Part shown: positions 1 to 64,000 of the stretch, one piece after another
Numbering within the stretch: position 1 is the stretch's first letter
Layout: each line of letters begins with the position of its first letter
From: Burkholderiales bacterium
Lineage (GTDB): Bacteria; Pseudomonadota; Gammaproteobacteria; Burkholderiales; JAEUOS01
Assembly: GCA_016790695.1 (NCBI GenBank)
Contig: JAEUOS010000145.1
Span: forward strand, 53,712-117,711
Length of the DNA stretch: 64,000 bases
Reading direction: 5' to 3'
Made by a program: the position numbers and the translations under genes
The notes under the pieces: generated by a model
Database searches by the model: none
Seen by the model: the letters and a program-made list of their open reading frames with translations, nothing else
Told to the model about the DNA's origin: nothing

Positions 1-401
1 TGCACCAGTGGCAGCGACGCCGCCGCGCGGGCGGCGCGCAGGGCCAGCAGATTGCGGGTGCGCGCCTGGAATTCCGCCGGATCGATCGGCTTGGCCAGGA
101 AGTCGGTGGCGCCGTTCTGGATCGCGCTCGCGGAAACCGAATGGAGGTCGCGCGGGAGCATCAGGACCAGCGGCACGTCAGCCAGTGTCGGCACGGCGCG
201 CAGGTGGCGGATCACCTCGAGGCCGTCGCTGGCGCGCATCAGGAAATCGACGTACACCAGGTCGGGCGTGTTGGTTTCGCACCAATCCAGTGCGCAGGCC
301 GGGTGCGCGAAACTGTGGACTTCCTCGATGCCGATCGCCGCGGCGAGCCGGGTCATGTCGGCAAGTTCATCGGCGTCGTCATTGATGATCGCAATAGCCA
401 T
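1..401 (-). CDS. Receiver-domain (REC) protein, atypical; 3' end runs off the window
   Basis: Manual translation from ATG at 401: MAIAIINDDADEL...PDLVYVDFLM...GATDFLAKPIDPAEFQARTRNLL. It is absent from the ORF track because there is no stop codon inside the window. Confidence 0.8.
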   Translation of the reverse strand, partial: MAIAIINDDADELADMTRLAAAIGIEEVHSFAHPACALDWCETNTPDLVYVDFLMRASDGLEVIRHLRAVPTLADVPLVLMLPRDLHSVSASAIQNGATDFLAKPIDPAEFQARTRNLLALRAARAAASLPLV

Positions 402-446
402 GGGGGCGGGACTTTCAGCGGTAGAGGCAGAACTACAACAATCCTC

Positions 447-473
447 CTATCGGCAGCCGGGCCGGAACCTTTA
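447..473 (-). promoter_or_regulatory. sigma28 (FliA)-type promoter
   Basis: The minus strand reads TAAA-N15-GCCGATAG (consensus TAAA-N15-GCCGATAA), 45 nt upstream of the REC start codon. Confidence 0.7.
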
Positions 474-623
474 GGGTGCGCCAGCGCCGATCTGCGCCGG
501 ATTTGCCCGGCTTCTCCGGCCGCGGATTCCGGGTTCATCAGCCTATGCTCCGGGTGTCATCGTGGGCATGGACCAGGAAGGGCGCGCGTCGCCGCCGGCT
601 GTGTCCGGGGAGGAGCAACACGC

Positions 624-2363
624 ATGTCCGCCGCAGCCCTGTCCGCCGCCAATCCAACCGAAATCGCGCGGGAAACCTTCCGCCAGCTCGCCACGCAGCG
701 CATCGCGCCGACGCCGGAGAACTATGCGCGCATCTACGCCCAGGTGTCGGGCGAACCGAGCGTGCATCCGGCGGCGGCTCTGGTCGAGCGCGCGCTGGCG
801 GCCGTGATCAAGGCGGCTGGCGCGCCGCAGGCGCCGGCCCAGGCGGCCCTGGCCGCGTTCCAGCGCCAGAAGTGGGAGGAGGTCGACGGCTGGCTGCAGA
901 AGGCTCTGCTCGCCCAATCCGGAGAGCCGCAGCCGTGGCACGACCTGGTGCGCGACCTGCTGCGCCAGTGGGAACTGCGCCACGACGGCCTGCCGCAGGG
1001 GCGCAAGCGCGAATCCCTCGACCATGTGCTCGACAATTCCCGCGCCGACCCGCGCAAGCTGTTCGTGCGCCTGAGCGCGCTCGTGAGGTCGTGGAGCGAG
1101 GCTCCGATCGCGCGCGCCGACGCCAATCCGCTGCCGAGCATCGCCCGCGGCGCGGGCGAGGCCGAGCGCGCCGATGCGCTGCGCGAACTGCTGGCTCAGA
1201 CGCTGGAATTCGCGGTCACCGATCGCCTCGGCTACACGCCGGAACTCGCGGCCGACGCCGCCCGGCTCGCACTCCTGACGCGGCAGGCGGCCGATCCGCG
1301 CGATCTGAACAAGCTCGGCCAGGCCCTCAAGGCATTCTGGCTCAAGCTCGAACTGCGCGGCGAGAGCGTCGACGGGCTCATGCGCGGGCTGGTCACCCTG
1401 ATCAAGCTCCTCACCACCAATGTCGGCGCCCTGTCGGGCGATCCCTGGCTCACCAGCCAGATGGCGCGCGCCGAGGCCCTGCTCAAGGAGCCGCTCGACG
1501 CGCGTGCGCTGCGCGAGGCCGAGCGCGGCTTCCGCGAGGTCGCGTTTCGCCAGGCCAGCCTGAAGAACGACCTCGATGAGGCCAAGACGGCGCTCAAGAC
1601 GATGGTCACGCTGTTCATCGACAGGCTCGACGAACTCACCGAATCGACCGGCGACTACCACGACAAGTTCAGCCAGTATGCGGGCCAGATCGAGGCGGCT
1701 GACAGCATCGCGGCGCTGTCCGGGCTGATCCAGTCGCTGCTCGCCGACACGCGCGGCGCCCAGGTCGCGATGCGGCGCTCGCGCGACGAGCTGCGCCAGG
1801 CGCGGGAAACGGCCCGGACCCAGGAGGAGCGGGTGCGCCAGCTCGAGACGGAACTCGCCGAGGTCGGCTCGCTGGTCAAGGAGGACCAGCTCACCAGCGT
1901 GCTCAACCGGCGCGGGCTCGAGGAGGCGTTCGAGGTGGAGGCGTCCCGCGTGCGCCGCGCCGGCACGCCGCTGGTGGTCGCGCTGCTGGACGTCGACAAC
2001 TTCAAGCGCCTGAACGACCAGCTCGGACACCTCGCGGGCGACAGCGCGCTCAAGCACCTTGCGGGGATCCTGCGCGATGCGATCCGGCCGTCCGACGTGG
2101 TCGGGCGATACGGCGGGGAGGAGTTCGTTCTCTATCTGCCCGACACCGGGCTGGAAGAAGCGGCGGAGGTGATGCGGCGCGTGCAGCGCACGCTGACGCG
2201 GCGCTTCTTCCTGCACCAGAACGAGAAGGTCCTGATCACGTTCTCGGCCGGCGTGGCCCTGCTCGGCGACGGCGAGACCCGCGACGCGGTGATCGCGCGC
2301 GCCGATGCCGCGATGTACAAGGCCAAGCAGACCGGCAAGAACCGGGTTTGCGTGGCCGATTAA
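624..2363 (+). CDS. Soluble diguanylate cyclase (GGDEF)
   Basis: AGGAG RBS at 611, N-terminal PTPENY motif, long coiled coils, DQLT...NRR, DVDNFK, RPSD I-site and GGEEF active site. Confidence 0.92.
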   Translation: MSAAALSAANPTEIARETFRQLATQRIAPTPENYARIYAQVSGEPSVHPAAALVERALAAVIKAAGAPQAPAQAALAAFQRQKWEEVDGWLQKALLAQSGEPQPWHDLVRDLLRQWELRHDGLPQGRKRESLDHVLDNSRADPRKLFVRLSALVRSWSEAPIARADANPLPSIARGAGEAERADALRELLAQTLEFAVTDRLGYTPELAADAARLALLTRQAADPRDLNKLGQALKAFWLKLELRGESVDGLMRGLVTLIKLLTTNVGALSGDPWLTSQMARAEALLKEPLDARALREAERGFREVAFRQASLKNDLDEAKTALKTMVTLFIDRLDELTESTGDYHDKFSQYAGQIEAADSIAALSGLIQSLLADTRGAQVAMRRSRDELRQARETARTQEERVRQLETELAEVGSLVKEDQLTSVLNRRGLEEAFEVEASRVRRAGTPLVVALLDVDNFKRLNDQLGHLAGDSALKHLAGILRDAIRPSDVVGRYGGEEFVLYLPDTGLEEAAEVMRRVQRTLTRRFFLHQNEKVLITFSAGVALLGDGETRDAVIARADAAMYKAKQTGKNRVCVAD

Positions 2364-2378
2364 CGCGGAGCGAACCGG

Positions 2379-5366
2379 ATGCCGGCGGAACGCGTCCCGG
2401 AGGGCACGCGCCGCGCCCCGTGGCGGGCGTGGCTCCTGCCGCTCCTCGCCCTCGGCATGGGCTGCGTGTTCACCGCGTACCTCTGGAACGAGCTGCGCGT
2501 GCGCAATCACGAGCGCGCCGCCGAGCGCTTCAAGACCGACGTGCGCGCGCTGGCCGAGCAGATCGAGGCGCGCGCCCACCTCGCCGCCGCGCTCCTGGCC
2601 GCGGGGGCCGGGCTGCACGAGGCGTCGGACGAGGTCACCGACGGGGAGTGGCGTTCGTTCGTCGCCTCGCTTCGGCTCACCGAGACCCACCCTGGCGTCA
2701 CCGGCTATGGTCATGTGGCGCCGCAGGGCACCGGCGGCCTGGCGGTGCGTATCGAACCCGGCGACGCGGCCGTGCGGACGTCCCTCGCCGGCGCGCTGCG
2801 GTCCGATCCCGGGCTGCGGGAGGCGATGCTGCGCGCGACGCGCGTGGACGCACCCCATCTGAGCGCGCCGATCGCGCCGGCGACGGCCGGTGGTGCCGAT
2901 GCGCTCTTCTTCATGCCACTCTATCAGCGGCAGTTGCCGCATCACACACCGCAGAAGCGCGAGCACGCCGCCTCGGGCCATGTGTTCCTGATGATCGATG
3001 CCGGGCAACTGGTCGGTGCGGTGCTGGCAGGGCGGGAACCGGGTTTCAGCTACACACTCGACGACGCAGGCGGCATACGGGAACCGTCGCGCGTACTGTT
3101 GCAGCACGGCCAGGATGGGCATCCGGGATCGCGCGCCGGCCTTGCCGTGCACGAACAGACGGTCGCGATCCCGATGTACGGGCGGGTCTGGCGCCTCCAC
3201 GCGCGCGCCGCGCCGGATTACGGGCTGGCGAGCCCGGTATCGCAGGAGGTGCTGCCCGTCGGCGCCGGGCTGGCGACGAGCCTGCTGCTCGCCCTGGTGG
3301 TCTATCTGTCGCAGCGCACGCGCTGGCGTGCCGAAGCGCTCGCCGATCGCATGACCCGCGACCGGGACGCGAGCCGGCGCCGGTTCGAACGGATCGTCGC
3401 CGGTACCACCGACGGCGCCTGGGAGCTCCAGGTCGAGAGCGGTGAATGCTATCTGTCGCCGCGGTTTCAGGAGCTTCTGGGCGTGACGATCGATGCTGCT
3501 TCGGTCGACGCGAAGTGGTTTCGTGCGCGCCTCCACCCCGACGAGCGCGCAGCCGTCACCGCCGCCTTTCGCGCCATGCTTGGCGGCGCCGCGGGCATGG
3601 ACTGCCGGGTGCGCATGCGTCTGGGCAGCGGCGGCTTTCGCTGGTTCCGGATCCGCGGTCGGCTGTTCCACGAGGATGGCCTGCGGTTCGCCGCGGGGTC
3701 GGTCGCCGATGTCCACGACGAGCACGAGGCCGGACTGCGCGAGCGACGCCTGCTGAAGGTCATCGAAACCATCCCCGACATGTACATCACCTTCGATGCC
3801 GCCGGGCGCCCGACCTACATGAACGCCGCCGCCCGGCGCGTCCTGGGCAGTGCGGCGGCGGGGGCACTCGCGGGCCGGGCGGCCGCCGGAGGCGGCGACT
3901 GGCGGCACGGCGCGCCGCCGGCAGCGCCGGGCGAGGCCTGGTCGGGGGAGACCGCACTCCTCACCGCCAGCGGCGAGGTCCTGCCGGTCTCGCAGGTGAT
4001 CCTCAGCCATCGCGACGCCGGCGGCGGGGTCGAGTTCTATTCGACGGTCGTGCATGACATCAGCGAACGCAAGGCGGCGATGGAGGCCCTCGCCAGGGCG
4101 CAGGCGCGCCTGCAGCGCGCGCTCGACGGCTCCAGTGACGGCATCTGGGAGCGCGATGTCGCCAGCGACAGCTTCTTCACCTCCGACCGGCTGGCCGAGA
4201 TTCTCGGGTATCGGCCGGCGGACATGCCGCGCACGCGCGCCGCCTGGCGTGCCCTCAATCATCCGGACGACATCGCGGTGAGCGACGCCGCAGTCGCACA
4301 ACTGCTGGCGTCGAACGAGACGGTGCAATGGGAGACCCGGATGCGCACCGGTTCCGGGCTCTATCGCTGGATGCGCAGGCGCGGCCGCGCCGTGCGGGAC
4401 GCGACCGGGCGTGCGGTGACCACGGCCGGGACCCTGACCGACATCCACGACGCGCGCTTGGCCCAGGACGAGTTGCGCGTGCACCGCGACAACCTCGCGC
4501 GCCTGGTCGACGAGCGCACCGCGGGCCTGTTGCAGGCGCGCCGCGACGCCGACCTCCAGCGCGACCGCGCCGAGGCCGCGCGCCGCCTTGCCGAGCGCGC
4601 CAACCATGCGAAGAGCGAGTTCCTCGCGAACATGTCGCATGAACTGCGCACGCCGATGCACGCGATCATCAGCTTCGCGGGCTTCGGTGTCGAGCGTGTC
4701 GACCGCGTCGAGCGGGACCGGCTCGCGCATTACTTCCGGAACATCCAGAAGAGCGGCGCGCGCCTGCTCGACCTGCTCAACGACCTGCTCGATCTGTCCA
4801 AGCTCGAGGCAGGCAAGATGACGATGTCGCTTGCGCCGGTCGATCTGCCGGAGCTGCTGGCCGAGAGCATCGGCGAGGCGGAGGCGTTCGCGCAGTCGCG
4901 CCGCGTGCGCATCCGGCTTGCGCCGGGCGGCGCGGCGGGGCGGCCGCGGTGGGATGCGAAACGCCTGCTGCAGGTGCTCGGGAACCTGCTCTCCAACGCG
5001 ATCAAGTTCAGCCCGCCGGAGGGCGAGGTGGTCGTCGCCGTGCGGCCGCTCGCGTTCGCGGACACGGGAACGACTGCGGCTGCGGGGATCGAGATCCGCG
5101 TGCGCGACCAGGGAATCGGCATCCCGGAGAACGAGCTCGAGGCCGTGTTCGACAAGTTCGCCCAGTCGTCGAAGACGAACAACGGCGCGGGCGGCACCGG
5201 GCTCGGCCTGGCGATCTGCCGCGAGATCGTCCAGGCGCACGGCGGCACGATCCGTGCCGAGAACAATTCCGCGGGCGGCGCGTGCCTGGTGGTCCACCTT
5301 CCCGTGGTTCCGGCGGCGGCCGTCCGGGACGCCGACGCCGATTCGCCCGTGGCGGCCGACGCATGA
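2379..5366 (+). CDS. Membrane sensor histidine kinase (CHASE-like, 3 PAS, HisKA, HATPase)
   Basis: Two TM segments, PAS/PAC motifs (LHPDE, NHPDD), H-box SHELRTPMH, N-box NLLSNAIKF, DQGIG and GTGLGL. Confidence 0.9.
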   Translation: MPAERVPEGTRRAPWRAWLLPLLALGMGCVFTAYLWNELRVRNHERAAERFKTDVRALAEQIEARAHLAAALLAAGAGLHEASDEVTDGEWRSFVASLRLTETHPGVTGYGHVAPQGTGGLAVRIEPGDAAVRTSLAGALRSDPGLREAMLRATRVDAPHLSAPIAPATAGGADALFFMPLYQRQLPHHTPQKREHAASGHVFLMIDAGQLVGAVLAGREPGFSYTLDDAGGIREPSRVLLQHGQDGHPGSRAGLAVHEQTVAIPMYGRVWRLHARAAPDYGLASPVSQEVLPVGAGLATSLLLALVVYLSQRTRWRAEALADRMTRDRDASRRRFERIVAGTTDGAWELQVESGECYLSPRFQELLGVTIDAASVDAKWFRARLHPDERAAVTAAFRAMLGGAAGMDCRVRMRLGSGGFRWFRIRGRLFHEDGLRFAAGSVADVHDEHEAGLRERRLLKVIETIPDMYITFDAAGRPTYMNAAARRVLGSAAAGALAGRAAAGGGDWRHGAPPAAPGEAWSGETALLTASGEVLPVSQVILSHRDAGGGVEFYSTVVHDISERKAAMEALARAQARLQRALDGSSDGIWERDVASDSFFTSDRLAEILGYRPADMPRTRAAWRALNHPDDIAVSDAAVAQLLASNETVQWETRMRTGSGLYRWMRRRGRAVRDATGRAVTTAGTLTDIHDARLAQDELRVHRDNLARLVDERTAGLLQARRDADLQRDRAEAARRLAERANHAKSEFLANMSHELRTPMHAIISFAGFGVERVDRVERDRLAHYFRNIQKSGARLLDLLNDLLDLSKLEAGKMTMSLAPVDLPELLAESIGEAEAFAQSRRVRIRLAPGGAAGRPRWDAKRLLQVLGNLLSNAIKFSPPEGEVVVAVRPLAFADTGTTAAAGIEIRVRDQGIGIPENELEAVFDKFAQSSKTNNGAGGTGLGLAICREIVQAHGGTIRAENNSAGGACLVVHLPVVPAAAVRDADADSPVAADA

Positions 5367-8300
5367 TCGCGATCGATTCCGGTACACCTCGGGCTCCGGC
5401 GCGGCCGGCGGCCTCGCTCAAGAGCCGGATGTCGGCCTGGGCGGCCACCCTGGTCGCGCTCGCGCTCGTCATCGCCGGGGGACTGTTCGAGGCCCAGCAT
5501 GTTGCGGCCCTGCGCGCGGCCCAGGAGATGCGCCAGGAGCAGCTTGCCGCGACGCTGGCGGCCGAGCTTGCGGGCCGGTTTCGATTCCAGAGGGGGCAAC
5601 TCGAACGTTTCGCCGGCAGTCTGAGCGCCGGCGACCTCGATGCGTCGGATCAGTTGCGCGCGCGATTGGCATCGCTGGCGCGGTACAACGGCGAGATCGA
5701 GGAGTTCTGGGTGGTCGACGCCGGGGGGATTGTCACGGCCGATCATCCGCGGCGTCCCGGTCGCGCCGGCACCAGCGTGGCCGATCGCGAGTACTACCGG
5801 CGCTTTCGCGCGAACGGCGGGTTCACCGTCTCCGAGCCCAGCGTCGGCCGCTTCAGCGGGGAGCCGCGCGTGATCCTGCTCGTGCCGCTGCTCGACCCGC
5901 GATCGCGCACCGTCGGCGCGCTGGCCGGCGTGGTGAAGCTGGATTCGACACGGCTGATCGGCGGCCTGTCGCGCCCGGCTGCCGACGGTGCCGGCTACAC
6001 CGGCGTGCTGTCGCGCGACGGGCTGCTGCTGTCGCATTCACGGTCGGCGAGTCCGCTCGCCGATGCCGGCGCCACCGAAGGCGCGGCCCTGTTGCTTGCG
6101 CACCGGCAGGCCGTGCGCACCCGGGCGCTGGCCATGCAGGAGGGCTGGAACGCGGCCGGCATCCGCGTGATCTACACCGTGCGCCCGGTGCCGGACGTCG
6201 ACTGGACCATCTTCGCCGCACAGCCACTGGACGAATTGCAGGCGCAACTGCGGCGCCAGGTGCTCGCGCTGGCCCTGGTCCTGGTGCTGCTGACCCTGGG
6301 CGGCGGTCTCGCGGCCTGGTGGATGATGTCGCGCCTGCTCGCGCCGCTCGCCGCGCTCGAGCGGGCGGTGCGCGAGCGCGCCGCCGACCCGGGCGCCTCG
6401 TCGCCGCTGCCGGTCGGCCGCCGCGACGAGATCGGACGGTTGGCGGAGACCTTCAACGGGCTCCTGCGCGCGCGTGACGAGGCGCGGGCGGCCAGCGACG
6501 CGGCGCACGCGCAGATCGAGTCCGCGGGGCGGATGCTCGCCATCCTGTACGAGCGGTCGCCGCTCGGGATGGCGCTGGTGGAGGCGGACGGCCGGATCGC
6601 CCGCTGCAATCCCGCCTATCTGCGCATCGTCGGCTACGAGGCCGAGGAGCTCGCGGCGCTGACCGAGTCCGGCCTGACGGCGCGTGGCCACGAAGCGGTC
6701 GAGGCGGAAGCGCGGCGCAGCCTGGATGCACATGGCGCCGCCGCGGCATACGAGAAGGAATACATCGCCCGCAACGGCGTCTGCGTCCCGGTGCGGGTCT
6801 CGGCGTTTGCCGCCGGTGATGGCAGCGGCGGGCGCACCTGGCTATTGTGCGAGGACATCACGGCGCGGCGCCAGGCCCTGCTGGCGCTGCGCGAGAGCGA
6901 GCGCGAGGCGCGCATGCTGGCCGCCGCCGCCAGCCACAACGCCCACATGGTGGTGATCGCCGACACCGCGTGCCGGATCGAGTGGGTCAACGCCGGTTTC
7001 ACGCGCGTCACCGGCTACAGCCTCGCGGACGTCAAGGGACGCGTCGCCGGGCGCGTGCTGCAGGGGCCCGAGACGGATCCCGCGACGGTGGCGATCATGC
7101 GCGAGGCGATCGCCGCGCGCCGTCGCTTCACCGCGTCGCTCGTGAACTACGCGAAGGACGGGCGGCGCTACTGGGTGAGCATCGACTGCACGCCGGTATT
7201 CGATCACCAGGGCGGGCTGGAGCGCTTCGTCGCCGTCGAGCGCGACATCACCGCCGAGCGCCAGGCCGCACAGGCGCTGATGGAGAGCGAGTCCAAGCAC
7301 CGGGGCATCTTCGAGACGGCGCGCGAGGCGATCTGGCAGATCGACGCCGCAGGCAGGATCATGCTGCTCAACCCGGCCTGGGAGCGCCTCACCGGGCACG
7401 CGGTGATCGACAGCGTCGGGCGCCCGTTTGTCGAGTTCCTGGTCGCCGCGCAGCGCGCGAGTGCGAGCGCCGCGCTGGACGCGCTCAACAACGGCAGCAT
7501 TGAGCAGATCGACGAGCAGTGCAGCATCGTCACGCGCGATGGCAGCGCGCGCTGGTTCGAGATCCGCGGCCGCGGCTTCACCGGGGCCGACGGCGCCAGG
7601 CAATGCGTCGGCACGCTGCACGACGTGCATGAACGACGGCAGGCCGAGGCGTCGCGCCGGCGCGCCGAGGAGGCGCTGCGCCAGTCGCAGGAGCGCTACG
7701 CGCGCGCGATCGAGGCGGCCAGCGACGTGATCTGGGAGCGGGATTTCGGCACCGGAAAGTCGTTCGTCTCCGATCGCATCATCGAGACCTTGCGCATGCC
7801 GGCTGACGCGGCCGCGCGCGCGCGTTTCGACCTGTTCGATCGTGTCCATCCCGACGATCGGGCGATGCACGACCGCTGCATCGAGGCGATGCGGCAGGGC
7901 GACGACACGATCACGTGGGAGGCCCGCTTCGCCACGGGCGACGGCAGCTACCGCTGGCTGCGGCTGCGCGGTCGCGCCGTGCGCGACGAGGCCGGCGCCG
8001 TGCGCATCGCCTCGGGTACCGCATCCGACGTGCATGCGGGGCGCGTGGCCGCCGAGGAGCTGCGTGCGATGCAGGTGCGCTACCAGCGTGCGATGGACGG
8101 ATCGAACGACGGGGTGTGGGAGCGCGATGTCGCCTCCGACCAGTTCTTCCTCTCGGACCGCTTCGACGAACTCCTCGGCTTCGCGCCGGGCGCGATGCCG
8201 CGCCAGCGCGACGCGTGGATGAAGCTCGTCCACCCGGACGACCGATGCCTGCACGACGCCGGTGTGGCGCGCATGCTCGCGTCCCCGGATGCGATCACCT

Positions 8301-9355
8301 GGGAGGTGCGGATGCGCACGGCGAGGGGCGAGTACCGATGGCTGCGCTTCCGCGGCATCGCCACCCGCGACGCCGGCGGCAGGGCGATCGTCACCTCGGG
8401 CACGGCGTCGGACGTGCATGCGGCCCGTCTCGCCGACGAGGAACTGAAGCGGCATCGCGACAACCTGGCCCAGCTCGTCGAGGAGCGCACCGCCGGGCTC
8501 GAGCTCGCCACGCGCGACGCCGAGCGCCAGCGCGAGGCGGCCGAGAAGGCGCGGGCGCAGGCGGACATCGCGCGCCAGCAGGCGGTGCGCGCGAGCCTCG
8601 CGAAGAGCGAGTTCCTTGCCAACATGTCGCACGAGCTGCGCACGCCGATGCACGCGATCATCAGCTTCGCCAACTTCGGCGTGGAGAAGGCGGACCGCGT
8701 CGGCATCGAAAAGGTCCAGCAGTACTTCCAGAACATCCAGAAGAGCAGCGCGCGCCTGCTCAAGCTCCTCAACGACCTGCTGGACCTCTCGAAGCTCGAG
8801 GCCGGCAAGATGCAGCTGCACCGGCAGGTGACCGATGTCGCCGCCCTGATCGATGACGCCATCGCCGAGTGCGACACGCTGGCGCGCACCAAGGACGTCC
8901 GGCTGGCCGCCGCCGTGTCCGGCGCCGTCAGCGCGCGCATCGACGCGCTGCGCGTCAGCCAGGTCCTGCGCAACCTGCTGTCGAACGCGATCAAGTTCTG
9001 CAACGCGGGCGGCGAGGTGCGTCTCGAGTGCGCGATCGTCGCCGCGCGCGGCGGCGAACCGGCGGGAGACGTGCTCGAGATCCGCGTGTCGGACAGCGGC
9101 ATCGGCATCCCCGAGGACGAGATGGAGACGGTGTTCGACAAGTTCGTGCAGTCGTCGAAGACGCGCTCCGGCGCCGGCGGAACCGGGCTCGGGCTGGCGA
9201 TCTGCCGCGAAATCGCCGTCGCGCACGGCGGCACCATCCGCGCGGTCAGCCCGCCGCCGCCGGCAACCGGCGCGGTCCTCGTGCTGCGCCTGCCGGCGAA
9301 CGCGCCGCCCGCGCTCCGCAAGCATCCCCTGCATTCCACCGAAACCGTGACCTGA
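5363..9355 (+). CDS. Membrane sensor histidine kinase (Cache, HAMP, about 5 PAS, HisKA, HATPase)
   Basis: ATGA overlap with the upstream kinase, Cache motif SVADREYY, HAMP DEIGRLAETFN, several PAS domains, SHELRTPMH, NLLSNAIKF and GTGLGL. Confidence 0.9.
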   Translation: MIAIDSGTPRAPARPAASLKSRMSAWAATLVALALVIAGGLFEAQHVAALRAAQEMRQEQLAATLAAELAGRFRFQRGQLERFAGSLSAGDLDASDQLRARLASLARYNGEIEEFWVVDAGGIVTADHPRRPGRAGTSVADREYYRRFRANGGFTVSEPSVGRFSGEPRVILLVPLLDPRSRTVGALAGVVKLDSTRLIGGLSRPAADGAGYTGVLSRDGLLLSHSRSASPLADAGATEGAALLLAHRQAVRTRALAMQEGWNAAGIRVIYTVRPVPDVDWTIFAAQPLDELQAQLRRQVLALALVLVLLTLGGGLAAWWMMSRLLAPLAALERAVRERAADPGASSPLPVGRRDEIGRLAETFNGLLRARDEARAASDAAHAQIESAGRMLAILYERSPLGMALVEADGRIARCNPAYLRIVGYEAEELAALTESGLTARGHEAVEAEARRSLDAHGAAAAYEKEYIARNGVCVPVRVSAFAAGDGSGGRTWLLCEDITARRQALLALRESEREARMLAAAASHNAHMVVIADTACRIEWVNAGFTRVTGYSLADVKGRVAGRVLQGPETDPATVAIMREAIAARRRFTASLVNYAKDGRRYWVSIDCTPVFDHQGGLERFVAVERDITAERQAAQALMESESKHRGIFETAREAIWQIDAAGRIMLLNPAWERLTGHAVIDSVGRPFVEFLVAAQRASASAALDALNNGSIEQIDEQCSIVTRDGSARWFEIRGRGFTGADGARQCVGTLHDVHERRQAEASRRRAEEALRQSQERYARAIEAASDVIWERDFGTGKSFVSDRIIETLRMPADAAARARFDLFDRVHPDDRAMHDRCIEAMRQGDDTITWEARFATGDGSYRWLRLRGRAVRDEAGAVRIASGTASDVHAGRVAAEELRAMQVRYQRAMDGSNDGVWERDVASDQFFLSDRFDELLGFAPGAMPRQRDAWMKLVHPDDRCLHDAGVARMLASPDAITWEVRMRTARGEYRWLRFRGIATRDAGGRAIVTSGTASDVHAARLADEELKRHRDNLAQLVEERTAGLELATRDAERQREAAEKARAQADIARQQAVRASLAKSEFLANMSHELRTPMHAIISFANFGVEKADRVGIEKVQQYFQNIQKSSARLLKLLNDLLDLSKLEAGKMQLHRQVTDVAALIDDAIAECDTLARTKDVRLAAAVSGAVSARIDALRVSQVLRNLLSNAIKFCNAGGEVRLECAIVAARGGEPAGDVLEIRVSDSGIGIPEDEMETVFDKFVQSSKTRSGAGGTGLGLAICREIAVAHGGTIRAVSPPPPATGAVLVLRLPANAPPALRKHPLHSTETVT

Positions 9356-9371
9356 CCCCTGGGAGAACGCC

Positions 9372-10286
9372 ATGACCACGATCACCGCATCCTCGCACCA
9401 CGTATCGACCGACCATGCCAGGATCCTGCTCGTCGACGACGAGCCGATCAACCTGGAGATCCTCGCCGAGCATCTCGAGCCGCCGCGCTTCACGACGGTG
9501 AGCGCCGCCAACGGCCGCGAGGCCTGGGAGATCCTGGATGCCGATCCCGACGGCTTCGACGCGGTGTTGCTGGACCGCATGATGCCTGTGATGGATGGCG
9601 TCGAGCTCCTCGGCATGCTGCGTGGCGACGAGCGCTTCGCCGCGCTTCCGGTGATCATGCAGACCGCGGCCGCGGCCAAGGACCAGGTCGCCGAAGGCCT
9701 GCGCCAGGGTGCGTACTACTACCTGACCAAGCCGTTCGAGCGCGACGTGCTGCTTGCGATCCTGGACGCCGCGCTCGAGCATCGGCGCCACCGGCTCGCC
9801 CTGGTCGACGAGCGCTTCGATCCGGCGCTGTTCGTCGAGGGGGAGTTCCACTTCCGCACGCTCGGCGAGGCGCGCCGCCTGGCCTCGCTCCTCGCGCGCC
9901 TGTGCCCGCGTCCGGAGCAGAGCGTCCTCGGACTGAACGAACTCATGGTCAATGCCGTCGAGCACGGCAACCTCGGCATCAGCTACCGCGAGAAGTCGGC
10001 GCTCAACACCGCCGGGACCTGGCGCGCGGAGGTGGAGCGCCGCCTGTCGCTGCCCGAGAACGCGACCAAGCACGCGCGCATCCGCGCGCGCCGCGCCGAG
10101 GGCGGCGTCGTCTTCACGATCATCGACGAAGGCGAGGGCTTCGACTGGCAGTCCTACCTCGAGATCAGCCCGGAGCGCGCGTTCGACAACCACGGACGCG
10201 GCATCGCGATGTCGCGCATGCTGAGTTTCACGCGGGTCGAGTACAGCGGCAACGGAAACACCGTGACCGCCACCGTGCTCCCCTGA
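9372..10286 (+). CDS. REC domain fused to an anti-sigma-factor-type (RsbW/SpoIIAB-like) Ser/Thr kinase domain
   Basis: ILLVDDE...LLDRMMP...QTA...LTKPF receiver, followed by ELMVNAVEHGN, DEGEGFD and HGRGI. No H-box. Confidence 0.85.
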   Translation: MTTITASSHHVSTDHARILLVDDEPINLEILAEHLEPPRFTTVSAANGREAWEILDADPDGFDAVLLDRMMPVMDGVELLGMLRGDERFAALPVIMQTAAAAKDQVAEGLRQGAYYYLTKPFERDVLLAILDAALEHRRHRLALVDERFDPALFVEGEFHFRTLGEARRLASLLARLCPRPEQSVLGLNELMVNAVEHGNLGISYREKSALNTAGTWRAEVERRLSLPENATKHARIRARRAEGGVVFTIIDEGEGFDWQSYLEISPERAFDNHGRGIAMSRMLSFTRVEYSGNGNTVTATVLP

Positions 10287-10307
10287 ACGCCGGGGTACGG
10301 CCGGGGT

Positions 10308-10940
10308 CTACTCGACCAGGCCGTGCTTGATCGCGTAGTGCGTGATCTCGGCGTTGTTCTTCAGCTGCATCTTCTCGAGCACGCGCGCGCGATAGACCGA
10401 TACGGTCTTCGGGCTCAACGACAGTTCGTCCGCGATCTGCGAGAGCTGCTTGCCGGAGGCGATCAGGCGCATGGTCTGGAATTCCCGGTCGGAAAGCGAC
10501 TCGTGCGGCTCGCCGTCGGTCTCGGTGACCAGGTGGGTGGCGAGCATCTCGGCAACCTTGGGCGTGATGTAGCGCTTCTTGCGCGCGACCGAGAGGATCG
10601 CCTCGACCAGGCGCTCGGGCGCGCTGTCCTTCGTCAGGTAACCGGCCGCCCCCGCCTTCAGCGCGCGGATCGCGTACTGGTCCTCGGGATACATCGACAG
10701 GATGAGGACCTGGATGCGCGGATACTGCTCGCGCACCACCTTCAGCACGTCGATCCCGTTCTTGCCGGGCATGGCGATGTCGAGCAGCAGCACGTCGCAG
10801 GGCTCGTCCTTGAGCAGCCGCATGAGGGAACTGTACTCGGAGGCCTCGCCGCGCATCTCGATCTCCCGGCTCTCGGAAGCGATCTGCACCAGGCCTTTGC
10901 GGACGATCGCATGGTCGTCCGCGATGAGGACTCGGATCAT
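10308..10940 (-). CDS. NarL/UvrY-family response regulator (REC + LuxR HTH)
   Basis: MIRVLIADDHAIVR, LLDIAMP, LSDREFQ...LSPKTVSVYRARVLEKM. ATGA overlap with the upstream kinase. Confidence 0.92.
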   Translation of the reverse strand: MIRVLIADDHAIVRKGLVQIASESREIEMRGEASEYSSLMRLLKDEPCDVLLLDIAMPGKNGIDVLKVVREQYPRIQVLILSMYPEDQYAIRALKAGAAGYLTKDSAPERLVEAILSVARKKRYITPKVAEMLATHLVTETDGEPHESLSDREFQTMRLIASGKQLSQIADELSLSPKTVSVYRARVLEKMQLKNNAEITHYAIKHGLVE

Positions 10941-12877
10941 GGCTGACTTTCGAAAGAGGTGGCGTTGGGAGCAGGGGAGCGCTGGCGCGGAATCGACAGC
11001 ATCACGGTGGTGCCATGACCGGCCTGGCCGCTGATGTCGAGCCAGCCGCCGAGCGCGCGCACCCGTTCCATCATGCCGCGGATGCCGAACGAGGTCGGCT
11101 TCATCAGGTCGCCGGCGGCCAGCCCGTTGCCGTTGTCCCGCACCTCGAGGGTGACGCTGGTGGGGGTGGCGAACAGCTCGGTCTCGACGCGCGAGGCGCG
11201 GGCGTACTTCGAGATGTTGGTGAGCGACTCCTGGAACACCCGGAACAGCGCCGTCGACTGTTCGATGTCGAGGGCGAGGTCCTCGTCGTTGGTCTCGAAG
11301 GTCACCGCGATGCCGTTGTGGCTGGCGAAGTCCTTGGCCTGCCATTCAAGCGCAGGCGCGATGCCGTAGTCGAGGATGCCGGGGCGCAGCGCCTGGACGA
11401 TGCGGTTCGCGGTCTGGACCGCGCCGTCGGCCAGCTGGGTCATGCCCGCCAGCTTGGCCGCGACCTCGGGGGTGTCGCCGAAGCGGCGCGAGAGCCACGC
11501 CAGGTCGGCCTTCATGCGCGCCAGCGTGCTGCCGATGTCGTCGTGGATCTCGCGCGCGACGGCGCGGCGCTCGGCTTCCTTGAGCGACTCGATGTGCGCG
11601 GTCAGTTCGCGCAGTTCCTCGCGCGAGCGCGTGAGCTCGCGCTCGGTCTCCTTCTGCGCGGTGATGTCGGTGATGATGCCGTCGAACAGCCAGTTCTCGC
11701 TGTTGGCTTCACGGGCGGTGGCGGAGAGCTGGATCCAGCGCCGCGTGCCGTCGGCGCGCCGGATCTGCCATTGTCCCTCGAGGACATGGCCCTGGCGGAT
11801 CGCGAGCTCCAGGGCTGCGAACAGTTCGTCGCGGTCGTGGGCGTCCAGGAGCGCGACGAAGCGTGCGGGATCCTTGAAGAATTCGGTGGGCGCGATGCCG
11901 AACAGCCCGGTCGAGCCCGCGCTCACGTAGGGCATGAGCAGGACGCGCTGCGCCGGGCGCGCGAGCATCTGGAACACGACGCCCGGGAGGTTGGCCGAGA
12001 TCGCGGCGAACCGGGTCTCGGTCTCGCGCTGGGCCAGCTCGGCGCGCTTCTGCTCGGTGTTGTCGGCGACGAACACGACCGCGCCATCGCCTTCGTCGCT
12101 GCCGAGGCGGGCCGCGGCAAAGCTGAAGTCGCGTGCCTGGCCGTCGGCGCGGTACCAGGTGTCCTCGAAATTGCGCACCGGACCCATCTGCACGGCATCG
12201 CGGAGCCGTTCGAGCACGCGCAGGTTCGACGGGTTCTCGACCGGCCGGCTGCGGCCGACCTGGAGCGGGTGGCCGTCGCCGAACAACTCCTCCGCGGCGG
12301 CATTGAACAGCGTGATGTGCAGGCGCCCGTCGAAGGTGATGATCGCAACCGGCGACGCGGTGAGGACGGTGCGAAGGTAGTCGAGCGAGGCGCGCAGCTC
12401 GGCCGTCGCCGCGCGCCGTCGGCGCCGTTCGGTCGCGGCGGCAAGCGCGCGCTCGATCGCCGGCGCCAGCCGCTTCAGGCTGTGCTTCATCAGGTAGTCG
12501 TCGGCGCCGGAGTGCATGGCAGCGACGGCCGCGTCCTCGCCGATGGCGCCGGACACGATCAGGAACGGCGTGTCCGGCTCGAACTCGCGCAGCACGCGCA
12601 TCGCCTCCGCCGACGAGAACTGCGGCAGGTTGTGGTCCGAAATCACCACATCCCAGGCATCCTGGCTGAGCGCCTCGCGCATTCCGCGCTCGTCCTCGAC
12701 GCGCCGGGTGACCGGCTGCAGGCCGGCCGAGCGCAGGGCGAAGCGCAGCAACTCGAAGTCGGTGTCCGAGTCCTCGACGCAAAGGATGCGCATCGGCGCG
12801 CTTCGCGCATCCGGCTCGCCAGCGGCGGCGGTGAGCGTCTTGAACCGGCCGGTGATGCCCAGCCCGGCCGAACTCAT
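10937..12877 (-). CDS. Soluble histidine kinase REC-PAS-PAS-HisKA_3-HATPase
   Basis: GGAGG before the ATG at 12877 (alternative start 12793), ILCVEDS...ISDHNLP receiver, ERRAVAREIHDDIG H-box, QESLTNISKYA, DNGNG and FGIRGMMER. Confidence 0.88.
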   Translation of the reverse strand: MSSAGLGITGRFKTLTAAAGEPDARSAPMRILCVEDSDTDFELLRFALRSAGLQPVTRRVEDERGMREALSQDAWDVVISDHNLPQFSSAEAMRVLREFEPDTPFLIVSGAIGEDAAVAAMHSGADDYLMKHSLKRLAPAIERALAAATERRRRRAATAELRASLDYLRTVLTASPVAIITFDGRLHITLFNAAAEELFGDGHPLQVGRSRPVENPSNLRVLERLRDAVQMGPVRNFEDTWYRADGQARDFSFAAARLGSDEGDGAVVFVADNTEQKRAELAQRETETRFAAISANLPGVVFQMLARPAQRVLLMPYVSAGSTGLFGIAPTEFFKDPARFVALLDAHDRDELFAALELAIRQGHVLEGQWQIRRADGTRRWIQLSATAREANSENWLFDGIITDITAQKETERELTRSREELRELTAHIESLKEAERRAVAREIHDDIGSTLARMKADLAWLSRRFGDTPEVAAKLAGMTQLADGAVQTANRIVQALRPGILDYGIAPALEWQAKDFASHNGIAVTFETNDEDLALDIEQSTALFRVFQESLTNISKYARASRVETELFATPTSVTLEVRDNGNGLAAGDLMKPTSFGIRGMMERVRALGGWLDISGQAGHGTTVMLSIPRQRSPAPNATSFESQP

Positions 12878-13152
12878 GCCGGCCTCCGCGACCGGCGCCG
12901 GGGAATCTTGAATCGAATTAGCGGCGAATCCGTGGTCATTCTCGTTCGATTTCGTGGGGCGCATCCGCGAATAATCGTCGGTGCGGATGCAGCCCATAGT
13001 CTAGCGCCACCGCCGCAGCGTCGCAGACCGGGCCCCGGGCAATTGTGCCGGCAGGCGACCGGTGCGTGCGGTCGCGGGCGACGCGAGGGCGTGCGAGGGA
13101 GCGCGAGGATACACCGAAGCGCGGAGGATTTCATGAGAAGGGCACACGGTGC

Positions 13153-14280
13153 ATGATCGGATATCGTAAGGCAGTCGCTGTCGGCGCGCCGGTCGCGGCC
13201 GCCGGCGTTGCATGGTTGGGCGGCTGGGCGGGCATGATTGGCGCCGGCGCGGTCGCGGGAGCCGCGGTCTGGTCGCTCTTCCGACCCGGCCATCCGGCCG
13301 TTCCGGCGCCGGCCGCGGAACCGGCGCAAGCCCCGCCGGAGCCGCCGTCGTTCCCCGCGGACGAGGTCGGCGCGGCGCTGCGGGCCCAGTTCGACGCCGC
13401 GCAGTCGGAGCTCGAACGCCTGCGGGGCATCATCGCCGATGCCATCGGTCGCCTCCTGACCGACTTCACCGAGATGAACGAACTCGCCACGCGCCAGCGC
13501 GACCATGCGTTGGCGATCGCCCGAAGCTCGAACGGTGGCGGCGACACCGAGGCGATCAATGTGTCGGGCATCGTCACGAAGACGGCCACCATGCTGCAGG
13601 AATTCGTCACCGCGACGATCGAGACCAGCAAGCACGCGATGGGCCTGGTCGATCAGATGGACGGCGTCAAGCTGCAGGTCGAGCAGGCGGTGAAGATGGT
13701 GACCGAGATCGACGGGATCTCGCGCCAGACCAACCTGCTGGCGCTCAACGCGGCGATCGAGGCGGCCCGCGCCGGCGAGGCCGGCCGCGGCTTCGCGGTC
13801 GTCGCCAACGAGGTGCGCGCGCTGTCGGACCGCACCGTGCAGTTCTCCCGGGCGATCCGCGAGGACATGTCGAAGATCGACCGCTCGGTCCGCGATGCCG
13901 AGGCCGTGATCACGGGCATGGCGTCGCACGACATGGTCGGTCTGCTGCGCAGCAAGCAGGAGACCGCGAACACCATGACGCTGGTGACGCGCGCCAACGA
14001 CCTGATCGCCGAGACCGCGGGCGCGATCGACGTGATCGCGGCCAAGATGACGACCACGGTCAATGACGCGGTCACCGCGCTGCAATTCCAGGACATGGCC
14101 TCGCAGCTCATCGGCCACACCTCCAAACGCCTCGACGAAGCGCGCGCGCTGCTCGACGACATGAGCGACCCCGCCGGCGCGCCGGGCGCCGCGGCGCGGG
14201 TCGCGCGCATGCACGAGGCGACCTCACACAATCCCGTGCAGCAAAAGGCCGTGGCGAGCGGCGACGTAGAGCTTTTCTGA
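13153..14280 (+). CDS. McpA/CttP-like methyl-accepting chemotaxis protein without a ligand-binding domain
   Basis: Short N-terminal hydrophobic hairpin, [33 protein letters not shown], and a GDVELF C-terminus. First gene of the che operon. Confidence 0.85.
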
Positions 14281-14322
14281 GCCGGCGCGACGCACGACGG
14301 CAAATTCACAGGAGAAAACACC

Positions 14323-14688
14323 ATGAGCAAGACCGTGCTGACCGTGGACGATTCGGCTTCCATTCGCCAAATGGTCGGCTTCACCCTGAAGGGCGCGGGA
14401 TACAGCGTCGTCGAGGCTGTCGACGGCAACGATGGCCTGGCCAAGGCGAAGGCGGGCGGGGTCAGCCTCGTGCTCACGGACCAGAACATGCCCGGCATGG
14501 ACGGCATTTCCATGATCAAGGCCCTGCGCGCGATGCCCGCCTACAAGAGCGTGCCAATCCTCATGCTGACCACGGAGTCCGGCGACGCCATGAAGGCACA
14601 GGGCAAGGCGGCTGGCGCGACCGGCTGGATCGTCAAGCCGTTCGACCCGGCCAAGCTTCTCGAGGTCGTGCGCAAGGTGCTCGGCTGA
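14323..14688 (+). CDS. cheY: Chemotaxis response regulator CheY (F7-type)
   Basis: Single REC domain with VDDSASIR, TDQNMP, LTTES and ATGWIVKPF. AGGAG RBS. Confidence 0.93.
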   Translation: MSKTVLTVDDSASIRQMVGFTLKGAGYSVVEAVDGNDGLAKAKAGGVSLVLTDQNMPGMDGISMIKALRAMPAYKSVPILMLTTESGDAMKAQGKAAGATGWIVKPFDPAKLLEVVRKVLG

Positions 14689-14722
14689 TGCCGGGGCGCG
14701 CGACTCTGCACACGGTGATCGC

Positions 14723-16594
14723 ATGAGCACCCCAACGCAATCGGCAAGCGGGGCACGGAGCGTCGATCTCTCCCAGTTCCACACCGTCTTCTTCGAGGAG
14801 GCCGACGAGCATCTCGCCTCGATGGAATCGCTGCTGCTGGAGATCGACGTCGAGGCCGCGAGCCAGGAAGACCTGAACGCGATCTTCCGCGCCGCCCACT
14901 CGATCAAGGGCGGCGCAGGCATGTTCGGCTTCGCCGACGTGTCGGAACTCACGCACGAGGCCGAAACCCTGCTCGACCTCGCGCGCAACGGCAGCGTGCG
15001 CCCGACGGTGGAGATCGTCGACGCGCTGCTCGAGACCCGGGACCTGCTGAAGAATCAGCTCGCCGTGCACCGCGGCGAGCAGGACGTCGCCCCCGACGCC
15101 TCCGCCCTGGTGCTGCGCCTGCGCGCGCTGTGCGAGGGCGGCACGGGCGCCGCGTCGCCGAACCCGCCCGTCGAAGCAGGGTATGGCTTCTTCGAGCCGG
15201 CACCGGCGCCGGCCGACGAGGCCGACTACGGATTCTTCGATGACGCCGCCCCGGCACCTGGGGCCGCACCCTCGGCGGCCCCGGTCACCGCGGAGGCGGG
15301 GGACGGCTACGGTTTCTTCTCGCCGCTCCCGGAGCCGGACGGGGCGACGACCGCATCGCCTGCGCCACCCGTCGTGGCGGCGCCACCGAGCCCGGCGCGG
15401 CCGGCGGCGGCGAGGGCCGACAGACAGGCGGAGACGGCCTCGATCCGGGTGCCGGTGTCCAAGGTCGACCAGTTGATCAACCTGGTCGGAGAGCTCGTGA
15501 TCACGCAGGCGATGCTGGCGCAGAACGCGACGCAGGTGGAGGCGGCACGCCACCAGCAACTGCTGGCCCGGATGGCCGACCTCGAACGCAACACGCGCGA
15601 CCTGCAGGAATCGGTGATGTCGATCCGGATGATGCCGATCGCGATGGTGTTCAACCGCTTCCCGCGCATGCTGCGCGACCTCGCCACGAAGCTCGGCAAG
15701 AAGGTCGAGCTGAAGATGGTGGGCGAGGGGACCGAGCTGGACAAGGGACTGATCGAGAAGATCATCGATCCGATGACGCACCTCGTGCGCAACTCGCTCG
15801 ACCACGGCATCGAACTGCCCGACGCGCGCGCCGCTGCGGGCAAGAGCGAGACGGGAACCATCACCCTGTCGGCGTCCCACCGGGGCGGCAACATCGTCAT
15901 CGAGGTGGCCGACGACGGCGCCGGGCTGCGCCGCGACAGGATCCTCGCGAAGGCCAGGGAGCGCGGCATCGCGGTGCCGCCGTCACCGTCGGACGGCGAG
16001 GTCTGGAACCTCATCTTCGAACCCGGATTCTCCACGGCCGAGGTGGTGACCGACGTGTCGGGCCGCGGCGTCGGCATGGACGTGGTGCGCCGGAACATCA
16101 GCACGCTCGGCGGCAGCGTCGACATCGAGTCCGCGGCCGGGGCGGGCACGCGGATGACGGTGCGCCTGCCGCTGACGCTGGCCATCATGGACGGCATGTC
16201 GATCGCCATCGGCGGCGAGGTGTACATCCTGCCGCTGGCCTCGGTCGTCGAATCGCTGCAGGCCGATGCCCGCGCGCTGCGACCGGTGTCGGGCCAGGGC
16301 CGGGTGCTCGACGTGCGCGGCGAGTATCTGCCGGTGCTCAAGCTCGCCGAGGTGTTCCCGCCGGCGACGCCGGCGCCGCCGCGCGGCACCGAAATGATCG
16401 TCATCGTCGAGGCCGACGGGGTCAAGGCGGCCCTGGTCGTCGATGAACTGGTCGGACAGCACCAGGTGGTGGTCAAGAGCCTGGAAACGAACTATCGCCG
16501 CCAGCCCGGCATCTCCGGGGCGACCATCATGGGCGACGGGCACGTTGCGCTGATTCTCGACGTCGCGGCGCTGATCAAGAAAACCCGACACTAA
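14723..16594 (+). CDS. cheA: Chemotaxis histidine kinase CheA (no recognisable P2 domain)
   Basis: HPt [11 protein letters not shown], dimerisation SIRV...[31 protein letters not shown] and a C-terminal CheW-like domain. Confidence 0.95.
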
Positions 16595-16610
16595 ACCAAC
16601 GGAGCCAGCT

Positions 16611-17132
16611 ATGGAAACCAAGGAGCTCGCCGGCCGCATCGCGCAGGGCGGCGCCAATGAATTCCTCACCTTTCGCCTCGGCGAGGAGGAATACGGCATC
16701 GACATTCTCAAGGTGCAGGAGATTCGCGGTTACGACACCGTGACGCGGATCGCCAATACGCCGGCGTTCCTCAAGGGCGTGATCAACCTGCGCGGCTCCA
16801 TCGTTCCGATCGTGGACCTGCGGATCAAGTTCGCGCTCGGCGAGCCGACCTACGACCAGTTCACGGTCGTGATCATCCTCAACGTCGGCGGCCGGGTTGT
16901 CGGCATCGTGGTCGACAGCGTGTCCGACGTCCTGACGCTGGCCGAGGAGCAGATCCGCCCGGCGCCGGACTTCTCGGCGGTCCTGGCGACCCAGTATGTC
17001 AAGGGGCTCGGCGCGATCGACGAGCGGATGCTCATCCTCGTCGACATCGAGGCCCTGATCGGCAGCGCGGACATGGGCCTGTTCGAGGCCAGCAACAGCA
17101 GTGCGGCGGCAGGCGACCTGCTCGCGGCGTGA
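16611..17132 (+). CDS. cheW: Chemotaxis coupling protein CheW
   Basis: [25 protein letters not shown] and [16 protein letters not shown]. Confidence 0.95.
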
Positions 17133-17217
17133 ACATCCGGGGCCGGTAGGGCGGAGGCCGGACCGGCCGGGATGCTGAGCCAAGGCGATTCGCAACTTTC
17201 AACAAGGAGAAGTTGAC

Positions 17218-19122
17218 ATGGGTTGGATGCAGAAGATTCTCGGTGCCGAAGCGTCGGCGTCTGGCGGTGGCGAAATCGGCAAGCTGCGAGCGCAGCTCGA
17301 GGCGGTCTCGGCCGAACTCAAGGTGCGCACGGACATCATGAACATGACGAGCATCGTGTCCGAAGCGGACAAGAAGGGCGACATCGTCACCATCAACGAG
17401 AAGTTCATCGAGGTGTCGAAGTACTCGCGCGACGAGCTGATCGGCCACCCCCACAACACCACGCGCCATCCCGACATGCCGAAGGAGGTGTTCAAGAAGA
17501 TGTGGGGGACGATCGGCCGCGGGGAGATGTTCCGCGGCGTCATCAAGAACCGGGCGAAGGACGGCACCCCCTATTACGTCGACGCGGTGATCGCGCCGAT
17601 TCTCGGCGAGAACGGCAAGCCCGAGCGCTATCTCGGCGTGCGCTACGACATCACCGAGGCGGAACTCGAGCGCCAGCGCGCGCGCGGCGTGCTCGCGGCG
17701 ATCGACGCCTCGTATGCGTTCATCGAATTCGACCTGAACGGCAATGTGGTCTCGGCGAACGAGAATTTCCTGCGTGCCATGGGCTACGGGCGCGACGAGA
17801 TCGTCGGGCGCCACCACCGGATGTTCGTCGAGGCTACGTATGCCGCGTCGCCGGAATACCGCCAGTTCTGGGCGGACCTCAACGCCGGCCTCGCGCAGAC
17901 GAACGTGTTCAAGCGCGTCTCGAAGGCCGGCAAGGAGGTGTGGATCCAGGCAACCTATGCCCCGGTCAAGGACGAGATGGGCCGCGTGAAGAGCGTGATC
18001 AAGATCGCCACCGACGTCACCGCGCAGATCCTGGCGACGCAGGCGCTGCAGGCGGCGGTGCGCGAGGTCCAGGACGTGGTGTCGGCGGCGCAGGGCAATG
18101 ACCTGACGCAGCGGGTGCCGGTGGCCGGAAAGACCGGCGAGATCGCGCAGTTGTGCGAGGGCGTCAACTCCCTGATCGACACGATGACCCAGGTGGTCGG
18201 CACGATCCGGGAGTCGACCGGGGCGATCGGGACGGCGGCGAAGGAGATCGCGATGGGCAACACCGACCTGTCGCAACGCACCGAGGAGCAGGCCTCCAGC
18301 CTGCAGGAGACGGCGTCGAGCATGGAGGAACTGACCTCGACCGTGCGCCAGAACGCCGAGAACGCGAAGCAGGCGAATCAGCTGGCGGAAGCGGCGAGCC
18401 AGATCGCGGTCAAGGGCGGCGGCGTGGTCCACCAGGTGGTGGGAACCATGGATGCGATCACGGCGGCGTCGAAGAAGATCGTCGACATCATCAGCGTCAT
18501 CGACGGCATCGCCTTCCAGACCAACATCCTGGCGCTGAACGCCGCGGTCGAGGCCGCGCGTGCCGGCGAACAGGGGCGCGGATTCGCCGTCGTCGCGACC
18601 GAGGTGCGCAATCTTGCCCAGCGCAGCGCGAACGCCGCCAAGGAGATCAAGAGCCTGATCGGCGACTCGGTGGAGAAGGTCGAGGTCGGCTCGAAGCTGG
18701 TGGCGGATGCCGGCGCGACGATGGACGAGATCGTCGGATCGGTCAAGCGGGTGACGGATATCATGGCGGAGATCACCGCCGCGAGCCAGGAGCAGAGCGC
18801 GGGCATCGAGCAGGTGAACCAGGCGGTGGCGCAGATGGACAAGGTGACGCAGCAGAACGCGGCGCTGGTCGAGGAGGCGGCCGCGGCGGCCGAGTCGATG
18901 GAGGAGCAGGCGCAGGGCCTGTCGCAGATGGTCAGCGTGTTCCGCCTCGGCGACGAGCAGCGCGCCGTCGCGGCAGCCGCCGCACCCGGGCGCGCGCGCG
19001 CCAAGGCCCTGCCGAATCCTGGCGCGAAGCCGGTCGCGAAGGCGTCGGCGAAGGCGCCGGCGCGCGGCGGCGCAGCGGCGCCGGCGGCCGCGGGCACGGC
19101 CGACGAGTGGGAGGAGTTCTGA
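17218..19122 (+). CDS. Cytoplasmic PAS-PAS-HAMP methyl-accepting chemoreceptor (Tsr-like signalling domain)
   Basis: No TM segment, PAS1 RHPDMP, PAS2 [22 protein letters not shown]...[28 protein letters not shown], and the C-terminal pentapeptide EWEEF. Confidence 0.92.
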
Positions 19123-19217
19123 TTCCGCCGGTCCCACGATGACCCTCTGTCGCCGCGCGTGCACGGGACAACCGGACCGGTGCGCGCGGCCCCGTCATTT
19201 GCCATCGGAATCAGCCC

Positions 19218-20129
19218 ATGAATCTGCAACAAGGCGGCGCGGTGCATGCGCACCCGCCGACCATCGCGGCGCCGGAATACGCCATGTCCGGCCAGGACTT
19301 CGACCGCGTGTGCGAGATGATCCGGCGCCACGCCGGCATCGCGCTCAACCCGAGCAAGAAGAGCATGGTCTACAGCCGCCTCGCGCGGCGGCTGCGCGCC
19401 ACCGGCATGCGCAGCTTCACGGAGTATCTGGACGCGCTTGAAGGCGGCGGCCCGCGCGCGGACGAGGAGTGGCAGGGCTTCGTCAACGCGCTGACCACCA
19501 ACCTGACCTCGTTCTTCCGCGAGGCCCACCACTTTCCGATTCTCGCCGAGCATCTGCAGCGCCTGCGCGCCAGGGAACGCATCAACATCTGGTGCTGCGC
19601 CGCCTCCACCGGCGAGGAACCGTACAGCATCGCGATGACGGCGCAGGAGGCGTTCGCCGGCGCCGCCCGGTCGGTGCGCATCCTCGCCACGGACATCGAC
19701 ACGGCCGTGCTCGCGACCGCGCGATCGGCCAGCTACCGCGACGAGCAGGTCGCGCGCGTCGACGGCGACCGGGTGCGCCGGTTCTTCCTGCGCGGCAGCG
19801 GCGCGAACGAGGGCTGGGTGCGGGTCCGGCCCGAGGTCTGCGGCATGGTCACGTTCCGGCAGCTCAACCTGCTCGACACGGCCTGGCCGCTGCGTCCAGG
19901 ATTCGACGCGATCTTCTGCCGCAACGTGATGATCTACTTCGACAAGCCGACGCAGTACGGATTGCTGCGCCGCTTCGCGCCTCTGCTCAACCCCGGCGGC
20001 CTGCTGTTCGTCGGGCACTCGGAGAACTTCGCGCAGGCACGCGATGTGTTCCAGCTGCTCGGCAAGACCGTCTACGAGGTCAACCCCGGGGCCGCCTGCC
20101 GGCTCACCTCCCGCCCGGGCAATGCGTGA
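19218..20129 (+). CDS. cheR: Chemotaxis methyltransferase CheR
   Basis: [42 protein letters not shown] and GHSE. The start could instead be 19284. Confidence 0.95.
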
Positions 20130-20159
20130 CGCGGATTCGCGAACCTGACGAGGTACCAA

Positions 20160-20792
20160 TTGGCAATCAAGCGAGGGGGCGCGGCACCGGTGGATGCCGG
20201 GCCGAAGCTGTATTTCGATCCACAGGTCGGCCTGGATGCGGCGAAGATCCGTCCCGGGGAGTACTACGCGTCGGCGCGCGACATGGTGATCGTCACGGTC
20301 CTGGGGTCGTGCGTGTCCGCGTGCCTCTGGGACGAGACGCGGAAGGTCGGCGGCATGAACCACTTCATGCTGCCCGATGCGGGCGCCAACGGCGTGGACA
20401 TGTTCGGCGAGTCGGGCCGCTACGGCGCGTTCGCAATGGAGCTGCTGATCAACGAGCTGATCAAGATGGGCGCGCAGAAGTCGCGCCTCAAGGCCAAGGT
20501 GTTCGGGGCCGGCAACGTCATGCAGAGTCTTTCATCGTCCAACGTCGGGGAGCGCAACGCCGAGTTCGTCGAGCGCTTCCTCGGCAACGAGGGGATACCG
20601 ATACTCGCGCGCGACCTGCTCGATGTCTGGCCGCGCAAGGTCTACCTGTTCCCCACCACCGGTCGCGTGCTGGTGCGCAAGCTGAAGACGCTGAACAACG
20701 ACACGATCATCACGCGCGAGCGCGCCTACACGAGCCAGCTGCGCACCAGCAAGAGCGATCAGACGGCCGGCGACATCGAGTTGTTCGTCTGA
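20160..20792 (+). CDS. cheD: Chemoreceptor glutamine deamidase CheD
   Basis: [22 protein letters not shown] and [11 protein letters not shown] start after GAGG. Confidence 0.93.
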
Positions 20793-20818
20793 GGTGCGCG
20801 AGGAACCACGGAGGAAGC

Positions 20819-21889
20819 ATGGACAAGATCAAGGTACTGGTGGTCGACGACTCCGCACTGATACGCAAGCTGATGTCGGAGATCGTCAACGCGCAGTCGG
20901 ACATGGTGGCCGTCGGCGCCGCACCCGACCCGCTGGTCGCGCGCGACATGATCAAGGCGCTGGCGCCGGATGTCCTGACGCTGGACATCGAGATGCCGCG
21001 CATGGATGGCCTGGAGTTCCTCGAGAAGCTGATGCGGCTGCGGCCGATGCCGGTGGTGATGGTGTCGACCCTGACCGAGCGCGGCACCGAAGCGACCATG
21101 CGGGCGCTCGAACTGGGCGCGGTCGACTTCGTCGCCAAGCCGAAGCTCGACATCCAGAAGGGCATTGCCGACTATGCGCAGGACATCACGGACAAGATCC
21201 GGGCGGCGGCGCGCTCGCGGCTGCCGATCGCGCGCCATCTGCCGGCGGCGGCGGCACAGCGGCCGTCGCGGGCGGCGCTCGGCAATCGCACCGCCTCGAC
21301 CGAGAAGCTGATCCTGATCGGTGCCTCGACCGGCGGCACCGAGGCGATCCGCACGGTCCTCGAGGGGCTGCCGGCGGACATGCCGGGCATCCTCATCACC
21401 CAGCACATGCCGGCCGGATTCACCCGAAGCTTCGCCGAACGGCTCAATAAATCCTGCGCCCTTGCCGTAAAGGAGGCGGAGGACGGCGAGCGGGTGCTGC
21501 CGGGGCATGCGTACATCGCCCCCGGAAGCCACCACCTGGTTGTCCGCAAGAGCGGGGCCAACTACATCACCGGCCTGTCCGACGGGCCGCCGGTCAACCG
21601 GCACCGGCCATCGGTGGAGGTGCTGTTCAGGTCGGGCGCGGAGGTCGGCGGTGCGAACGTGATCGGAGTGATGCTGACGGGCATGGGCAAGGACGGCGCG
21701 CAGGCGATGCGGGAGATGCGCGATGCCGGGGCCTGGAATGTCGTCCAGGACGAGGCGAGCTGCGTGGTCTTCGGCATGCCGCGCGAGGCCATCGCGGCGG
21801 GCGCGGCGAACGAAGTGGTGCCGCTGCAGGAGGTCGCCGGCCGTCTGCTGGCGCGCCTGCGCGGGATCGGCACGATGCACCGCGTGTAG
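20819..21889 (+). CDS. cheB: Chemotaxis methylesterase CheB
   Basis: REC domain plus IGASTGG, QHMP, HRPSV and [17 protein letters not shown]. Confidence 0.95.
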
Positions 21890-21928
21890 CGGTGGCACGG
21901 ATTCATGGGTCAATCGGGAGAGCAAGGG

Positions 21929-22234
21929 ATGAACATCAACGTCAACCGCAAGGATGGTCGGGCCAGCCTCACGCTGAAGGGGCGCTTCGACTTCACCTGC
22001 CACCGGGGCTTCAAGCAGGCCTACGAGGAGGCCTTCTCGGGCAACGAGGTGACCGAGGTGGTGGTGGACCTGCGCGAGGTCGACTATCTCGACAGCTCCG
22101 CGCTCGGCATGCTGCTGCTTCTGCGCGACAAGGGCAAGTCGATGGGCAAGCAGGTGAGCCTCGCGAACTGCGCCGGCACGGTCCGCGACGTTCTGCGCGT
22201 GGCGAATTTCGACAAGCTGTTCACGCTGCACTGA
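21929..22234 (+). CDS. STAS anti-sigma-factor antagonist (HsbA/SpoIIAA-like)
   Basis: GRFDF and VDLREVDYLDSSALGMLL, which contains the phosphorylatable Ser motif DSS. Confidence 0.9.
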   Translation: MNINVNRKDGRASLTLKGRFDFTCHRGFKQAYEEAFSGNEVTEVVVDLREVDYLDSSALGMLLLLRDKGKSMGKQVSLANCAGTVRDVLRVANFDKLFTLH

Positions 22235-22249
22235 GCGGACACCGCGCAC

Positions 22250-24025
22250 ATGGTTCGGGCGATGGCTGACGCGCCGGGCGCGAGCGCGCGCTATGTCGCG
22301 CTGGTTGTCGAGGACAACCCGATCGAGGCGCAGGTGCTGTGCCGGATCCTGCGCTCCTGCGGGTTCGCGCCGACGCATGCCGCCGACGGCATGGCCGCGA
22401 TCGAGATGTACCCGCGGGTGCAGCCCGACGTGGTGCTGCTCGACTACGCGATGCCGGTCATGAACGGCCGCGAGACGGCGCTGCGACTGCGTGCGCTCGA
22501 CCCGACACGGTGGGTGCCGATCTGGTTCGTCACCGGCAACGAGGACACGGCCGAGGTCGCGGAGGCGATCGCGGCGGGCGCCGATGCCTACCTTCCCAAG
22601 CCGGTCAACGCGGCGATCCTCCGGGCGCACCTGTCGAACGCCGCGCGCTACACCGACATCCAGCGGCAGATGCGCGACCAGAACGGCGCGCTGAAGGCCT
22701 ACTTCGAGGCCAGCGAGGCCGAGAACCGCGCGGCGCGGTCGATCATGCAGAAGCTGCTGCCGATCCAGACCGAGCACGGCGCCGTCCTGCGCACCTGGAA
22801 CTCGCCGGCCTTCAAGTTCAGCGGCGACATCGTCATGGCCGAACGCTCCCCCGACGGTTCGCTGAAGGTGCTGCTCGCCGACGGCGTCGGTCACGGGCTG
22901 ACCGCTGCGCTCAACGTGCTGCCGATCGGGCGCGCGTTCCAGTCGATGGCGCAGAAGGGCTTCGGACTGCCGGCGCTGGTCACCGAACTCAACCACACGA
23001 TCCGGCGCGACCTGCCGTCGCACCGGTTCGTGGCGGTCACGCTGGTCAGCATCGACTCGATCGAGGGGCGCATCGAGGTGTGGAACGGCGGCAATCCGCC
23101 GGTCCTGATGATCGATTCCGACGGCGCGGCGGTGGCGCGCTGGGACAGCACGCATCTGCCGCTCGGGGTGGTGGCCAGCGAGGATCTCGACAGTCGCCCG
23201 GACTACGTCCCGTTCCGCGACGACGTCCAGCTGTTCCTGTGCTCGGACGGCCTGATGGAGGCGGAGGCGGCCGACGGCTCGGCGTTTGCGGAGGCCGGCG
23301 TGCTGCGCGCGTTTCGCGACTGGCCCGCCAAGGATCGCTTCGAGTCGGTGAAGATCGCCGTCGCCGACCACCTGGCCGGCGAGAGCGCGAAGGACGACAT
23401 CACGATTGCCATCGTCGATTGCGGCGCCGAGCTGGAGCGTCGCACGCGCCGCAGCGCGGCGCGGACCGTGCCGCAGCAGGCCCTGGTGGTGCGGCCGCAT
23501 GCCGCGTCGGGCGACTGGGAACTGCGGCTGCGCATCGGCGCGGAGCGCCTGACCCGGGTCGACATCATTCCGATCCTGCAGGAGTTCATGTCGCGCTTGG
23601 ACCCCGCAGGGGCGATCGACGAATCGACATTCCGCGTGCTGGCCGAGCTCTACGACAATGCGCTCGAGCACGGGCTGCTGGAACTCGATTCGCGCCTCAA
23701 GGAGGAAGCCAACGGGCATGTTGCGTACGCGCGCGAGCGCGAGCGGCGCCTGGCCCAGCTCGCCGACGGCGTGATTCACATCGACGTGGCGCGCATCGAG
23801 ACCGACGCCGGACCGAAGATGCGCATCCGGGTGAAGGACTCCGGCAAGGGATTCGACGAGCGCGCCTGGCGGCTCGACGCGGGAGCGCTGTTCCGGCGCG
23901 CCGACCGCGGCATCAGCCTCGTCGAGAGCCTGTGCGAGTCGGTCGAGTATCGCAACGGCGGCTCCGAGATCGAGGTGACGCGGGCGCTGCCGGCCGCCAT
24001 GCCGGCACCGGAAGCGGTGCACTAG
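22250..24025 (+). CDS. REC-PP2C(SpoIIE)-Ser/Thr kinase partner-switch regulator (HsbR-like)
   Basis: Receiver LLDYAMP, PP2C motifs SGDI, ADGVGHG, SDGLME and DDIT, then kinase motifs ELYDNALEHG, DSGKGFD and RGISLV. Confidence 0.88.
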   Translation: MVRAMADAPGASARYVALVVEDNPIEAQVLCRILRSCGFAPTHAADGMAAIEMYPRVQPDVVLLDYAMPVMNGRETALRLRALDPTRWVPIWFVTGNEDTAEVAEAIAAGADAYLPKPVNAAILRAHLSNAARYTDIQRQMRDQNGALKAYFEASEAENRAARSIMQKLLPIQTEHGAVLRTWNSPAFKFSGDIVMAERSPDGSLKVLLADGVGHGLTAALNVLPIGRAFQSMAQKGFGLPALVTELNHTIRRDLPSHRFVAVTLVSIDSIEGRIEVWNGGNPPVLMIDSDGAAVARWDSTHLPLGVVASEDLDSRPDYVPFRDDVQLFLCSDGLMEAEAADGSAFAEAGVLRAFRDWPAKDRFESVKIAVADHLAGESAKDDITIAIVDCGAELERRTRRSAARTVPQQALVVRPHAASGDWELRLRIGAERLTRVDIIPILQEFMSRLDPAGAIDESTFRVLAELYDNALEHGLLELDSRLKEEANGHVAYARERERRLAQLADGVIHIDVARIETDAGPKMRIRVKDSGKGFDERAWRLDAGALFRRADRGISLVESLCESVEYRNGGSEIEVTRALPAAMPAPEAVH

Positions 24026-24107
24026 CCGGGTGCGTCGGCCCGCGGCCTGCAGCCGCGGCGACTGATCCGGGCTGGCGCGGCACGGGTGCCGCACGCAGGC
24101 GTCAAGT

Positions 24108-24116
24108 TGGTATACT
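24108..24116 (+). promoter_or_regulatory. Extended -10 promoter element upstream of scpB
   Basis: TGGTATACT (TGnTATACT) in a GC-rich intergenic region. Confidence 0.45.
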
Positions 24117-24309
24117 TCGGCCGGCAAGCAGATGAAGCGCCCCGGCTTGTATCCGCGAATCGGTCGGCATGGGCCCGTGCCCCCGGCTTGAATGCGGAAC
24201 CGCTTGCGACTGCAGTGCATTCCGGGCCGGCGCGCACCTCCAATTTCGCACCTTCACAGGGCATCGTTGCCATTCCTGGGCCGCGGCGCGGCAGGAACGG
24301 CCAGATCGC

Positions 24310-24852
24310 GTGAACACCACCGAAGCAAAGGGTATCTTGGAAGCAGCGCTGCTGACGGCCGGCGCCCCGCTTTCGATCAGCGAGCTGCGCCGCCTGTTCG
24401 ACGACCAGGTCGGCGCCGACACGGTGCGCGCGCTGCTCGAGGAATTGCGGGTCGACTGGGGCGGGCGCAGTGTGGAACTGGTCGCGCTGGCCTCGGGATG
24501 GCGCTTCCTGTCGCGACCCGAGTATGCGCAGTACCTGGCCAAGCTCAATCCCGACCGCACGCCCCGCTATTCCCGCGCGGTTCTGGAGACCCTGGCGATC
24601 ATCGCCTACCGCCAGCCGGTCACCCGGGGCGACATCGAGGACATCCGCGGTGTGGCGGTGTCGCCGCAGATCATCAAGACGCTCGAGGAGCGCGGCTGGA
24701 TCGACACGGTCGGCCATCGCGATGCGCCGGGCAAGCCCGCCTTGTTCGGAACGACCAAGGCGTTCCTCGACGATCTGGGCCTGGTTTCGCTCGAGCAGTT
24801 GCCGCCGATGGAGGAGATCGAGAAAGTGATGGATCTGGCAGATGCATCCTGA
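24310..24852 (+). CDS. scpB: SMC-Scp complex subunit ScpB
   Basis: GTG start, [35 protein letters not shown] and [13 protein letters not shown]. Confidence 0.93.
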
Positions 24853-26203
24853 TACAGACGCCGGCGCGTCCGGCGAGGCGCCCGGCGCGGCGTCGAGTCC
24901 GGCAACCGGGACGGAGCCGCCGGCCGCGCCCGCGGCGGGCCCCGAGAAGAAGCGGCGCCGCAATCGACGGCGCGGCAAGGGAGGCGCCAAGGCGGCGGCG
25001 ACTGGCGCGGCGGCGGGTGCGCCGCGTCCGGCGGGGCCGGAGCGCGCGACGCCCGGCGGTGACGATTTCAAGCTGCAGAAGCTGCTCGCCGAGGCCGGCC
25101 TGGGATCGCGCCGCGACATGGAGGAGGCGATCACCGCCGGTAGGGTGAGCGTCAACGGCAAGATCGCCACGCTGGGGCAGCGCATCACCCGTCGGGACGT
25201 GGTCCGGGTCGACGGCAAGCCGATCCGGCTCAAGAGCGGGCGCGACGCGCCGGAGGTGCTGATCTATCACAAGCCGCCGGGCGAGATCGTCAGCCACGAT
25301 GATCCGGAGGGACGGCCGACCGTGTTCGACAACCTGCCCGCGCCGAAGTCCGGCCGCTGGGTGGCGGTCGGGCGGCTCGACTTCAATACCGAGGGCCTGC
25401 TGATCCTGACCAATTCCGGCGATCTGGCCAACCGTCTCATGCATCCGCGCTACGAAGTCGAACGCGAGTACTCGGTGCGGGTGGTCGGCGAACTCACCGA
25501 TGAGCAGACCGATGCGCTGCTTGACGGTGTCGATCTCGAGGACGGGCCGGCACGGTTCATGAAGCTCGAGGAGGGCGAATTCAGCGACGAGGGCCCCGGC
25601 GTCAATCGCTGGTACCGCGTGATGATCCGCGAGGGGCGCAACCGCGAGGTGCGGCGCATGTTCGAGGCGCTCGGCGTGCAGGTGAGCCGGCTGATTCGCA
25701 CCCGCTTCGGCCCGATTCCGTTGCCGCGCGGATTGCGGCGCGGTCAGGCGCGGGCGCTGACCGCGCTGGAGGTCAAGGAACTCCTGAAGGGCGCGCCGTC
25801 CGGCAGCGCCGCGGAAGGAGGGCAGGCGCCGGGTGCCGGCGGCGGCAAGGGCCGTCAGAAGGTCCGCGGCAACGCCGGCGGCGCCGGTCGCAAGGGCAAG
25901 GACGGCGCGGCGCCACGGACGGCGCCGGGGCGCGGCACCGGCAAGCAGCCCGGCCGGCGCAAGCCGCCCGGCGGCCCCGGAACGCGCGGTGTGCCCGGCA
26001 AGGCGCCCGGGGCCAAGCGCCGGGGTGCCAAGCGCGGCGGGATCGACCGCAGTGCGCTGACCCTCGACGGCCGACGCGTCGTCCGGCCGCGTCGGCGCGA
26101 CGACGACGAATACGCACCGCCGCCGCCGCCGATGCCGGTGATCACTCACCGCCGCTCCCGGCTGAAGTCCATCGTCCCGCCGGAGCCGCCGCAGGAAGGC
26201 TGA
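24842..26203 (+). CDS. rluB: 23S rRNA pseudouridine synthase RluB with basic disordered termini
   Basis: S4 domain [15 protein letters not shown], catalytic [12 protein letters not shown] and [11 protein letters not shown]. Follows scpB. Confidence 0.88.
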
Positions 26204-26235
26204 CGGCCGAAGCGGGTGCATTTTGCGCCCGCTTC

Positions 26236-26244
26236 TGCTATACT
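26236..26244 (+). promoter_or_regulatory. Extended -10 promoter of the rimP operon
   Basis: TGCTATACT upstream of the rimP leader. Confidence 0.5.
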
Positions 26245-26328
26245 TTTAAGGCTTGGCTGCGTGCTTGTGCCCGGACGGGGTGCGGTGGCAGCATAGAACG
26301 GCGTGCCGGGGGTTCCGGCATGGCTTTC

Positions 26329-26352
26329 AAATGGGCGTTTCGCCCATTTTTT
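26329..26352 (+). terminator. rimP leader attenuator-type hairpin
   Basis: AAATGGGCG-TTT-CGCCCATTT running into a T tract just upstream of rimP, at the position of the known rimP leader. Confidence 0.65.
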
Positions 26353-26394
26353 GTTTGTGCCTTTGATGTTGCCGCCCGTGGCGCGCGGCGTGGG

Positions 26395-26877
26395 ATGGAC
26401 ATGGACGTGACGGCGCTCTTTGCGAGCACGGTCGAGGGGCTGGGTTACGAGCTGGTCGAGGTGGAGCGGTCCAACCGCGGCCGGTTCCTGCGCGTGTTCA
26501 TCGACCTGCCCGACACCGGCGTGCGGCCGCGGGGCAGGCGCGCGGCGGGCATCACCGTCGACGACTGCGAGAAGGTGAGCCGGCAGCTCACCTACGTCCT
26601 GACGGTCGAGAACGTCGACTACGACCGCCTCGAGGTGTCGTCGCCGGGCCTGGACCGGCCGCTGACCAAGGAGACCGATTTCGCGCGGTTCGAGGGGCAC
26701 GAGGTCAGCGTCAAGCTGCGCGCACCGCTGGGCGGGGCGCACGGGGTGCGCAAGAATTTCACGGGCGTGGCGCGCGTGCGCGACGGCCGGCCGGCGCTGG
26801 AAGTCGACGGCGAAATCATCGAGCTGGACTTCGCGCGCATCGACCGTGCGCGCCTGGTGCCGGTGATCGAGTTCTAG
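26395..26877 (+). CDS. rimP: Ribosome maturation factor RimP
   Basis: [19 protein letters not shown] and [12 protein letters not shown]. Upstream of nusA. Confidence 0.95.
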
Positions 26878-26890
26878 AGGAAGAGTGGTC

Positions 26891-28375
26891 ATGAGCAAGG
26901 AAATCCTGATGTTGGCCGACGCGCTGGCGCGCGAGAAGAACGTGGCGCGCGAGGTGGTCTTCACCGCGCTCGAGCAGGCGATCGCGTCGGCGACGAAGAA
27001 GCGCTTCAAGGGCGACGCCGACGTCCGGGTGGCCATCGACCGCGAGACCGGCGAGCACGAGGCGTTCCGGCGCTGGCAGGTGGTCTACGAGCCCGACCTC
27101 GAGAGCGAGGACAACCAGATCGGGATCACCGACGCGCGCGACGAGGACCCCGAGGTGCAGATCGGGGACTACATCGAGGAGGAGCTCGAGCCGATCGAGT
27201 TCGGCCGGATCGGGGCGCAGGCGGCGAAGCAGACCATCCTGCAGAAGATCCGCGACGCCGAGCGCGATCAGATCCTCAATGACTTCCTGGAACGCAACGA
27301 GAAGCTCATCAACGGCACCGTCAAGCGGGTGGAGAACCACCGGGTGCTGATCGAGTCCGGGCGCGTCGAGGCGGCGCTGCCGCGCGACCAGATGATCCCC
27401 AAGGAGATGTTCCGGGTGGGCGACCGGATCCGCGCCTACATCCACAAGATCGACCGTACCCAGCGCGGCCCGGCCGTGATCGTCTCGCGCACCTCGCCGG
27501 AATTCATCAAGGCGCTGTTCGAACTCGAGGTGCCCGAGATCGAGGAAGGGCTTCTGGAGATCAAGTCGGCGGCGCGCGACCCCGGCGTGCGCGCCAAGAT
27601 CGCGGTGTTCACCAATGACCGCCGCATCGATCCGATCGGCACCTGCGTCGGCATGCGCGGCTCGCGGGTGCAGGCGGTCACCAACGAGCTGGCCGGCGAG
27701 CGCGTCGACATCATCATCTGGTCGGCCGATCCCGCGCAGTTCGTCATCGGTGCGCTGGCGCCGGCCGCGGTGTCGTCGATCGTGGTCGACGAGGAGAAGC
27801 ACTCGATGGACGTGGTGGTCGACGAGGAGAACCTCGCGATCGCCATCGGACGGGGCGGGCAGAACGTGCGCCTCGCGTCCGAGCTCACCGGCTGGGAAAT
27901 CAACCTGATGACCGTCGAGGAGTCGAAGAAGAAGCAGGAGGAGGAGACCGCCGCGATCCGCAAGCTGTTCATGGAGCGCCTCGATGTCGACGACGAGGTC
28001 GCGGACATCCTGATCGCCGAGGGCTTCTCGACGCTCGAGGAGGTTGCCTACGTGCCGCTGAACGAGATGCTCGAGATCGAGGCGTTCGACGAGGACACGG
28101 TCAACGAGCTGCGCACGCGCGCGCGCAACGCGCTGCTCACCGAGGCGATCGCGTCGGAGGAGTCGCTCGGCGAGGTCAGCGAGGACCTCCTCAATCTCGA
28201 GGGCATGACGCGGGAGCTGGCGGCCAAGCTCGCCAAGGCAGGCATCAAGACCCGGGACGATCTGGCTGAACTCGCGGTCGACGAACTCGTCGAGATCGAC
28301 CCGATCGACCAGGGCGCGGCCAAGGCGCTCATCATGAAGGCCCGTGAACACTGGTTTGCGGAGGAGCAGAAATAG
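26891..28375 (+). CDS. nusA: Transcription termination factor NusA
   Basis: [12 protein letters not shown]1/KH domains, [17 protein letters not shown] and [13 protein letters not shown]. Confidence 0.97.
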
Positions 28376-28462
28376 CCGGCGGCGCCGCAGCAGCACCCGA
28401 CGTGACGACCACCGGCAACAACGCTCGACCAGAAGACGCGCATCCGCGAAAGAAAGACTGCA

Positions 28463-31246
<2,784 letters not shown>

Positions 31247-31250
31247 GGTG

Positions 31251-31278
31251 CGATCGCGCCGGCGACTCGGCGCGATCG
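31251..31278. other. GC-rich hairpin between infB and rbfA
   Basis: CGATCGCGCCG-N6-CGGCGCGATCG, a perfect 11-bp inverted repeat with no U tract. Confidence 0.5.
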
Positions 31279-31310
31279 ACCCGACGGCGCCTGCGCGCAC
31301 GCGAACAGCC

Positions 31311-31682
31311 ATGAAGCACCAACACCGCGGTTTCGCCCGTTCGGACCGGGTCGCCGAGCAGATCCGCCGCGACCTGGCCGAGATCCTGCGTTCCGAGCTC
31401 AAGGATCCCCGCATCGGCATGATCAGCCTGTCGGCCGTCGAGGTTTCGCCGGATTACGCCCATGCGACCGTGTACTTCACCACCCTGACCGATCATTCGG
31501 CGATCGCCGAGATCCAGAAGGGCCTGTCCAAGGCGGCGGGATTCCTGCGCGTCCAGCTGGGCCGCCGCATCAAGATCCACCAGGTGCCGGAGCTGCATTT
31601 CAAGTTCGATCAGAGCCTGGAGCGCGGCATCCGGCTGTCGCGCCTGATCGACGAGGCCAACGCGACGCGTGGCGGGGACTGA
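31311..31682 (+). CDS. rbfA: Ribosome-binding factor A
   Basis: RSDRVAEQI, KDPR, VSPDYAHA and PELHFKFD. Confidence 0.96.
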   Translation: MKHQHRGFARSDRVAEQIRRDLAEILRSELKDPRIGMISLSAVEVSPDYAHATVYFTTLTDHSAIAEIQKGLSKAAGFLRVQLGRRIKIHQVPELHFKFDQSLERGIRLSRLIDEANATRGGD

Positions 31683-32589
31683 ACCGCGCCGACGCGCGCC
31701 ACGCCGGCGCGTCGATGGCGTGCTGCTGCTCGACAAGGCGGCCGGCCCGAGCTCGAACCAGTGTCTTGGCCGCGCGAAGTGGCTGTTCGGCGCGGCCAAG
31801 GCGGGCCACACGGGCACGCTCGATCCCTTCGCCACCGGACTGCTGCCGGTGGCCTTCGGCGAGGCGACGAAATTCTCCCAGGGCCTGCTCGATGCCGACA
31901 AGACCTACGCGGCGACCATGCGACTGGGCATCGTCACCAGCACCGGCGATCCCGAGGGCGAGGTGCTCGCGCGTGCACCGGTCGAGGCCGACGCGGCCGC
32001 GGTCGCCGCCGTGCTGGCGCGATTTCGCGGTGAATCCGAGCAGGTCCCGCCGATGCACTCGGCGCTCAAGCGAGACGGCCGGCCGCTCTACGAGTACGCG
32101 CGCGCCGGATTGACGCTCGAGCGGGCGCCGCGGCGCATCCGGATCGAGTCGATCGAACTGCTGGCATTCGATGGTCTGACGGCGCGGTTCCGCGTGCGCT
32201 GCAGCAAGGGAACGTACGTCCGCACCCTGGCCGAGGACATCGGCCGGGCGCTCGGGTGCGGCGCCCACCTGGCGGCGCTGCGCCGCGAGGCGGTCGGCGC
32301 CCTCGACGTCGCGTCTGCGCGCACGCTCGATGCCATCGAGGCGATGCCGGCGGCGACACGCGACGACCTGCTCCTGCCGGTCGATGCCCTCGTCGCCGAC
32401 CTGCCGCGTGTGTGCCTGTCGGAGGGCGAGGCGGACCGGCTGCGGCACGGTCAGGCGGTCGCGCGTCCCGAACGCGGACCGGGCGCGGGCGAGCCGGCGC
32501 GCGCCTATGACGCGCACGGGCGCTTCCTCGGCCTGGTGATCGGCAGCGCGGACGCGCTGCGGCCGCTGCGGCTGCGCGGTGCCGACTGA
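31669..32589 (+). CDS. truB: tRNA pseudouridine(55) synthase TruB
   Basis: KAGHTGTLDPFATGLL, QVPPMHSALK and CSKGTYVRTL. Confidence 0.96.
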   Translation: MAGTEPRRRAPRRRVDGVLLLDKAAGPSSNQCLGRAKWLFGAAKAGHTGTLDPFATGLLPVAFGEATKFSQGLLDADKTYAATMRLGIVTSTGDPEGEVLARAPVEADAAAVAAVLARFRGESEQVPPMHSALKRDGRPLYEYARAGLTLERAPRRIRIESIELLAFDGLTARFRVRCSKGTYVRTLAEDIGRALGCGAHLAALRREAVGALDVASARTLDAIEAMPAATRDDLLLPVDALVADLPRVCLSEGEADRLRHGQAVARPERGPGAGEPARAYDAHGRFLGLVIGSADALRPLRLRGAD

Positions 32590-32976
32590 TCAGGCCGGGG
32601 CCGCGAAGACCTCGCCGAGGACGCGCTGCAGATCGGCCAGGCGGACCGGCTTGACGAGATAGGCGTCGGCGCCTGCCTCGCGACACCGCGCGCGAACCGT
32701 CTCGTCGGCGTGCGACGTGAGCGCGACGATCCGCGCCGGACGCGGCGGGGCCAGCGCGCGGATCGCGCGGATCGCGTCCAGACCGCCCAGGCGCGGCATT
32801 TCGAGATCCATCAGCACCAGATCGACGTGGTTGGCCGCGACGTGATCAAGCGCCTGCTGCCCGTCCTCGACGGCGGTCACCACGAGACCTTCGCGCTTGA
32901 GCATCAGCGCGGCGAGCTTGCGGCTGGCCTCGTCGTCGTCGGCGGCGAGTGCCGCGCAACCCGCCCAGGCGCTCAT
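32590..32976 (-). CDS. Single-domain response regulator (REC)
   Basis: ADDDE, LVLMDLEMP, VALT and YLVKP. The ATG overlaps the hemH stop (ATGA). Confidence 0.85.
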   Translation of the reverse strand: MSAWAGCAALAADDDEASRKLAALMLKREGLVVTAVEDGQQALDHVAANHVDLVLMDLEMPRLGGLDAIRAIRALAPPRPARIVALTSHADETVRARCREAGADAYLVKPVRLADLQRVLGEVFAAPA

Positions 32977-34067
32977 TGCGCCGCTCCGAGCGCGCGCGCG
33001 CGCTCGCGCGATGCCGCGCGGTCCGCGTCGTCCTCGGCCGGGCGTGCCAGGGCGGCGAGGTGCGGTGCGACGATGTCGGCCAGGGCGCGGAGCCAGTCCT
33101 CGCGCTCGTTCAGGCACGGGATGTAGGTGTACGCGCCGCCGCCGGCTGCTTGATAGGCTTGCTTGCCTTCCATCGCGATCTCTTCCAGGGTTTCGAGGCA
33201 GTCGCTGGTGAAGCCCGGGCAGACGACATCCAGGCGCGCCAGTTTACGGGAGCCGAGCTCGATCAGCGTGTCCTGCGTGTAGGGTTTCAGCCATTCCGCC
33301 CGGCCGAAGCGCGACTGGAAGGTTGCGCGCCAGGCGTCATCGGCGAGGCCGAGCGCGGTCGCGAGCAGGCGCGCGGTCTTCAGGCACAGGCAGTGATACG
33401 GATCGCCCTGATCGAGCGTCCGGCGCGGAACCCCGTGAAAGCTCATCACCAGCACGTCGGGCGCGCCGCCCGCGCGCGCCCAATGCTCGCGCACGGAAGC
33501 GGCCAGCGCGGCGATGTAGGCCGGGTGGTCGTGGAACCCACGCACGAAGTCGAACGCCGGGAGATTGCGGGTGCGGCCGCCCCACGCGGCGACGGCGTCG
33601 AACACGCTGGCGGTGGTGCTTGCGGCATATTGCGGGTACAGCGGAATCACGATGACGCGGTCGCAGCCCCGTGCGGTGAGGGAGTCGAGCGCGGTGGCGA
33701 TCGACGGATTGCCATAGCGCATGCCGATGACGACGTCGCAGTCGGTCACGCCGCGCGCCTGCAGCACCTCGGCCAGCAGGCGGCCCTGGCGTTCGGTATG
33801 GACCAGGAGCGGCGAACCCGCCGCGGTCCAGATCTCGCGGTACTTCGCCGCCGACCGCCGCGGCCGGACATTGAGGATGACGCCGTGCAGAATCGGCCAC
33901 CACACCAGCCGCGGAATCTCGACGACGCGCCGGTCCGACAGGAACTGCCGCAGGTAGCGGCGCACCGCCGACGGTGTCGGCGCGTCGGGCGTTCCGAGGT
34001 TGGCGAGCAGGATGCCGACGCGCGCCGGGGAACCATGCCGGTACGCCGGCGCGGCGGAATGCGCCAT
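32973..34067 (-). CDS. hemH: Ferrochelatase
   Basis: NLGTPDAP, MRYGNP, PLYPQY, SFHG, FQSRFG and DCLETLEEI. Confidence 0.97.
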   Translation of the reverse strand: MAHSAAPAYRHGSPARVGILLANLGTPDAPTPSAVRRYLRQFLSDRRVVEIPRLVWWPILHGVILNVRPRRSAAKYREIWTAAGSPLLVHTERQGRLLAEVLQARGVTDCDVVIGMRYGNPSIATALDSLTARGCDRVIVIPLYPQYAASTTASVFDAVAAWGGRTRNLPAFDFVRGFHDHPAYIAALAASVREHWARAGGAPDVLVMSFHGVPRRTLDQGDPYHCLCLKTARLLATALGLADDAWRATFQSRFGRAEWLKPYTQDTLIELGSRKLARLDVVCPGFTSDCLETLEEIAMEGKQAYQAAGGGAYTYIPCLNEREDWLRALADIVAPHLAALARPAEDDADRAASRERARALGAAQ

Positions 34068-34075
34068 CGCGCGGG

Positions 34076-35101
34076 CTACTCGTTGACGCCCGACAAGGCG
34101 TTCGAGAGAAGCTTGGCGGTGATGTCGACGATCGGGATGACGCGCTCGTAGGCCATGCGGGTGGGGCCGATCACGCCCAGCGTCCCGACGATGCGCCCGT
34201 CGACCTCGTAGGGCGCGGTCACCACGCTCATTTCATCGAGGGGCACCAGCGCCGACTCGCCGCCGATGAAGATCTGCACCCCTTCCGCGCGGCTCGAGGT
34301 CTCGAGCAGCTGGATCAGCGTGGTCTTGTGCTCGAACATGTCGAACAGCCGGCGCAGGCGATCCATGTCCGACGACAGGCCGGCGACGCCGAGGAGATTC
34401 TTCTCGCCGGACAGGACATAACCCTCGGTGCTTCCGGCGAGCGCCTGCCCGCTCGCTTCGACCGCCGCCTGCGTCAGCCGGACGATGTCCTCGCGCAGTT
34501 CCTTGAGTTCCTCTCCCAGCCGCTGGCGGATCTGGTCGAAGTCCGCGCCCGCGTAGTGCTGGTTGATGAAGTTGGCGGCTTCGATGAGCTGCGACTGGCT
34601 GTAGGGCTTCTCCGGAAACAGGATCCGGTTCTGCACATCGCCGTCGGCAGTGACGAGGATGAGCAGGATGCGCTTCTCCGAGAGATTGAGGAACTCGATG
34701 TGCCGGAACACGCTCTGCCGGCGCGGCACCATCACCACGCCGGCGAACTGCGACAGTTCCGAGAGCATCTGTGCCGCAGTACTGATCACGCGCTGGGGCT
34801 GATCGGGCAGCAGGTGCTCCTTGAGCTCGAGACGTGCCGTTTCGTCCAGCGGGCGCACGGTCATCAGCGAGTCGACGAACAGCCGGTAGCCGCGCGGCGT
34901 CGGCACGCGGCCGGCGGACGTGTGCGGGCTGGCGATGAAGCCGAGTTCCTCGAGATCGGCCATGACGTTGCGGATCGTTGCCGGCGACAGATCGAGGCCC
35001 GAGTACTTCGAGAGTGCGCGCGAGCCGACCGGCTGGCCGTCGGCGATGTAGCGTTCGACCAGGGTCTTGAGCAGCGTGCGCGCGCGGCGGTCGAGCATCA
35101 T
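34076..35101 (-). CDS. hrcA: Heat-inducible transcription repressor HrcA
   Basis: [30 protein letters not shown] and IGPTRMAY. Confidence 0.96.
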
Positions 35102-35135
35102 GACTTCACGTTCGACTGGTTCGCCGTCGGCAAGT

Positions 35136-36212
35136 TCACGCCGCCAGCGAGACCGACAGGCGCGTGCCCGGGACGATGATCCCGCCGCGGTCGCCCGGTG
35201 TCGTGCCGCCATAACGTGCCGCGTAGACGTCGGGCAACGGGCGGCCGCCGGGGGGCGCGATCCACAGGCGCAGCAGGTGGCGCTGTCGCTCCGGTTCCGG
35301 CCAGTTCTCGAAGTCGTTGCGCGAGTGCAGGATCTGGTGATTGTGCAGGAACTGCATGTCGCCGCGCTCGAATGCCATCTGCAGATGGATCGCCGGATCG
35401 TTGACCAGTTCGTCGATCAGGTCCATCACCTCGATCTGGGCGGCGCTCAGGCGGCGGGCGGCCGGAAAGCGCCGCTGCGCCTCCTCGATGTAGTGGCGCA
35501 GGTAGATCCCGGAAAGCTTGCCCGCGTGCCAGTTGAAGATCGGGATGTCGAACCACGGATTCATTCCCTCCGGCACCTCGCCGCGGCGGTCGGTGGGAAA
35601 CGGCAGGAAGGCGGCGGGGAGCAGGTCCGGCCGGCGCCTGCGGATCTCGTTGTACACCGTGACGGAACTGGCCAGGAACGACTCGCCCCCGCTTCTGGCG
35701 GTCTGCAGGCACAGGAGACCGACGATGTCGGCCGAGTCGGTGTGGTATTCGAGGCGGCGATTGGTCTGGTAGAAGCGCGTGTTGCCGTCCTTGATGTCGG
35801 CGCCGACGTCCTTGACGTGCCCGAGCAGATGCCCCTTGCCGTTGGAGCTGCGCAGCGTCCCGAAGTGGCGGCCCAGGCCCAGGTAGGCGATGGCGGCGGA
35901 CGTGATGTCGCGGCCCTCCATCGGAAAGCCGCGCACGAGCACGAAGCCGCGGCCGTCGAGGATCTCGCCGAGCATGCGCTCGAGCTTGGCCGACAGCACG
36001 GGAAGGGGAAAGCTGTCGCGGCCGATGCTCTCCATCGGCAGTCCGGTGGAGCGGAAGTGCGCGATGGCGGACTCGATCTCGTCGATGTCGCGGCCGTCGA
36101 GACGCCAGATCCAGTCGCTTCTGCCGGCCAGCTCCGGCCCGTACCAGGCCGACGGGCCGGAAATGGCACCCGGTGGCATCGGTGCGGGCGTTTCGCTAGG
36201 TGAGGCTGCCAT
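35136..36212 (-). CDS. TauD/TfdA-family Fe(II)/2-oxoglutarate dioxygenase
   Basis: HxD motif YHTDSAD, GLLCL, GGES, distal LHSR and RHLLRLW. Confidence 0.85.
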
Positions 36213-36323
36213 TGGTAGTGTCCCTGTTGCGACGCCAAGATGATGAATCGTAAACTAATCCGCGAAGACGCGCCAAACGCCCGGCCGCAGGCACGGCCGC
36301 CCCCACATCGGAGACATCGAGAC

Positions 36324-37310
36324 ATGAGCTACAGCAACCGCACCCGGGCAGCCGCACTGGCAGCCGCGCTGGTTTCACTGGCCGCGGCCGAGGCCAGCGC
36401 GCAGGCCTACCCGACCCGCCCGATCACGCTGATCGCTCCGTATGCGGCGGGCGGCGACAGCGACGCCTCCGGACGCAACCTCGCGGCCGTGGCGGCCAAG
36501 TACATCGGTCAGCCGCTCGTGGTCCAGAACATCGTCGGCGCATCCGGCACCATCGGCTCCCAGCGCGTGCGCACCAGCGCGCCCGACGGCTACACGCTCC
36601 TCATTTCGCGCGGCGGCTCGCAGGCGATCAGTCCGGCGCTCGATTCGAAGACGCCGTACAAGTGGAACGACTTCACCATGATCTCGCTGCTCGATTTCAA
36701 TCCGGTGGCGTGCGTGGTCAAGGGCGATTCTCCCTACCGCTCCATCCGCGACGTCCTCGATGCGCTGAAGACGCAGCCGGGCAAGCTCAATTACGCCACC
36801 GCGGGGCCCGGGACCACCCAGCACATGGCGGTCGAGATTCTGCTGCGCAGCGCCGGCCTGCCGTCGAATTCCGCCGAGCAGATCGGCTACAAGGGGGGCG
36901 GGGAGGCGACCGCGGCGATCCTGTCGGGGCAGGTGCAGTTCCTGTGCAACAACCTGCCCACGCTCGGCGGGCAGCTGAAGGCCGGCACCATGCGCGGCCT
37001 GCTCACCACGACGGCGGAGCGCCTCAAGGAGTATCCGGACATTCCGACCGCGCGTGAACTGGGCATGGCGGCCATGGAGGACGTCATGGGGTGGAGCGGC
37101 CTCTACGGGCCGCCGGGGCTGCCGGCGGAGGTCGTCAACAAGTGGGTCGAGGTCCTCAGGCGCGTGGCCCAGGACCCCGACTGGCTGCGCGGCAACGCCG
37201 GCTTTGGCGCGATTCCGGCGATCCGGTCCCCGGCCGACACCGAGAAATTCGCCCGCGGCCAGTTCGAGTTCTACGAGAAGCTCGGCACCGCCCTCGGGTT
37301 GCGCAAGTAG
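36324..37310 (+). CDS. Bug/TctC tripartite tricarboxylate transporter substrate-binding protein
   Basis: Signal peptide, YPTRPITLIAPYAAGG, PDGYTLL, YKGGGEA and PDIPT. Confidence 0.92.
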   Translation: MSYSNRTRAAALAAALVSLAAAEASAQAYPTRPITLIAPYAAGGDSDASGRNLAAVAAKYIGQPLVVQNIVGASGTIGSQRVRTSAPDGYTLLISRGGSQAISPALDSKTPYKWNDFTMISLLDFNPVACVVKGDSPYRSIRDVLDALKTQPGKLNYATAGPGTTQHMAVEILLRSAGLPSNSAEQIGYKGGGEATAAILSGQVQFLCNNLPTLGGQLKAGTMRGLLTTTAERLKEYPDIPTARELGMAAMEDVMGWSGLYGPPGLPAEVVNKWVEVLRRVAQDPDWLRGNAGFGAIPAIRSPADTEKFARGQFEFYEKLGTALGLRK

Positions 37311-37316
37311 CCCGGC

Positions 37317-37342
37317 GCGGCGGCGCGGTGCCGCGCCGCCGC
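37317..37342. terminator. Hairpin between convergent genes (possible bidirectional terminator)
   Basis: GCGGCGGCGCGG-TG-CCGCGCCGCCGC, a perfect inverted repeat with no U tract. Confidence 0.4.
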
Positions 37343-37343
37343 C

Positions 37344-37721
37344 TCAGCCCTTGGCGCGCGCGTCGGCGCGCTCGACCAGGTAGCGGAACGCCTCCCGCAG
37401 TTCGGTCTGCGTCTCCGGTGCGAACGCGACGTCGAACACTTCCTGCTGACTGAGATAGAGGCGCAGGCCGGTATGGCCGGTCGGCAGTTCGAAGGTGCCG
37501 ATGCCGGCCAGCGGGATCGCCTCGTCGAGGAAGAAGTCCTTGGTCGGGTCGGCCATCCGCTTCTGGAACACCGCGCCGAGGACGTGCGAGATGGCGGCGG
37601 TCGACAGCGTGATGTTCTGCGAGTTGCCTTTGGCGTCGACCAGATTGAGCTCGAGGCTGCGCGCGTCGGGATCGCGGCGCGCGCTTTCCACCGCGACGGC
37701 GGAGAAGGAGGGGCGTTTCAT
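37344..37721 (-). CDS. Hypothetical protein
   Basis: 125-aa ORF with genome-like codon usage and protein-like composition. It fills the gap downstream of ilvD and has GGAG upstream. Confidence 0.7.
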   Translation of the reverse strand: MKRPSFSAVAVESARRDPDARSLELNLVDAKGNSQNITLSTAAISHVLGAVFQKRMADPTKDFFLDEAIPLAGIGTFELPTGHTGLRLYLSQQEVFDVAFAPETQTELREAFRYLVERADARAKG

Positions 37722-37758
37722 CGTGAGTCAGGCTCCACTGGGATGTCGGGATCGCGCG

Positions 37759-39444
37759 TCATTCCTGGTCGGTCACGGCGCCGCGGGTCGCCGGACCGAC
37801 CTGGCGCATGTACTTGGCCATCAGGCCGCGCGTGTAGCGCGGCGCCGGACGCTTCCAGGCAGCGCGACGCCGCGCGATCACGTCGTCGGCAACATTGAGG
37901 CTCAGGGTCAGCGTGTGGGCGTCGATGGTGATCGAGTCGCCCTCCTCGATGAGGGCGATCAGCCCGCCCTCGTAGGCCTCGGGCGAGACGTGGCCGACGA
38001 CCATGCCCCAGGTTCCGCCCGAGAAGCGGCCGTCGGTGATCAGACCGACGGAATCGCCGAGGCCCTGGCCGATCAGCGCCGAGGTCGGCGCGAGCATCTC
38101 CTGCATCCCGGGCCCGCCCTTGGGGCCCTCGTAGCGGATCACCACGATGTCCCCGGCCTTGATGCGGTTCGCGGTGATCGCCGCCATGGTGTCGTTCTCC
38201 GAGTCGAACACGCGGGCCGGACCGGTGATCGAGGGGTTCTTGAGGCCCGTGATCTTGGCCACGCAGCCCTCGGGCGCGAGGTTGCCCTTGAGGATGGCCA
38301 GGTGCCCCTCGCGATACATCGGCTCGTTCCAGGGGCGGATCACCTCGCCGTCGGGGGCGCGCTTCCATCGCGCCAGTTCCTCGGCGATGGTCTTGCCGGT
38401 GATGGTCATGCAGTCGCCGAACAGGCAGCCGTGCTCGAGCAGCATGTTCATGACCACCGGCACGCCGCCGACGCGATGCAGATCGGTCATCATGAACCGG
38501 CCCGACGGCTTGAGATCGCACAGCACCGGGGTCTTGCGGCGCACCCGCTCGAAGTCGTCGATGGTCCATTCGACCTCGGCCGCGGCCGCGATCGCCAGAT
38601 AGTGCAGCACGCCGTTGGTGGAGCCGCCGGTCGCCATGATCAGCGACACCGCGTTCTCGATCGACTTGCGCGTGATGATGTCGCGCGGGCGCAGGTTGAG
38701 GCGGATGGCCTCGACCAGCACGCGCCCCGAGTCGGCGGCGCTGTCCGCCTTCTCGCCGTCCGGATTGGCCATGGACGATGAGCCCAGCAGCGACATGCCG
38801 AGCGCCTCGAAGGACGACGACATGGTGTTGGCGGTGTACATGCCGCCGCAGGCGCCGTGGGTCGGGCAGGCGTTGCGCTCGATGCCGTCGTAGTCCTCGC
38901 GGCTCATCTTGCCGGCGGTGAAGGCGCCGACGGCCTCGAACGCCGACACCAGATTGACCGGCTGCCCCTTCCAGATGCCCGGCTTGATGGTGCCGCCGTA
39001 GACGTAGATTCCCGGGATGTTCATGCGCGCCAGGGCCATCATGCCGCCGGGCATGTTCTTGTCGCAGGCGCCGACCACGAGGGCGCCGTCCATCATCTGG
39101 CCGTTGACCGCGGTTTCGATCGCATCGGCGATGACTTCGCGCGAGACCAGGGAGTACTTCATCCCTTCGGTGCCCATGCCGATGCCGTCGGTCACCGTCG
39201 GCACGCCGAACACCTGGGGCATGGCGCCATGCTGCTTCAGGGAGGCCATCGCGCGGTCGACCAGCGGCTGGATCCCCGCGTTGCAGGGATTCATGTTCGA
39301 GTGGCCGTTGGCCACACCGACGATGGGCTTGTCGAAGTCGGCATCGGTGAAGCCGACCTCGCGCAGCATGGCGCGATTGGGGCTGCGGTTGATGCCGCCG
39401 GTGATGGCGCGCGAACGCCAGTTGAGGGGTCGGGATTCGGCCAT
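37759..39444 (-). CDS. ilvD: Dihydroxy-acid dehydratase
   Basis: [31 protein letters not shown] and TDGRFSG. Confidence 0.93.
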
Positions 39445-39474
39445 GGTGGGCTCCGTGATGGTGAAGGGGGATGC

Positions 39475-40413
39475 TTACTTTGCCTGCAAGGGCGCGGACG
39501 ATAGCACCGGCGCCGGACGGTGGCAACTCAGCCAGGCGCCGCCGGCGACCAGGAGGAAGCCGACGGCGTGGTACGGATACAGCGCCTCGCCGGCGAGCAG
39601 GGCGGCGAACAGGCAGGCGAATAGCGGCGTGAGATGAATGAAGACACCAGCCTGGGCCGGGCCGACGCGCGCGACGGCGTAGGCATAGGTGAGCGTGGAG
39701 ACGATGGTCGGCACCGCGCTCATGTAGAGCAGCCCGGCGACAGCGGCCGCATCCGGGCGCGGCAGGCCGGTCCGCGAAAGCTCGACGAGGAACACCGGCA
39801 GGGTCAGGGGCAGGCCGGCGGCGGCGACGAGGAACAGGAACGCGAGTATCGAGATCCGCGCCGGGCGCTGGTTGAGCTTGAGCGTGTAGAGCGCCCACAG
39901 GACCATGCCCGCCAGCATCACGAGGTCGCCGCCCTGGATCGCGAGTTGCGCGAGCGCGTTCCAGCTGCCGTGGAACAGGACCACGAGCACGCCGGCGGTG
40001 GCGATGAGCACGCCGACCAGCTCGCGGCCGTCGAAGCGGTGGCCGAAGAACGCCGCGCCGAGCCCGAGAATCACGACCGGAATCGCGGAATTGAGCAGGC
40101 CCAGGTGCACCGCGCTCGAGTCGGCGAGACCGCTGAACACGACCATGCTCTGCGGCACGCCGCCGAGGCAGGTGAACAGGACGATCGCGCGCCAGTGCGC
40201 GCGGATGGCTGCGCCGACCTCGGCGCGCTCGCGCCAGGCGAACGGCGCGGCGAGCAGCATGACGATGAACCACCGCATCCAGGTCATCGGAATGGCGCCG
40301 TAGACCGGGAGCACCAGCTTGGCGACCGCGCCGTTGCTGCCCCACAGGGCCATGGTCAGGACCAGGGCACCGAACGCGAGGCGGCGCGAATGCGCTGGCG
40401 GGGAAAATGGCAT
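39475..40413 (-). CDS. DMT/EamA-family transporter
   Basis: About 10 hydrophobic segments in two EamA-like repeats (WGSN..., WALYT, VGPAQAG). Confidence 0.88.
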   Translation of the reverse strand: MPFSPPAHSRRLAFGALVLTMALWGSNGAVAKLVLPVYGAIPMTWMRWFIVMLLAAPFAWRERAEVGAAIRAHWRAIVLFTCLGGVPQSMVVFSGLADSSAVHLGLLNSAIPVVILGLGAAFFGHRFDGRELVGVLIATAGVLVVLFHGSWNALAQLAIQGGDLVMLAGMVLWALYTLKLNQRPARISILAFLFLVAAAGLPLTLPVFLVELSRTGLPRPDAAAVAGLLYMSAVPTIVSTLTYAYAVARVGPAQAGVFIHLTPLFACLFAALLAGEALYPYHAVGFLLVAGGAWLSCHRPAPVLSSAPLQAK

Positions 40414-40443
40414 GGCGGGACTTTAGCGCAGCCGCCGTCCGCC

Positions 40444-40486
40444 ATCCAATACATTAATATTGATCCATTGATACCCTAATGATATG
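40444..40486. promoter_or_regulatory. AT-rich divergent promoter with a probable LysR binding site
   Basis: AT-rich tract (AATACATTAATATT...TGATACCCTAATGATATG) between the divergent DMT and LysR genes. Confidence 0.45.
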
Positions 40487-41407
40487 AACCCACGCGGCTT
40501 CGCTCCTGACCTCCGCCAATGGCGCCAGTTCGTCGCCGTCGCCGAGACGCTCCATTTCGGCCGCGCCGCGCTGCGCCTGTCGATGGCGCAGCCGCCGCTG
40601 TCGCGCGCGATCGCCCGGCTCGAGGACGGATTGGGCGCGCGCCTGTTCGATCGCCGCGGCAAGCGGGTCGCGCTGTCCGCCATCGGGCACGCGCTGCTCC
40701 CGGAGGCGCGCGCCGTGCTCGCGGCGGCGGACCGACTGGCCGACCTCGCGCGCGCGGCCGCGGCCGGCGCGTTCGGCGAGTTGTCGCTGTCGTTCGTGTC
40801 GATCGTCGACTACTCGTTCCTGCCGGCGCTGCTGCGGCGCTACCGCGTCAGGCACCCCGGGGTTCGCGTGAGCCTGCGCGAGGCGACCACCGACGTGCAG
40901 ATCGCCGCGCTCGAATCGGCCGCCGTCGATGCGGGGATCATCTTCGGGCCGCCGCCGGTTGCGACGCCCGGCAGCGCGGCCGCACTGTCATACGCGCCCC
41001 TCGCGGCCGAACCGCTGGTGCTGGCGCTGCCGTCGGCCCTCGCGCGCCGGTTCCGCGCCGGTCCGGTGTCGCTGCGCGCGCTCGCCGCGCAGCCATTCAT
41101 CGCGACACCGCGCCACGTTGCGCCGCAATTGGCCGATGCGGTGACGGCGGTGTGCGCCGACGCGGGCTTTGCGCCGCGCATCGTTCAGGAAGCGATCCAG
41201 ATGCAGACGGTGATCTCGCTGGTGTCGGCCGGCATCGGCGTGGCCCTGGTGCCGCAGTCGATCACCAGCCTGCGGCGTCCCGGTGTCGTCTACCGGCCGC
41301 TGCGCGGCAGCGGTCCCGTGCTGGAGATCGGCCTCGCGTGGCGGCAGGGCAATCCGTCCGCGGCGCTCGCGCGCTTTGTCGCGCTTGCGGCACAATCGCG
41401 CCCTTGA
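40484..41407 (+). CDS. LysR-family regulator (IlvR/AlsR-like)
   Basis: [31 protein letters not shown] and [12 protein letters not shown]. Confidence 0.93.
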
Positions 41408-41468
41408 GCGTGTCCTCCTCGACCGCGCCCGTTCGCAGAGACCCCGGGGCAACCCGCCGCATCCCGAC

Positions 41469-42320
41469 ATGCTGATCCATCCGAACTTCGACCCGGTCGC
41501 GCTGGCCATCGGCCCGATTGCCATCCGCTGGTACGGGCTGATGTACCTCGTTGCCTTCGTCGCGTTCGTCCTCCTTTGCCGCCTGCATGCGAGGCGCCTG
41601 CCGGAGCTGGGATGGCATCCGCGCATGATCGACGACGTCCTCTTCTTCGGCGTCATCGGCGTGATCGTCGGCGGCCGGCTCGGGTATGTGCTGTTCTACA
41701 AGCCCGTCTACTACGCGAGCCACCTCGCCGAGATCCCCGCCGTCTGGCAGGGGGGCATGTCGTTCCATGGCGGCTTCCTGGGCGTGCTTGCGGCGATGTG
41801 GTGGTACGCGCGCTCGCGGCGGCTTGAGTTCTGGAGCGTGATGGATTTCATCGCGCCCGCGGTGCCGCTGGGCCTGGCCAGCGGGCGTCTCGGGAATTTC
41901 ATCAATGGCGAACTCTGGGGCCGGGCCACGACGCTGCCCTGGGGCATGGTGTTCCCGCAGGCCGGCGACGGCATCGCGAGGCATCCGTCGCAGTTGTACC
42001 AGTTCGCCCTCGAGGGGGTGGCGCTGTTCGTGGTGTTGTGGGTCTTTGCCAGGCGCCCGCGCCCGGCGGGTGCGGTCTCGGGACTGTTCCTGAGCGGCTA
42101 CGGACTGTTCCGCTTCATCGCGGAATTCGCCCGCGAGCCCGATGCGTTCCTGGGATTGCTGGCGCTCGGAATGACGATGGGGCAGTGGCTGAGCGTGCCG
42201 ATGATCCTGGCCGGCATCGGGCTGATGGTGTGGTCTAGCCGCCGGACGGGGCACCTGCCCGATGCTCGGCCAGATCGTTCCATACCCGCTGGTCGATCAG
42301 GCGGCCGTCGCGGACCGTGA
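41469..42320 (+). CDS. lgt: Prolipoprotein diacylglyceryl transferase
   Basis: [36 protein letters not shown] and RHPSQLY. Confidence 0.96.
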
Positions 42321-42621
42321 AGCGATCGATGAAGCGGATGCCCGAGAACGCGCTGCCATCGTGCCACTCGCCGGCGAGGGTGCCGAAGCAATAGACGGCG
42401 GCAGTCTCGCCTGCGGCGCACGTGTCGAAGTGATCGTAGGTCTTGCGCACGAAGCGATAGCGCGGCCTGGCCCAGTCGATGAGCGCGCCGAGCGAGTGCA
42501 TGCGCGCGGCGCCGGGAAATTCCATCCAGAATCCCTCGGCAAGCAGTGCCTGTGCGGCCTCCAGGTCGCGCGCTTCCATCAGCGCGAGGTAGCGCCGCAC
42601 GATCTGCTCGGGCGGGGTCAT
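42235..42621 (-). CDS. SnoaL/NTF2-like protein
   Basis: [13 protein letters not shown] and GTLAGEW...IRFIDRF...[11 protein letters not shown]-coupled to the GNAT gene. Confidence 0.78.
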
Positions 42622-43100
42622 ACGGCGGCCTCTGCCGGGCGCAGCGTCAGTCGCATCGACACCTGGTCGACCCGGCCATAGTAGCCGCCGGGCTTGCGGC
42701 CGCATTCGACGAAGCCGGCATCCATGTACAGGCGCCGCGCCGCCAGATTGTCCTCGCGCAGGTCGACGCGCAGGACGGCCGTGCCGGCGACGTCGGCCGT
42801 GGTCAGGAGCCAGCCGAGCAGATGGCGCGCGAGGCCGGTGCGCCGCGCGGCGGGCGCGACCGCGAGCAGGGCGAGGTAGGCTTCGGTGTCCGCATAGCTC
42901 ATGGCGGCGAAGCCGGCGATCGCGCCGTCACGTTCGGCGACGATGACGTTGTGCCGCGCCGAGGCGACCAGGTCCCGGATCGCCGGTGCACGCCAGCGCC
43001 ACGGCAGGCCGGCCTCGATGGTGTCCCGCGACAGGCAGGCGATCGCCTCCGCGTCGTCTGCGCGCGCCAGGCGGATGGCCGGGGCAGGCACCGCGTTCAT
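42618..43100 (-). CDS. GNAT N-acetyltransferase (RimI-like)
   Basis: LAVAPAARRTGLA acetyl-CoA motif, NLAARRLY..GF and YY. Confidence 0.85.
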   Translation of the reverse strand: MNAVPAPAIRLARADDAEAIACLSRDTIEAGLPWRWRAPAIRDLVASARHNVIVAERDGAIAGFAAMSYADTEAYLALLAVAPAARRTGLARHLLGWLLTTADVAGTAVLRVDLREDNLAARRLYMDAGFVECGRKPGGYYGRVDQVSMRLTLRPAEAAV

Positions 43101-43115
43101 GGCCGCGCTAGCGAT

Positions 43116-43574
43116 TCATTCGTAGCGCCGGCTGACGCTCTCGGCAACGCAGGCCGGCTTGTCGGCGCCCTCGACCTCGATGGTGGCGAGCATCGTGACC
43201 TGGACGCCGCCCGCAATATCCTCGACGTCCTTGATCGCGAAACGTCCGCGGACGCGCGAGCCGACCGGCACGGGATTCGGGAAGCGCACCTTGTTCAGGC
43301 CGTAGTTGACACCCATGCGGGCGCTCGACATCCGGATGCACTCCTGCGAGAACAGCGGGATCAGCGACAGGGTGAGGAAGCCGTGCGCGACGGTGGTCTT
43401 GAACGGCGAGGACTTGGCCTTTTCCGGGTCGACGTGGATCCACTGGAAATCGCCCGTCGCTTCCGCGAACTGGTTGATGCGCTCCTGCGTGATCACGTGC
43501 CAGTCGCTGACGGCGATTTCCTGGCCGACCATGCCCTTGAGGTCGGCAAGGCGCTTGATTTCTATGGATTTCAT
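43116..43574 (-). CDS. MaoC-family dehydratase
   Basis: FAEATGDFQWIHVD, AHGFLTLSL and NYGLNKVRF. Confidence 0.92.
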   Translation of the reverse strand: MKSIEIKRLADLKGMVGQEIAVSDWHVITQERINQFAEATGDFQWIHVDPEKAKSSPFKTTVAHGFLTLSLIPLFSQECIRMSSARMGVNYGLNKVRFPNPVPVGSRVRGRFAIKDVEDIAGGVQVTMLATIEVEGADKPACVAESVSRRYE

Positions 43575-43706
43575 CGGAGCGCTGGAACGGAGAGGGGACC
43601 GCATTGATTATACTGATCCGCGATTCCACCACGAACCGGGGAGTCCCGCGGGCGGCCGCGGCGCGTGACGCGTACGGCCGATGCGTGTCCCGGTATGCAT
43701 CCATCC

Positions 43707-44588
43707 ATGGCCGATTGCCTTCTTCCGTTCCTGTTCGAAGGAGGCGACGTGCGCGGCGCCGTGGTGAGCCTCGACGCCGCGTGGCGCGACGTCTTGTCCC
43801 GGCGTGCGTATCCGGCGCCCGTGCGCAGCCTGCTCGGCGAGGCGATGGCGGCAGCCGCCCTGCTGTCCTCGACCCTGAAGTTCGACGGACGCCTGGTCCT
43901 GCAGGCACAGGCGGAGGCGCCGGATGCGGCGGTGCGCCTGATGGTGGTCGAATGCGATGCGCGCCTCGGCCTGCGTGCCACCGCAAAGCTTGGTGATTCC
44001 GCGGCCGGGCGCGACGGCGGTGGCCTCGCAGAGCTTCTCGGCGGCGGGCGCCTGGTGATCACCCTCGATCCGCCGGACGGACAGGTCGCCTACCAGGGCG
44101 TCGTCGATCTCGAAGGCGCGGACCTGGCGCAGGCGTTGCAGGCCTACATGGCGAAGTCGGAGCAGATCGACACGCGCTTCGTGCTCGCAGCCGACGACCG
44201 CCGCGCCGTGGGTTGCCTGGTGCAGCGCCTGCCCGGCCACGGCGCCGCGGCCGCGCTCTGGGAGGATGCGAGCCTGATCGCGCGCACCATGTCGCCGGAG
44301 GAACTGCTCGGCCTGGCGCCGCACGAGGCGGTGCGGCGCCTGTACCATGCCTACGACCTGCGGATCTTCGCCGAGCGCGCCGCCGCGTTTCGCTGCCGCT
44401 GCTCGCGCGAGCGCGTGGCCGACATGCTGCGCATGCTCGGCCGCGCCGAGGTGGACAGCATCGTAGCCGAACGCGGGGCGGTGTCGGTGGACTGCGATTT
44501 CTGCCATCAGTCGTACGGCTTCGATGCGATCGACGCCGCGCGGCTGTTCCTGGTCGATGCGGCCGCAGGACCTGACACGCGCCACTGA
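43707..44588 (+). CDS. hslO: Redox-regulated chaperone Hsp33
   Basis: LKFDGRL, YQGVV, SEQIDT and the zinc site CRCS...CDFC. Confidence 0.93.
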   Translation: MADCLLPFLFEGGDVRGAVVSLDAAWRDVLSRRAYPAPVRSLLGEAMAAAALLSSTLKFDGRLVLQAQAEAPDAAVRLMVVECDARLGLRATAKLGDSAAGRDGGGLAELLGGGRLVITLDPPDGQVAYQGVVDLEGADLAQALQAYMAKSEQIDTRFVLAADDRRAVGCLVQRLPGHGAAAALWEDASLIARTMSPEELLGLAPHEAVRRLYHAYDLRIFAERAAAFRCRCSRERVADMLRMLGRAEVDSIVAERGAVSVDCDFCHQSYGFDAIDAARLFLVDAAAGPDTRH

Positions 44589-44635
44589 CCGAACTGTGCC
44601 GGACGCTGCATCCGGACGCGCGTCCGCCGCGTATT

Positions 44636-44676
44636 CTCGAGCGCCAGGCGCGCGACGCGCGCGCCTGGTGCTCGAG
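44636..44676. other. 19-bp inverted repeat after hslO
   Basis: CTCGAGCGCCAGGCGCGCG-ACG-CGCGCGCCTGGTGCTCGAG, with one G-U pair. Confidence 0.55.
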
Positions 44677-44714
44677 CGGCGCTTCGCGCCCCCGTCCCGG
44701 TAAACTTCCCTCCG

Positions 44715-46268
44715 ATGCCGCTCCAAACGCTATTTCGCTCGTTCCGGCTGTCGTTCCTGCCGCCGCTGATGGTCTACGTGGCCGCCGGCATCTCCGGACT
44801 CACCGGGATCGTCGGCACCTTCTTCGTCAAGGAATACCTCGGCCTGTCGGCGCAGTTCCTCGCCGCGCTCGGATTCTGGCTGGTTCTGCCCTGGACGCTG
44901 AAGATGCCGGTCGGCCATGTCGTCGACCTTCTCTGGCGCTGGAAGGCCGGCTTCGTGTTCCTCGGTGCCGCGTTCCTGATGGCCAGCATCGCGATCATGC
45001 TCGGCCTGCTGCTCGAGCCGCAGGCGATGCGTGCGCTGATGCCCGCCGATCGCTGGTACGTGCTGGCCGCGGTGCTCTCGCCGGTCGGATACATGCTGCA
45101 GGACGTCGTCGCCGATGCGATGACCGTCGAGGCGGTGCCGCACCGGCACCCCGATGGACGGCCGGTCGCGGCGGAGGAGTTGCGTGCGATGCACACCACC
45201 ATGCAGACCCTCGGGCGCGTCGCCATCGTCGGCGGCACCATCGTGGTGGCGCTGATCAACGTCGGCTTCCTCTCAGGCGTCGAGGCGCTGCCGCGCGAGG
45301 CGAAGGCGGCGGCCTATGCGAATGTCTATGCGAGCGCGCTGGCGATTCCGCTGATCTCCATCGCCGGGGTCGTCATCGCCGCGCTGATGCGTCGCGGCGT
45401 TGTGGCCGGCGGCGATGCCGAACGCGCGCGGCCCCCGGTCAACTGGTGGGTGCTGGGCGGCGGGCTGGCGTTCGCCGTGGTTTCGGTGGCGGTCGGCCTG
45501 GCCGACCTGAAGTACGGCCAGGAAGTCGTGTTCGTGGCGTCGATGTGCATCGTGGTGGTGCTGATCCTGCGCCTGGTGCGCGAACTCGACGCCGACGCGC
45601 GCGCCACCCTGCTCGGAACCGCGCTGGTGATCTTCGTCTTTCGGGCGATGCCGGGGCCGGGGGCGGGCGCGTCCTGGTGGGGCATCGATGTCCTCGGTTT
45701 CGATCCGGCCTTTCTCGCCAAGCTCTCCATGCTCTCGGGGCTGGTTGCGCTCGCCGGTCTGCTGATCTATCGGCGCTTCTTCGCGCAGCAATCGATCTAC
45801 CAGGTCGTCGGTTGGCTCACCGTGCTCGGCTCGGTCATGGCGCTGCCGCAGATCGGCATGGCCTACGGGTTGCACGAGTGGACCGCCGCGCGCACCGGCG
45901 GCGTGGTCGATGCCCGCTTCATCGCCATCCTCGACACTGCGCTCGAGTCGCCGCTCGGGCAGGTGGCGATGGTGCCGATGCTGGCGTGGATCGCGAACTC
46001 GGCGCCGGCGACCCTGAAGGCGACGTACTTCGCGGTGATGGCGTCGTTCACCAATCTGGCGCTCTCCGCGGCGCAACTCGGCACGAAGTACCTGAACCGC
46101 GCCTTCGTGGTCAGCCGCGAGGTGCGCGACGCGGCGTCCGGCGCGGTCAAGGTGCCCGCGGACTATTCGGAGATCGGCGTTCTGCTGATCACCTGCATGG
46201 CGCTGGGGCTCGTGGTGCCGCTTGCGACCATCGTGCTGGTGCGGGCGGTCCGCCTCAAGGGGGCGTGA
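44715..46268 (+). CDS. MFS-type membrane transporter (folate-biopterin/BT1-like)
   Basis: About 12 TM segments, LPWTLKM and QDVVADAMTVE motifs. The family assignment is tentative. Confidence 0.65.
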   Translation: MPLQTLFRSFRLSFLPPLMVYVAAGISGLTGIVGTFFVKEYLGLSAQFLAALGFWLVLPWTLKMPVGHVVDLLWRWKAGFVFLGAAFLMASIAIMLGLLLEPQAMRALMPADRWYVLAAVLSPVGYMLQDVVADAMTVEAVPHRHPDGRPVAAEELRAMHTTMQTLGRVAIVGGTIVVALINVGFLSGVEALPREAKAAAYANVYASALAIPLISIAGVVIAALMRRGVVAGGDAERARPPVNWWVLGGGLAFAVVSVAVGLADLKYGQEVVFVASMCIVVVLILRLVRELDADARATLLGTALVIFVFRAMPGPGAGASWWGIDVLGFDPAFLAKLSMLSGLVALAGLLIYRRFFAQQSIYQVVGWLTVLGSVMALPQIGMAYGLHEWTAARTGGVVDARFIAILDTALESPLGQVAMVPMLAWIANSAPATLKATYFAVMASFTNLALSAAQLGTKYLNRAFVVSREVRDAASGAVKVPADYSEIGVLLITCMALGLVVPLATIVLVRAVRLKGA

Positions 46269-46355
46269 GCCTGCACGCGGCGCCCGAGCGGGCGTTCGCG
46301 GGTGCGCTCGATCGCCTTCCGCATTGGAGAGCAGGGCGGCCCGGTGACGACGGCC

Positions 46356-46391
46356 TTGCCAGCAAGTCTTGGTTACTGTATAAAGAGACAG
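46356..46391 (+). promoter_or_regulatory. lexA sigma70 promoter with overlapping SOS box
   Basis: TTGCCA(46356)-N17-TATAAA(46379), with CTGT-ATAAAGAG-ACAG at 46376-46391. Confidence 0.85.
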
Positions 46392-46413
46392 TCTCCATTC
46401 AAAAGGCATCGCC

Positions 46414-47040
46414 ATGACGATCGGACTGACGGCGCGCCAGACGGAAATCCTCGAATTCATCCGCAGCGCGGTCAAGCGCACCGGGATGCCGCCAACGCGC
46501 GCGGAAATCGCCCAGACGTTCGGATTCCGTTCGGCGAACGCGGCGGAGGAGCACCTGCGTGCGCTGGCGCGCAAAGGGGCGATCGAGATCGCAAGCGGCA
46601 CGGCACGCGGCATCCAGCTGGCCGAGCAAATCTCCGGGGCCATGCAGTCGATCGTCGCGCTGCCGCTGGTCGGCAGGGTCGCCGCCGGCAGCCCGATCCT
46701 CGCCGAGCAGAACGTCGAGCGCAACGTCCCGGTCGATCCCTCCGTGTTCAAGCCGCAGGCGGACTATCTTCTCAAGGTGCGCGGCATGTCGATGAAGGAC
46801 ATCGGCATTCTCGACGGCGACCTGCTCGCGGTGCACGCACAGCAGGAGGCGCGCAACGGCCAGGTGGTGGTGGCGCGCATCGACGCCGACGTCACGGTCA
46901 AGCGATTCTTCCGCAAGGGCAGCCAGGTCCAGCTGGTTGCGGAGAACCAGGAATTCCCGCCGATCGACGTCGACCTGCGCCGGTCGACGTTTGCGATCGA
47001 AGGGCTGGCCGTGGGCGTGATCCGGGCCGGCGCCCTGTAG
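46414..47040 (+). CDS. lexA: SOS repressor LexA
   Basis: [18 protein letters not shown], cleavage site VAAG, catalytic GMSM and VTVKRF. Confidence 0.97.
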
Positions 47041-47060
47041 CGCGGCGGCGCCGCCGGGCG

Positions 47061-47753
47061 CTAGCGCTTCGCGTACTGGGTGGCGCCGAACAGCATTTCG
47101 CGGGCCTTGTCGTCCATGCCGGGCTTGCGCAGATCGGCAAGCACCGTGACGCCGCGCTGCACGGCGGGGCGCTCGCTGATCGTCTCGAACCAACGCTTGA
47201 GGTTCGGATGGTCGTCCATGTTCTGCCCCTGTCCCTGCCAGTTGCGCAGCCACGGCCAGATCGCCATGTCGGCGATGGTGTAGTTCCTGCCCGCGATGTA
47301 GGCGCACTTGGACAGCTGCCGATCCATCACCCCGTACAGGCGCCGCGTCTCGTTCGTGTAGCGATTGATCGCGTACTCGATCTTCTCCGGCGCATAGTTG
47401 CGGAAGTGGTGGGTCTGACCGAGCATCGGCCCGACGCCGCCCATCTGGAACATCAGCCATTGCAGCGTGTTGTAGCGCTCGCGGTCGGTCTTGCCGAGGA
47501 ATCGTCCGGTCTTGCCGGCGAGGTAGACGAGGATCGCGCCGGACTCGAACAACGAGATCGGCTTGCCGTCCGGGCCGTCGCTGTCGACGATCGCCGGCAT
47601 CTTGTTGTTGGGGCTGATGGCGAGGAACTCCGGCTTGAACTGGTCGCCTTTTCCGATGTCCACCGGATGGACGCGGTAGGACAGGCCGCACTCCTCGAGC
47701 ATGATGTGGATCTTGTGGCCGTTGGGCGTGGCCCAGCTGTAGAGGTCGATCAT
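47061..47753 (-). CDS. Glutathione S-transferase, YfcG/Nu-class
   Basis: TPNGHK, SPNNKMPAI, FESGAIL and QMGGVGPMLGQ. Confidence 0.9.
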   Translation of the reverse strand: MIDLYSWATPNGHKIHIMLEECGLSYRVHPVDIGKGDQFKPEFLAISPNNKMPAIVDSDGPDGKPISLFESGAILVYLAGKTGRFLGKTDRERYNTLQWLMFQMGGVGPMLGQTHHFRNYAPEKIEYAINRYTNETRRLYGVMDRQLSKCAYIAGRNYTIADMAIWPWLRNWQGQGQNMDDHPNLKRWFETISERPAVQRGVTVLADLRKPGMDDKAREMLFGATQYAKR

Positions 47754-47772
47754 GATGCCGTCCGTTCGGTGG

Positions 47773-49044
47773 TCAGGCGCCGCGCGTGATCGGGATCTCG
47801 ACCTTGTCGGCGGCACCCGGGATCTTCATGTGCTTGGCCAGCTCGAGCTTGGCGATCATGTTGCGGTGGACCTCGTCGGGGCCGTCGGCGAAGCGCAGCG
47901 TGCGCTGATGCGCCCACAGGCTGGCGAGCGGGAAGTCGCCCGAGACCCCGGCCGCGCCATGCACCTGCATCGCCCAGTCGAGGATCTTTCCGGACACGTT
48001 CGGAGCGAGCACCTTGATCATCGCGATCTCGGTGCGCGCGATCTTGTTGCCCACGGTGTCCATCATGTAGGCGGCCTTCAGGGTCAGCAGGCGCGCGGAG
48101 TCGATCATGATGCGCGCTTCGGCGATGCGCTCCTGCGTCACGGTCTGGTCGGCCACCGCCTTGCCGAAGGCGACGCGCTTGAGCGCGCGCTGGCACATGA
48201 GCTCGAGGGCGCGCTCCGCGACGCCGATCGAACGCATGCAATGGTGGATCCGGCCCGGCCCGAGGCGGCCCTGCGCGATCTCGAAGCCGCGCCCCTCGCC
48301 GAGCAGCATGTTGGTCACCGGGACGCGCACGTCCTTGAAGATCATCTCCGCATGGCCGTGCGGCGCATCGTCGTAGCCGAACACGGTCAGCGGGCGCACC
48401 ACGGTGACGCCGGGGGTGTCGCGCGGCACCAGGATCATCGACTGCTGCGAGTGGCGCGCCGCCGTCGGATCGGTCTTGCCCATGAAGATGAAGATCTTGC
48501 AGCGCGGGTCGGGAGCGCCTGACGACCACCACTTGCGGCCGTTGATCACGTAGTGGTCGCCGTCGCGCACGATCGAGGACTGGATGTTGGTGGCGTCCGA
48601 GGAGGCGACGTCGGGCTCGGTCATCGCGAAGCAGGAGCGGATCTCGCCGCGCAGCAGCGGGTCGAGCCACGCGCGCTTCTGTTCCTCGGTGCCGTAGCGC
48701 TCCAGCGTTTCCATGTTGCCGGTATCCGGGGCCGAGCAGTTGAAGACCTCGGCCGACCATGGCGCCCGGCCCATGATCTCGCACAGCGGCGCGTAGTCGA
48801 GGTTCGACAGGCCGCCATCGGGGGCGCGCTCGGAGCGCGGCAGGAACAGGTTCCACAGCCCCTGTTCGCGCGCCTTGACCTTGAGCTCGTCGATGAGCTT
48901 GAGCGGCACCCAGGGATTGCCCTTGGCACGGTTGGCCTCGATCTCGGCATGGTAGGCGTGCTCGTTGGGATAGATGTGCTGGTCCATGAACCGGAGCAGG
49001 CGGGCCTGCAGGTCCTTGCAGCGGGCTGAGTATTCGAATTCCAT
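47773..49044 (-). CDS. Acyl-CoA dehydrogenase (ACAD10/11-like)
   Basis: [41 protein letters not shown] and ADGPDEVH. Confidence 0.92.
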
Positions 49045-49077
49045 GGTCTTCTCCAGTTGAAAGGGGTACTTCGTCAA

Positions 49078-50145
49078 TCAGCGATTCAGGATCTTCTCGA
49101 CCTGCGCCCAGCCCATCTCGGCCATCGGCTTGGCGCGGCGCCCGGCGTCGAGCGCCTGCGGGCTGGCGGCGGTGCCGTCCACATAGCGCTTCATGATGCC
49201 CTGCAGGATGCCGCACAGGCGGAACATGTTGTAGGCGAGGTAGAAGCCCCACGAGGCGGTGTCGACCGCGCGCCCCGCGTTGGCTGCGTACATCGCGATG
49301 TACTCCGCCTCGCTCGGAATGCCCAGCGCCGCGTGATCGAGGCCGTGGATGCCGCGGAACTGGCCCGGCGCGATGTGCCAGCTCATGCAGTGATACGAGA
49401 AGTCGGCCATCGGATGGCCCAGGGTCGAGAGCTCCCAGTCGAGCACGGCGAGAATGCGCGGCTCGGTCGGGTGGAAGATCATGTTGTCGAGCCGGTAGTC
49501 CCCGTGCACGATCGAGGTGTCGTCGCCGGGCGGAATGTTCTTCGGCAGCCACGCGATGAGGCTCTCCATCGCCGGGATGGTCTCGGTCTCGGACGCGCGG
49601 TACTGCTTGGTCCAGCGCTCGATCTGGCGCGCGAAATAGTTGCCGGGCTTGCCGAACGTTTCCAGGCCGATCGCCTTGTAGTCGGTGCTGTGCAGTTGCG
49701 CGATGACCCGGTTCATCTCGGCATAGATCGCGGTGCGCTCGGCAGGGGACATGCCGGGGAGGGACTGGTCCCAAAGCACGCGCCCCTCGACGCATTCCAT
49801 GATGTAGAAGGCACGGCCGATCACGGACTCGTCCTCGCACAGGGCATGCATGCGGGCGACCGGGAACCCGGCCCGGCCGAGCGCGGCCTGCACCCGATAC
49901 TCGCGATCGACGGCATGCGCCGACGGCAGCAGCTTGGCGGCCGGCCCGGGCTTGGCGCGCATGACGTAGTGGCGTCCGCCGGCGGACAGCTTGAAGGTCG
50001 GGTTCGACTGGCCGCCCTTGAACTGCTGCGCCGACAAGTCGCCCGAGAATCCCTCGACATGCGCGCGCATGTAGTCGCGCAGTGCACCCGTGTCGAACTG
50101 CTGCTTCTCCGATACGGGCCTGGTACCGATGAAATCCTCGAACAC
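49078..50145 (-). CDS. APH-family phosphotransferase (ACAD10/11 kinase-like)
   Basis: GTG start, GGQSNPT, SAHAVDRE, HGDYRLDN and LDWELSTLG. Confidence 0.9.
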   Translation of the reverse strand: MFEDFIGTRPVSEKQQFDTGALRDYMRAHVEGFSGDLSAQQFKGGQSNPTFKLSAGGRHYVMRAKPGPAAKLLPSAHAVDREYRVQAALGRAGFPVARMHALCEDESVIGRAFYIMECVEGRVLWDQSLPGMSPAERTAIYAEMNRVIAQLHSTDYKAIGLETFGKPGNYFARQIERWTKQYRASETETIPAMESLIAWLPKNIPPGDDTSIVHGDYRLDNMIFHPTEPRILAVLDWELSTLGHPMADFSYHCMSWHIAPGQFRGIHGLDHAALGIPSEAEYIAMYAANAGRAVDTASWGFYLAYNMFRLCGILQGIMKRYVDGTAASPQALDAGRRAKPMAEMGWAQVEKILNR

Positions 50146-50146
50146 C

Positions 50147-50896
50147 CTAGTGCCCCTTTCTGAAGCGGAGGAATTTTTCCAGCAGTTCCTCCAGCGTGGT
50201 CTTGCGCGTCTTGGTCTGCAGCAGATCGAGCGCGGCGAGATTGACGGCGCGCACCACGAAGTCGCCCGGGGCATCGCCAACGTCTATCAGATTAATACAA
50301 GCCGGGGTCTGGTGCAGGGCGGGCAGAAAGGCGGCGCATCGGCCGTCCGCGCCGCCCGCCAGGCAATAGCTGAGGATGGCGCGGTTGGTTCCGCCGTGGA
50401 GCACCAGGAGCGCCTCGCGCCAGGCCGGGTCGGCGAGCAGCCTGGCGAACGCCGGCCAGACCCGCTCGACGAACTCCCGCACCGACTCGCCTCCTAGGAA
50501 GCGCGCATCGAAATTCGACGGGCGGCCGAACACGCCGAGAAACCCTTCCTCGACATCTTCGGCGCGGATGTCCTGCACGCGGGCGCCGCGGATCTCCCGC
50601 AGTTCCGGCCAGGTCTCGTACGCGGGGGCGCGCTGGCGGTTGTGCTGCAGGACCAGTTCGGCGGTTTCGATGGTGCGCGGCAGGCCCGAGACGATGACGC
50701 GGTCGAACGCCACGTCGCGGAGGAGGTCGCCGGCGGCCTTCGATTGGGCGCGGCCGAGTTCGTTCAGCGGCGCCATGTCGGTCCCGACCGGCCGGCCGGC
50801 AGTGTCGAAATAGCTCGACGAGCCATGGCGCATCAGGTAGATGCGCCGCCGCGCACCGAAGGTGCGCGCGGCGAGGCGCTCGAGGGCGTCGCTCAT
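50147..50896 (-). CDS. Histidine phosphatase family protein
   Basis: LMRHG, SGLPRTIETA, GES and LHGGTNR. Confidence 0.88.
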   Translation of the reverse strand: MSDALERLAARTFGARRRIYLMRHGSSSYFDTAGRPVGTDMAPLNELGRAQSKAAGDLLRDVAFDRVIVSGLPRTIETAELVLQHNRQRAPAYETWPELREIRGARVQDIRAEDVEEGFLGVFGRPSNFDARFLGGESVREFVERVWPAFARLLADPAWREALLVLHGGTNRAILSYCLAGGADGRCAAFLPALHQTPACINLIDVGDAPGDFVVRAVNLAALDLLQTKTRKTTLEELLEKFLRFRKGH

Positions 50897-50939
50897 CGCG
50901 TGCCGGGCGGAGGTCGCCGGCACGGCCCGCCGGTCCGTG

Positions 50940-51383
50940 TCATGGGGCCGCTTTCGTCAGGATCGCCAGGGTCAGGCGTGACATGCACACCAGGCGTTCC
51001 TGCGCGTCGGTGATGCGGATCTCCCACACCTGGGTGGAGCGGCCGCGGTGCACGGGGCGCGCGGTCCCCGACACCCAGCCCGATCCCTTCGTCACCGCGC
51101 GCACATGATTGGCGTTGATCTCCAGGCCGACGCAGTAGTGCGTCGCCGGGTCGAGCGTGTATGCGCAGCCGGTGCTGCCGAGCGTCTCGGCCAGGACCAC
51201 GGAGGCGCCGCCGTGCAGGATCCCGGCGGGCTGGATGCTGCGCTCGTCGACCGGGATGCGGCCGCGGATGAAGTCGTCGCCGACTTCGTCGAACTCCATG
51301 CCCATCAGCGCCGGCAGCGTGCCGACGTGGCGCTCCCTGATCGATGTCGGCGTCGGCCGGCGGAACCAGATCGCTCCGCTCAT
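50940..51383 (-). CDS. Hotdog-fold thioesterase (MenI/YdiI-like)
   Basis: QPAGILHGGASVVLAETLGS and VGLEINANH. Confidence 0.9.
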   Translation of the reverse strand: MSGAIWFRRPTPTSIRERHVGTLPALMGMEFDEVGDDFIRGRIPVDERSIQPAGILHGGASVVLAETLGSTGCAYTLDPATHYCVGLEINANHVRAVTKGSGWVSGTARPVHRGRSTQVWEIRITDAQERLVCMSRLTLAILTKAAP

Positions 51384-51393
51384 CCGGTCCGCC

Positions 51394-52596
<1,203 letters not shown>

Positions 52597-52758
52597 GATG
52601 TCATTCCCTTGCAGATGAACGAGGCGTCGCGACGATGCCCGGCGGTCCGGTGCTCCGGCCGCGGGCGAACCGGGTCGAGATGGTATCACCAAGGCCTGGC
52701 GCGACTGTGCTTAAATTGCCGGCCCGTCGCCCGCAAACCCGAATCCTGGAGACATGTC

Positions 52759-53412
52759 ATGCTGAAGCTATGCGGCTTTGCCGTCAGCAACTACTACAAC
52801 AAGGTCAAGATCGCTCTGCTCGAGAAAGGCGTCCCGTTCGAGGAGGAACTGGTCTGGACTTCGCAGAAGGAGGACATGCTGCGCCGCTCGCCGATGGGCA
52901 AGGTGCCGTTCATCGAGACCGCGCACGGAAACCTGAGCGAATCCTCGGTGATCAACGAATACATCGAGGAGGCATATCCGCAGACGCCGCTGTTTCCCGC
53001 CGATCCGTGGCAGCGCGCCAAGGTGCGCGAGCTCACGAACCTGCTCGACATGCACCTCGAACTGCAGGCGCGCCGCCTGTACGCGGGCGCGTTCTTCGGC
53101 GGCACCGTATCGGAGGAAGCCAAGGCCGAGGTCAGGAAGGAGCTCGACAAGGGCGTGCGCGCGCTGGCCGGCATGGCCGTGTTCGGGCCGTTCATCGCCG
53201 GGGCATCGCTGACCTACGCCGACTGCGCCGCCTATGTGCACCTGCCGCTGATCGCCGCGGCCAGCAAGTGGGCCTACGGGGCCGACGCGCTCGCCGGGAT
53301 CGCCGGCGTCCGGCCCTACCTCGCGATGATGAAGGCGCGGCCGCACATCCAGAAGGTCGACGCCGATCGCAAGGCGAGCCTGGAACTGATGGCACAGAGG
53401 AACAAGGCATGA
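52759..53412 (+). CDS. Glutathione S-transferase family protein
   Basis: SNYYNKVK, SPMGKVPFI and LSESSVI. GGAG RBS. Confidence 0.88.
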   Translation: MLKLCGFAVSNYYNKVKIALLEKGVPFEEELVWTSQKEDMLRRSPMGKVPFIETAHGNLSESSVINEYIEEAYPQTPLFPADPWQRAKVRELTNLLDMHLELQARRLYAGAFFGGTVSEEAKAEVRKELDKGVRALAGMAVFGPFIAGASLTYADCAAYVHLPLIAAASKWAYGADALAGIAGVRPYLAMMKARPHIQKVDADRKASLELMAQRNKA

Positions 53413-54179
53413 GCCTCGCCGGCAAGGTGGCCTGGATCACCGGCGGCGGTTCGGGCATCGGCCTGGCCGGCGCGGTCGAGCTTGCCCGTGCCGGATGCCG
53501 TGTGGTCATCTCCGGGCGGGATCCGGCCAAGCTGGCCGGCGCGGTGGCCGACGCGGCGCGTCGCGGTGCGCCCGCCGGGGCGGTCAGCGCGGCGGCACTG
53601 GACGTGGCCGACAAGGCGGCCGTGGCGCGGGTGGCGGCGCAGATCGAGCAGGAATGCGGGCGGGTCGACATCCTCGTCAACAGCGCCGGGGTCAATTTTC
53701 CCAAGCGGTTCTGGACCGAGACCGACGCCGAGACCTTCGAGCAGGTGGTCGCGATCAATCTCAACGGTGCGACCTATTGCACGCTGGCTGTCCTCAAGGG
53801 GATGCAGCAGCGCCGCGAGGGCACGGTGATCAATGTCGCCTCGTTCGCGGGGTGGCACTTCAGCTATCTCACGGGCCCCGCGTACACGGCCAGCAAGGCG
53901 GGCATGATGGCCCTGACGCATTCGTTCAACATCGAGGAGTGCGTCAACGGGTTGCGCGCCACGGCGCTCTGCCCCGGCGAGGTGGCGACGCCGATCCTCA
54001 AGAAGCGTCCGATCGAGCCGTCCGCCGAGGAAAAGGCGCGCATGCTCCAGGAAGAGGACCTCGGGCGCACGATCCGCTTCATCGCCGAGATGCCGCCTCA
54101 CGTGTGCATCAACGAACTGGTGATCGCCCCGGTGTGGAACCGCATCTACATGGGCGGCGCCGACATCCGGCGCAAGTAG
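53409..54179 (+). CDS. Short-chain dehydrogenase/reductase
   Basis: TGGGSGIG, LVNSAG and YTASK. ATGA overlap with the GST gene. Confidence 0.92.
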   Translation: MSLAGKVAWITGGGSGIGLAGAVELARAGCRVVISGRDPAKLAGAVADAARRGAPAGAVSAAALDVADKAAVARVAAQIEQECGRVDILVNSAGVNFPKRFWTETDAETFEQVVAINLNGATYCTLAVLKGMQQRREGTVINVASFAGWHFSYLTGPAYTASKAGMMALTHSFNIEECVNGLRATALCPGEVATPILKKRPIEPSAEEKARMLQEEDLGRTIRFIAEMPPHVCINELVIAPVWNRIYMGGADIRRK

Positions 54180-54200
54180 GCGTCCGGCCGGCCGCGATGC

Positions 54201-55094
54201 TCAGGCGAGCAGTTCGCGGTCGAGCATGAAGACGAAGTCGTCGCCGGCGGCGACCGACAGCCATGTGAAGGGCGTGTCCGGGTACGCGCGCTCCAGGGCG
54301 GCGCGGTTGTGGCCGATCTCGACGATCAGCTTGCCGCCCGGGTTGAGGTAGGCGCGGGATCGCCGCAGCAGGCTGCGCACCACCGTCAGGCCGTCCTCGC
54401 CGCCGGCGAGCGCGATCTCCGGCTCCGCGCGGTATTCCTTCGGCAGCGACATCATCGATGCTCGATCGACATACGGCGGATTGCTGATGATCAGGTCATA
54501 CCGGGTCGCGGGCAGTGCGTCGAACAGGTCGGACTGCACCGGCCGGACCCGCTCGCCCAGGCCGTAATCGGCAATGTTGCGCCTGGCCACGGCGAGCGCG
54601 TCGGGCGACACGTCGACCGCATCGACCTCGGCCGCGGGGAAGGCCAGCGCCGCGAGGATCGCCAGGCAGCCGGACCCGGTGCACATGTCGAGAACGCGTC
54701 CGACCTGGTCGGGTGCCGCAATCCAGGGCGCGAGGCGGGTGTCGAGCAGTTCGGCGATGAACGAGCGCGGGACGATGACGCGCTCGTCGACGTAGAAGCG
54801 ATGCGCGCCGAGCCACGCTTCCTGCGTGAGATAGGCCGCGGGGACGCGCAGGCGCGCGCGCCGCTCCAGGACCTCGAGCACCGAATTGATCTCGGCCTCG
54901 CTCAGCGCGGCGTCGAGGAAGGGCTCGAGCATGTCGAGCGGCAGGTGCAGCGTGTGCAGGACCAGGTAGGCCGCCTCGTCGTACGCCGATTGCGTGCCGT
55001 GGCCGTAGAAGGCGCCCGCCTGGTTGAGGCTGGAGACGCCGTAGCGCACCAGGTCGCGGACCGTGCGAAAGGGCAGGGGGGCGCCCGCGGACAT
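54201..55094 (-). CDS. prmB: Ribosomal protein L3 N5-glutamine methyltransferase
   Basis: YGHGT, VDERVIVPRSFIAE, LDMCTGSGC and SNPPY. Confidence 0.93.
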   Translation of the reverse strand: MSAGAPLPFRTVRDLVRYGVSSLNQAGAFYGHGTQSAYDEAAYLVLHTLHLPLDMLEPFLDAALSEAEINSVLEVLERRARLRVPAAYLTQEAWLGAHRFYVDERVIVPRSFIAELLDTRLAPWIAAPDQVGRVLDMCTGSGCLAILAALAFPAAEVDAVDVSPDALAVARRNIADYGLGERVRPVQSDLFDALPATRYDLIISNPPYVDRASMMSLPKEYRAEPEIALAGGEDGLTVVRSLLRRSRAYLNPGGKLIVEIGHNRAALERAYPDTPFTWLSVAAGDDFVFMLDRELLA

Positions 55095-55099
55095 GCGGC

Positions 55100-56603
<1,504 letters not shown>

Positions 56604-57812
56604 TTACTTGATGTCCTCGGTGATCAGCGTGATCTCCGTGAACGAGGCGCCGCCGCTTTCCTGCGCCTCGCCGCCCGGCTTGCCGCGATCCGGCTGCGCC
56701 GCGCCGACCGCGGCCGGCGGCTGCTGCGGCGCGCCGGGCACGGTCACGCCCGGTTCGGTGTTGTTGAGCAGCCAGATCAGGTTCGACGGCGAGTCGGCAT
56801 TCTGCATGCCTTCCTCCTGCGTGATCTTGCCCTCGCGGATCATGCGGAAGAACGCCTGCTCGAAGGTCTGCGACCCCGGCGCCATCGACTTGTCCATCGC
56901 ATCCTTCATTTCGCCGATCTCGCCCTTCTCGATCAGCTCCGCGATGTAGCGCGTGTTGAGCATCACCTCGACGGCGGCGGAGCGGCCGCCGACCTTGTTG
57001 CGCACCAGACGCTGCGAGACGATGCACTTGAGTGCCGCCGACAGATCCTGCAGCAGGGCGGGGCGGTTCTCTAGCGGATAGAAGCTGATGATGCGGTTGA
57101 GCGCGTGGTACGAATTGTTGGCGTGCAAGGTGGCCAGGCACAGGTGGCCCGACTGCGCGTAGGCGATCGCCGCGGCCATGGTGTCCTTGTCGCGGATCTC
57201 GCCGATCAGGATGCAGTCCGGCGCCTGGCGCAGCGCGTTCTTCAGCGCGATCTTGAAGTCGAGCGTGTCGGTGCCGACCTCGCGCTGGTTGACGATGGAT
57301 TTCTTGTTCCGGAAGATGAACTCGATCGGATCCTCGAGCGTGAGGATGTGGCCCGACTTGAGCTCGTTGCGATAGTCGAGCATGGCCGCCAGCGACGTCG
57401 ACTTGCCCGACCCGGTGGCGCCGACCATCAGGATCAGCCCGCGCTTCTCCATGATCTGCTCCTTGAGAACGTCGGGCAGCCCCAGGGAGTCGATCGGCGG
57501 GATCTCGCCGGGAATGTAGCGCACAACCACGGCCGGGGAATTCTTCTGGCGCATCGCGCTGATGCGGAACGAGCCGATGCCGGGCATGGAAAAGGCCGTG
57601 TTGAGTTCGAGGGTCTCCTCGTACTCCTTGATCTGCTTCTCGTTGAGGACTTCGTAGAGCAGCTTGATGATGGTGTCGCTGTCCATCAGCTGCTGGTTGA
57701 CCGGCACCGCCACCCCGTTGATCTTGATGTTGATCGGCGAGGAGACCGACAGGAAGATGTCCGACGCCTTCTTGTCGGCCATCAGCTGGAACAGGCGTTT
57801 CATTGCGGACAT
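56604..57812 (-). CDS. pilU: PilT/PilU-family type IV pilus retraction ATPase (PilU-like)
   Basis: ASDIFL, GATGSGKSTS, TLEDPIEF, LRQAPDCILIGEIRD, TLHANN and SQTFEQ. Confidence 0.85.
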   Translation of the reverse strand: MSAMKRLFQLMADKKASDIFLSVSSPINIKINGVAVPVNQQLMDSDTIIKLLYEVLNEKQIKEYEETLELNTAFSMPGIGSFRISAMRQKNSPAVVVRYIPGEIPPIDSLGLPDVLKEQIMEKRGLILMVGATGSGKSTSLAAMLDYRNELKSGHILTLEDPIEFIFRNKKSIVNQREVGTDTLDFKIALKNALRQAPDCILIGEIRDKDTMAAAIAYAQSGHLCLATLHANNSYHALNRIISFYPLENRPALLQDLSAALKCIVSQRLVRNKVGGRSAAVEVMLNTRYIAELIEKGEIGEMKDAMDKSMAPGSQTFEQAFFRMIREGKITQEEGMQNADSPSNLIWLLNNTEPGVTVPGAPQQPPAAVGAAQPDRGKPGGEAQESGGASFTEITLITEDIK

Positions 57813-57845
57813 GGCGGCCTCCGGTCGGATGGCGGGATGGGCTGG

Positions 57846-58667
<822 letters not shown>

Positions 58668-58708
58668 GTTCGAGTTCCGTTGTCGTGTGGAAGGAGGGGG
58701 AGGGAGGC

Positions 58709-59902
58709 TCAGGCCGCGCCGCAGAAGCGCGCGATGCGGCCGGCCGCCTCGACGCACTCGGGGACGTCGGCGACGAGCGCCATGCGGATGTAGCCGCGCC
58801 CCGGATTCGTGCCGCCGTCGTCGCGCGCCATGTAGCTGCCGGGGAGGACGGTGACGCCTTCGCGTCGATAGAGCTCGCGCGTGAACGCGACGTCGTCGCC
58901 GCCCGGGACGCGCGCCCACAGGTAGAACGCGGCATCCGGCAGGCGGACCTCGAGCGCCGGCGCGACCAGCGGCAGGACGGCATCGAACTTCTCGCGGTAC
59001 AGGCGTCGGTTCTCGCGCACGTGCGCCTCGTCGTTCCAGGCGGCCGCGCTCGCGGCCTGGACCGCCAGGCCCATGGCGCTGCCGTGGTAGGTGCGATAGA
59101 GCAGGAAGTCGCGAATGATCGCCGCATCGCCGGCGACGAAGCCCGAGCGCATGCCCGGCACGCTCGAACGCTTGGACAGGCTGGAGAACATCACGAGGCG
59201 CTCATTTCCGCGACCCAGCGCCTGCGCCGCCTGCAGGCAGCCGAGCGGCGGGTGGGCCTCGTCGAAATAGATCTCCGAGTAGCACTCGTCGGAACCGACG
59301 ACGAAGCCGTGGCGGTCGGCCAGGGAGAAAACCTCGCGCCAGTCGTCCAGCGTCATCACCGCGCCGGTCGGATTGCCGGGCGAGCAGACGATCAGCAACT
59401 GCGTGTCGCGCCAGACGGCGTCGGGCACGGCGGAGAGGTCCGCGGCGAAATTGCGCGCCGGCACCGCCGGCGCGAAGTGCGCGCGCGCGCCGGCGAGGAT
59501 CGCCGCGCCTTCGTAGATCTGATAGAAGGGGTTCGGGCAGACCACCGTCGCGCGGGGGCGGCTGCCGTCGACCACCGTCTGCGTCAGGGCGAACAAGGCC
59601 TCGCGCGACCCGTTGACGGGGAGTACCTCGCGCGCGGGGTCGATCGCCCCGAGTCCGTAGCGCCGCCCGAGCCAGCCCGCGATCGCTTCACGCAGGTAGG
59701 CTTCGCCGCCGGTGGCCGGATACTTCGCCAGGCCCGCGAGATTTTGCGTCAGCGCGTCCTTGATGAACTGCGGCGTGGCATGTTGCGGCTCGCCGATTCC
59801 GAGGCTGACCGGACGGATGCCGGAAGGCGGCGCGATGCCCGCGAAGAGTTGGCGCAGCTTTTCGAACGGGTAGGGCTGGAGCAGCGACAGGCGCGGGTTC
59901 AT
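58709..59902 (-). CDS. dapC: N-succinyldiaminopimelate aminotransferase
   Basis: [24 protein letters not shown] and SLSKRS (PLP lysine). Upstream of dapD. Confidence 0.93.
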
Positions 59903-59922
59903 GTGCCGGAAAGCGAAAAATG

Positions 59923-59950
59923 AAAAAGCCTCGCTGGAGAGCGAGGCTTT
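59923..59950 (-). terminator. Rho-independent terminator after tRNA-Pro
   Basis: The minus strand reads AAAGCCTCGCT-CTCC-AGCGAGGCTTTTT. Confidence 0.8.
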
Positions 59951-59957
59951 GAATTCA

Positions 59958-60036
<79 letters not shown>

Positions 60037-60050
60037 CAACTGGAAGTATA

Positions 60051-60395
60051 TCAGGTCTGCGCGCTTCCGACGTTGGGGCGGGCCTCGGCAGCGTCGCTGC
60101 GGGCCTCGGGGTTCTTCATGCGGGCGGCCGCGCGGCGCAGCTTCTTGTAGAGCTCGGGCTGGTCGGCCTTGAGATACTCGAGGATCTCGAAGTCCTCGCG
60201 CTTGACCTTCTCCAGATCGATCTGCTCGACGTGCACCAGACGAAGCAGCTCGCGCACGGGCTTCGGCATCTCCCGGCCGGATTCGTAGCGCGATCCGCCC
60301 GACTGCGTCACGCCGATCTTGGTCCAGAACTCGTCCTGGTTCAGCCCCAGGCGTTGGCGGATTTCCCGCGCGTCGAACTTGTCGAAAAAGCCCAT
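60051..60395 (-). CDS. Small XRE-type HTH regulator, RsaL-like
   Basis: [30 protein letters not shown]. Confidence 0.85.
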
Positions 60396-60581
60396 CGATG
60401 CACCTTGATGCCGCTGCTATGGCTGCAAGATAACAAAATTCCCGCGCGGGCGGCGCATTCGCCGCGCATCGTTGCAAGCTTTAACAGAAACCGGAGCCGG
60501 AGTGGAAAGGGTGCTGAAAATCGGTTAAAATACAAAGCTTTGCCGATCCCGCGCGGACCGGCTCCTGGCAACCCGACCACC

Positions 60582-61835
60582 ATGGCGCTCATCGTCCACA
60601 AGTACGGCGGCACGTCCGTCGGCAGCACCGAACGCATCAAGAACGTCGCCAGGCGCGTCGCCAAGTGGCACGCCGCCGGACACAAGATGGTGGTGGTTCC
60701 CTCGGCCATGTCGGGGGAGACCAACCGGCTCCTCGGACTTGCCAAGGAACTGTCGGCGCGGCCCGATCCGCGCGAACTCGACGTCATCGCCGCGACCGGC
60801 GAGCAGGTGACGATCGGCCTGCTCGCGATCGCGCTGATGGAACTCGGCCTGAAGGCGCGCAGCTATACCGGCGCGCAGGTCAAGGTGCTCACCGACAGTG
60901 CCTACACCAAGGCGCGGATCATGGACATCGACGACCGCTCGATCCGCGCCGACCTCGACCGCGGCATGGTGGTGGTGGTGGCCGGGTTCCAGGGAATGGA
61001 CGAAGCCGGCAACATCACCACGCTCGGGCGGGGCGGCTCGGACACGTCGGCGGTCGCGCTGGCCGCGGCGCTCAAGGCCGACGAGTGCCTGATCTACACC
61101 GATGTCGACGGCGTGTACACCACCGACCCGCGCATCGTCGAGGACGCGCGACGCCTCAGGACCGTGACGTTCGAGGAAATGCTCGAGATGGCGAGCCTGG
61201 GCTCGAAAGTCCTGCAGATCCGCTCGGTGGAGTTCGCCGGCAAGTACAAGGTGCCGCTGCGCGTGCTCTCCAGCCTCACCGACCCGATGATGCCGATCGC
61301 GGAGGAGGCCGCGTCGGGCACGCTGATCACCTTCGAGGAAGACCAGAAAATGGAACAAGCCGTCATTTCCGGCATCGCCTTCAACCGCGACGAGGCCAAG
61401 ATCACCGTGATGGGCGTCCCGGATCGCCCGGGCATCGCCTACCAGATCCTGGGGCCGATCGGCGACGCCAACATCGACGTCGACATGATCATCCAGAACG
61501 CAAGCGTCGGCGGGCTCACCGACTTCTCGTTCACCGTCAACCGCGCCGAGTACCCGAAGGCGCTCGAGGTGTTGAACAGCAAGGTCAAGGGCGCGATCAA
61601 CGCCGCCGAGATTCGCGGCGACGACAAGGTGTGCAAGGTGTCGATGGTCGGGGTGGGCATGCGCACCCACGCCGGCATCGCCAGCCAGATGTTCCGCACC
61701 CTGTCCGAGGAGGGGATCAACATCCAGATGATCTCCACCTCCGAGATCAAGATCTCCGTGGTGATCGACGACAAGTACATGGAACTGGCCGTGCGCGCCC
61801 TCCACAACGCATTCGGCCTCGACCAGGCGAGTTGA
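60582..61835 (+). CDS. lysC: Aspartate kinase
   Basis: [35 protein letters not shown] and two ACT domains. Confidence 0.96.
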
Positions 61836-61847
61836 TGCGCCTATAAT
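61819..61847 (+). promoter_or_regulatory. sigma70 promoter for tRNA-Ser
   Basis: TCGACC-N17-TATAAT, 17 nt upstream of the tRNA. Confidence 0.6.
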
Positions 61848-61864
61848 TCGCAGTTCGGCCGGAT

Positions 61865-61958
61865 GGAGACGTGGATGAGTGGCTGAAATCGGCGCCCTGC
61901 TAAGGCGTTATGCGGGCTTAAACCCGTATCGAGGGTTCGAATCCCTCCGTCTCCGCCA
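61865..61958 (+). tRNA. tRNA-Ser(GCT)
   Basis: GGAGACG acceptor stem, anticodon arm GCGCC CT GCT AA GGCGT, long variable arm, GTTCGAATC and a GCCA end. Confidence 0.96.
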
Positions 61959-61996
61959 ACAGATTGCAGAAGTGAAATTCGATGTCGGCCAAGAGG

Positions 61997-62031
61997 GCCC
62001 GCCGTTCCACTTAGGAGTCGCGGGCTTTTTT
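61997..62031 (+). terminator. Terminator after tRNA-Ser
   Basis: GCCCGC...GCGGGC stem followed by TTTTTT. Confidence 0.65.
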
Positions 62032-62084
62032 GTTTGCCGGCAATCCTCGGCTGGCCGTGCGGAGCCGTGTCACCGTGTCGGTGG

Positions 62085-63170
62085 TCAGGCGACCCGGTGC
62101 CCGATGGCGCCGCCGCAAAGCGCCGCGCGGCAATTGGCGAAGACCTGAGCGAGTTCGTCGAGGACGCCGAAGCGGGAGCCACCGGCGAAATGCGGCGTCA
62201 TGATCACGTTCGGTAGCCGGCACAGGCGGTCGCCGGGCGGCCGCGGCTCTTCGTGGTGGACGTCGAGCCCGGCGCCGGCGATGAGTCCGCTGGTGAGCGC
62301 GGTATGGAGATCATCCTCGTTGACCAGGCGGCCGCGACTGGTGTTGACGAAGTAGGCGCTGCGCTTCATCGATCGGAACGTGGCCAGGTCGACCATGCCG
62401 CGGTTGGCGGGCAGGTTCGCGGCGTGGATCGAAACGAAATCGGCCTGGGCGAGGAGCGCCTCGCGCGCGGCGAAGCGCACGCCGAGTTCGCGCTCGGCGG
62501 ACTCGGCCAGGCGGTTGCGGTTCGAGTACAGAACCGTCATCCCGAACGCCCGGGCGCGCCGGGCCACGATCGCACCGACTTCCCCCAGGCCGAGGATGCC
62601 GAGGGTCTTGCCGTAGAGCCCGGAGAGCGGCGCGGTGCCGGTCCAGTTGTAGGCCACGCCGTCGGTCGGCGCGACGCGGCCTGCATCCCACGCGCCGGTG
62701 CGGATCTGCGCGTCGGCACGCACCAGCTGCTTGGCGAGCGCGAGCATCAGCAGGATGGCATGTTCGGCGGTGAGGACGAGGGTGGGGCGCGGCAGGCAGG
62801 ACACGGGCACGCCGCGCGCGCGGGCGGCATCGAGGTCGATGCCGTCGGTGCGTTCGCCCAGTCGCTGGATCAGCCTGAGCGACGGCGCGGCCGCGATGCG
62901 CGCCGCATCGACGCCGCCGCGCCGGAACAGGATGATGCTGGGGTCGGCGTGCGCCACTTCCTCGGCGCGCGCCGACAGGCCCAGCACGGTGACGCCATCC
63001 GGTGCGTGCAGTCCGTCGGCGGCGCGGTAGACCAGGTCGGGATCGACCGGCTCGGGCGCGAAGAAGGCGCGCACCCAGGCGTCATCGATCTCGGGCGGAC
63101 GGGCCAGGGCATAGCGCGCCAGGCGCAGGATGTGATCGTCGTCGAGGATGACGATCCGGTGTCGAGGCAT
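62085..63170 (-). CDS. D-isomer-specific 2-hydroxyacid dehydrogenase
   Basis: TAEHA, GLGEVG, NTSRG, LDVHHEEP and TPHFAG. Confidence 0.9.
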   Translation of the reverse strand: MPRHRIVILDDDHILRLARYALARPPEIDDAWVRAFFAPEPVDPDLVYRAADGLHAPDGVTVLGLSARAEEVAHADPSIILFRRGGVDAARIAAAPSLRLIQRLGERTDGIDLDAARARGVPVSCLPRPTLVLTAEHAILLMLALAKQLVRADAQIRTGAWDAGRVAPTDGVAYNWTGTAPLSGLYGKTLGILGLGEVGAIVARRARAFGMTVLYSNRNRLAESAERELGVRFAAREALLAQADFVSIHAANLPANRGMVDLATFRSMKRSAYFVNTSRGRLVNEDDLHTALTSGLIAGAGLDVHHEEPRPPGDRLCRLPNVIMTPHFAGGSRFGVLDELAQVFANCRAALCGGAIGHRVA

Positions 63171-63227
63171 GCGGACGGGGCCGGGCAGGGAGCGATCGGC
63201 GCCGGCAATCCCGCCGGCGCGCCGGTC

Positions 63228-64000
63228 CTATTGCGGCTTGACGTCGTGGGCGAAGGTGAACTCGTCGGTGCGCCCGCCGTAGGCGAGGCCCTTGCGCATC
63301 GCCCAGGTCGCGATCTGGTGATGCACCGGCACCACGCCGACGTTGCGCATCGCCTGGATCGCCGCCTCGATCGCATTGGCCTCGCGCTGCTTGTCGTCGG
63401 TCATCTGGAATCCGCGGTCGAGCATGTCGTCCAGGGCCGGCAGCGAGTGCTTGCCCCAGTTCCAGGCGCCGTACCCCTTCTCGGCGTTCGGCGTCGCGAG
63501 CAGCGCACGCAGGGCCAGATCGCCGGAGAACGAGCCCCAACCCAGCATCAGGAACGGGAAGTCGCCATTGCGGGCCCGCCCGAGATAGACGCTCATCGGG
63601 AAGGTCTCCACCTTGGTCTGGATGCCGACCCGGGTCAGCATCTGGGCGACGGCCTGGGCGATCTGGTCGTCGTTCACGTAGCGATTGTTGGGGGCGGCGA
63701 GCGTGAGGCTGAAGCCGTCCTTGTAACCGGCCTCGGCGAGCAGCTTGCGCGCGCCGTCCGGGTCGTAGGACGCCGGCTTGAGCGCGAACGCATGGCCGAA
63801 CACCGTGGGCGAAACGATGTTCGCCGCCGGCATCGCGAGCCCCTCCATCACCCGCTCGGCAATCGCCTGGCGGTTGATCGCGAGCGACACCGCCTGCCGC
63901 ACGCGCGGGTCCTTGAACGGGTTCCGCGCCAGTGGCTTGCCGTCCTTGCCGGCGATGCCGGGCGGGTTGTCGCGGGCCTGGTCCATGTGAAAGAAGATGG
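63228..64000 (-). CDS. ABC transporter substrate-binding protein family 5 (peptide/nickel-like), 5' end off-window
   Basis: NPFKDPRVRQAVSLAINR, YDPDGARKLLAEAGY and NNRYVND. Confidence 0.88.
   Translation of the reverse strand, partial: IFFHMDQARDNPPGIAGKDGKPLARNPFKDPRVRQAVSLAINRQAIAERVMEGLAMPAANIVSPTVFGHAFALKPASYDPDGARKLLAEAGYKDGFSLTLAAPNNRYVNDDQIAQAVAQMLTRVGIQTKVETFPMSVYLGRARNGDFPFLMLGWGSFSGDLALRALLATPNAEKGYGAWNWGKHSLPALDDMLDRGFQMTDDKQREANAIEAAIQAMRNVGVVPVHHQIATWAMRKGLAYGGRTDEFTFAHDVKPQ

Follow-up and report, generated by a model that had tools for sequence, protein, structure and literature searches.

The stretch of DNA analysed here, which we call the window, is 64,000 nucleotides long, and the genes of interest lie at 1..24025. 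We chose coding frames by third-position GC in this 70% G+C DNA and then assigned domains with Pfam. This gave exactly the 17 genes (g0 to g16) and the seven receiver (REC) domains that the earlier note on this DNA had counted. The island consists of four neighbouring transcription units between the flagellar flg operon and rluB-nusA. Unit A, an operon read leftward from a sigma-28-type promoter, encodes a receiver (g0), a soluble hybrid kinase whose last domain is an Hpt, and a REC-PAS-GGDEF-EAL protein. Unit B (g1 to g4) encodes a soluble diguanylate cyclase, two periplasm-sensing kinases and a TciR-like receiver-Ser-kinase, and unit C (g5 and g6) a NarL-type two-component pair. Unit D is, by gene content, an ancestral-type F7 chemosensory operon that ends in a STAS protein (g15) and a REC-PP2C-kinase (g16).

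The island had been described as self-contained. It continues 5.7 kb leftward, with a hybrid kinase carrying an Hpt domain and a REC-GGDEF-EAL protein, and there adjoins flgL and the flagellar regulon. On the same contig the end of flgL lies 5.7 kb, flgM 17 kb and fliA 22 kb left of the window, and farther along are CheV, cheZ, a second cheA, motAB and flhDC. The statement that flagellar, mot and cheZ genes are absent holds inside 1..24025 but not for the contig, which has flgL, flgM, fliA, cheZ and motAB.

The single-domain receiver g0 (1..401, minus strand; Pfam Response_reg, 2.9e-15) has 152 amino acids in the genome, the last 58 nt of its gene lying left of the window edge. It appears atypical, as had been noted, with Pro at the conserved Thr/Ser position in our own reading of the sequence. 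It heads a leftward operon whose next genes lie outside the window (GC3 frames and Pfam), the hybrid kinase having the architecture PAS-PAS-HisKA-HATPase-REC-REC-Hpt and being followed by the REC-PAS-GGDEF-EAL protein. Sigma-28 class-3 promoters have TAAAGTTT-N11-GCCGATAA-like elements. The sigma-28-like promoter reported before g0 is indeed present as a predicted FliA-type site, TAAAGGTT-N11-GCCGATAG (447..473, minus strand, 45 nt before the start codon), identical to the consensus at 14 of 16 positions with a spacer of 11. The strict pattern matches only twice in the 5.49-Mb genome, once here and once some 160 nt before a flagellin gene, where the match to the consensus is perfect; sites with up to three mismatches number only 15 genome-wide. 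Position and spacer are kept in all eight relatives, with 2 to 4 mismatches. Besides this promoter the window holds no sigma-28-type site with three or fewer mismatches. It is predicted to serve the leftward unit-A operon only, neither the cyclase operon nor the che operon. The proposal that sigma-28 feeds back on the island did not hold up, as the sole site in the window faces the REC-hybrid kinase-GGDEF/EAL operon.

Unit B has operon-like spacing, with gaps of 16 bp and 17 bp and one 4-bp overlap. Its first gene, g1 (624..2363, plus strand; Pfam GGDEF, 8.4e-45), encodes a diguanylate cyclase with an all-helical N-terminus of about 420 amino acids outside any Pfam family, followed by a GGDEF domain in which GGEEF and an RxxD site can be recognised by eye. 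No hydrophobic segment was detected in g1. The N-terminal region gave a weak DGCcoil-like lead only, and cyclase models match the GGDEF part only. HsbD is reported to have 389 amino acids, with six N-terminal membrane segments and a C-terminal GGDEF domain (PMC5085249); at 579 amino acids with no hydrophobic segment, g1 was rejected as its orthologue.

The two kinases that follow are membrane proteins by Pfam and hydrophobicity. In g2 (2379..5366, plus strand; CHASE-PAS-PAS-HisKA-HATPase) the CHASE domain is flanked by two hydrophobic segments, and g3 (5363..9355, plus strand; dCache-HAMP-4xPAS-HisKA-HATPase), which also has two, overlaps g2 by 4 bp. They are paralogous, as had been proposed, with 57% identity over 448 amino acids of the kinase core. 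The last gene of the operon, g4 (9372..10286, plus strand; Pfam Response_reg and HATPase_c_2), joins a receiver to an RsbW-like Ser kinase/anti-sigma domain, and the receiver and kinase residues are invariant in 20/20 orthologues. It has the features of its type: an N-terminal receiver, a C-terminal RsbW-like domain with the kinase residues, and a sensor kinase gene before it. A kinase gene lies directly upstream of g4 here and at 7 of 12 loci from other families, and is of the CHASE type in five. In profile-profile comparison the g4 and g16 families matched with a probability of 99.96% (E 5.5e-39), both receiver and kinase aligning, so that g4 corresponds over its whole length to a g16 without PP2C. 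Unit C, on the minus strand, comprises the NarL/LuxR-type response regulator g5 (10308..10940; Pfam Response_reg and GerE) and its partner g6 (10937..12997; Pfam), a soluble REC-PAS-PAS-HisKA_3-HATPase kinase in which no hydrophobic segment was detected.

All ten genes of the ancestral F7 set stand in one row at 13045..24025, on the plus strand, and from the che genes as far as g16 no gap exceeds 96 bp; their order mixes stages 1 and 2. The ancestral set is described as cheY, cheA, cheW, an Aer2-like receptor, cheR, cheD and cheB, together with an mcpA-like receptor, an anti-sigma antagonist and a Ser phosphatase (PMC7184735). Here (assignments by Pfam) g7 (13153..14280) is an McpA-like receptor with the MCPsignal domain only. 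Its longest frame starts at 13045, orthologues align from residue 54, and the ATG at 13153 is therefore the more probable start. It is followed by g8 (CheY, 14323..14688), g9 (CheA with Hpt, dimerisation, HATPase and CheW-like domains, 14723..16594), g10 (CheW, 16611..17132), g11 (17218..19122), g12 (CheR, 19218..20129), g13 (CheD, 20160..20792; NCBIfam CheD 273.9 bits, above cut-off) and g14 (CheB, 20819..21889). The receptor g11 has PAS-PAS-HAMP-MCP architecture, ends in EWEEF and appears soluble, no hydrophobic or membrane segment being detected. Its first PAS domain is of the Aer/NifL type (best solved relatives 'Aerotaxis receptor' 8dik and 31cj, and NifL 2gj3), and E. coli-type receptor models give its signalling domain 381-394 bits. 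The genome has three CheA genes. On the same contig, behind flhDC-motAB, a separate flagellar che system has CheV, CheZ, CheA and two MCPs; the E. coli-type CheA model gives 715 bits for g9 versus 359 bits for the flagellar-cluster CheA.

The single-domain STAS anti-sigma-factor antagonist g15 (21929..22234, plus strand; Pfam STAS, NCBIfam ant_ant_sig) lies directly upstream of g16 and has 101 amino acids counted from the ATG common to its orthologues. Asp55-Ser56 is invariant in 18/18 aligned sequences, and the serine aligns with the DSS (phospho-serine) motif of SpoIIAA and TM1442. The phosphorylatable serine of HsbA is likewise reported as Ser56 (PMC5085249, PMC6482189, 10.1101/2024.11.25.625174). 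By Pfam, g16 (22250..24025, plus strand) is a REC-SpoIIE(PP2C)-HATPase_c_2 protein with HsbR/CrsR architecture. The catalytic residues are kept in 13/13 orthologues, namely Asp and Lys in the receiver, the Asp residues and GHG in PP2C, and the N-box and G-boxes in the kinase domain; the orthologues in three genomes (G015, G055, G053) have no kinase domain. We compared 78 loci with a g16 relative, which include Pseudoalteromonas, Hahella and other gammaproteobacteria and none from Pseudomonas or Shewanella. In 58 of them the neighbouring gene encodes a STAS protein, in 19 an F7-like cheB is found a short way upstream, and a flgM homologue lies inside the 10-kb flank of 6 of these distant loci.

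These modules are not confined to this genome. The full order recurs in two genomes of the same genus (G006, G010), and units A, B and C with the STAS-g16 pair are kept in all 7 contigs, drawn from three genera of the host's family, that are long enough to judge. The analysis bears out the gene neighbourhood that joins c-di-GMP enzymes and a sigma-28 promoter to an F7-type che operon and a STAS/REC-PP2C-kinase switch. What stands of the earlier interpretation is this linkage of modules and its recurrence; its self-containment, undescribed status and sigma-28 feedback do not, and control by the array is weakened.

Outside the family, g4 and the STAS gene go together without being neighbours. 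Among 39 other families (one genome each), 9 have both, 1 has g4 only, 2 have STAS only and 27 have neither, giving a Fisher p of 2.4e-6, which overstates the association because related genomes are not independent. The tallies of 61 and 39 genomes include one unpublished genome (G047), negative for g4, g16, STAS and FliA and positive for rpoS. All carriers of g4 and STAS are flagellated genomes, a shared lifestyle that may confound the comparison. The two genes are unlinked in 9/9 other-family genomes that have both, and among the loci compared g4 was never next to a STAS gene outside the host's family; one of the ten g4-bearing genomes from other families (G025) has no STAS gene. In G015 the island's g16 orthologue lacks the kinase domain and g4 is present, and G055 has a single gene row in which a g4-like gene stands with a CHASE kinase and a kinase-less REC-PP2C.

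The four units might be independent and simply gathered beside flagellar genes, g4 having an unrelated target and no cross-talk with STAS. Elsewhere the ten-gene F7 module occurs without units A to C (G037, G048, G036 and 7 of 58 evaluable loci), the CHASE-kinase/g4 pair is never adjacent to the STAS/g16 pair outside the host's family, and Vogesella indigofera, in the available text of the only TciR study, has no RsbV homologue according to its authors (PMC12826045). We nevertheless think such independence unlikely, given that unit order is kept in three genera, that g4 and STAS co-occur across families though unlinked, that the kinase domains of g4 and g16 are closely related and that a kinase-less REC-PP2C is paired with g4 in G015 and G055.

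In five relatives (G005, G008, G001, G003, G016) the che genes have nested deletions, while STAS and its enzyme are retained. Because the che operon is eroded there, the F7 array is dispensable for the switch's role in these five, and the claim that the array sets STAS phosphorylation is weakened.

No rpoS scored above cut-off in any of 22 genomes of the host's family (its own and 21 relatives; one of the 22 is complete), so the published sigma-S output cannot apply there. More widely, rpoS occurs in 6 of 27 genomes with a g16-like gene and was not detected in the other 21; FliA occurs in 24, the remaining three genomes being 71-84% complete. With the RpoS model, RpoH and FliA were the sole alternative sigma factors of the non-ECF kind to be detected. 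The kinase domains of g16, g4 or both might sequester one of these, or an ECF sigma factor, directly, with STAS releasing it. HATPase_c_2 is the SpoIIAB/RsbW anti-sigma family, and the third domains of CrsR and HsbR are reported to bind RpoS (PMC6482189), but the island has no sigma gene and three g16 orthologues have no kinase domain to do the binding, which leaves direct sequestration a distinctly doubtful explanation.

The earlier note had proposed a loop in which the F7 array and the kinases set the phosphorylation of STAS, STAS controls the release of sigma-28, and the island is in turn under sigma-28 control. In its closed form, STAS without phosphate would bind FlgM and thereby release sigma-28. 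The conserved promoter, the nearness of flgM and fliA on the contig, the flgM homologues beside distant g16 loci and the lack of rpoS in the family, which leaves FliA as the nearest SigB/SigF-like sigma factor, are all consistent with it, as is the reported binding of HsbA to FlgM in P. aeruginosa (PMC6482189). The loop as a whole seems improbable, though: the island is not self-contained, its one sigma-28 site serves the leftward operon, five relatives have lost che genes, and in the available text on P. putida HsbA neither bound FlgM nor affected FliA activity (10.1101/2024.11.25.625174).

The reading we prefer, at a probability of roughly 55%, is that a single STAS serine is the shared substrate of one phosphatase and of two kinases, each under REC control, and that the output is c-di-GMP, FlgM-sigma-28 or both. 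It builds on the observed gene content, catalytic residues, synteny, promoter conservation and lack of rpoS, and on the co-occurrence of g4 with STAS and g16; we infer every phosphotransfer and protein contact in it from the families involved. With its receiver unphosphorylated, g16 would phosphorylate Ser56 of STAS, and with its receiver phosphorylated it would dephosphorylate it. In genomes with an intact array, the F7 CheA could supply this receiver with phosphate, and the receiver probably has another donor too, for example the Hpt of the unit-A kinase. Governed by g2 and g3, g4 would be a second kinase for the same STAS protein. As the organism has no rpoS, the output would not be sigma-S. 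Likelier outputs would be c-di-GMP synthesis by g1, antagonism of FlgM and hence sigma-28, or both; sigma-28 would then drive expression of unit A.

A more general form of this converging switch can be put forward only tentatively. TciR-like receiver-kinases may be the missing second kinase of HsbA/CrsA-type switches. In the host's family, one STAS serine would then receive input from g2 and g3 by way of g4 and, by way of g16, from an F7 array or Hpt relay that is optional; in the absence of sigma-S this serine would set c-di-GMP synthesis, FlgM-sigma-28 or both. If g4 is the second kinase and STAS acts on c-di-GMP or FlgM, the output of ancestral F7 systems would not generally be sigma-S.

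New here are the lack of rpoS in 22/22 family genomes and the nested che deletions with STAS and its enzyme retained, together with the TciR architecture of g4, its alignment with g16 minus the phosphatase and the co-occurrence of g4 and STAS though unlinked. Their significance lies in what gene content implies rather than in a demonstrated mechanism. As the same module is kept in genomes in which no rpoS was detected, and 21 of the 27 genomes with the enzyme are of this kind, sigma-S cannot be its general output, and the lineage provides a natural test of that output. The switch outlives the array in relatives with nested che deletions. For TciR-like regulators, whose target the first genetic study left open in its available text (PMC12826045), the HsbA-like STAS protein is a candidate substrate.

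The core of the island is of a known kind, because its last ten genes carry the published ancestral F7 set with an HsbA/CrsA-like STAS protein and an HsbR/CrsR-like enzyme. The claim of an undescribed system does not survive this comparison: the ten-gene cluster of F7, STAS and Ser-phosphatase genes corresponds to the published F7 stage 1/2 (PMC7184735) and to the Shewanella che1-crsA-crsR locus (PMC9855816), and the pairing of flagellar genes with HsbA/HsbR, HptB and a cyclase is known in Pseudomonas (PMC5085249, 10.1101/2024.11.25.625174). The likeness to stage 1, the Vibrio cholerae cluster III type, lies in the STAS and Ser phosphatase genes downstream of cheB and in the presence of a distinct flagellar che system that includes cheZ and CheV. 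Unlike stage 1 as described, there is one cheW instead of two, no 5' STAS gene, and an mcpA-like gene at the 5' end. The host also differs in being a betaproteobacterium; in the available text of that survey the beta representatives are stages 3-4 (PMC7184735). In che1 of Shewanella oneidensis (stage 2) STAS and its enzyme are described behind mcpA, while here they are 3'-terminal (PMC9855816, PMC6482189, PMC7184735); the first PAS of g11 is of the Aer/NifL type, whereas Aer2 is described with a haem PAS.

By architecture and gene set, g15 and g16 resemble CrsA/CrsR and HsbA/HsbR, and by this analogy they would work like them. The target must differ from RpoS, the published target of CrsA/CrsR, because no rpoS was found in the host's genome or in 21 relatives. 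In Pseudomonas, HptB is reported to act on HsbR and phosphorylated HsbA to bind the cyclase HsbD (PMC6482189, PMC5085249); HsbA also binds the cyclase CfcR (10.1101/2024.11.25.625174). Shared with that system are a REC-PP2C-kinase, a STAS protein with a serine at 56, which is phosphorylated in Pseudomonas (PMC5085249, PMC6482189), flagellar linkage including flgM, che linkage (described as remnants in Pseudomonas), a nearby FliA-type promoter, an Hpt-bearing phosphorelay and a neighbouring cyclase. The Hpt is here the tail of a hybrid kinase and not a single-domain protein like HptB, and the cyclase, a soluble protein whose long N-terminus is helical, is not HsbD-like. Unlike the Pseudomonas system as published, a complete F7 operon is still attached and a second REC-kinase (g4) is present.

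By architecture, g4 resembles TciR of Vogesella indigofera, with a REC and an RsbW-like domain, conserved kinase residues and a position behind a sensor kinase gene (PMC12826045). Here it comes after two kinase genes in an operon that starts with a cyclase gene, and STAS and PP2C are encoded 12 kb away, unlike the published TciK/TciR arrangement. SypE and SypA of Vibrio fischeri provide a precedent for a receiver-controlled RsbW-like kinase and a PP2C acting on one STAS protein with a non-sigma output, although SypE is a single protein with the order kinase-REC-PP2C and its locus is one for polysaccharide, not che or flagellar genes (PMC12826045, PMC10120452). What sets this island apart, with its known core, is that the lineage lacks the usual target of the switch and that another kinase, of a kind that has been studied little, lies alongside and may act on the STAS switch as well.

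Reading frames were picked by third-position G+C (the window is 70% G+C) and then scanned with Pfam, which recovered exactly the 17 signalling genes, here g0 to g16, that the earlier note had counted in window 1..24025. At the left edge, on the minus strand, g0 encodes a receiver, which on the contig is a single-domain protein of 152 aa. It is followed by genes for a GGDEF cyclase (g1), a CHASE-PAS kinase (g2), a dCache-HAMP-4xPAS kinase (g3) and a REC-HATPase_c_2 protein (g4), then by a divergently placed NarL regulator and REC-PAS-PAS-HisKA_3 kinase (g5/g6). The che row (g7-g14) encodes a signalling-domain-only MCP, CheY, CheA, CheW, a PAS-PAS-HAMP MCP, CheR, CheD and CheB, and ends beside a STAS protein (g15) and a REC-PP2C-HATPase_c_2 protein (g16). 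The kinases g2 and g3 are the paralogues they had been taken for, with 57% identity across the last PAS domain and the kinase core. In each, two hydrophobic segments flank the sensor domain; none was found in g1, g7, g11 or the hybrid kinase left of the window. For the N-terminal 400 residues of g1, a Protein Atlas look-up gave unnamed clusters and, at TM 0.36, a weak DGCcoil-like lead, and nothing else.

Genes g1-g4 show operon-like spacing (16 bp between g1 and g2 and 17 bp between g3 and g4, with g2 and g3 overlapping by 4 bp), as does the row from the che genes to g16, where no gap exceeds 96 bp. Scans for sigma-70 promoters and for terminators over 1..27000 gave the same counts as shuffled sequence and were uninformative on operon ends. 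Rfam and tRNA scans of the window found nothing inside the island and two tRNAs, both far from it. Elsewhere in the window, 33126-34076, 53412-55100 and 57845-58709 contain no frame that passes the G+C filter, and no Rfam family or tRNA.

The island had been described as self-contained, a view that its left flank overturns. The window corresponds to G000:C168:53712-117711. The leftward unit that begins with g0 runs past the window's edge into genes for a soluble PAS-PAS-HisKA-HATPase-REC-REC-Hpt hybrid kinase (1124 aa) and a REC-PAS-GGDEF-EAL protein (724 aa), and directly beyond it lies flgL. Further leftward come flgK back to flgB, flgA, flgM and a probable flgN; a PAS kinase and a regulator, fliA, a gene of 287 aa without a family match, flhF, flhA and flhB; two MCPs, a second cheA, cheZ, a CheV-type gene, motB, motA, flhC and flhD; and finally two flagellin genes with flaG, fliD and fliS. 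The reported lack of flagellar, mot and cheZ genes holds within 1..24025, but the same contig carries flagellar genes, motAB and cheZ. To the right of g16 are rluB, nusA, infB, rbfA and truB. A mobile-element origin was considered and rejected, because G+C is uniform and relatives keep the island at the same position, between flgL and rluB-nusA.

Three CheA genes were counted in the genome, the third recognised by a dimerisation domain (G000:C103:115615-115776) within an open frame of 2100 aa that probably encodes a large ChpA-like kinase belonging to another chemosensory system. The genome also has further partner-switch parts. On contig C215 a second single-domain STAS gene (L003:5266-5640, 124 aa) adjoins thiC, and 4.4 kb away, beyond FecR-like and OmpA-like genes, is a lone 142-aa RsbW-like gene (L003:10014-10442). 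Contig C43 has another STAS_2 gene (L011:3026-3466). The parts on both contigs could cross-talk with g4 and g16.

The predicted sigma-28 promoter, TAAAGGTT-N11-GCCGATAG, lies at 447..473 on the minus strand, and the start codon of g0 is 45 nt further on. The strict sigma-28 pattern occurs twice in the 5.49-Mb genome, and the consensus used for comparison is validated by the other copy, which matches perfectly and precedes a flagellin gene by about 160 nt. Sites with up to three mismatches number 15 genome-wide, with 447..473 the only one in the window and a weaker one before the hybrid kinase. The best match between g0 and g1 keeps its position and its 11-nt spacer in eight genomes from three genera, with 2, 2, 2, 3, 3, 3, 4 and 4 mismatches. 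This rarity, the flagellin copy and the conservation make it a credible, conserved promoter. The earlier note's promoter is thus real, but it serves the leftward operon and not the cyclase or che operons, so the proposed feedback on the island finds no support. We also observed two tandem flagellin genes of 276 aa, the downstream copy preceded by a perfect sigma-28 consensus (G000:C168:12792-12819; L005:11803-13798).

The che row belongs to a known kind. The island CheA scores 715 bits against the E. coli-type CheA model and the flagellar-cluster CheA 359 bits; the row includes CheD; and the receptor g11 is soluble and ends in EWEEF, which we take to resemble the C-terminal pentapeptide of Aer2/McpB. 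These features give indirect support to placing g7-g14 in the F7 class. The best solved relatives of the first PAS domain of g11 are 'Aerotaxis receptor' 8dik and 31cj, 3ewk and NifL 2gj3. As all four are presumably flavin-binding PAS domains, the input to g11 may be redox rather than haem-bound oxygen.

That the modules co-occur in this genome alone, part of what the earlier note said would refute its circuit, was not borne out by the synteny comparison. We took the DNA around g16 orthologues and searched it by tblastn with 22 proteins. The g16 orthologue is present in 10/10 other genomes of the genus (63-76% identity). The whole order, from the leftward unit through g1-g4, g5/g6, the che row and STAS-g16 to rluB, recurs in the complete genome G006 and in G010; flgL was seen in G006 only, the G010 contig beginning inside the hybrid-kinase gene. 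The leftward unit, g1-g4, g5/g6 and STAS-g16 are together present in all seven contigs long enough to judge (G006, G005, G008, G010, G001, G016 of a second genus and G015 of a third); those of G003 and G004 were too short. The association of all the units is a family-level feature.

In five relatives the che row itself is eroded by nested deletions. What remains is CheA residues 1-318 beside a receptor piece in G005, CheA 1-199 and a CheB fragment in G008, CheB 187-356 alone in G001, CheB fragments in G003 and only CheR and CheB in G016. The STAS gene and g16 are kept in all five, and such relatives are natural che-deletion variants. Elsewhere in the order, other families show the ten-gene module lacking the three left-hand units (G037, G048, G036) or STAS-g16 without F7 genes (G058, G026, G059, G013). 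Sensor domains turn over within the genus: between cheW and cheR, G006 (L013-L014) and G010 (L022-L023) have receptors that match the signalling domain of g11 and not its N-terminal sensor part. In G010 there are two receptor genes at this position, and in G006 a further NarL-type gene and a receiver separate g5 from g6.

Searching more widely with an alignment of 13 sequences, we found 78 g16-related loci in beta- and gammaproteobacteria. STAS is adjacent in 58/78, an F7-like cheB lies just upstream in 19/78, and all seven che genes were found in 7 of the 58 loci with at least 9 kb fetched upstream. Units g1-g4 and g5/g6 were found together in L064 alone, from the same genus. Eight loci from Chitinolyticbacter, Jeongeupia, Chitinibacter, Andreprevotia, Chitinimonas and similar genera (L065, L067, L068, L070, L073, L081, L089, L095) have a short HisKA-HATPase kinase core directly upstream of the STAS gene and g16 homologue (at about 8.7-9.6 kb; about 2.0-2.6 kb in L073) and a divergent CheW-CheY-CheW-CheY-CheA row, different from the island's. 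The input to the STAS switch seems interchangeable among lineages.

In 21/78 loci there is a GGDEF or EAL gene no more than 5 kb away. Thiobacillus-type loci (L121, L123, L130, L132, L136) have a convergent REC and GGDEF gene just downstream of the g16 homologue, and in six Pseudoalteromonas loci STAS is preceded, at about 2 kb, by a GGDEF-EAL gene. Genes for a cyclase or a phosphodiesterase are found repeatedly next to the switch, in lineages that are unrelated. In 6/78 loci, from Gallionella, Ferrigenium, Andreprevotia and MAGs (L081, L106, L110, L126, L129, L133), the flank examined includes a flgM homologue, about 10 kb to the downstream side of the g16 homologue, so proximity of the switch to flagellar genes extends to other lineages.

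Both switch proteins look active from their residues. The 13 g16 orthologues compared retain Asp and Lys in the receiver, GHG, SDG and the metal-binding Asp residues in the PP2C domain, and the N-box, G1 and G2 in the kinase. With its start at the ATG at 21929, as in its orthologues, g15 has 101 aa. Its Asp55-Ser56 is invariant in 18/18 sequences, and in alignment with SpoIIAA and TM1442, Ser56 corresponds to their DSS motif. The phosphorylated serine of the Pseudomonas STAS protein HsbA has the same number, Ser56, in the account that describes the HsbR/HsbA and CrsR/CrsA mechanisms (PMC6482189). Predicting a complex between STAS and FlgM, from alignments of 18 and 11 rows respectively, gave a score of 0.00 and an uncertain fold for the partner, which is no answer and counts neither for nor against.

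In Shewanella, CrsA and CrsR are among the ten genes of the che1 locus, described as one transcription unit, and Che1 'could be involved' in RpoS regulation (PMC9855816). With the RpoS equivalog model, rpoS was not found in the island's own genome (91% complete), where the search found only RpoD, RpoH and FliA, or over the cut-off in any of the 22 family genomes, including the complete G006; it was over the cut-off in 23/61 genomes of the whole set. Matches to g16 at E <=1e-20 occur in 28/61 genomes, counted as 27 because that of G021 is receiver-only. Six of the 27 have rpoS and 21 have none, five of these 21 being from other families and 93-100% complete. FliA is present in 24/27, the three negatives being 71-84% complete. 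These tallies take in the unpublished genome G047, negative for g16, g4, STAS and FliA and positive for rpoS. As judged from gene content, 0/22 family genomes with rpoS means that the published CrsR output cannot apply in the family, and the 21/27 carriers without it argue against sigma-S as the general output of the ancestral F7 module.

The putative second kinase, g4, looks like g16 minus its phosphatase: profile-profile comparison of the two families aligned receiver and kinase end to end (probability 99.96%, E 5.5e-39), and the receiver residues and kinase N-box, G1 and G2 are invariant in 20 g4 orthologues. Full-length orthologues occur in 25/61 genomes. At 12 loci of other families a histidine kinase is immediately upstream in seven, CHASE-type in five, and a STAS gene is adjacent in none. 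In three other families (L053:4133-4900, L054:7965-8762, L058:4150-4917) a gene for a ParA/MinD-like ATPase closely precedes the kinase/g4-like pair or directly precedes the g4-like gene. Among 39 other families, one genome each, nine have both a g4-like and a g15-like gene, one g4 only, two STAS only and 27 neither (Fisher p = 2.4e-6, for families that are still mutually related). The two genes are on separate contigs or megabases apart in 9/9, and all carriers are flagellated. Two variants point the same way as the co-occurrence: in G015, which has g4, the island's g16 orthologue is a REC-PP2C protein without the kinase domain, and one row in G055 combines genes for a CHASE kinase, a g4-like protein and a REC-PP2C protein of 398 aa.

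The architecture of g4 is like that of Vogesella indigofera TciR, described as a regulator linked genetically to the kinase TciK, with an unknown target and an architecture that had no earlier functional study (PMC12826045). The authors report no RsbV homologue in V. indigofera (PMC12826045). The STAS protein is a testable candidate substrate for TciR-like regulators.

The earlier note had offered the whole as its best candidate for an undescribed system, which the literature does not support, as the set of F7, STAS and Ser-phosphatase genes is already published (PMC7184735, PMC9855816). Stage 1 of the ancestral F7 operon is given as STAS, cheY, cheA, two cheW, aer2-like, cheR, cheD, cheB, mcpA-like, STAS and Ser phosphatase; the mcpA-like, STAS and Ser-phosphatase genes at its end stand at the front in stage 2, and the function of the ancient system is termed still unknown (PMC7184735). 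Genes g7-g16 are the same ten kinds as these and as Shewanella che1, in an order intermediate between stages 1 and 2.

We suggest that a known partner switch is attached here to an ancestral F7 operon, and that the family-specific island would add a second receiver-controlled kinase (g4), a cyclase, a sigma-28-driven Hpt relay and a GGDEF-EAL protein, with an output other than sigma-S. Every phosphotransfer step and protein contact in this reading is one that we infer. The parts of the co-encoded lifestyle switch proposed earlier do occur together, but the idea is not new, because the Pseudomonas hsb and hptB genes are tied to flagellar and chemotaxis clusters. There hsbD, hptB, hsbR, hsbA, CheR-like and CheW-like genes, flgA, flgM and flgN are reported to share one neighbourhood (PMC5085249). 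The hsbAR-hptB genes are described as invariably tied to such clusters, with a weak FliA-dependent promoter, and P. putida HsbA as binding HsbR and the cyclase CfcR, not FlgM (10.1101/2024.11.25.625174). In contrast to HsbD, g1 is a soluble protein of 579 aa and not HsbD-like, and where Pseudomonas has HptB, the Hpt of the island is the tail of the hybrid kinase.
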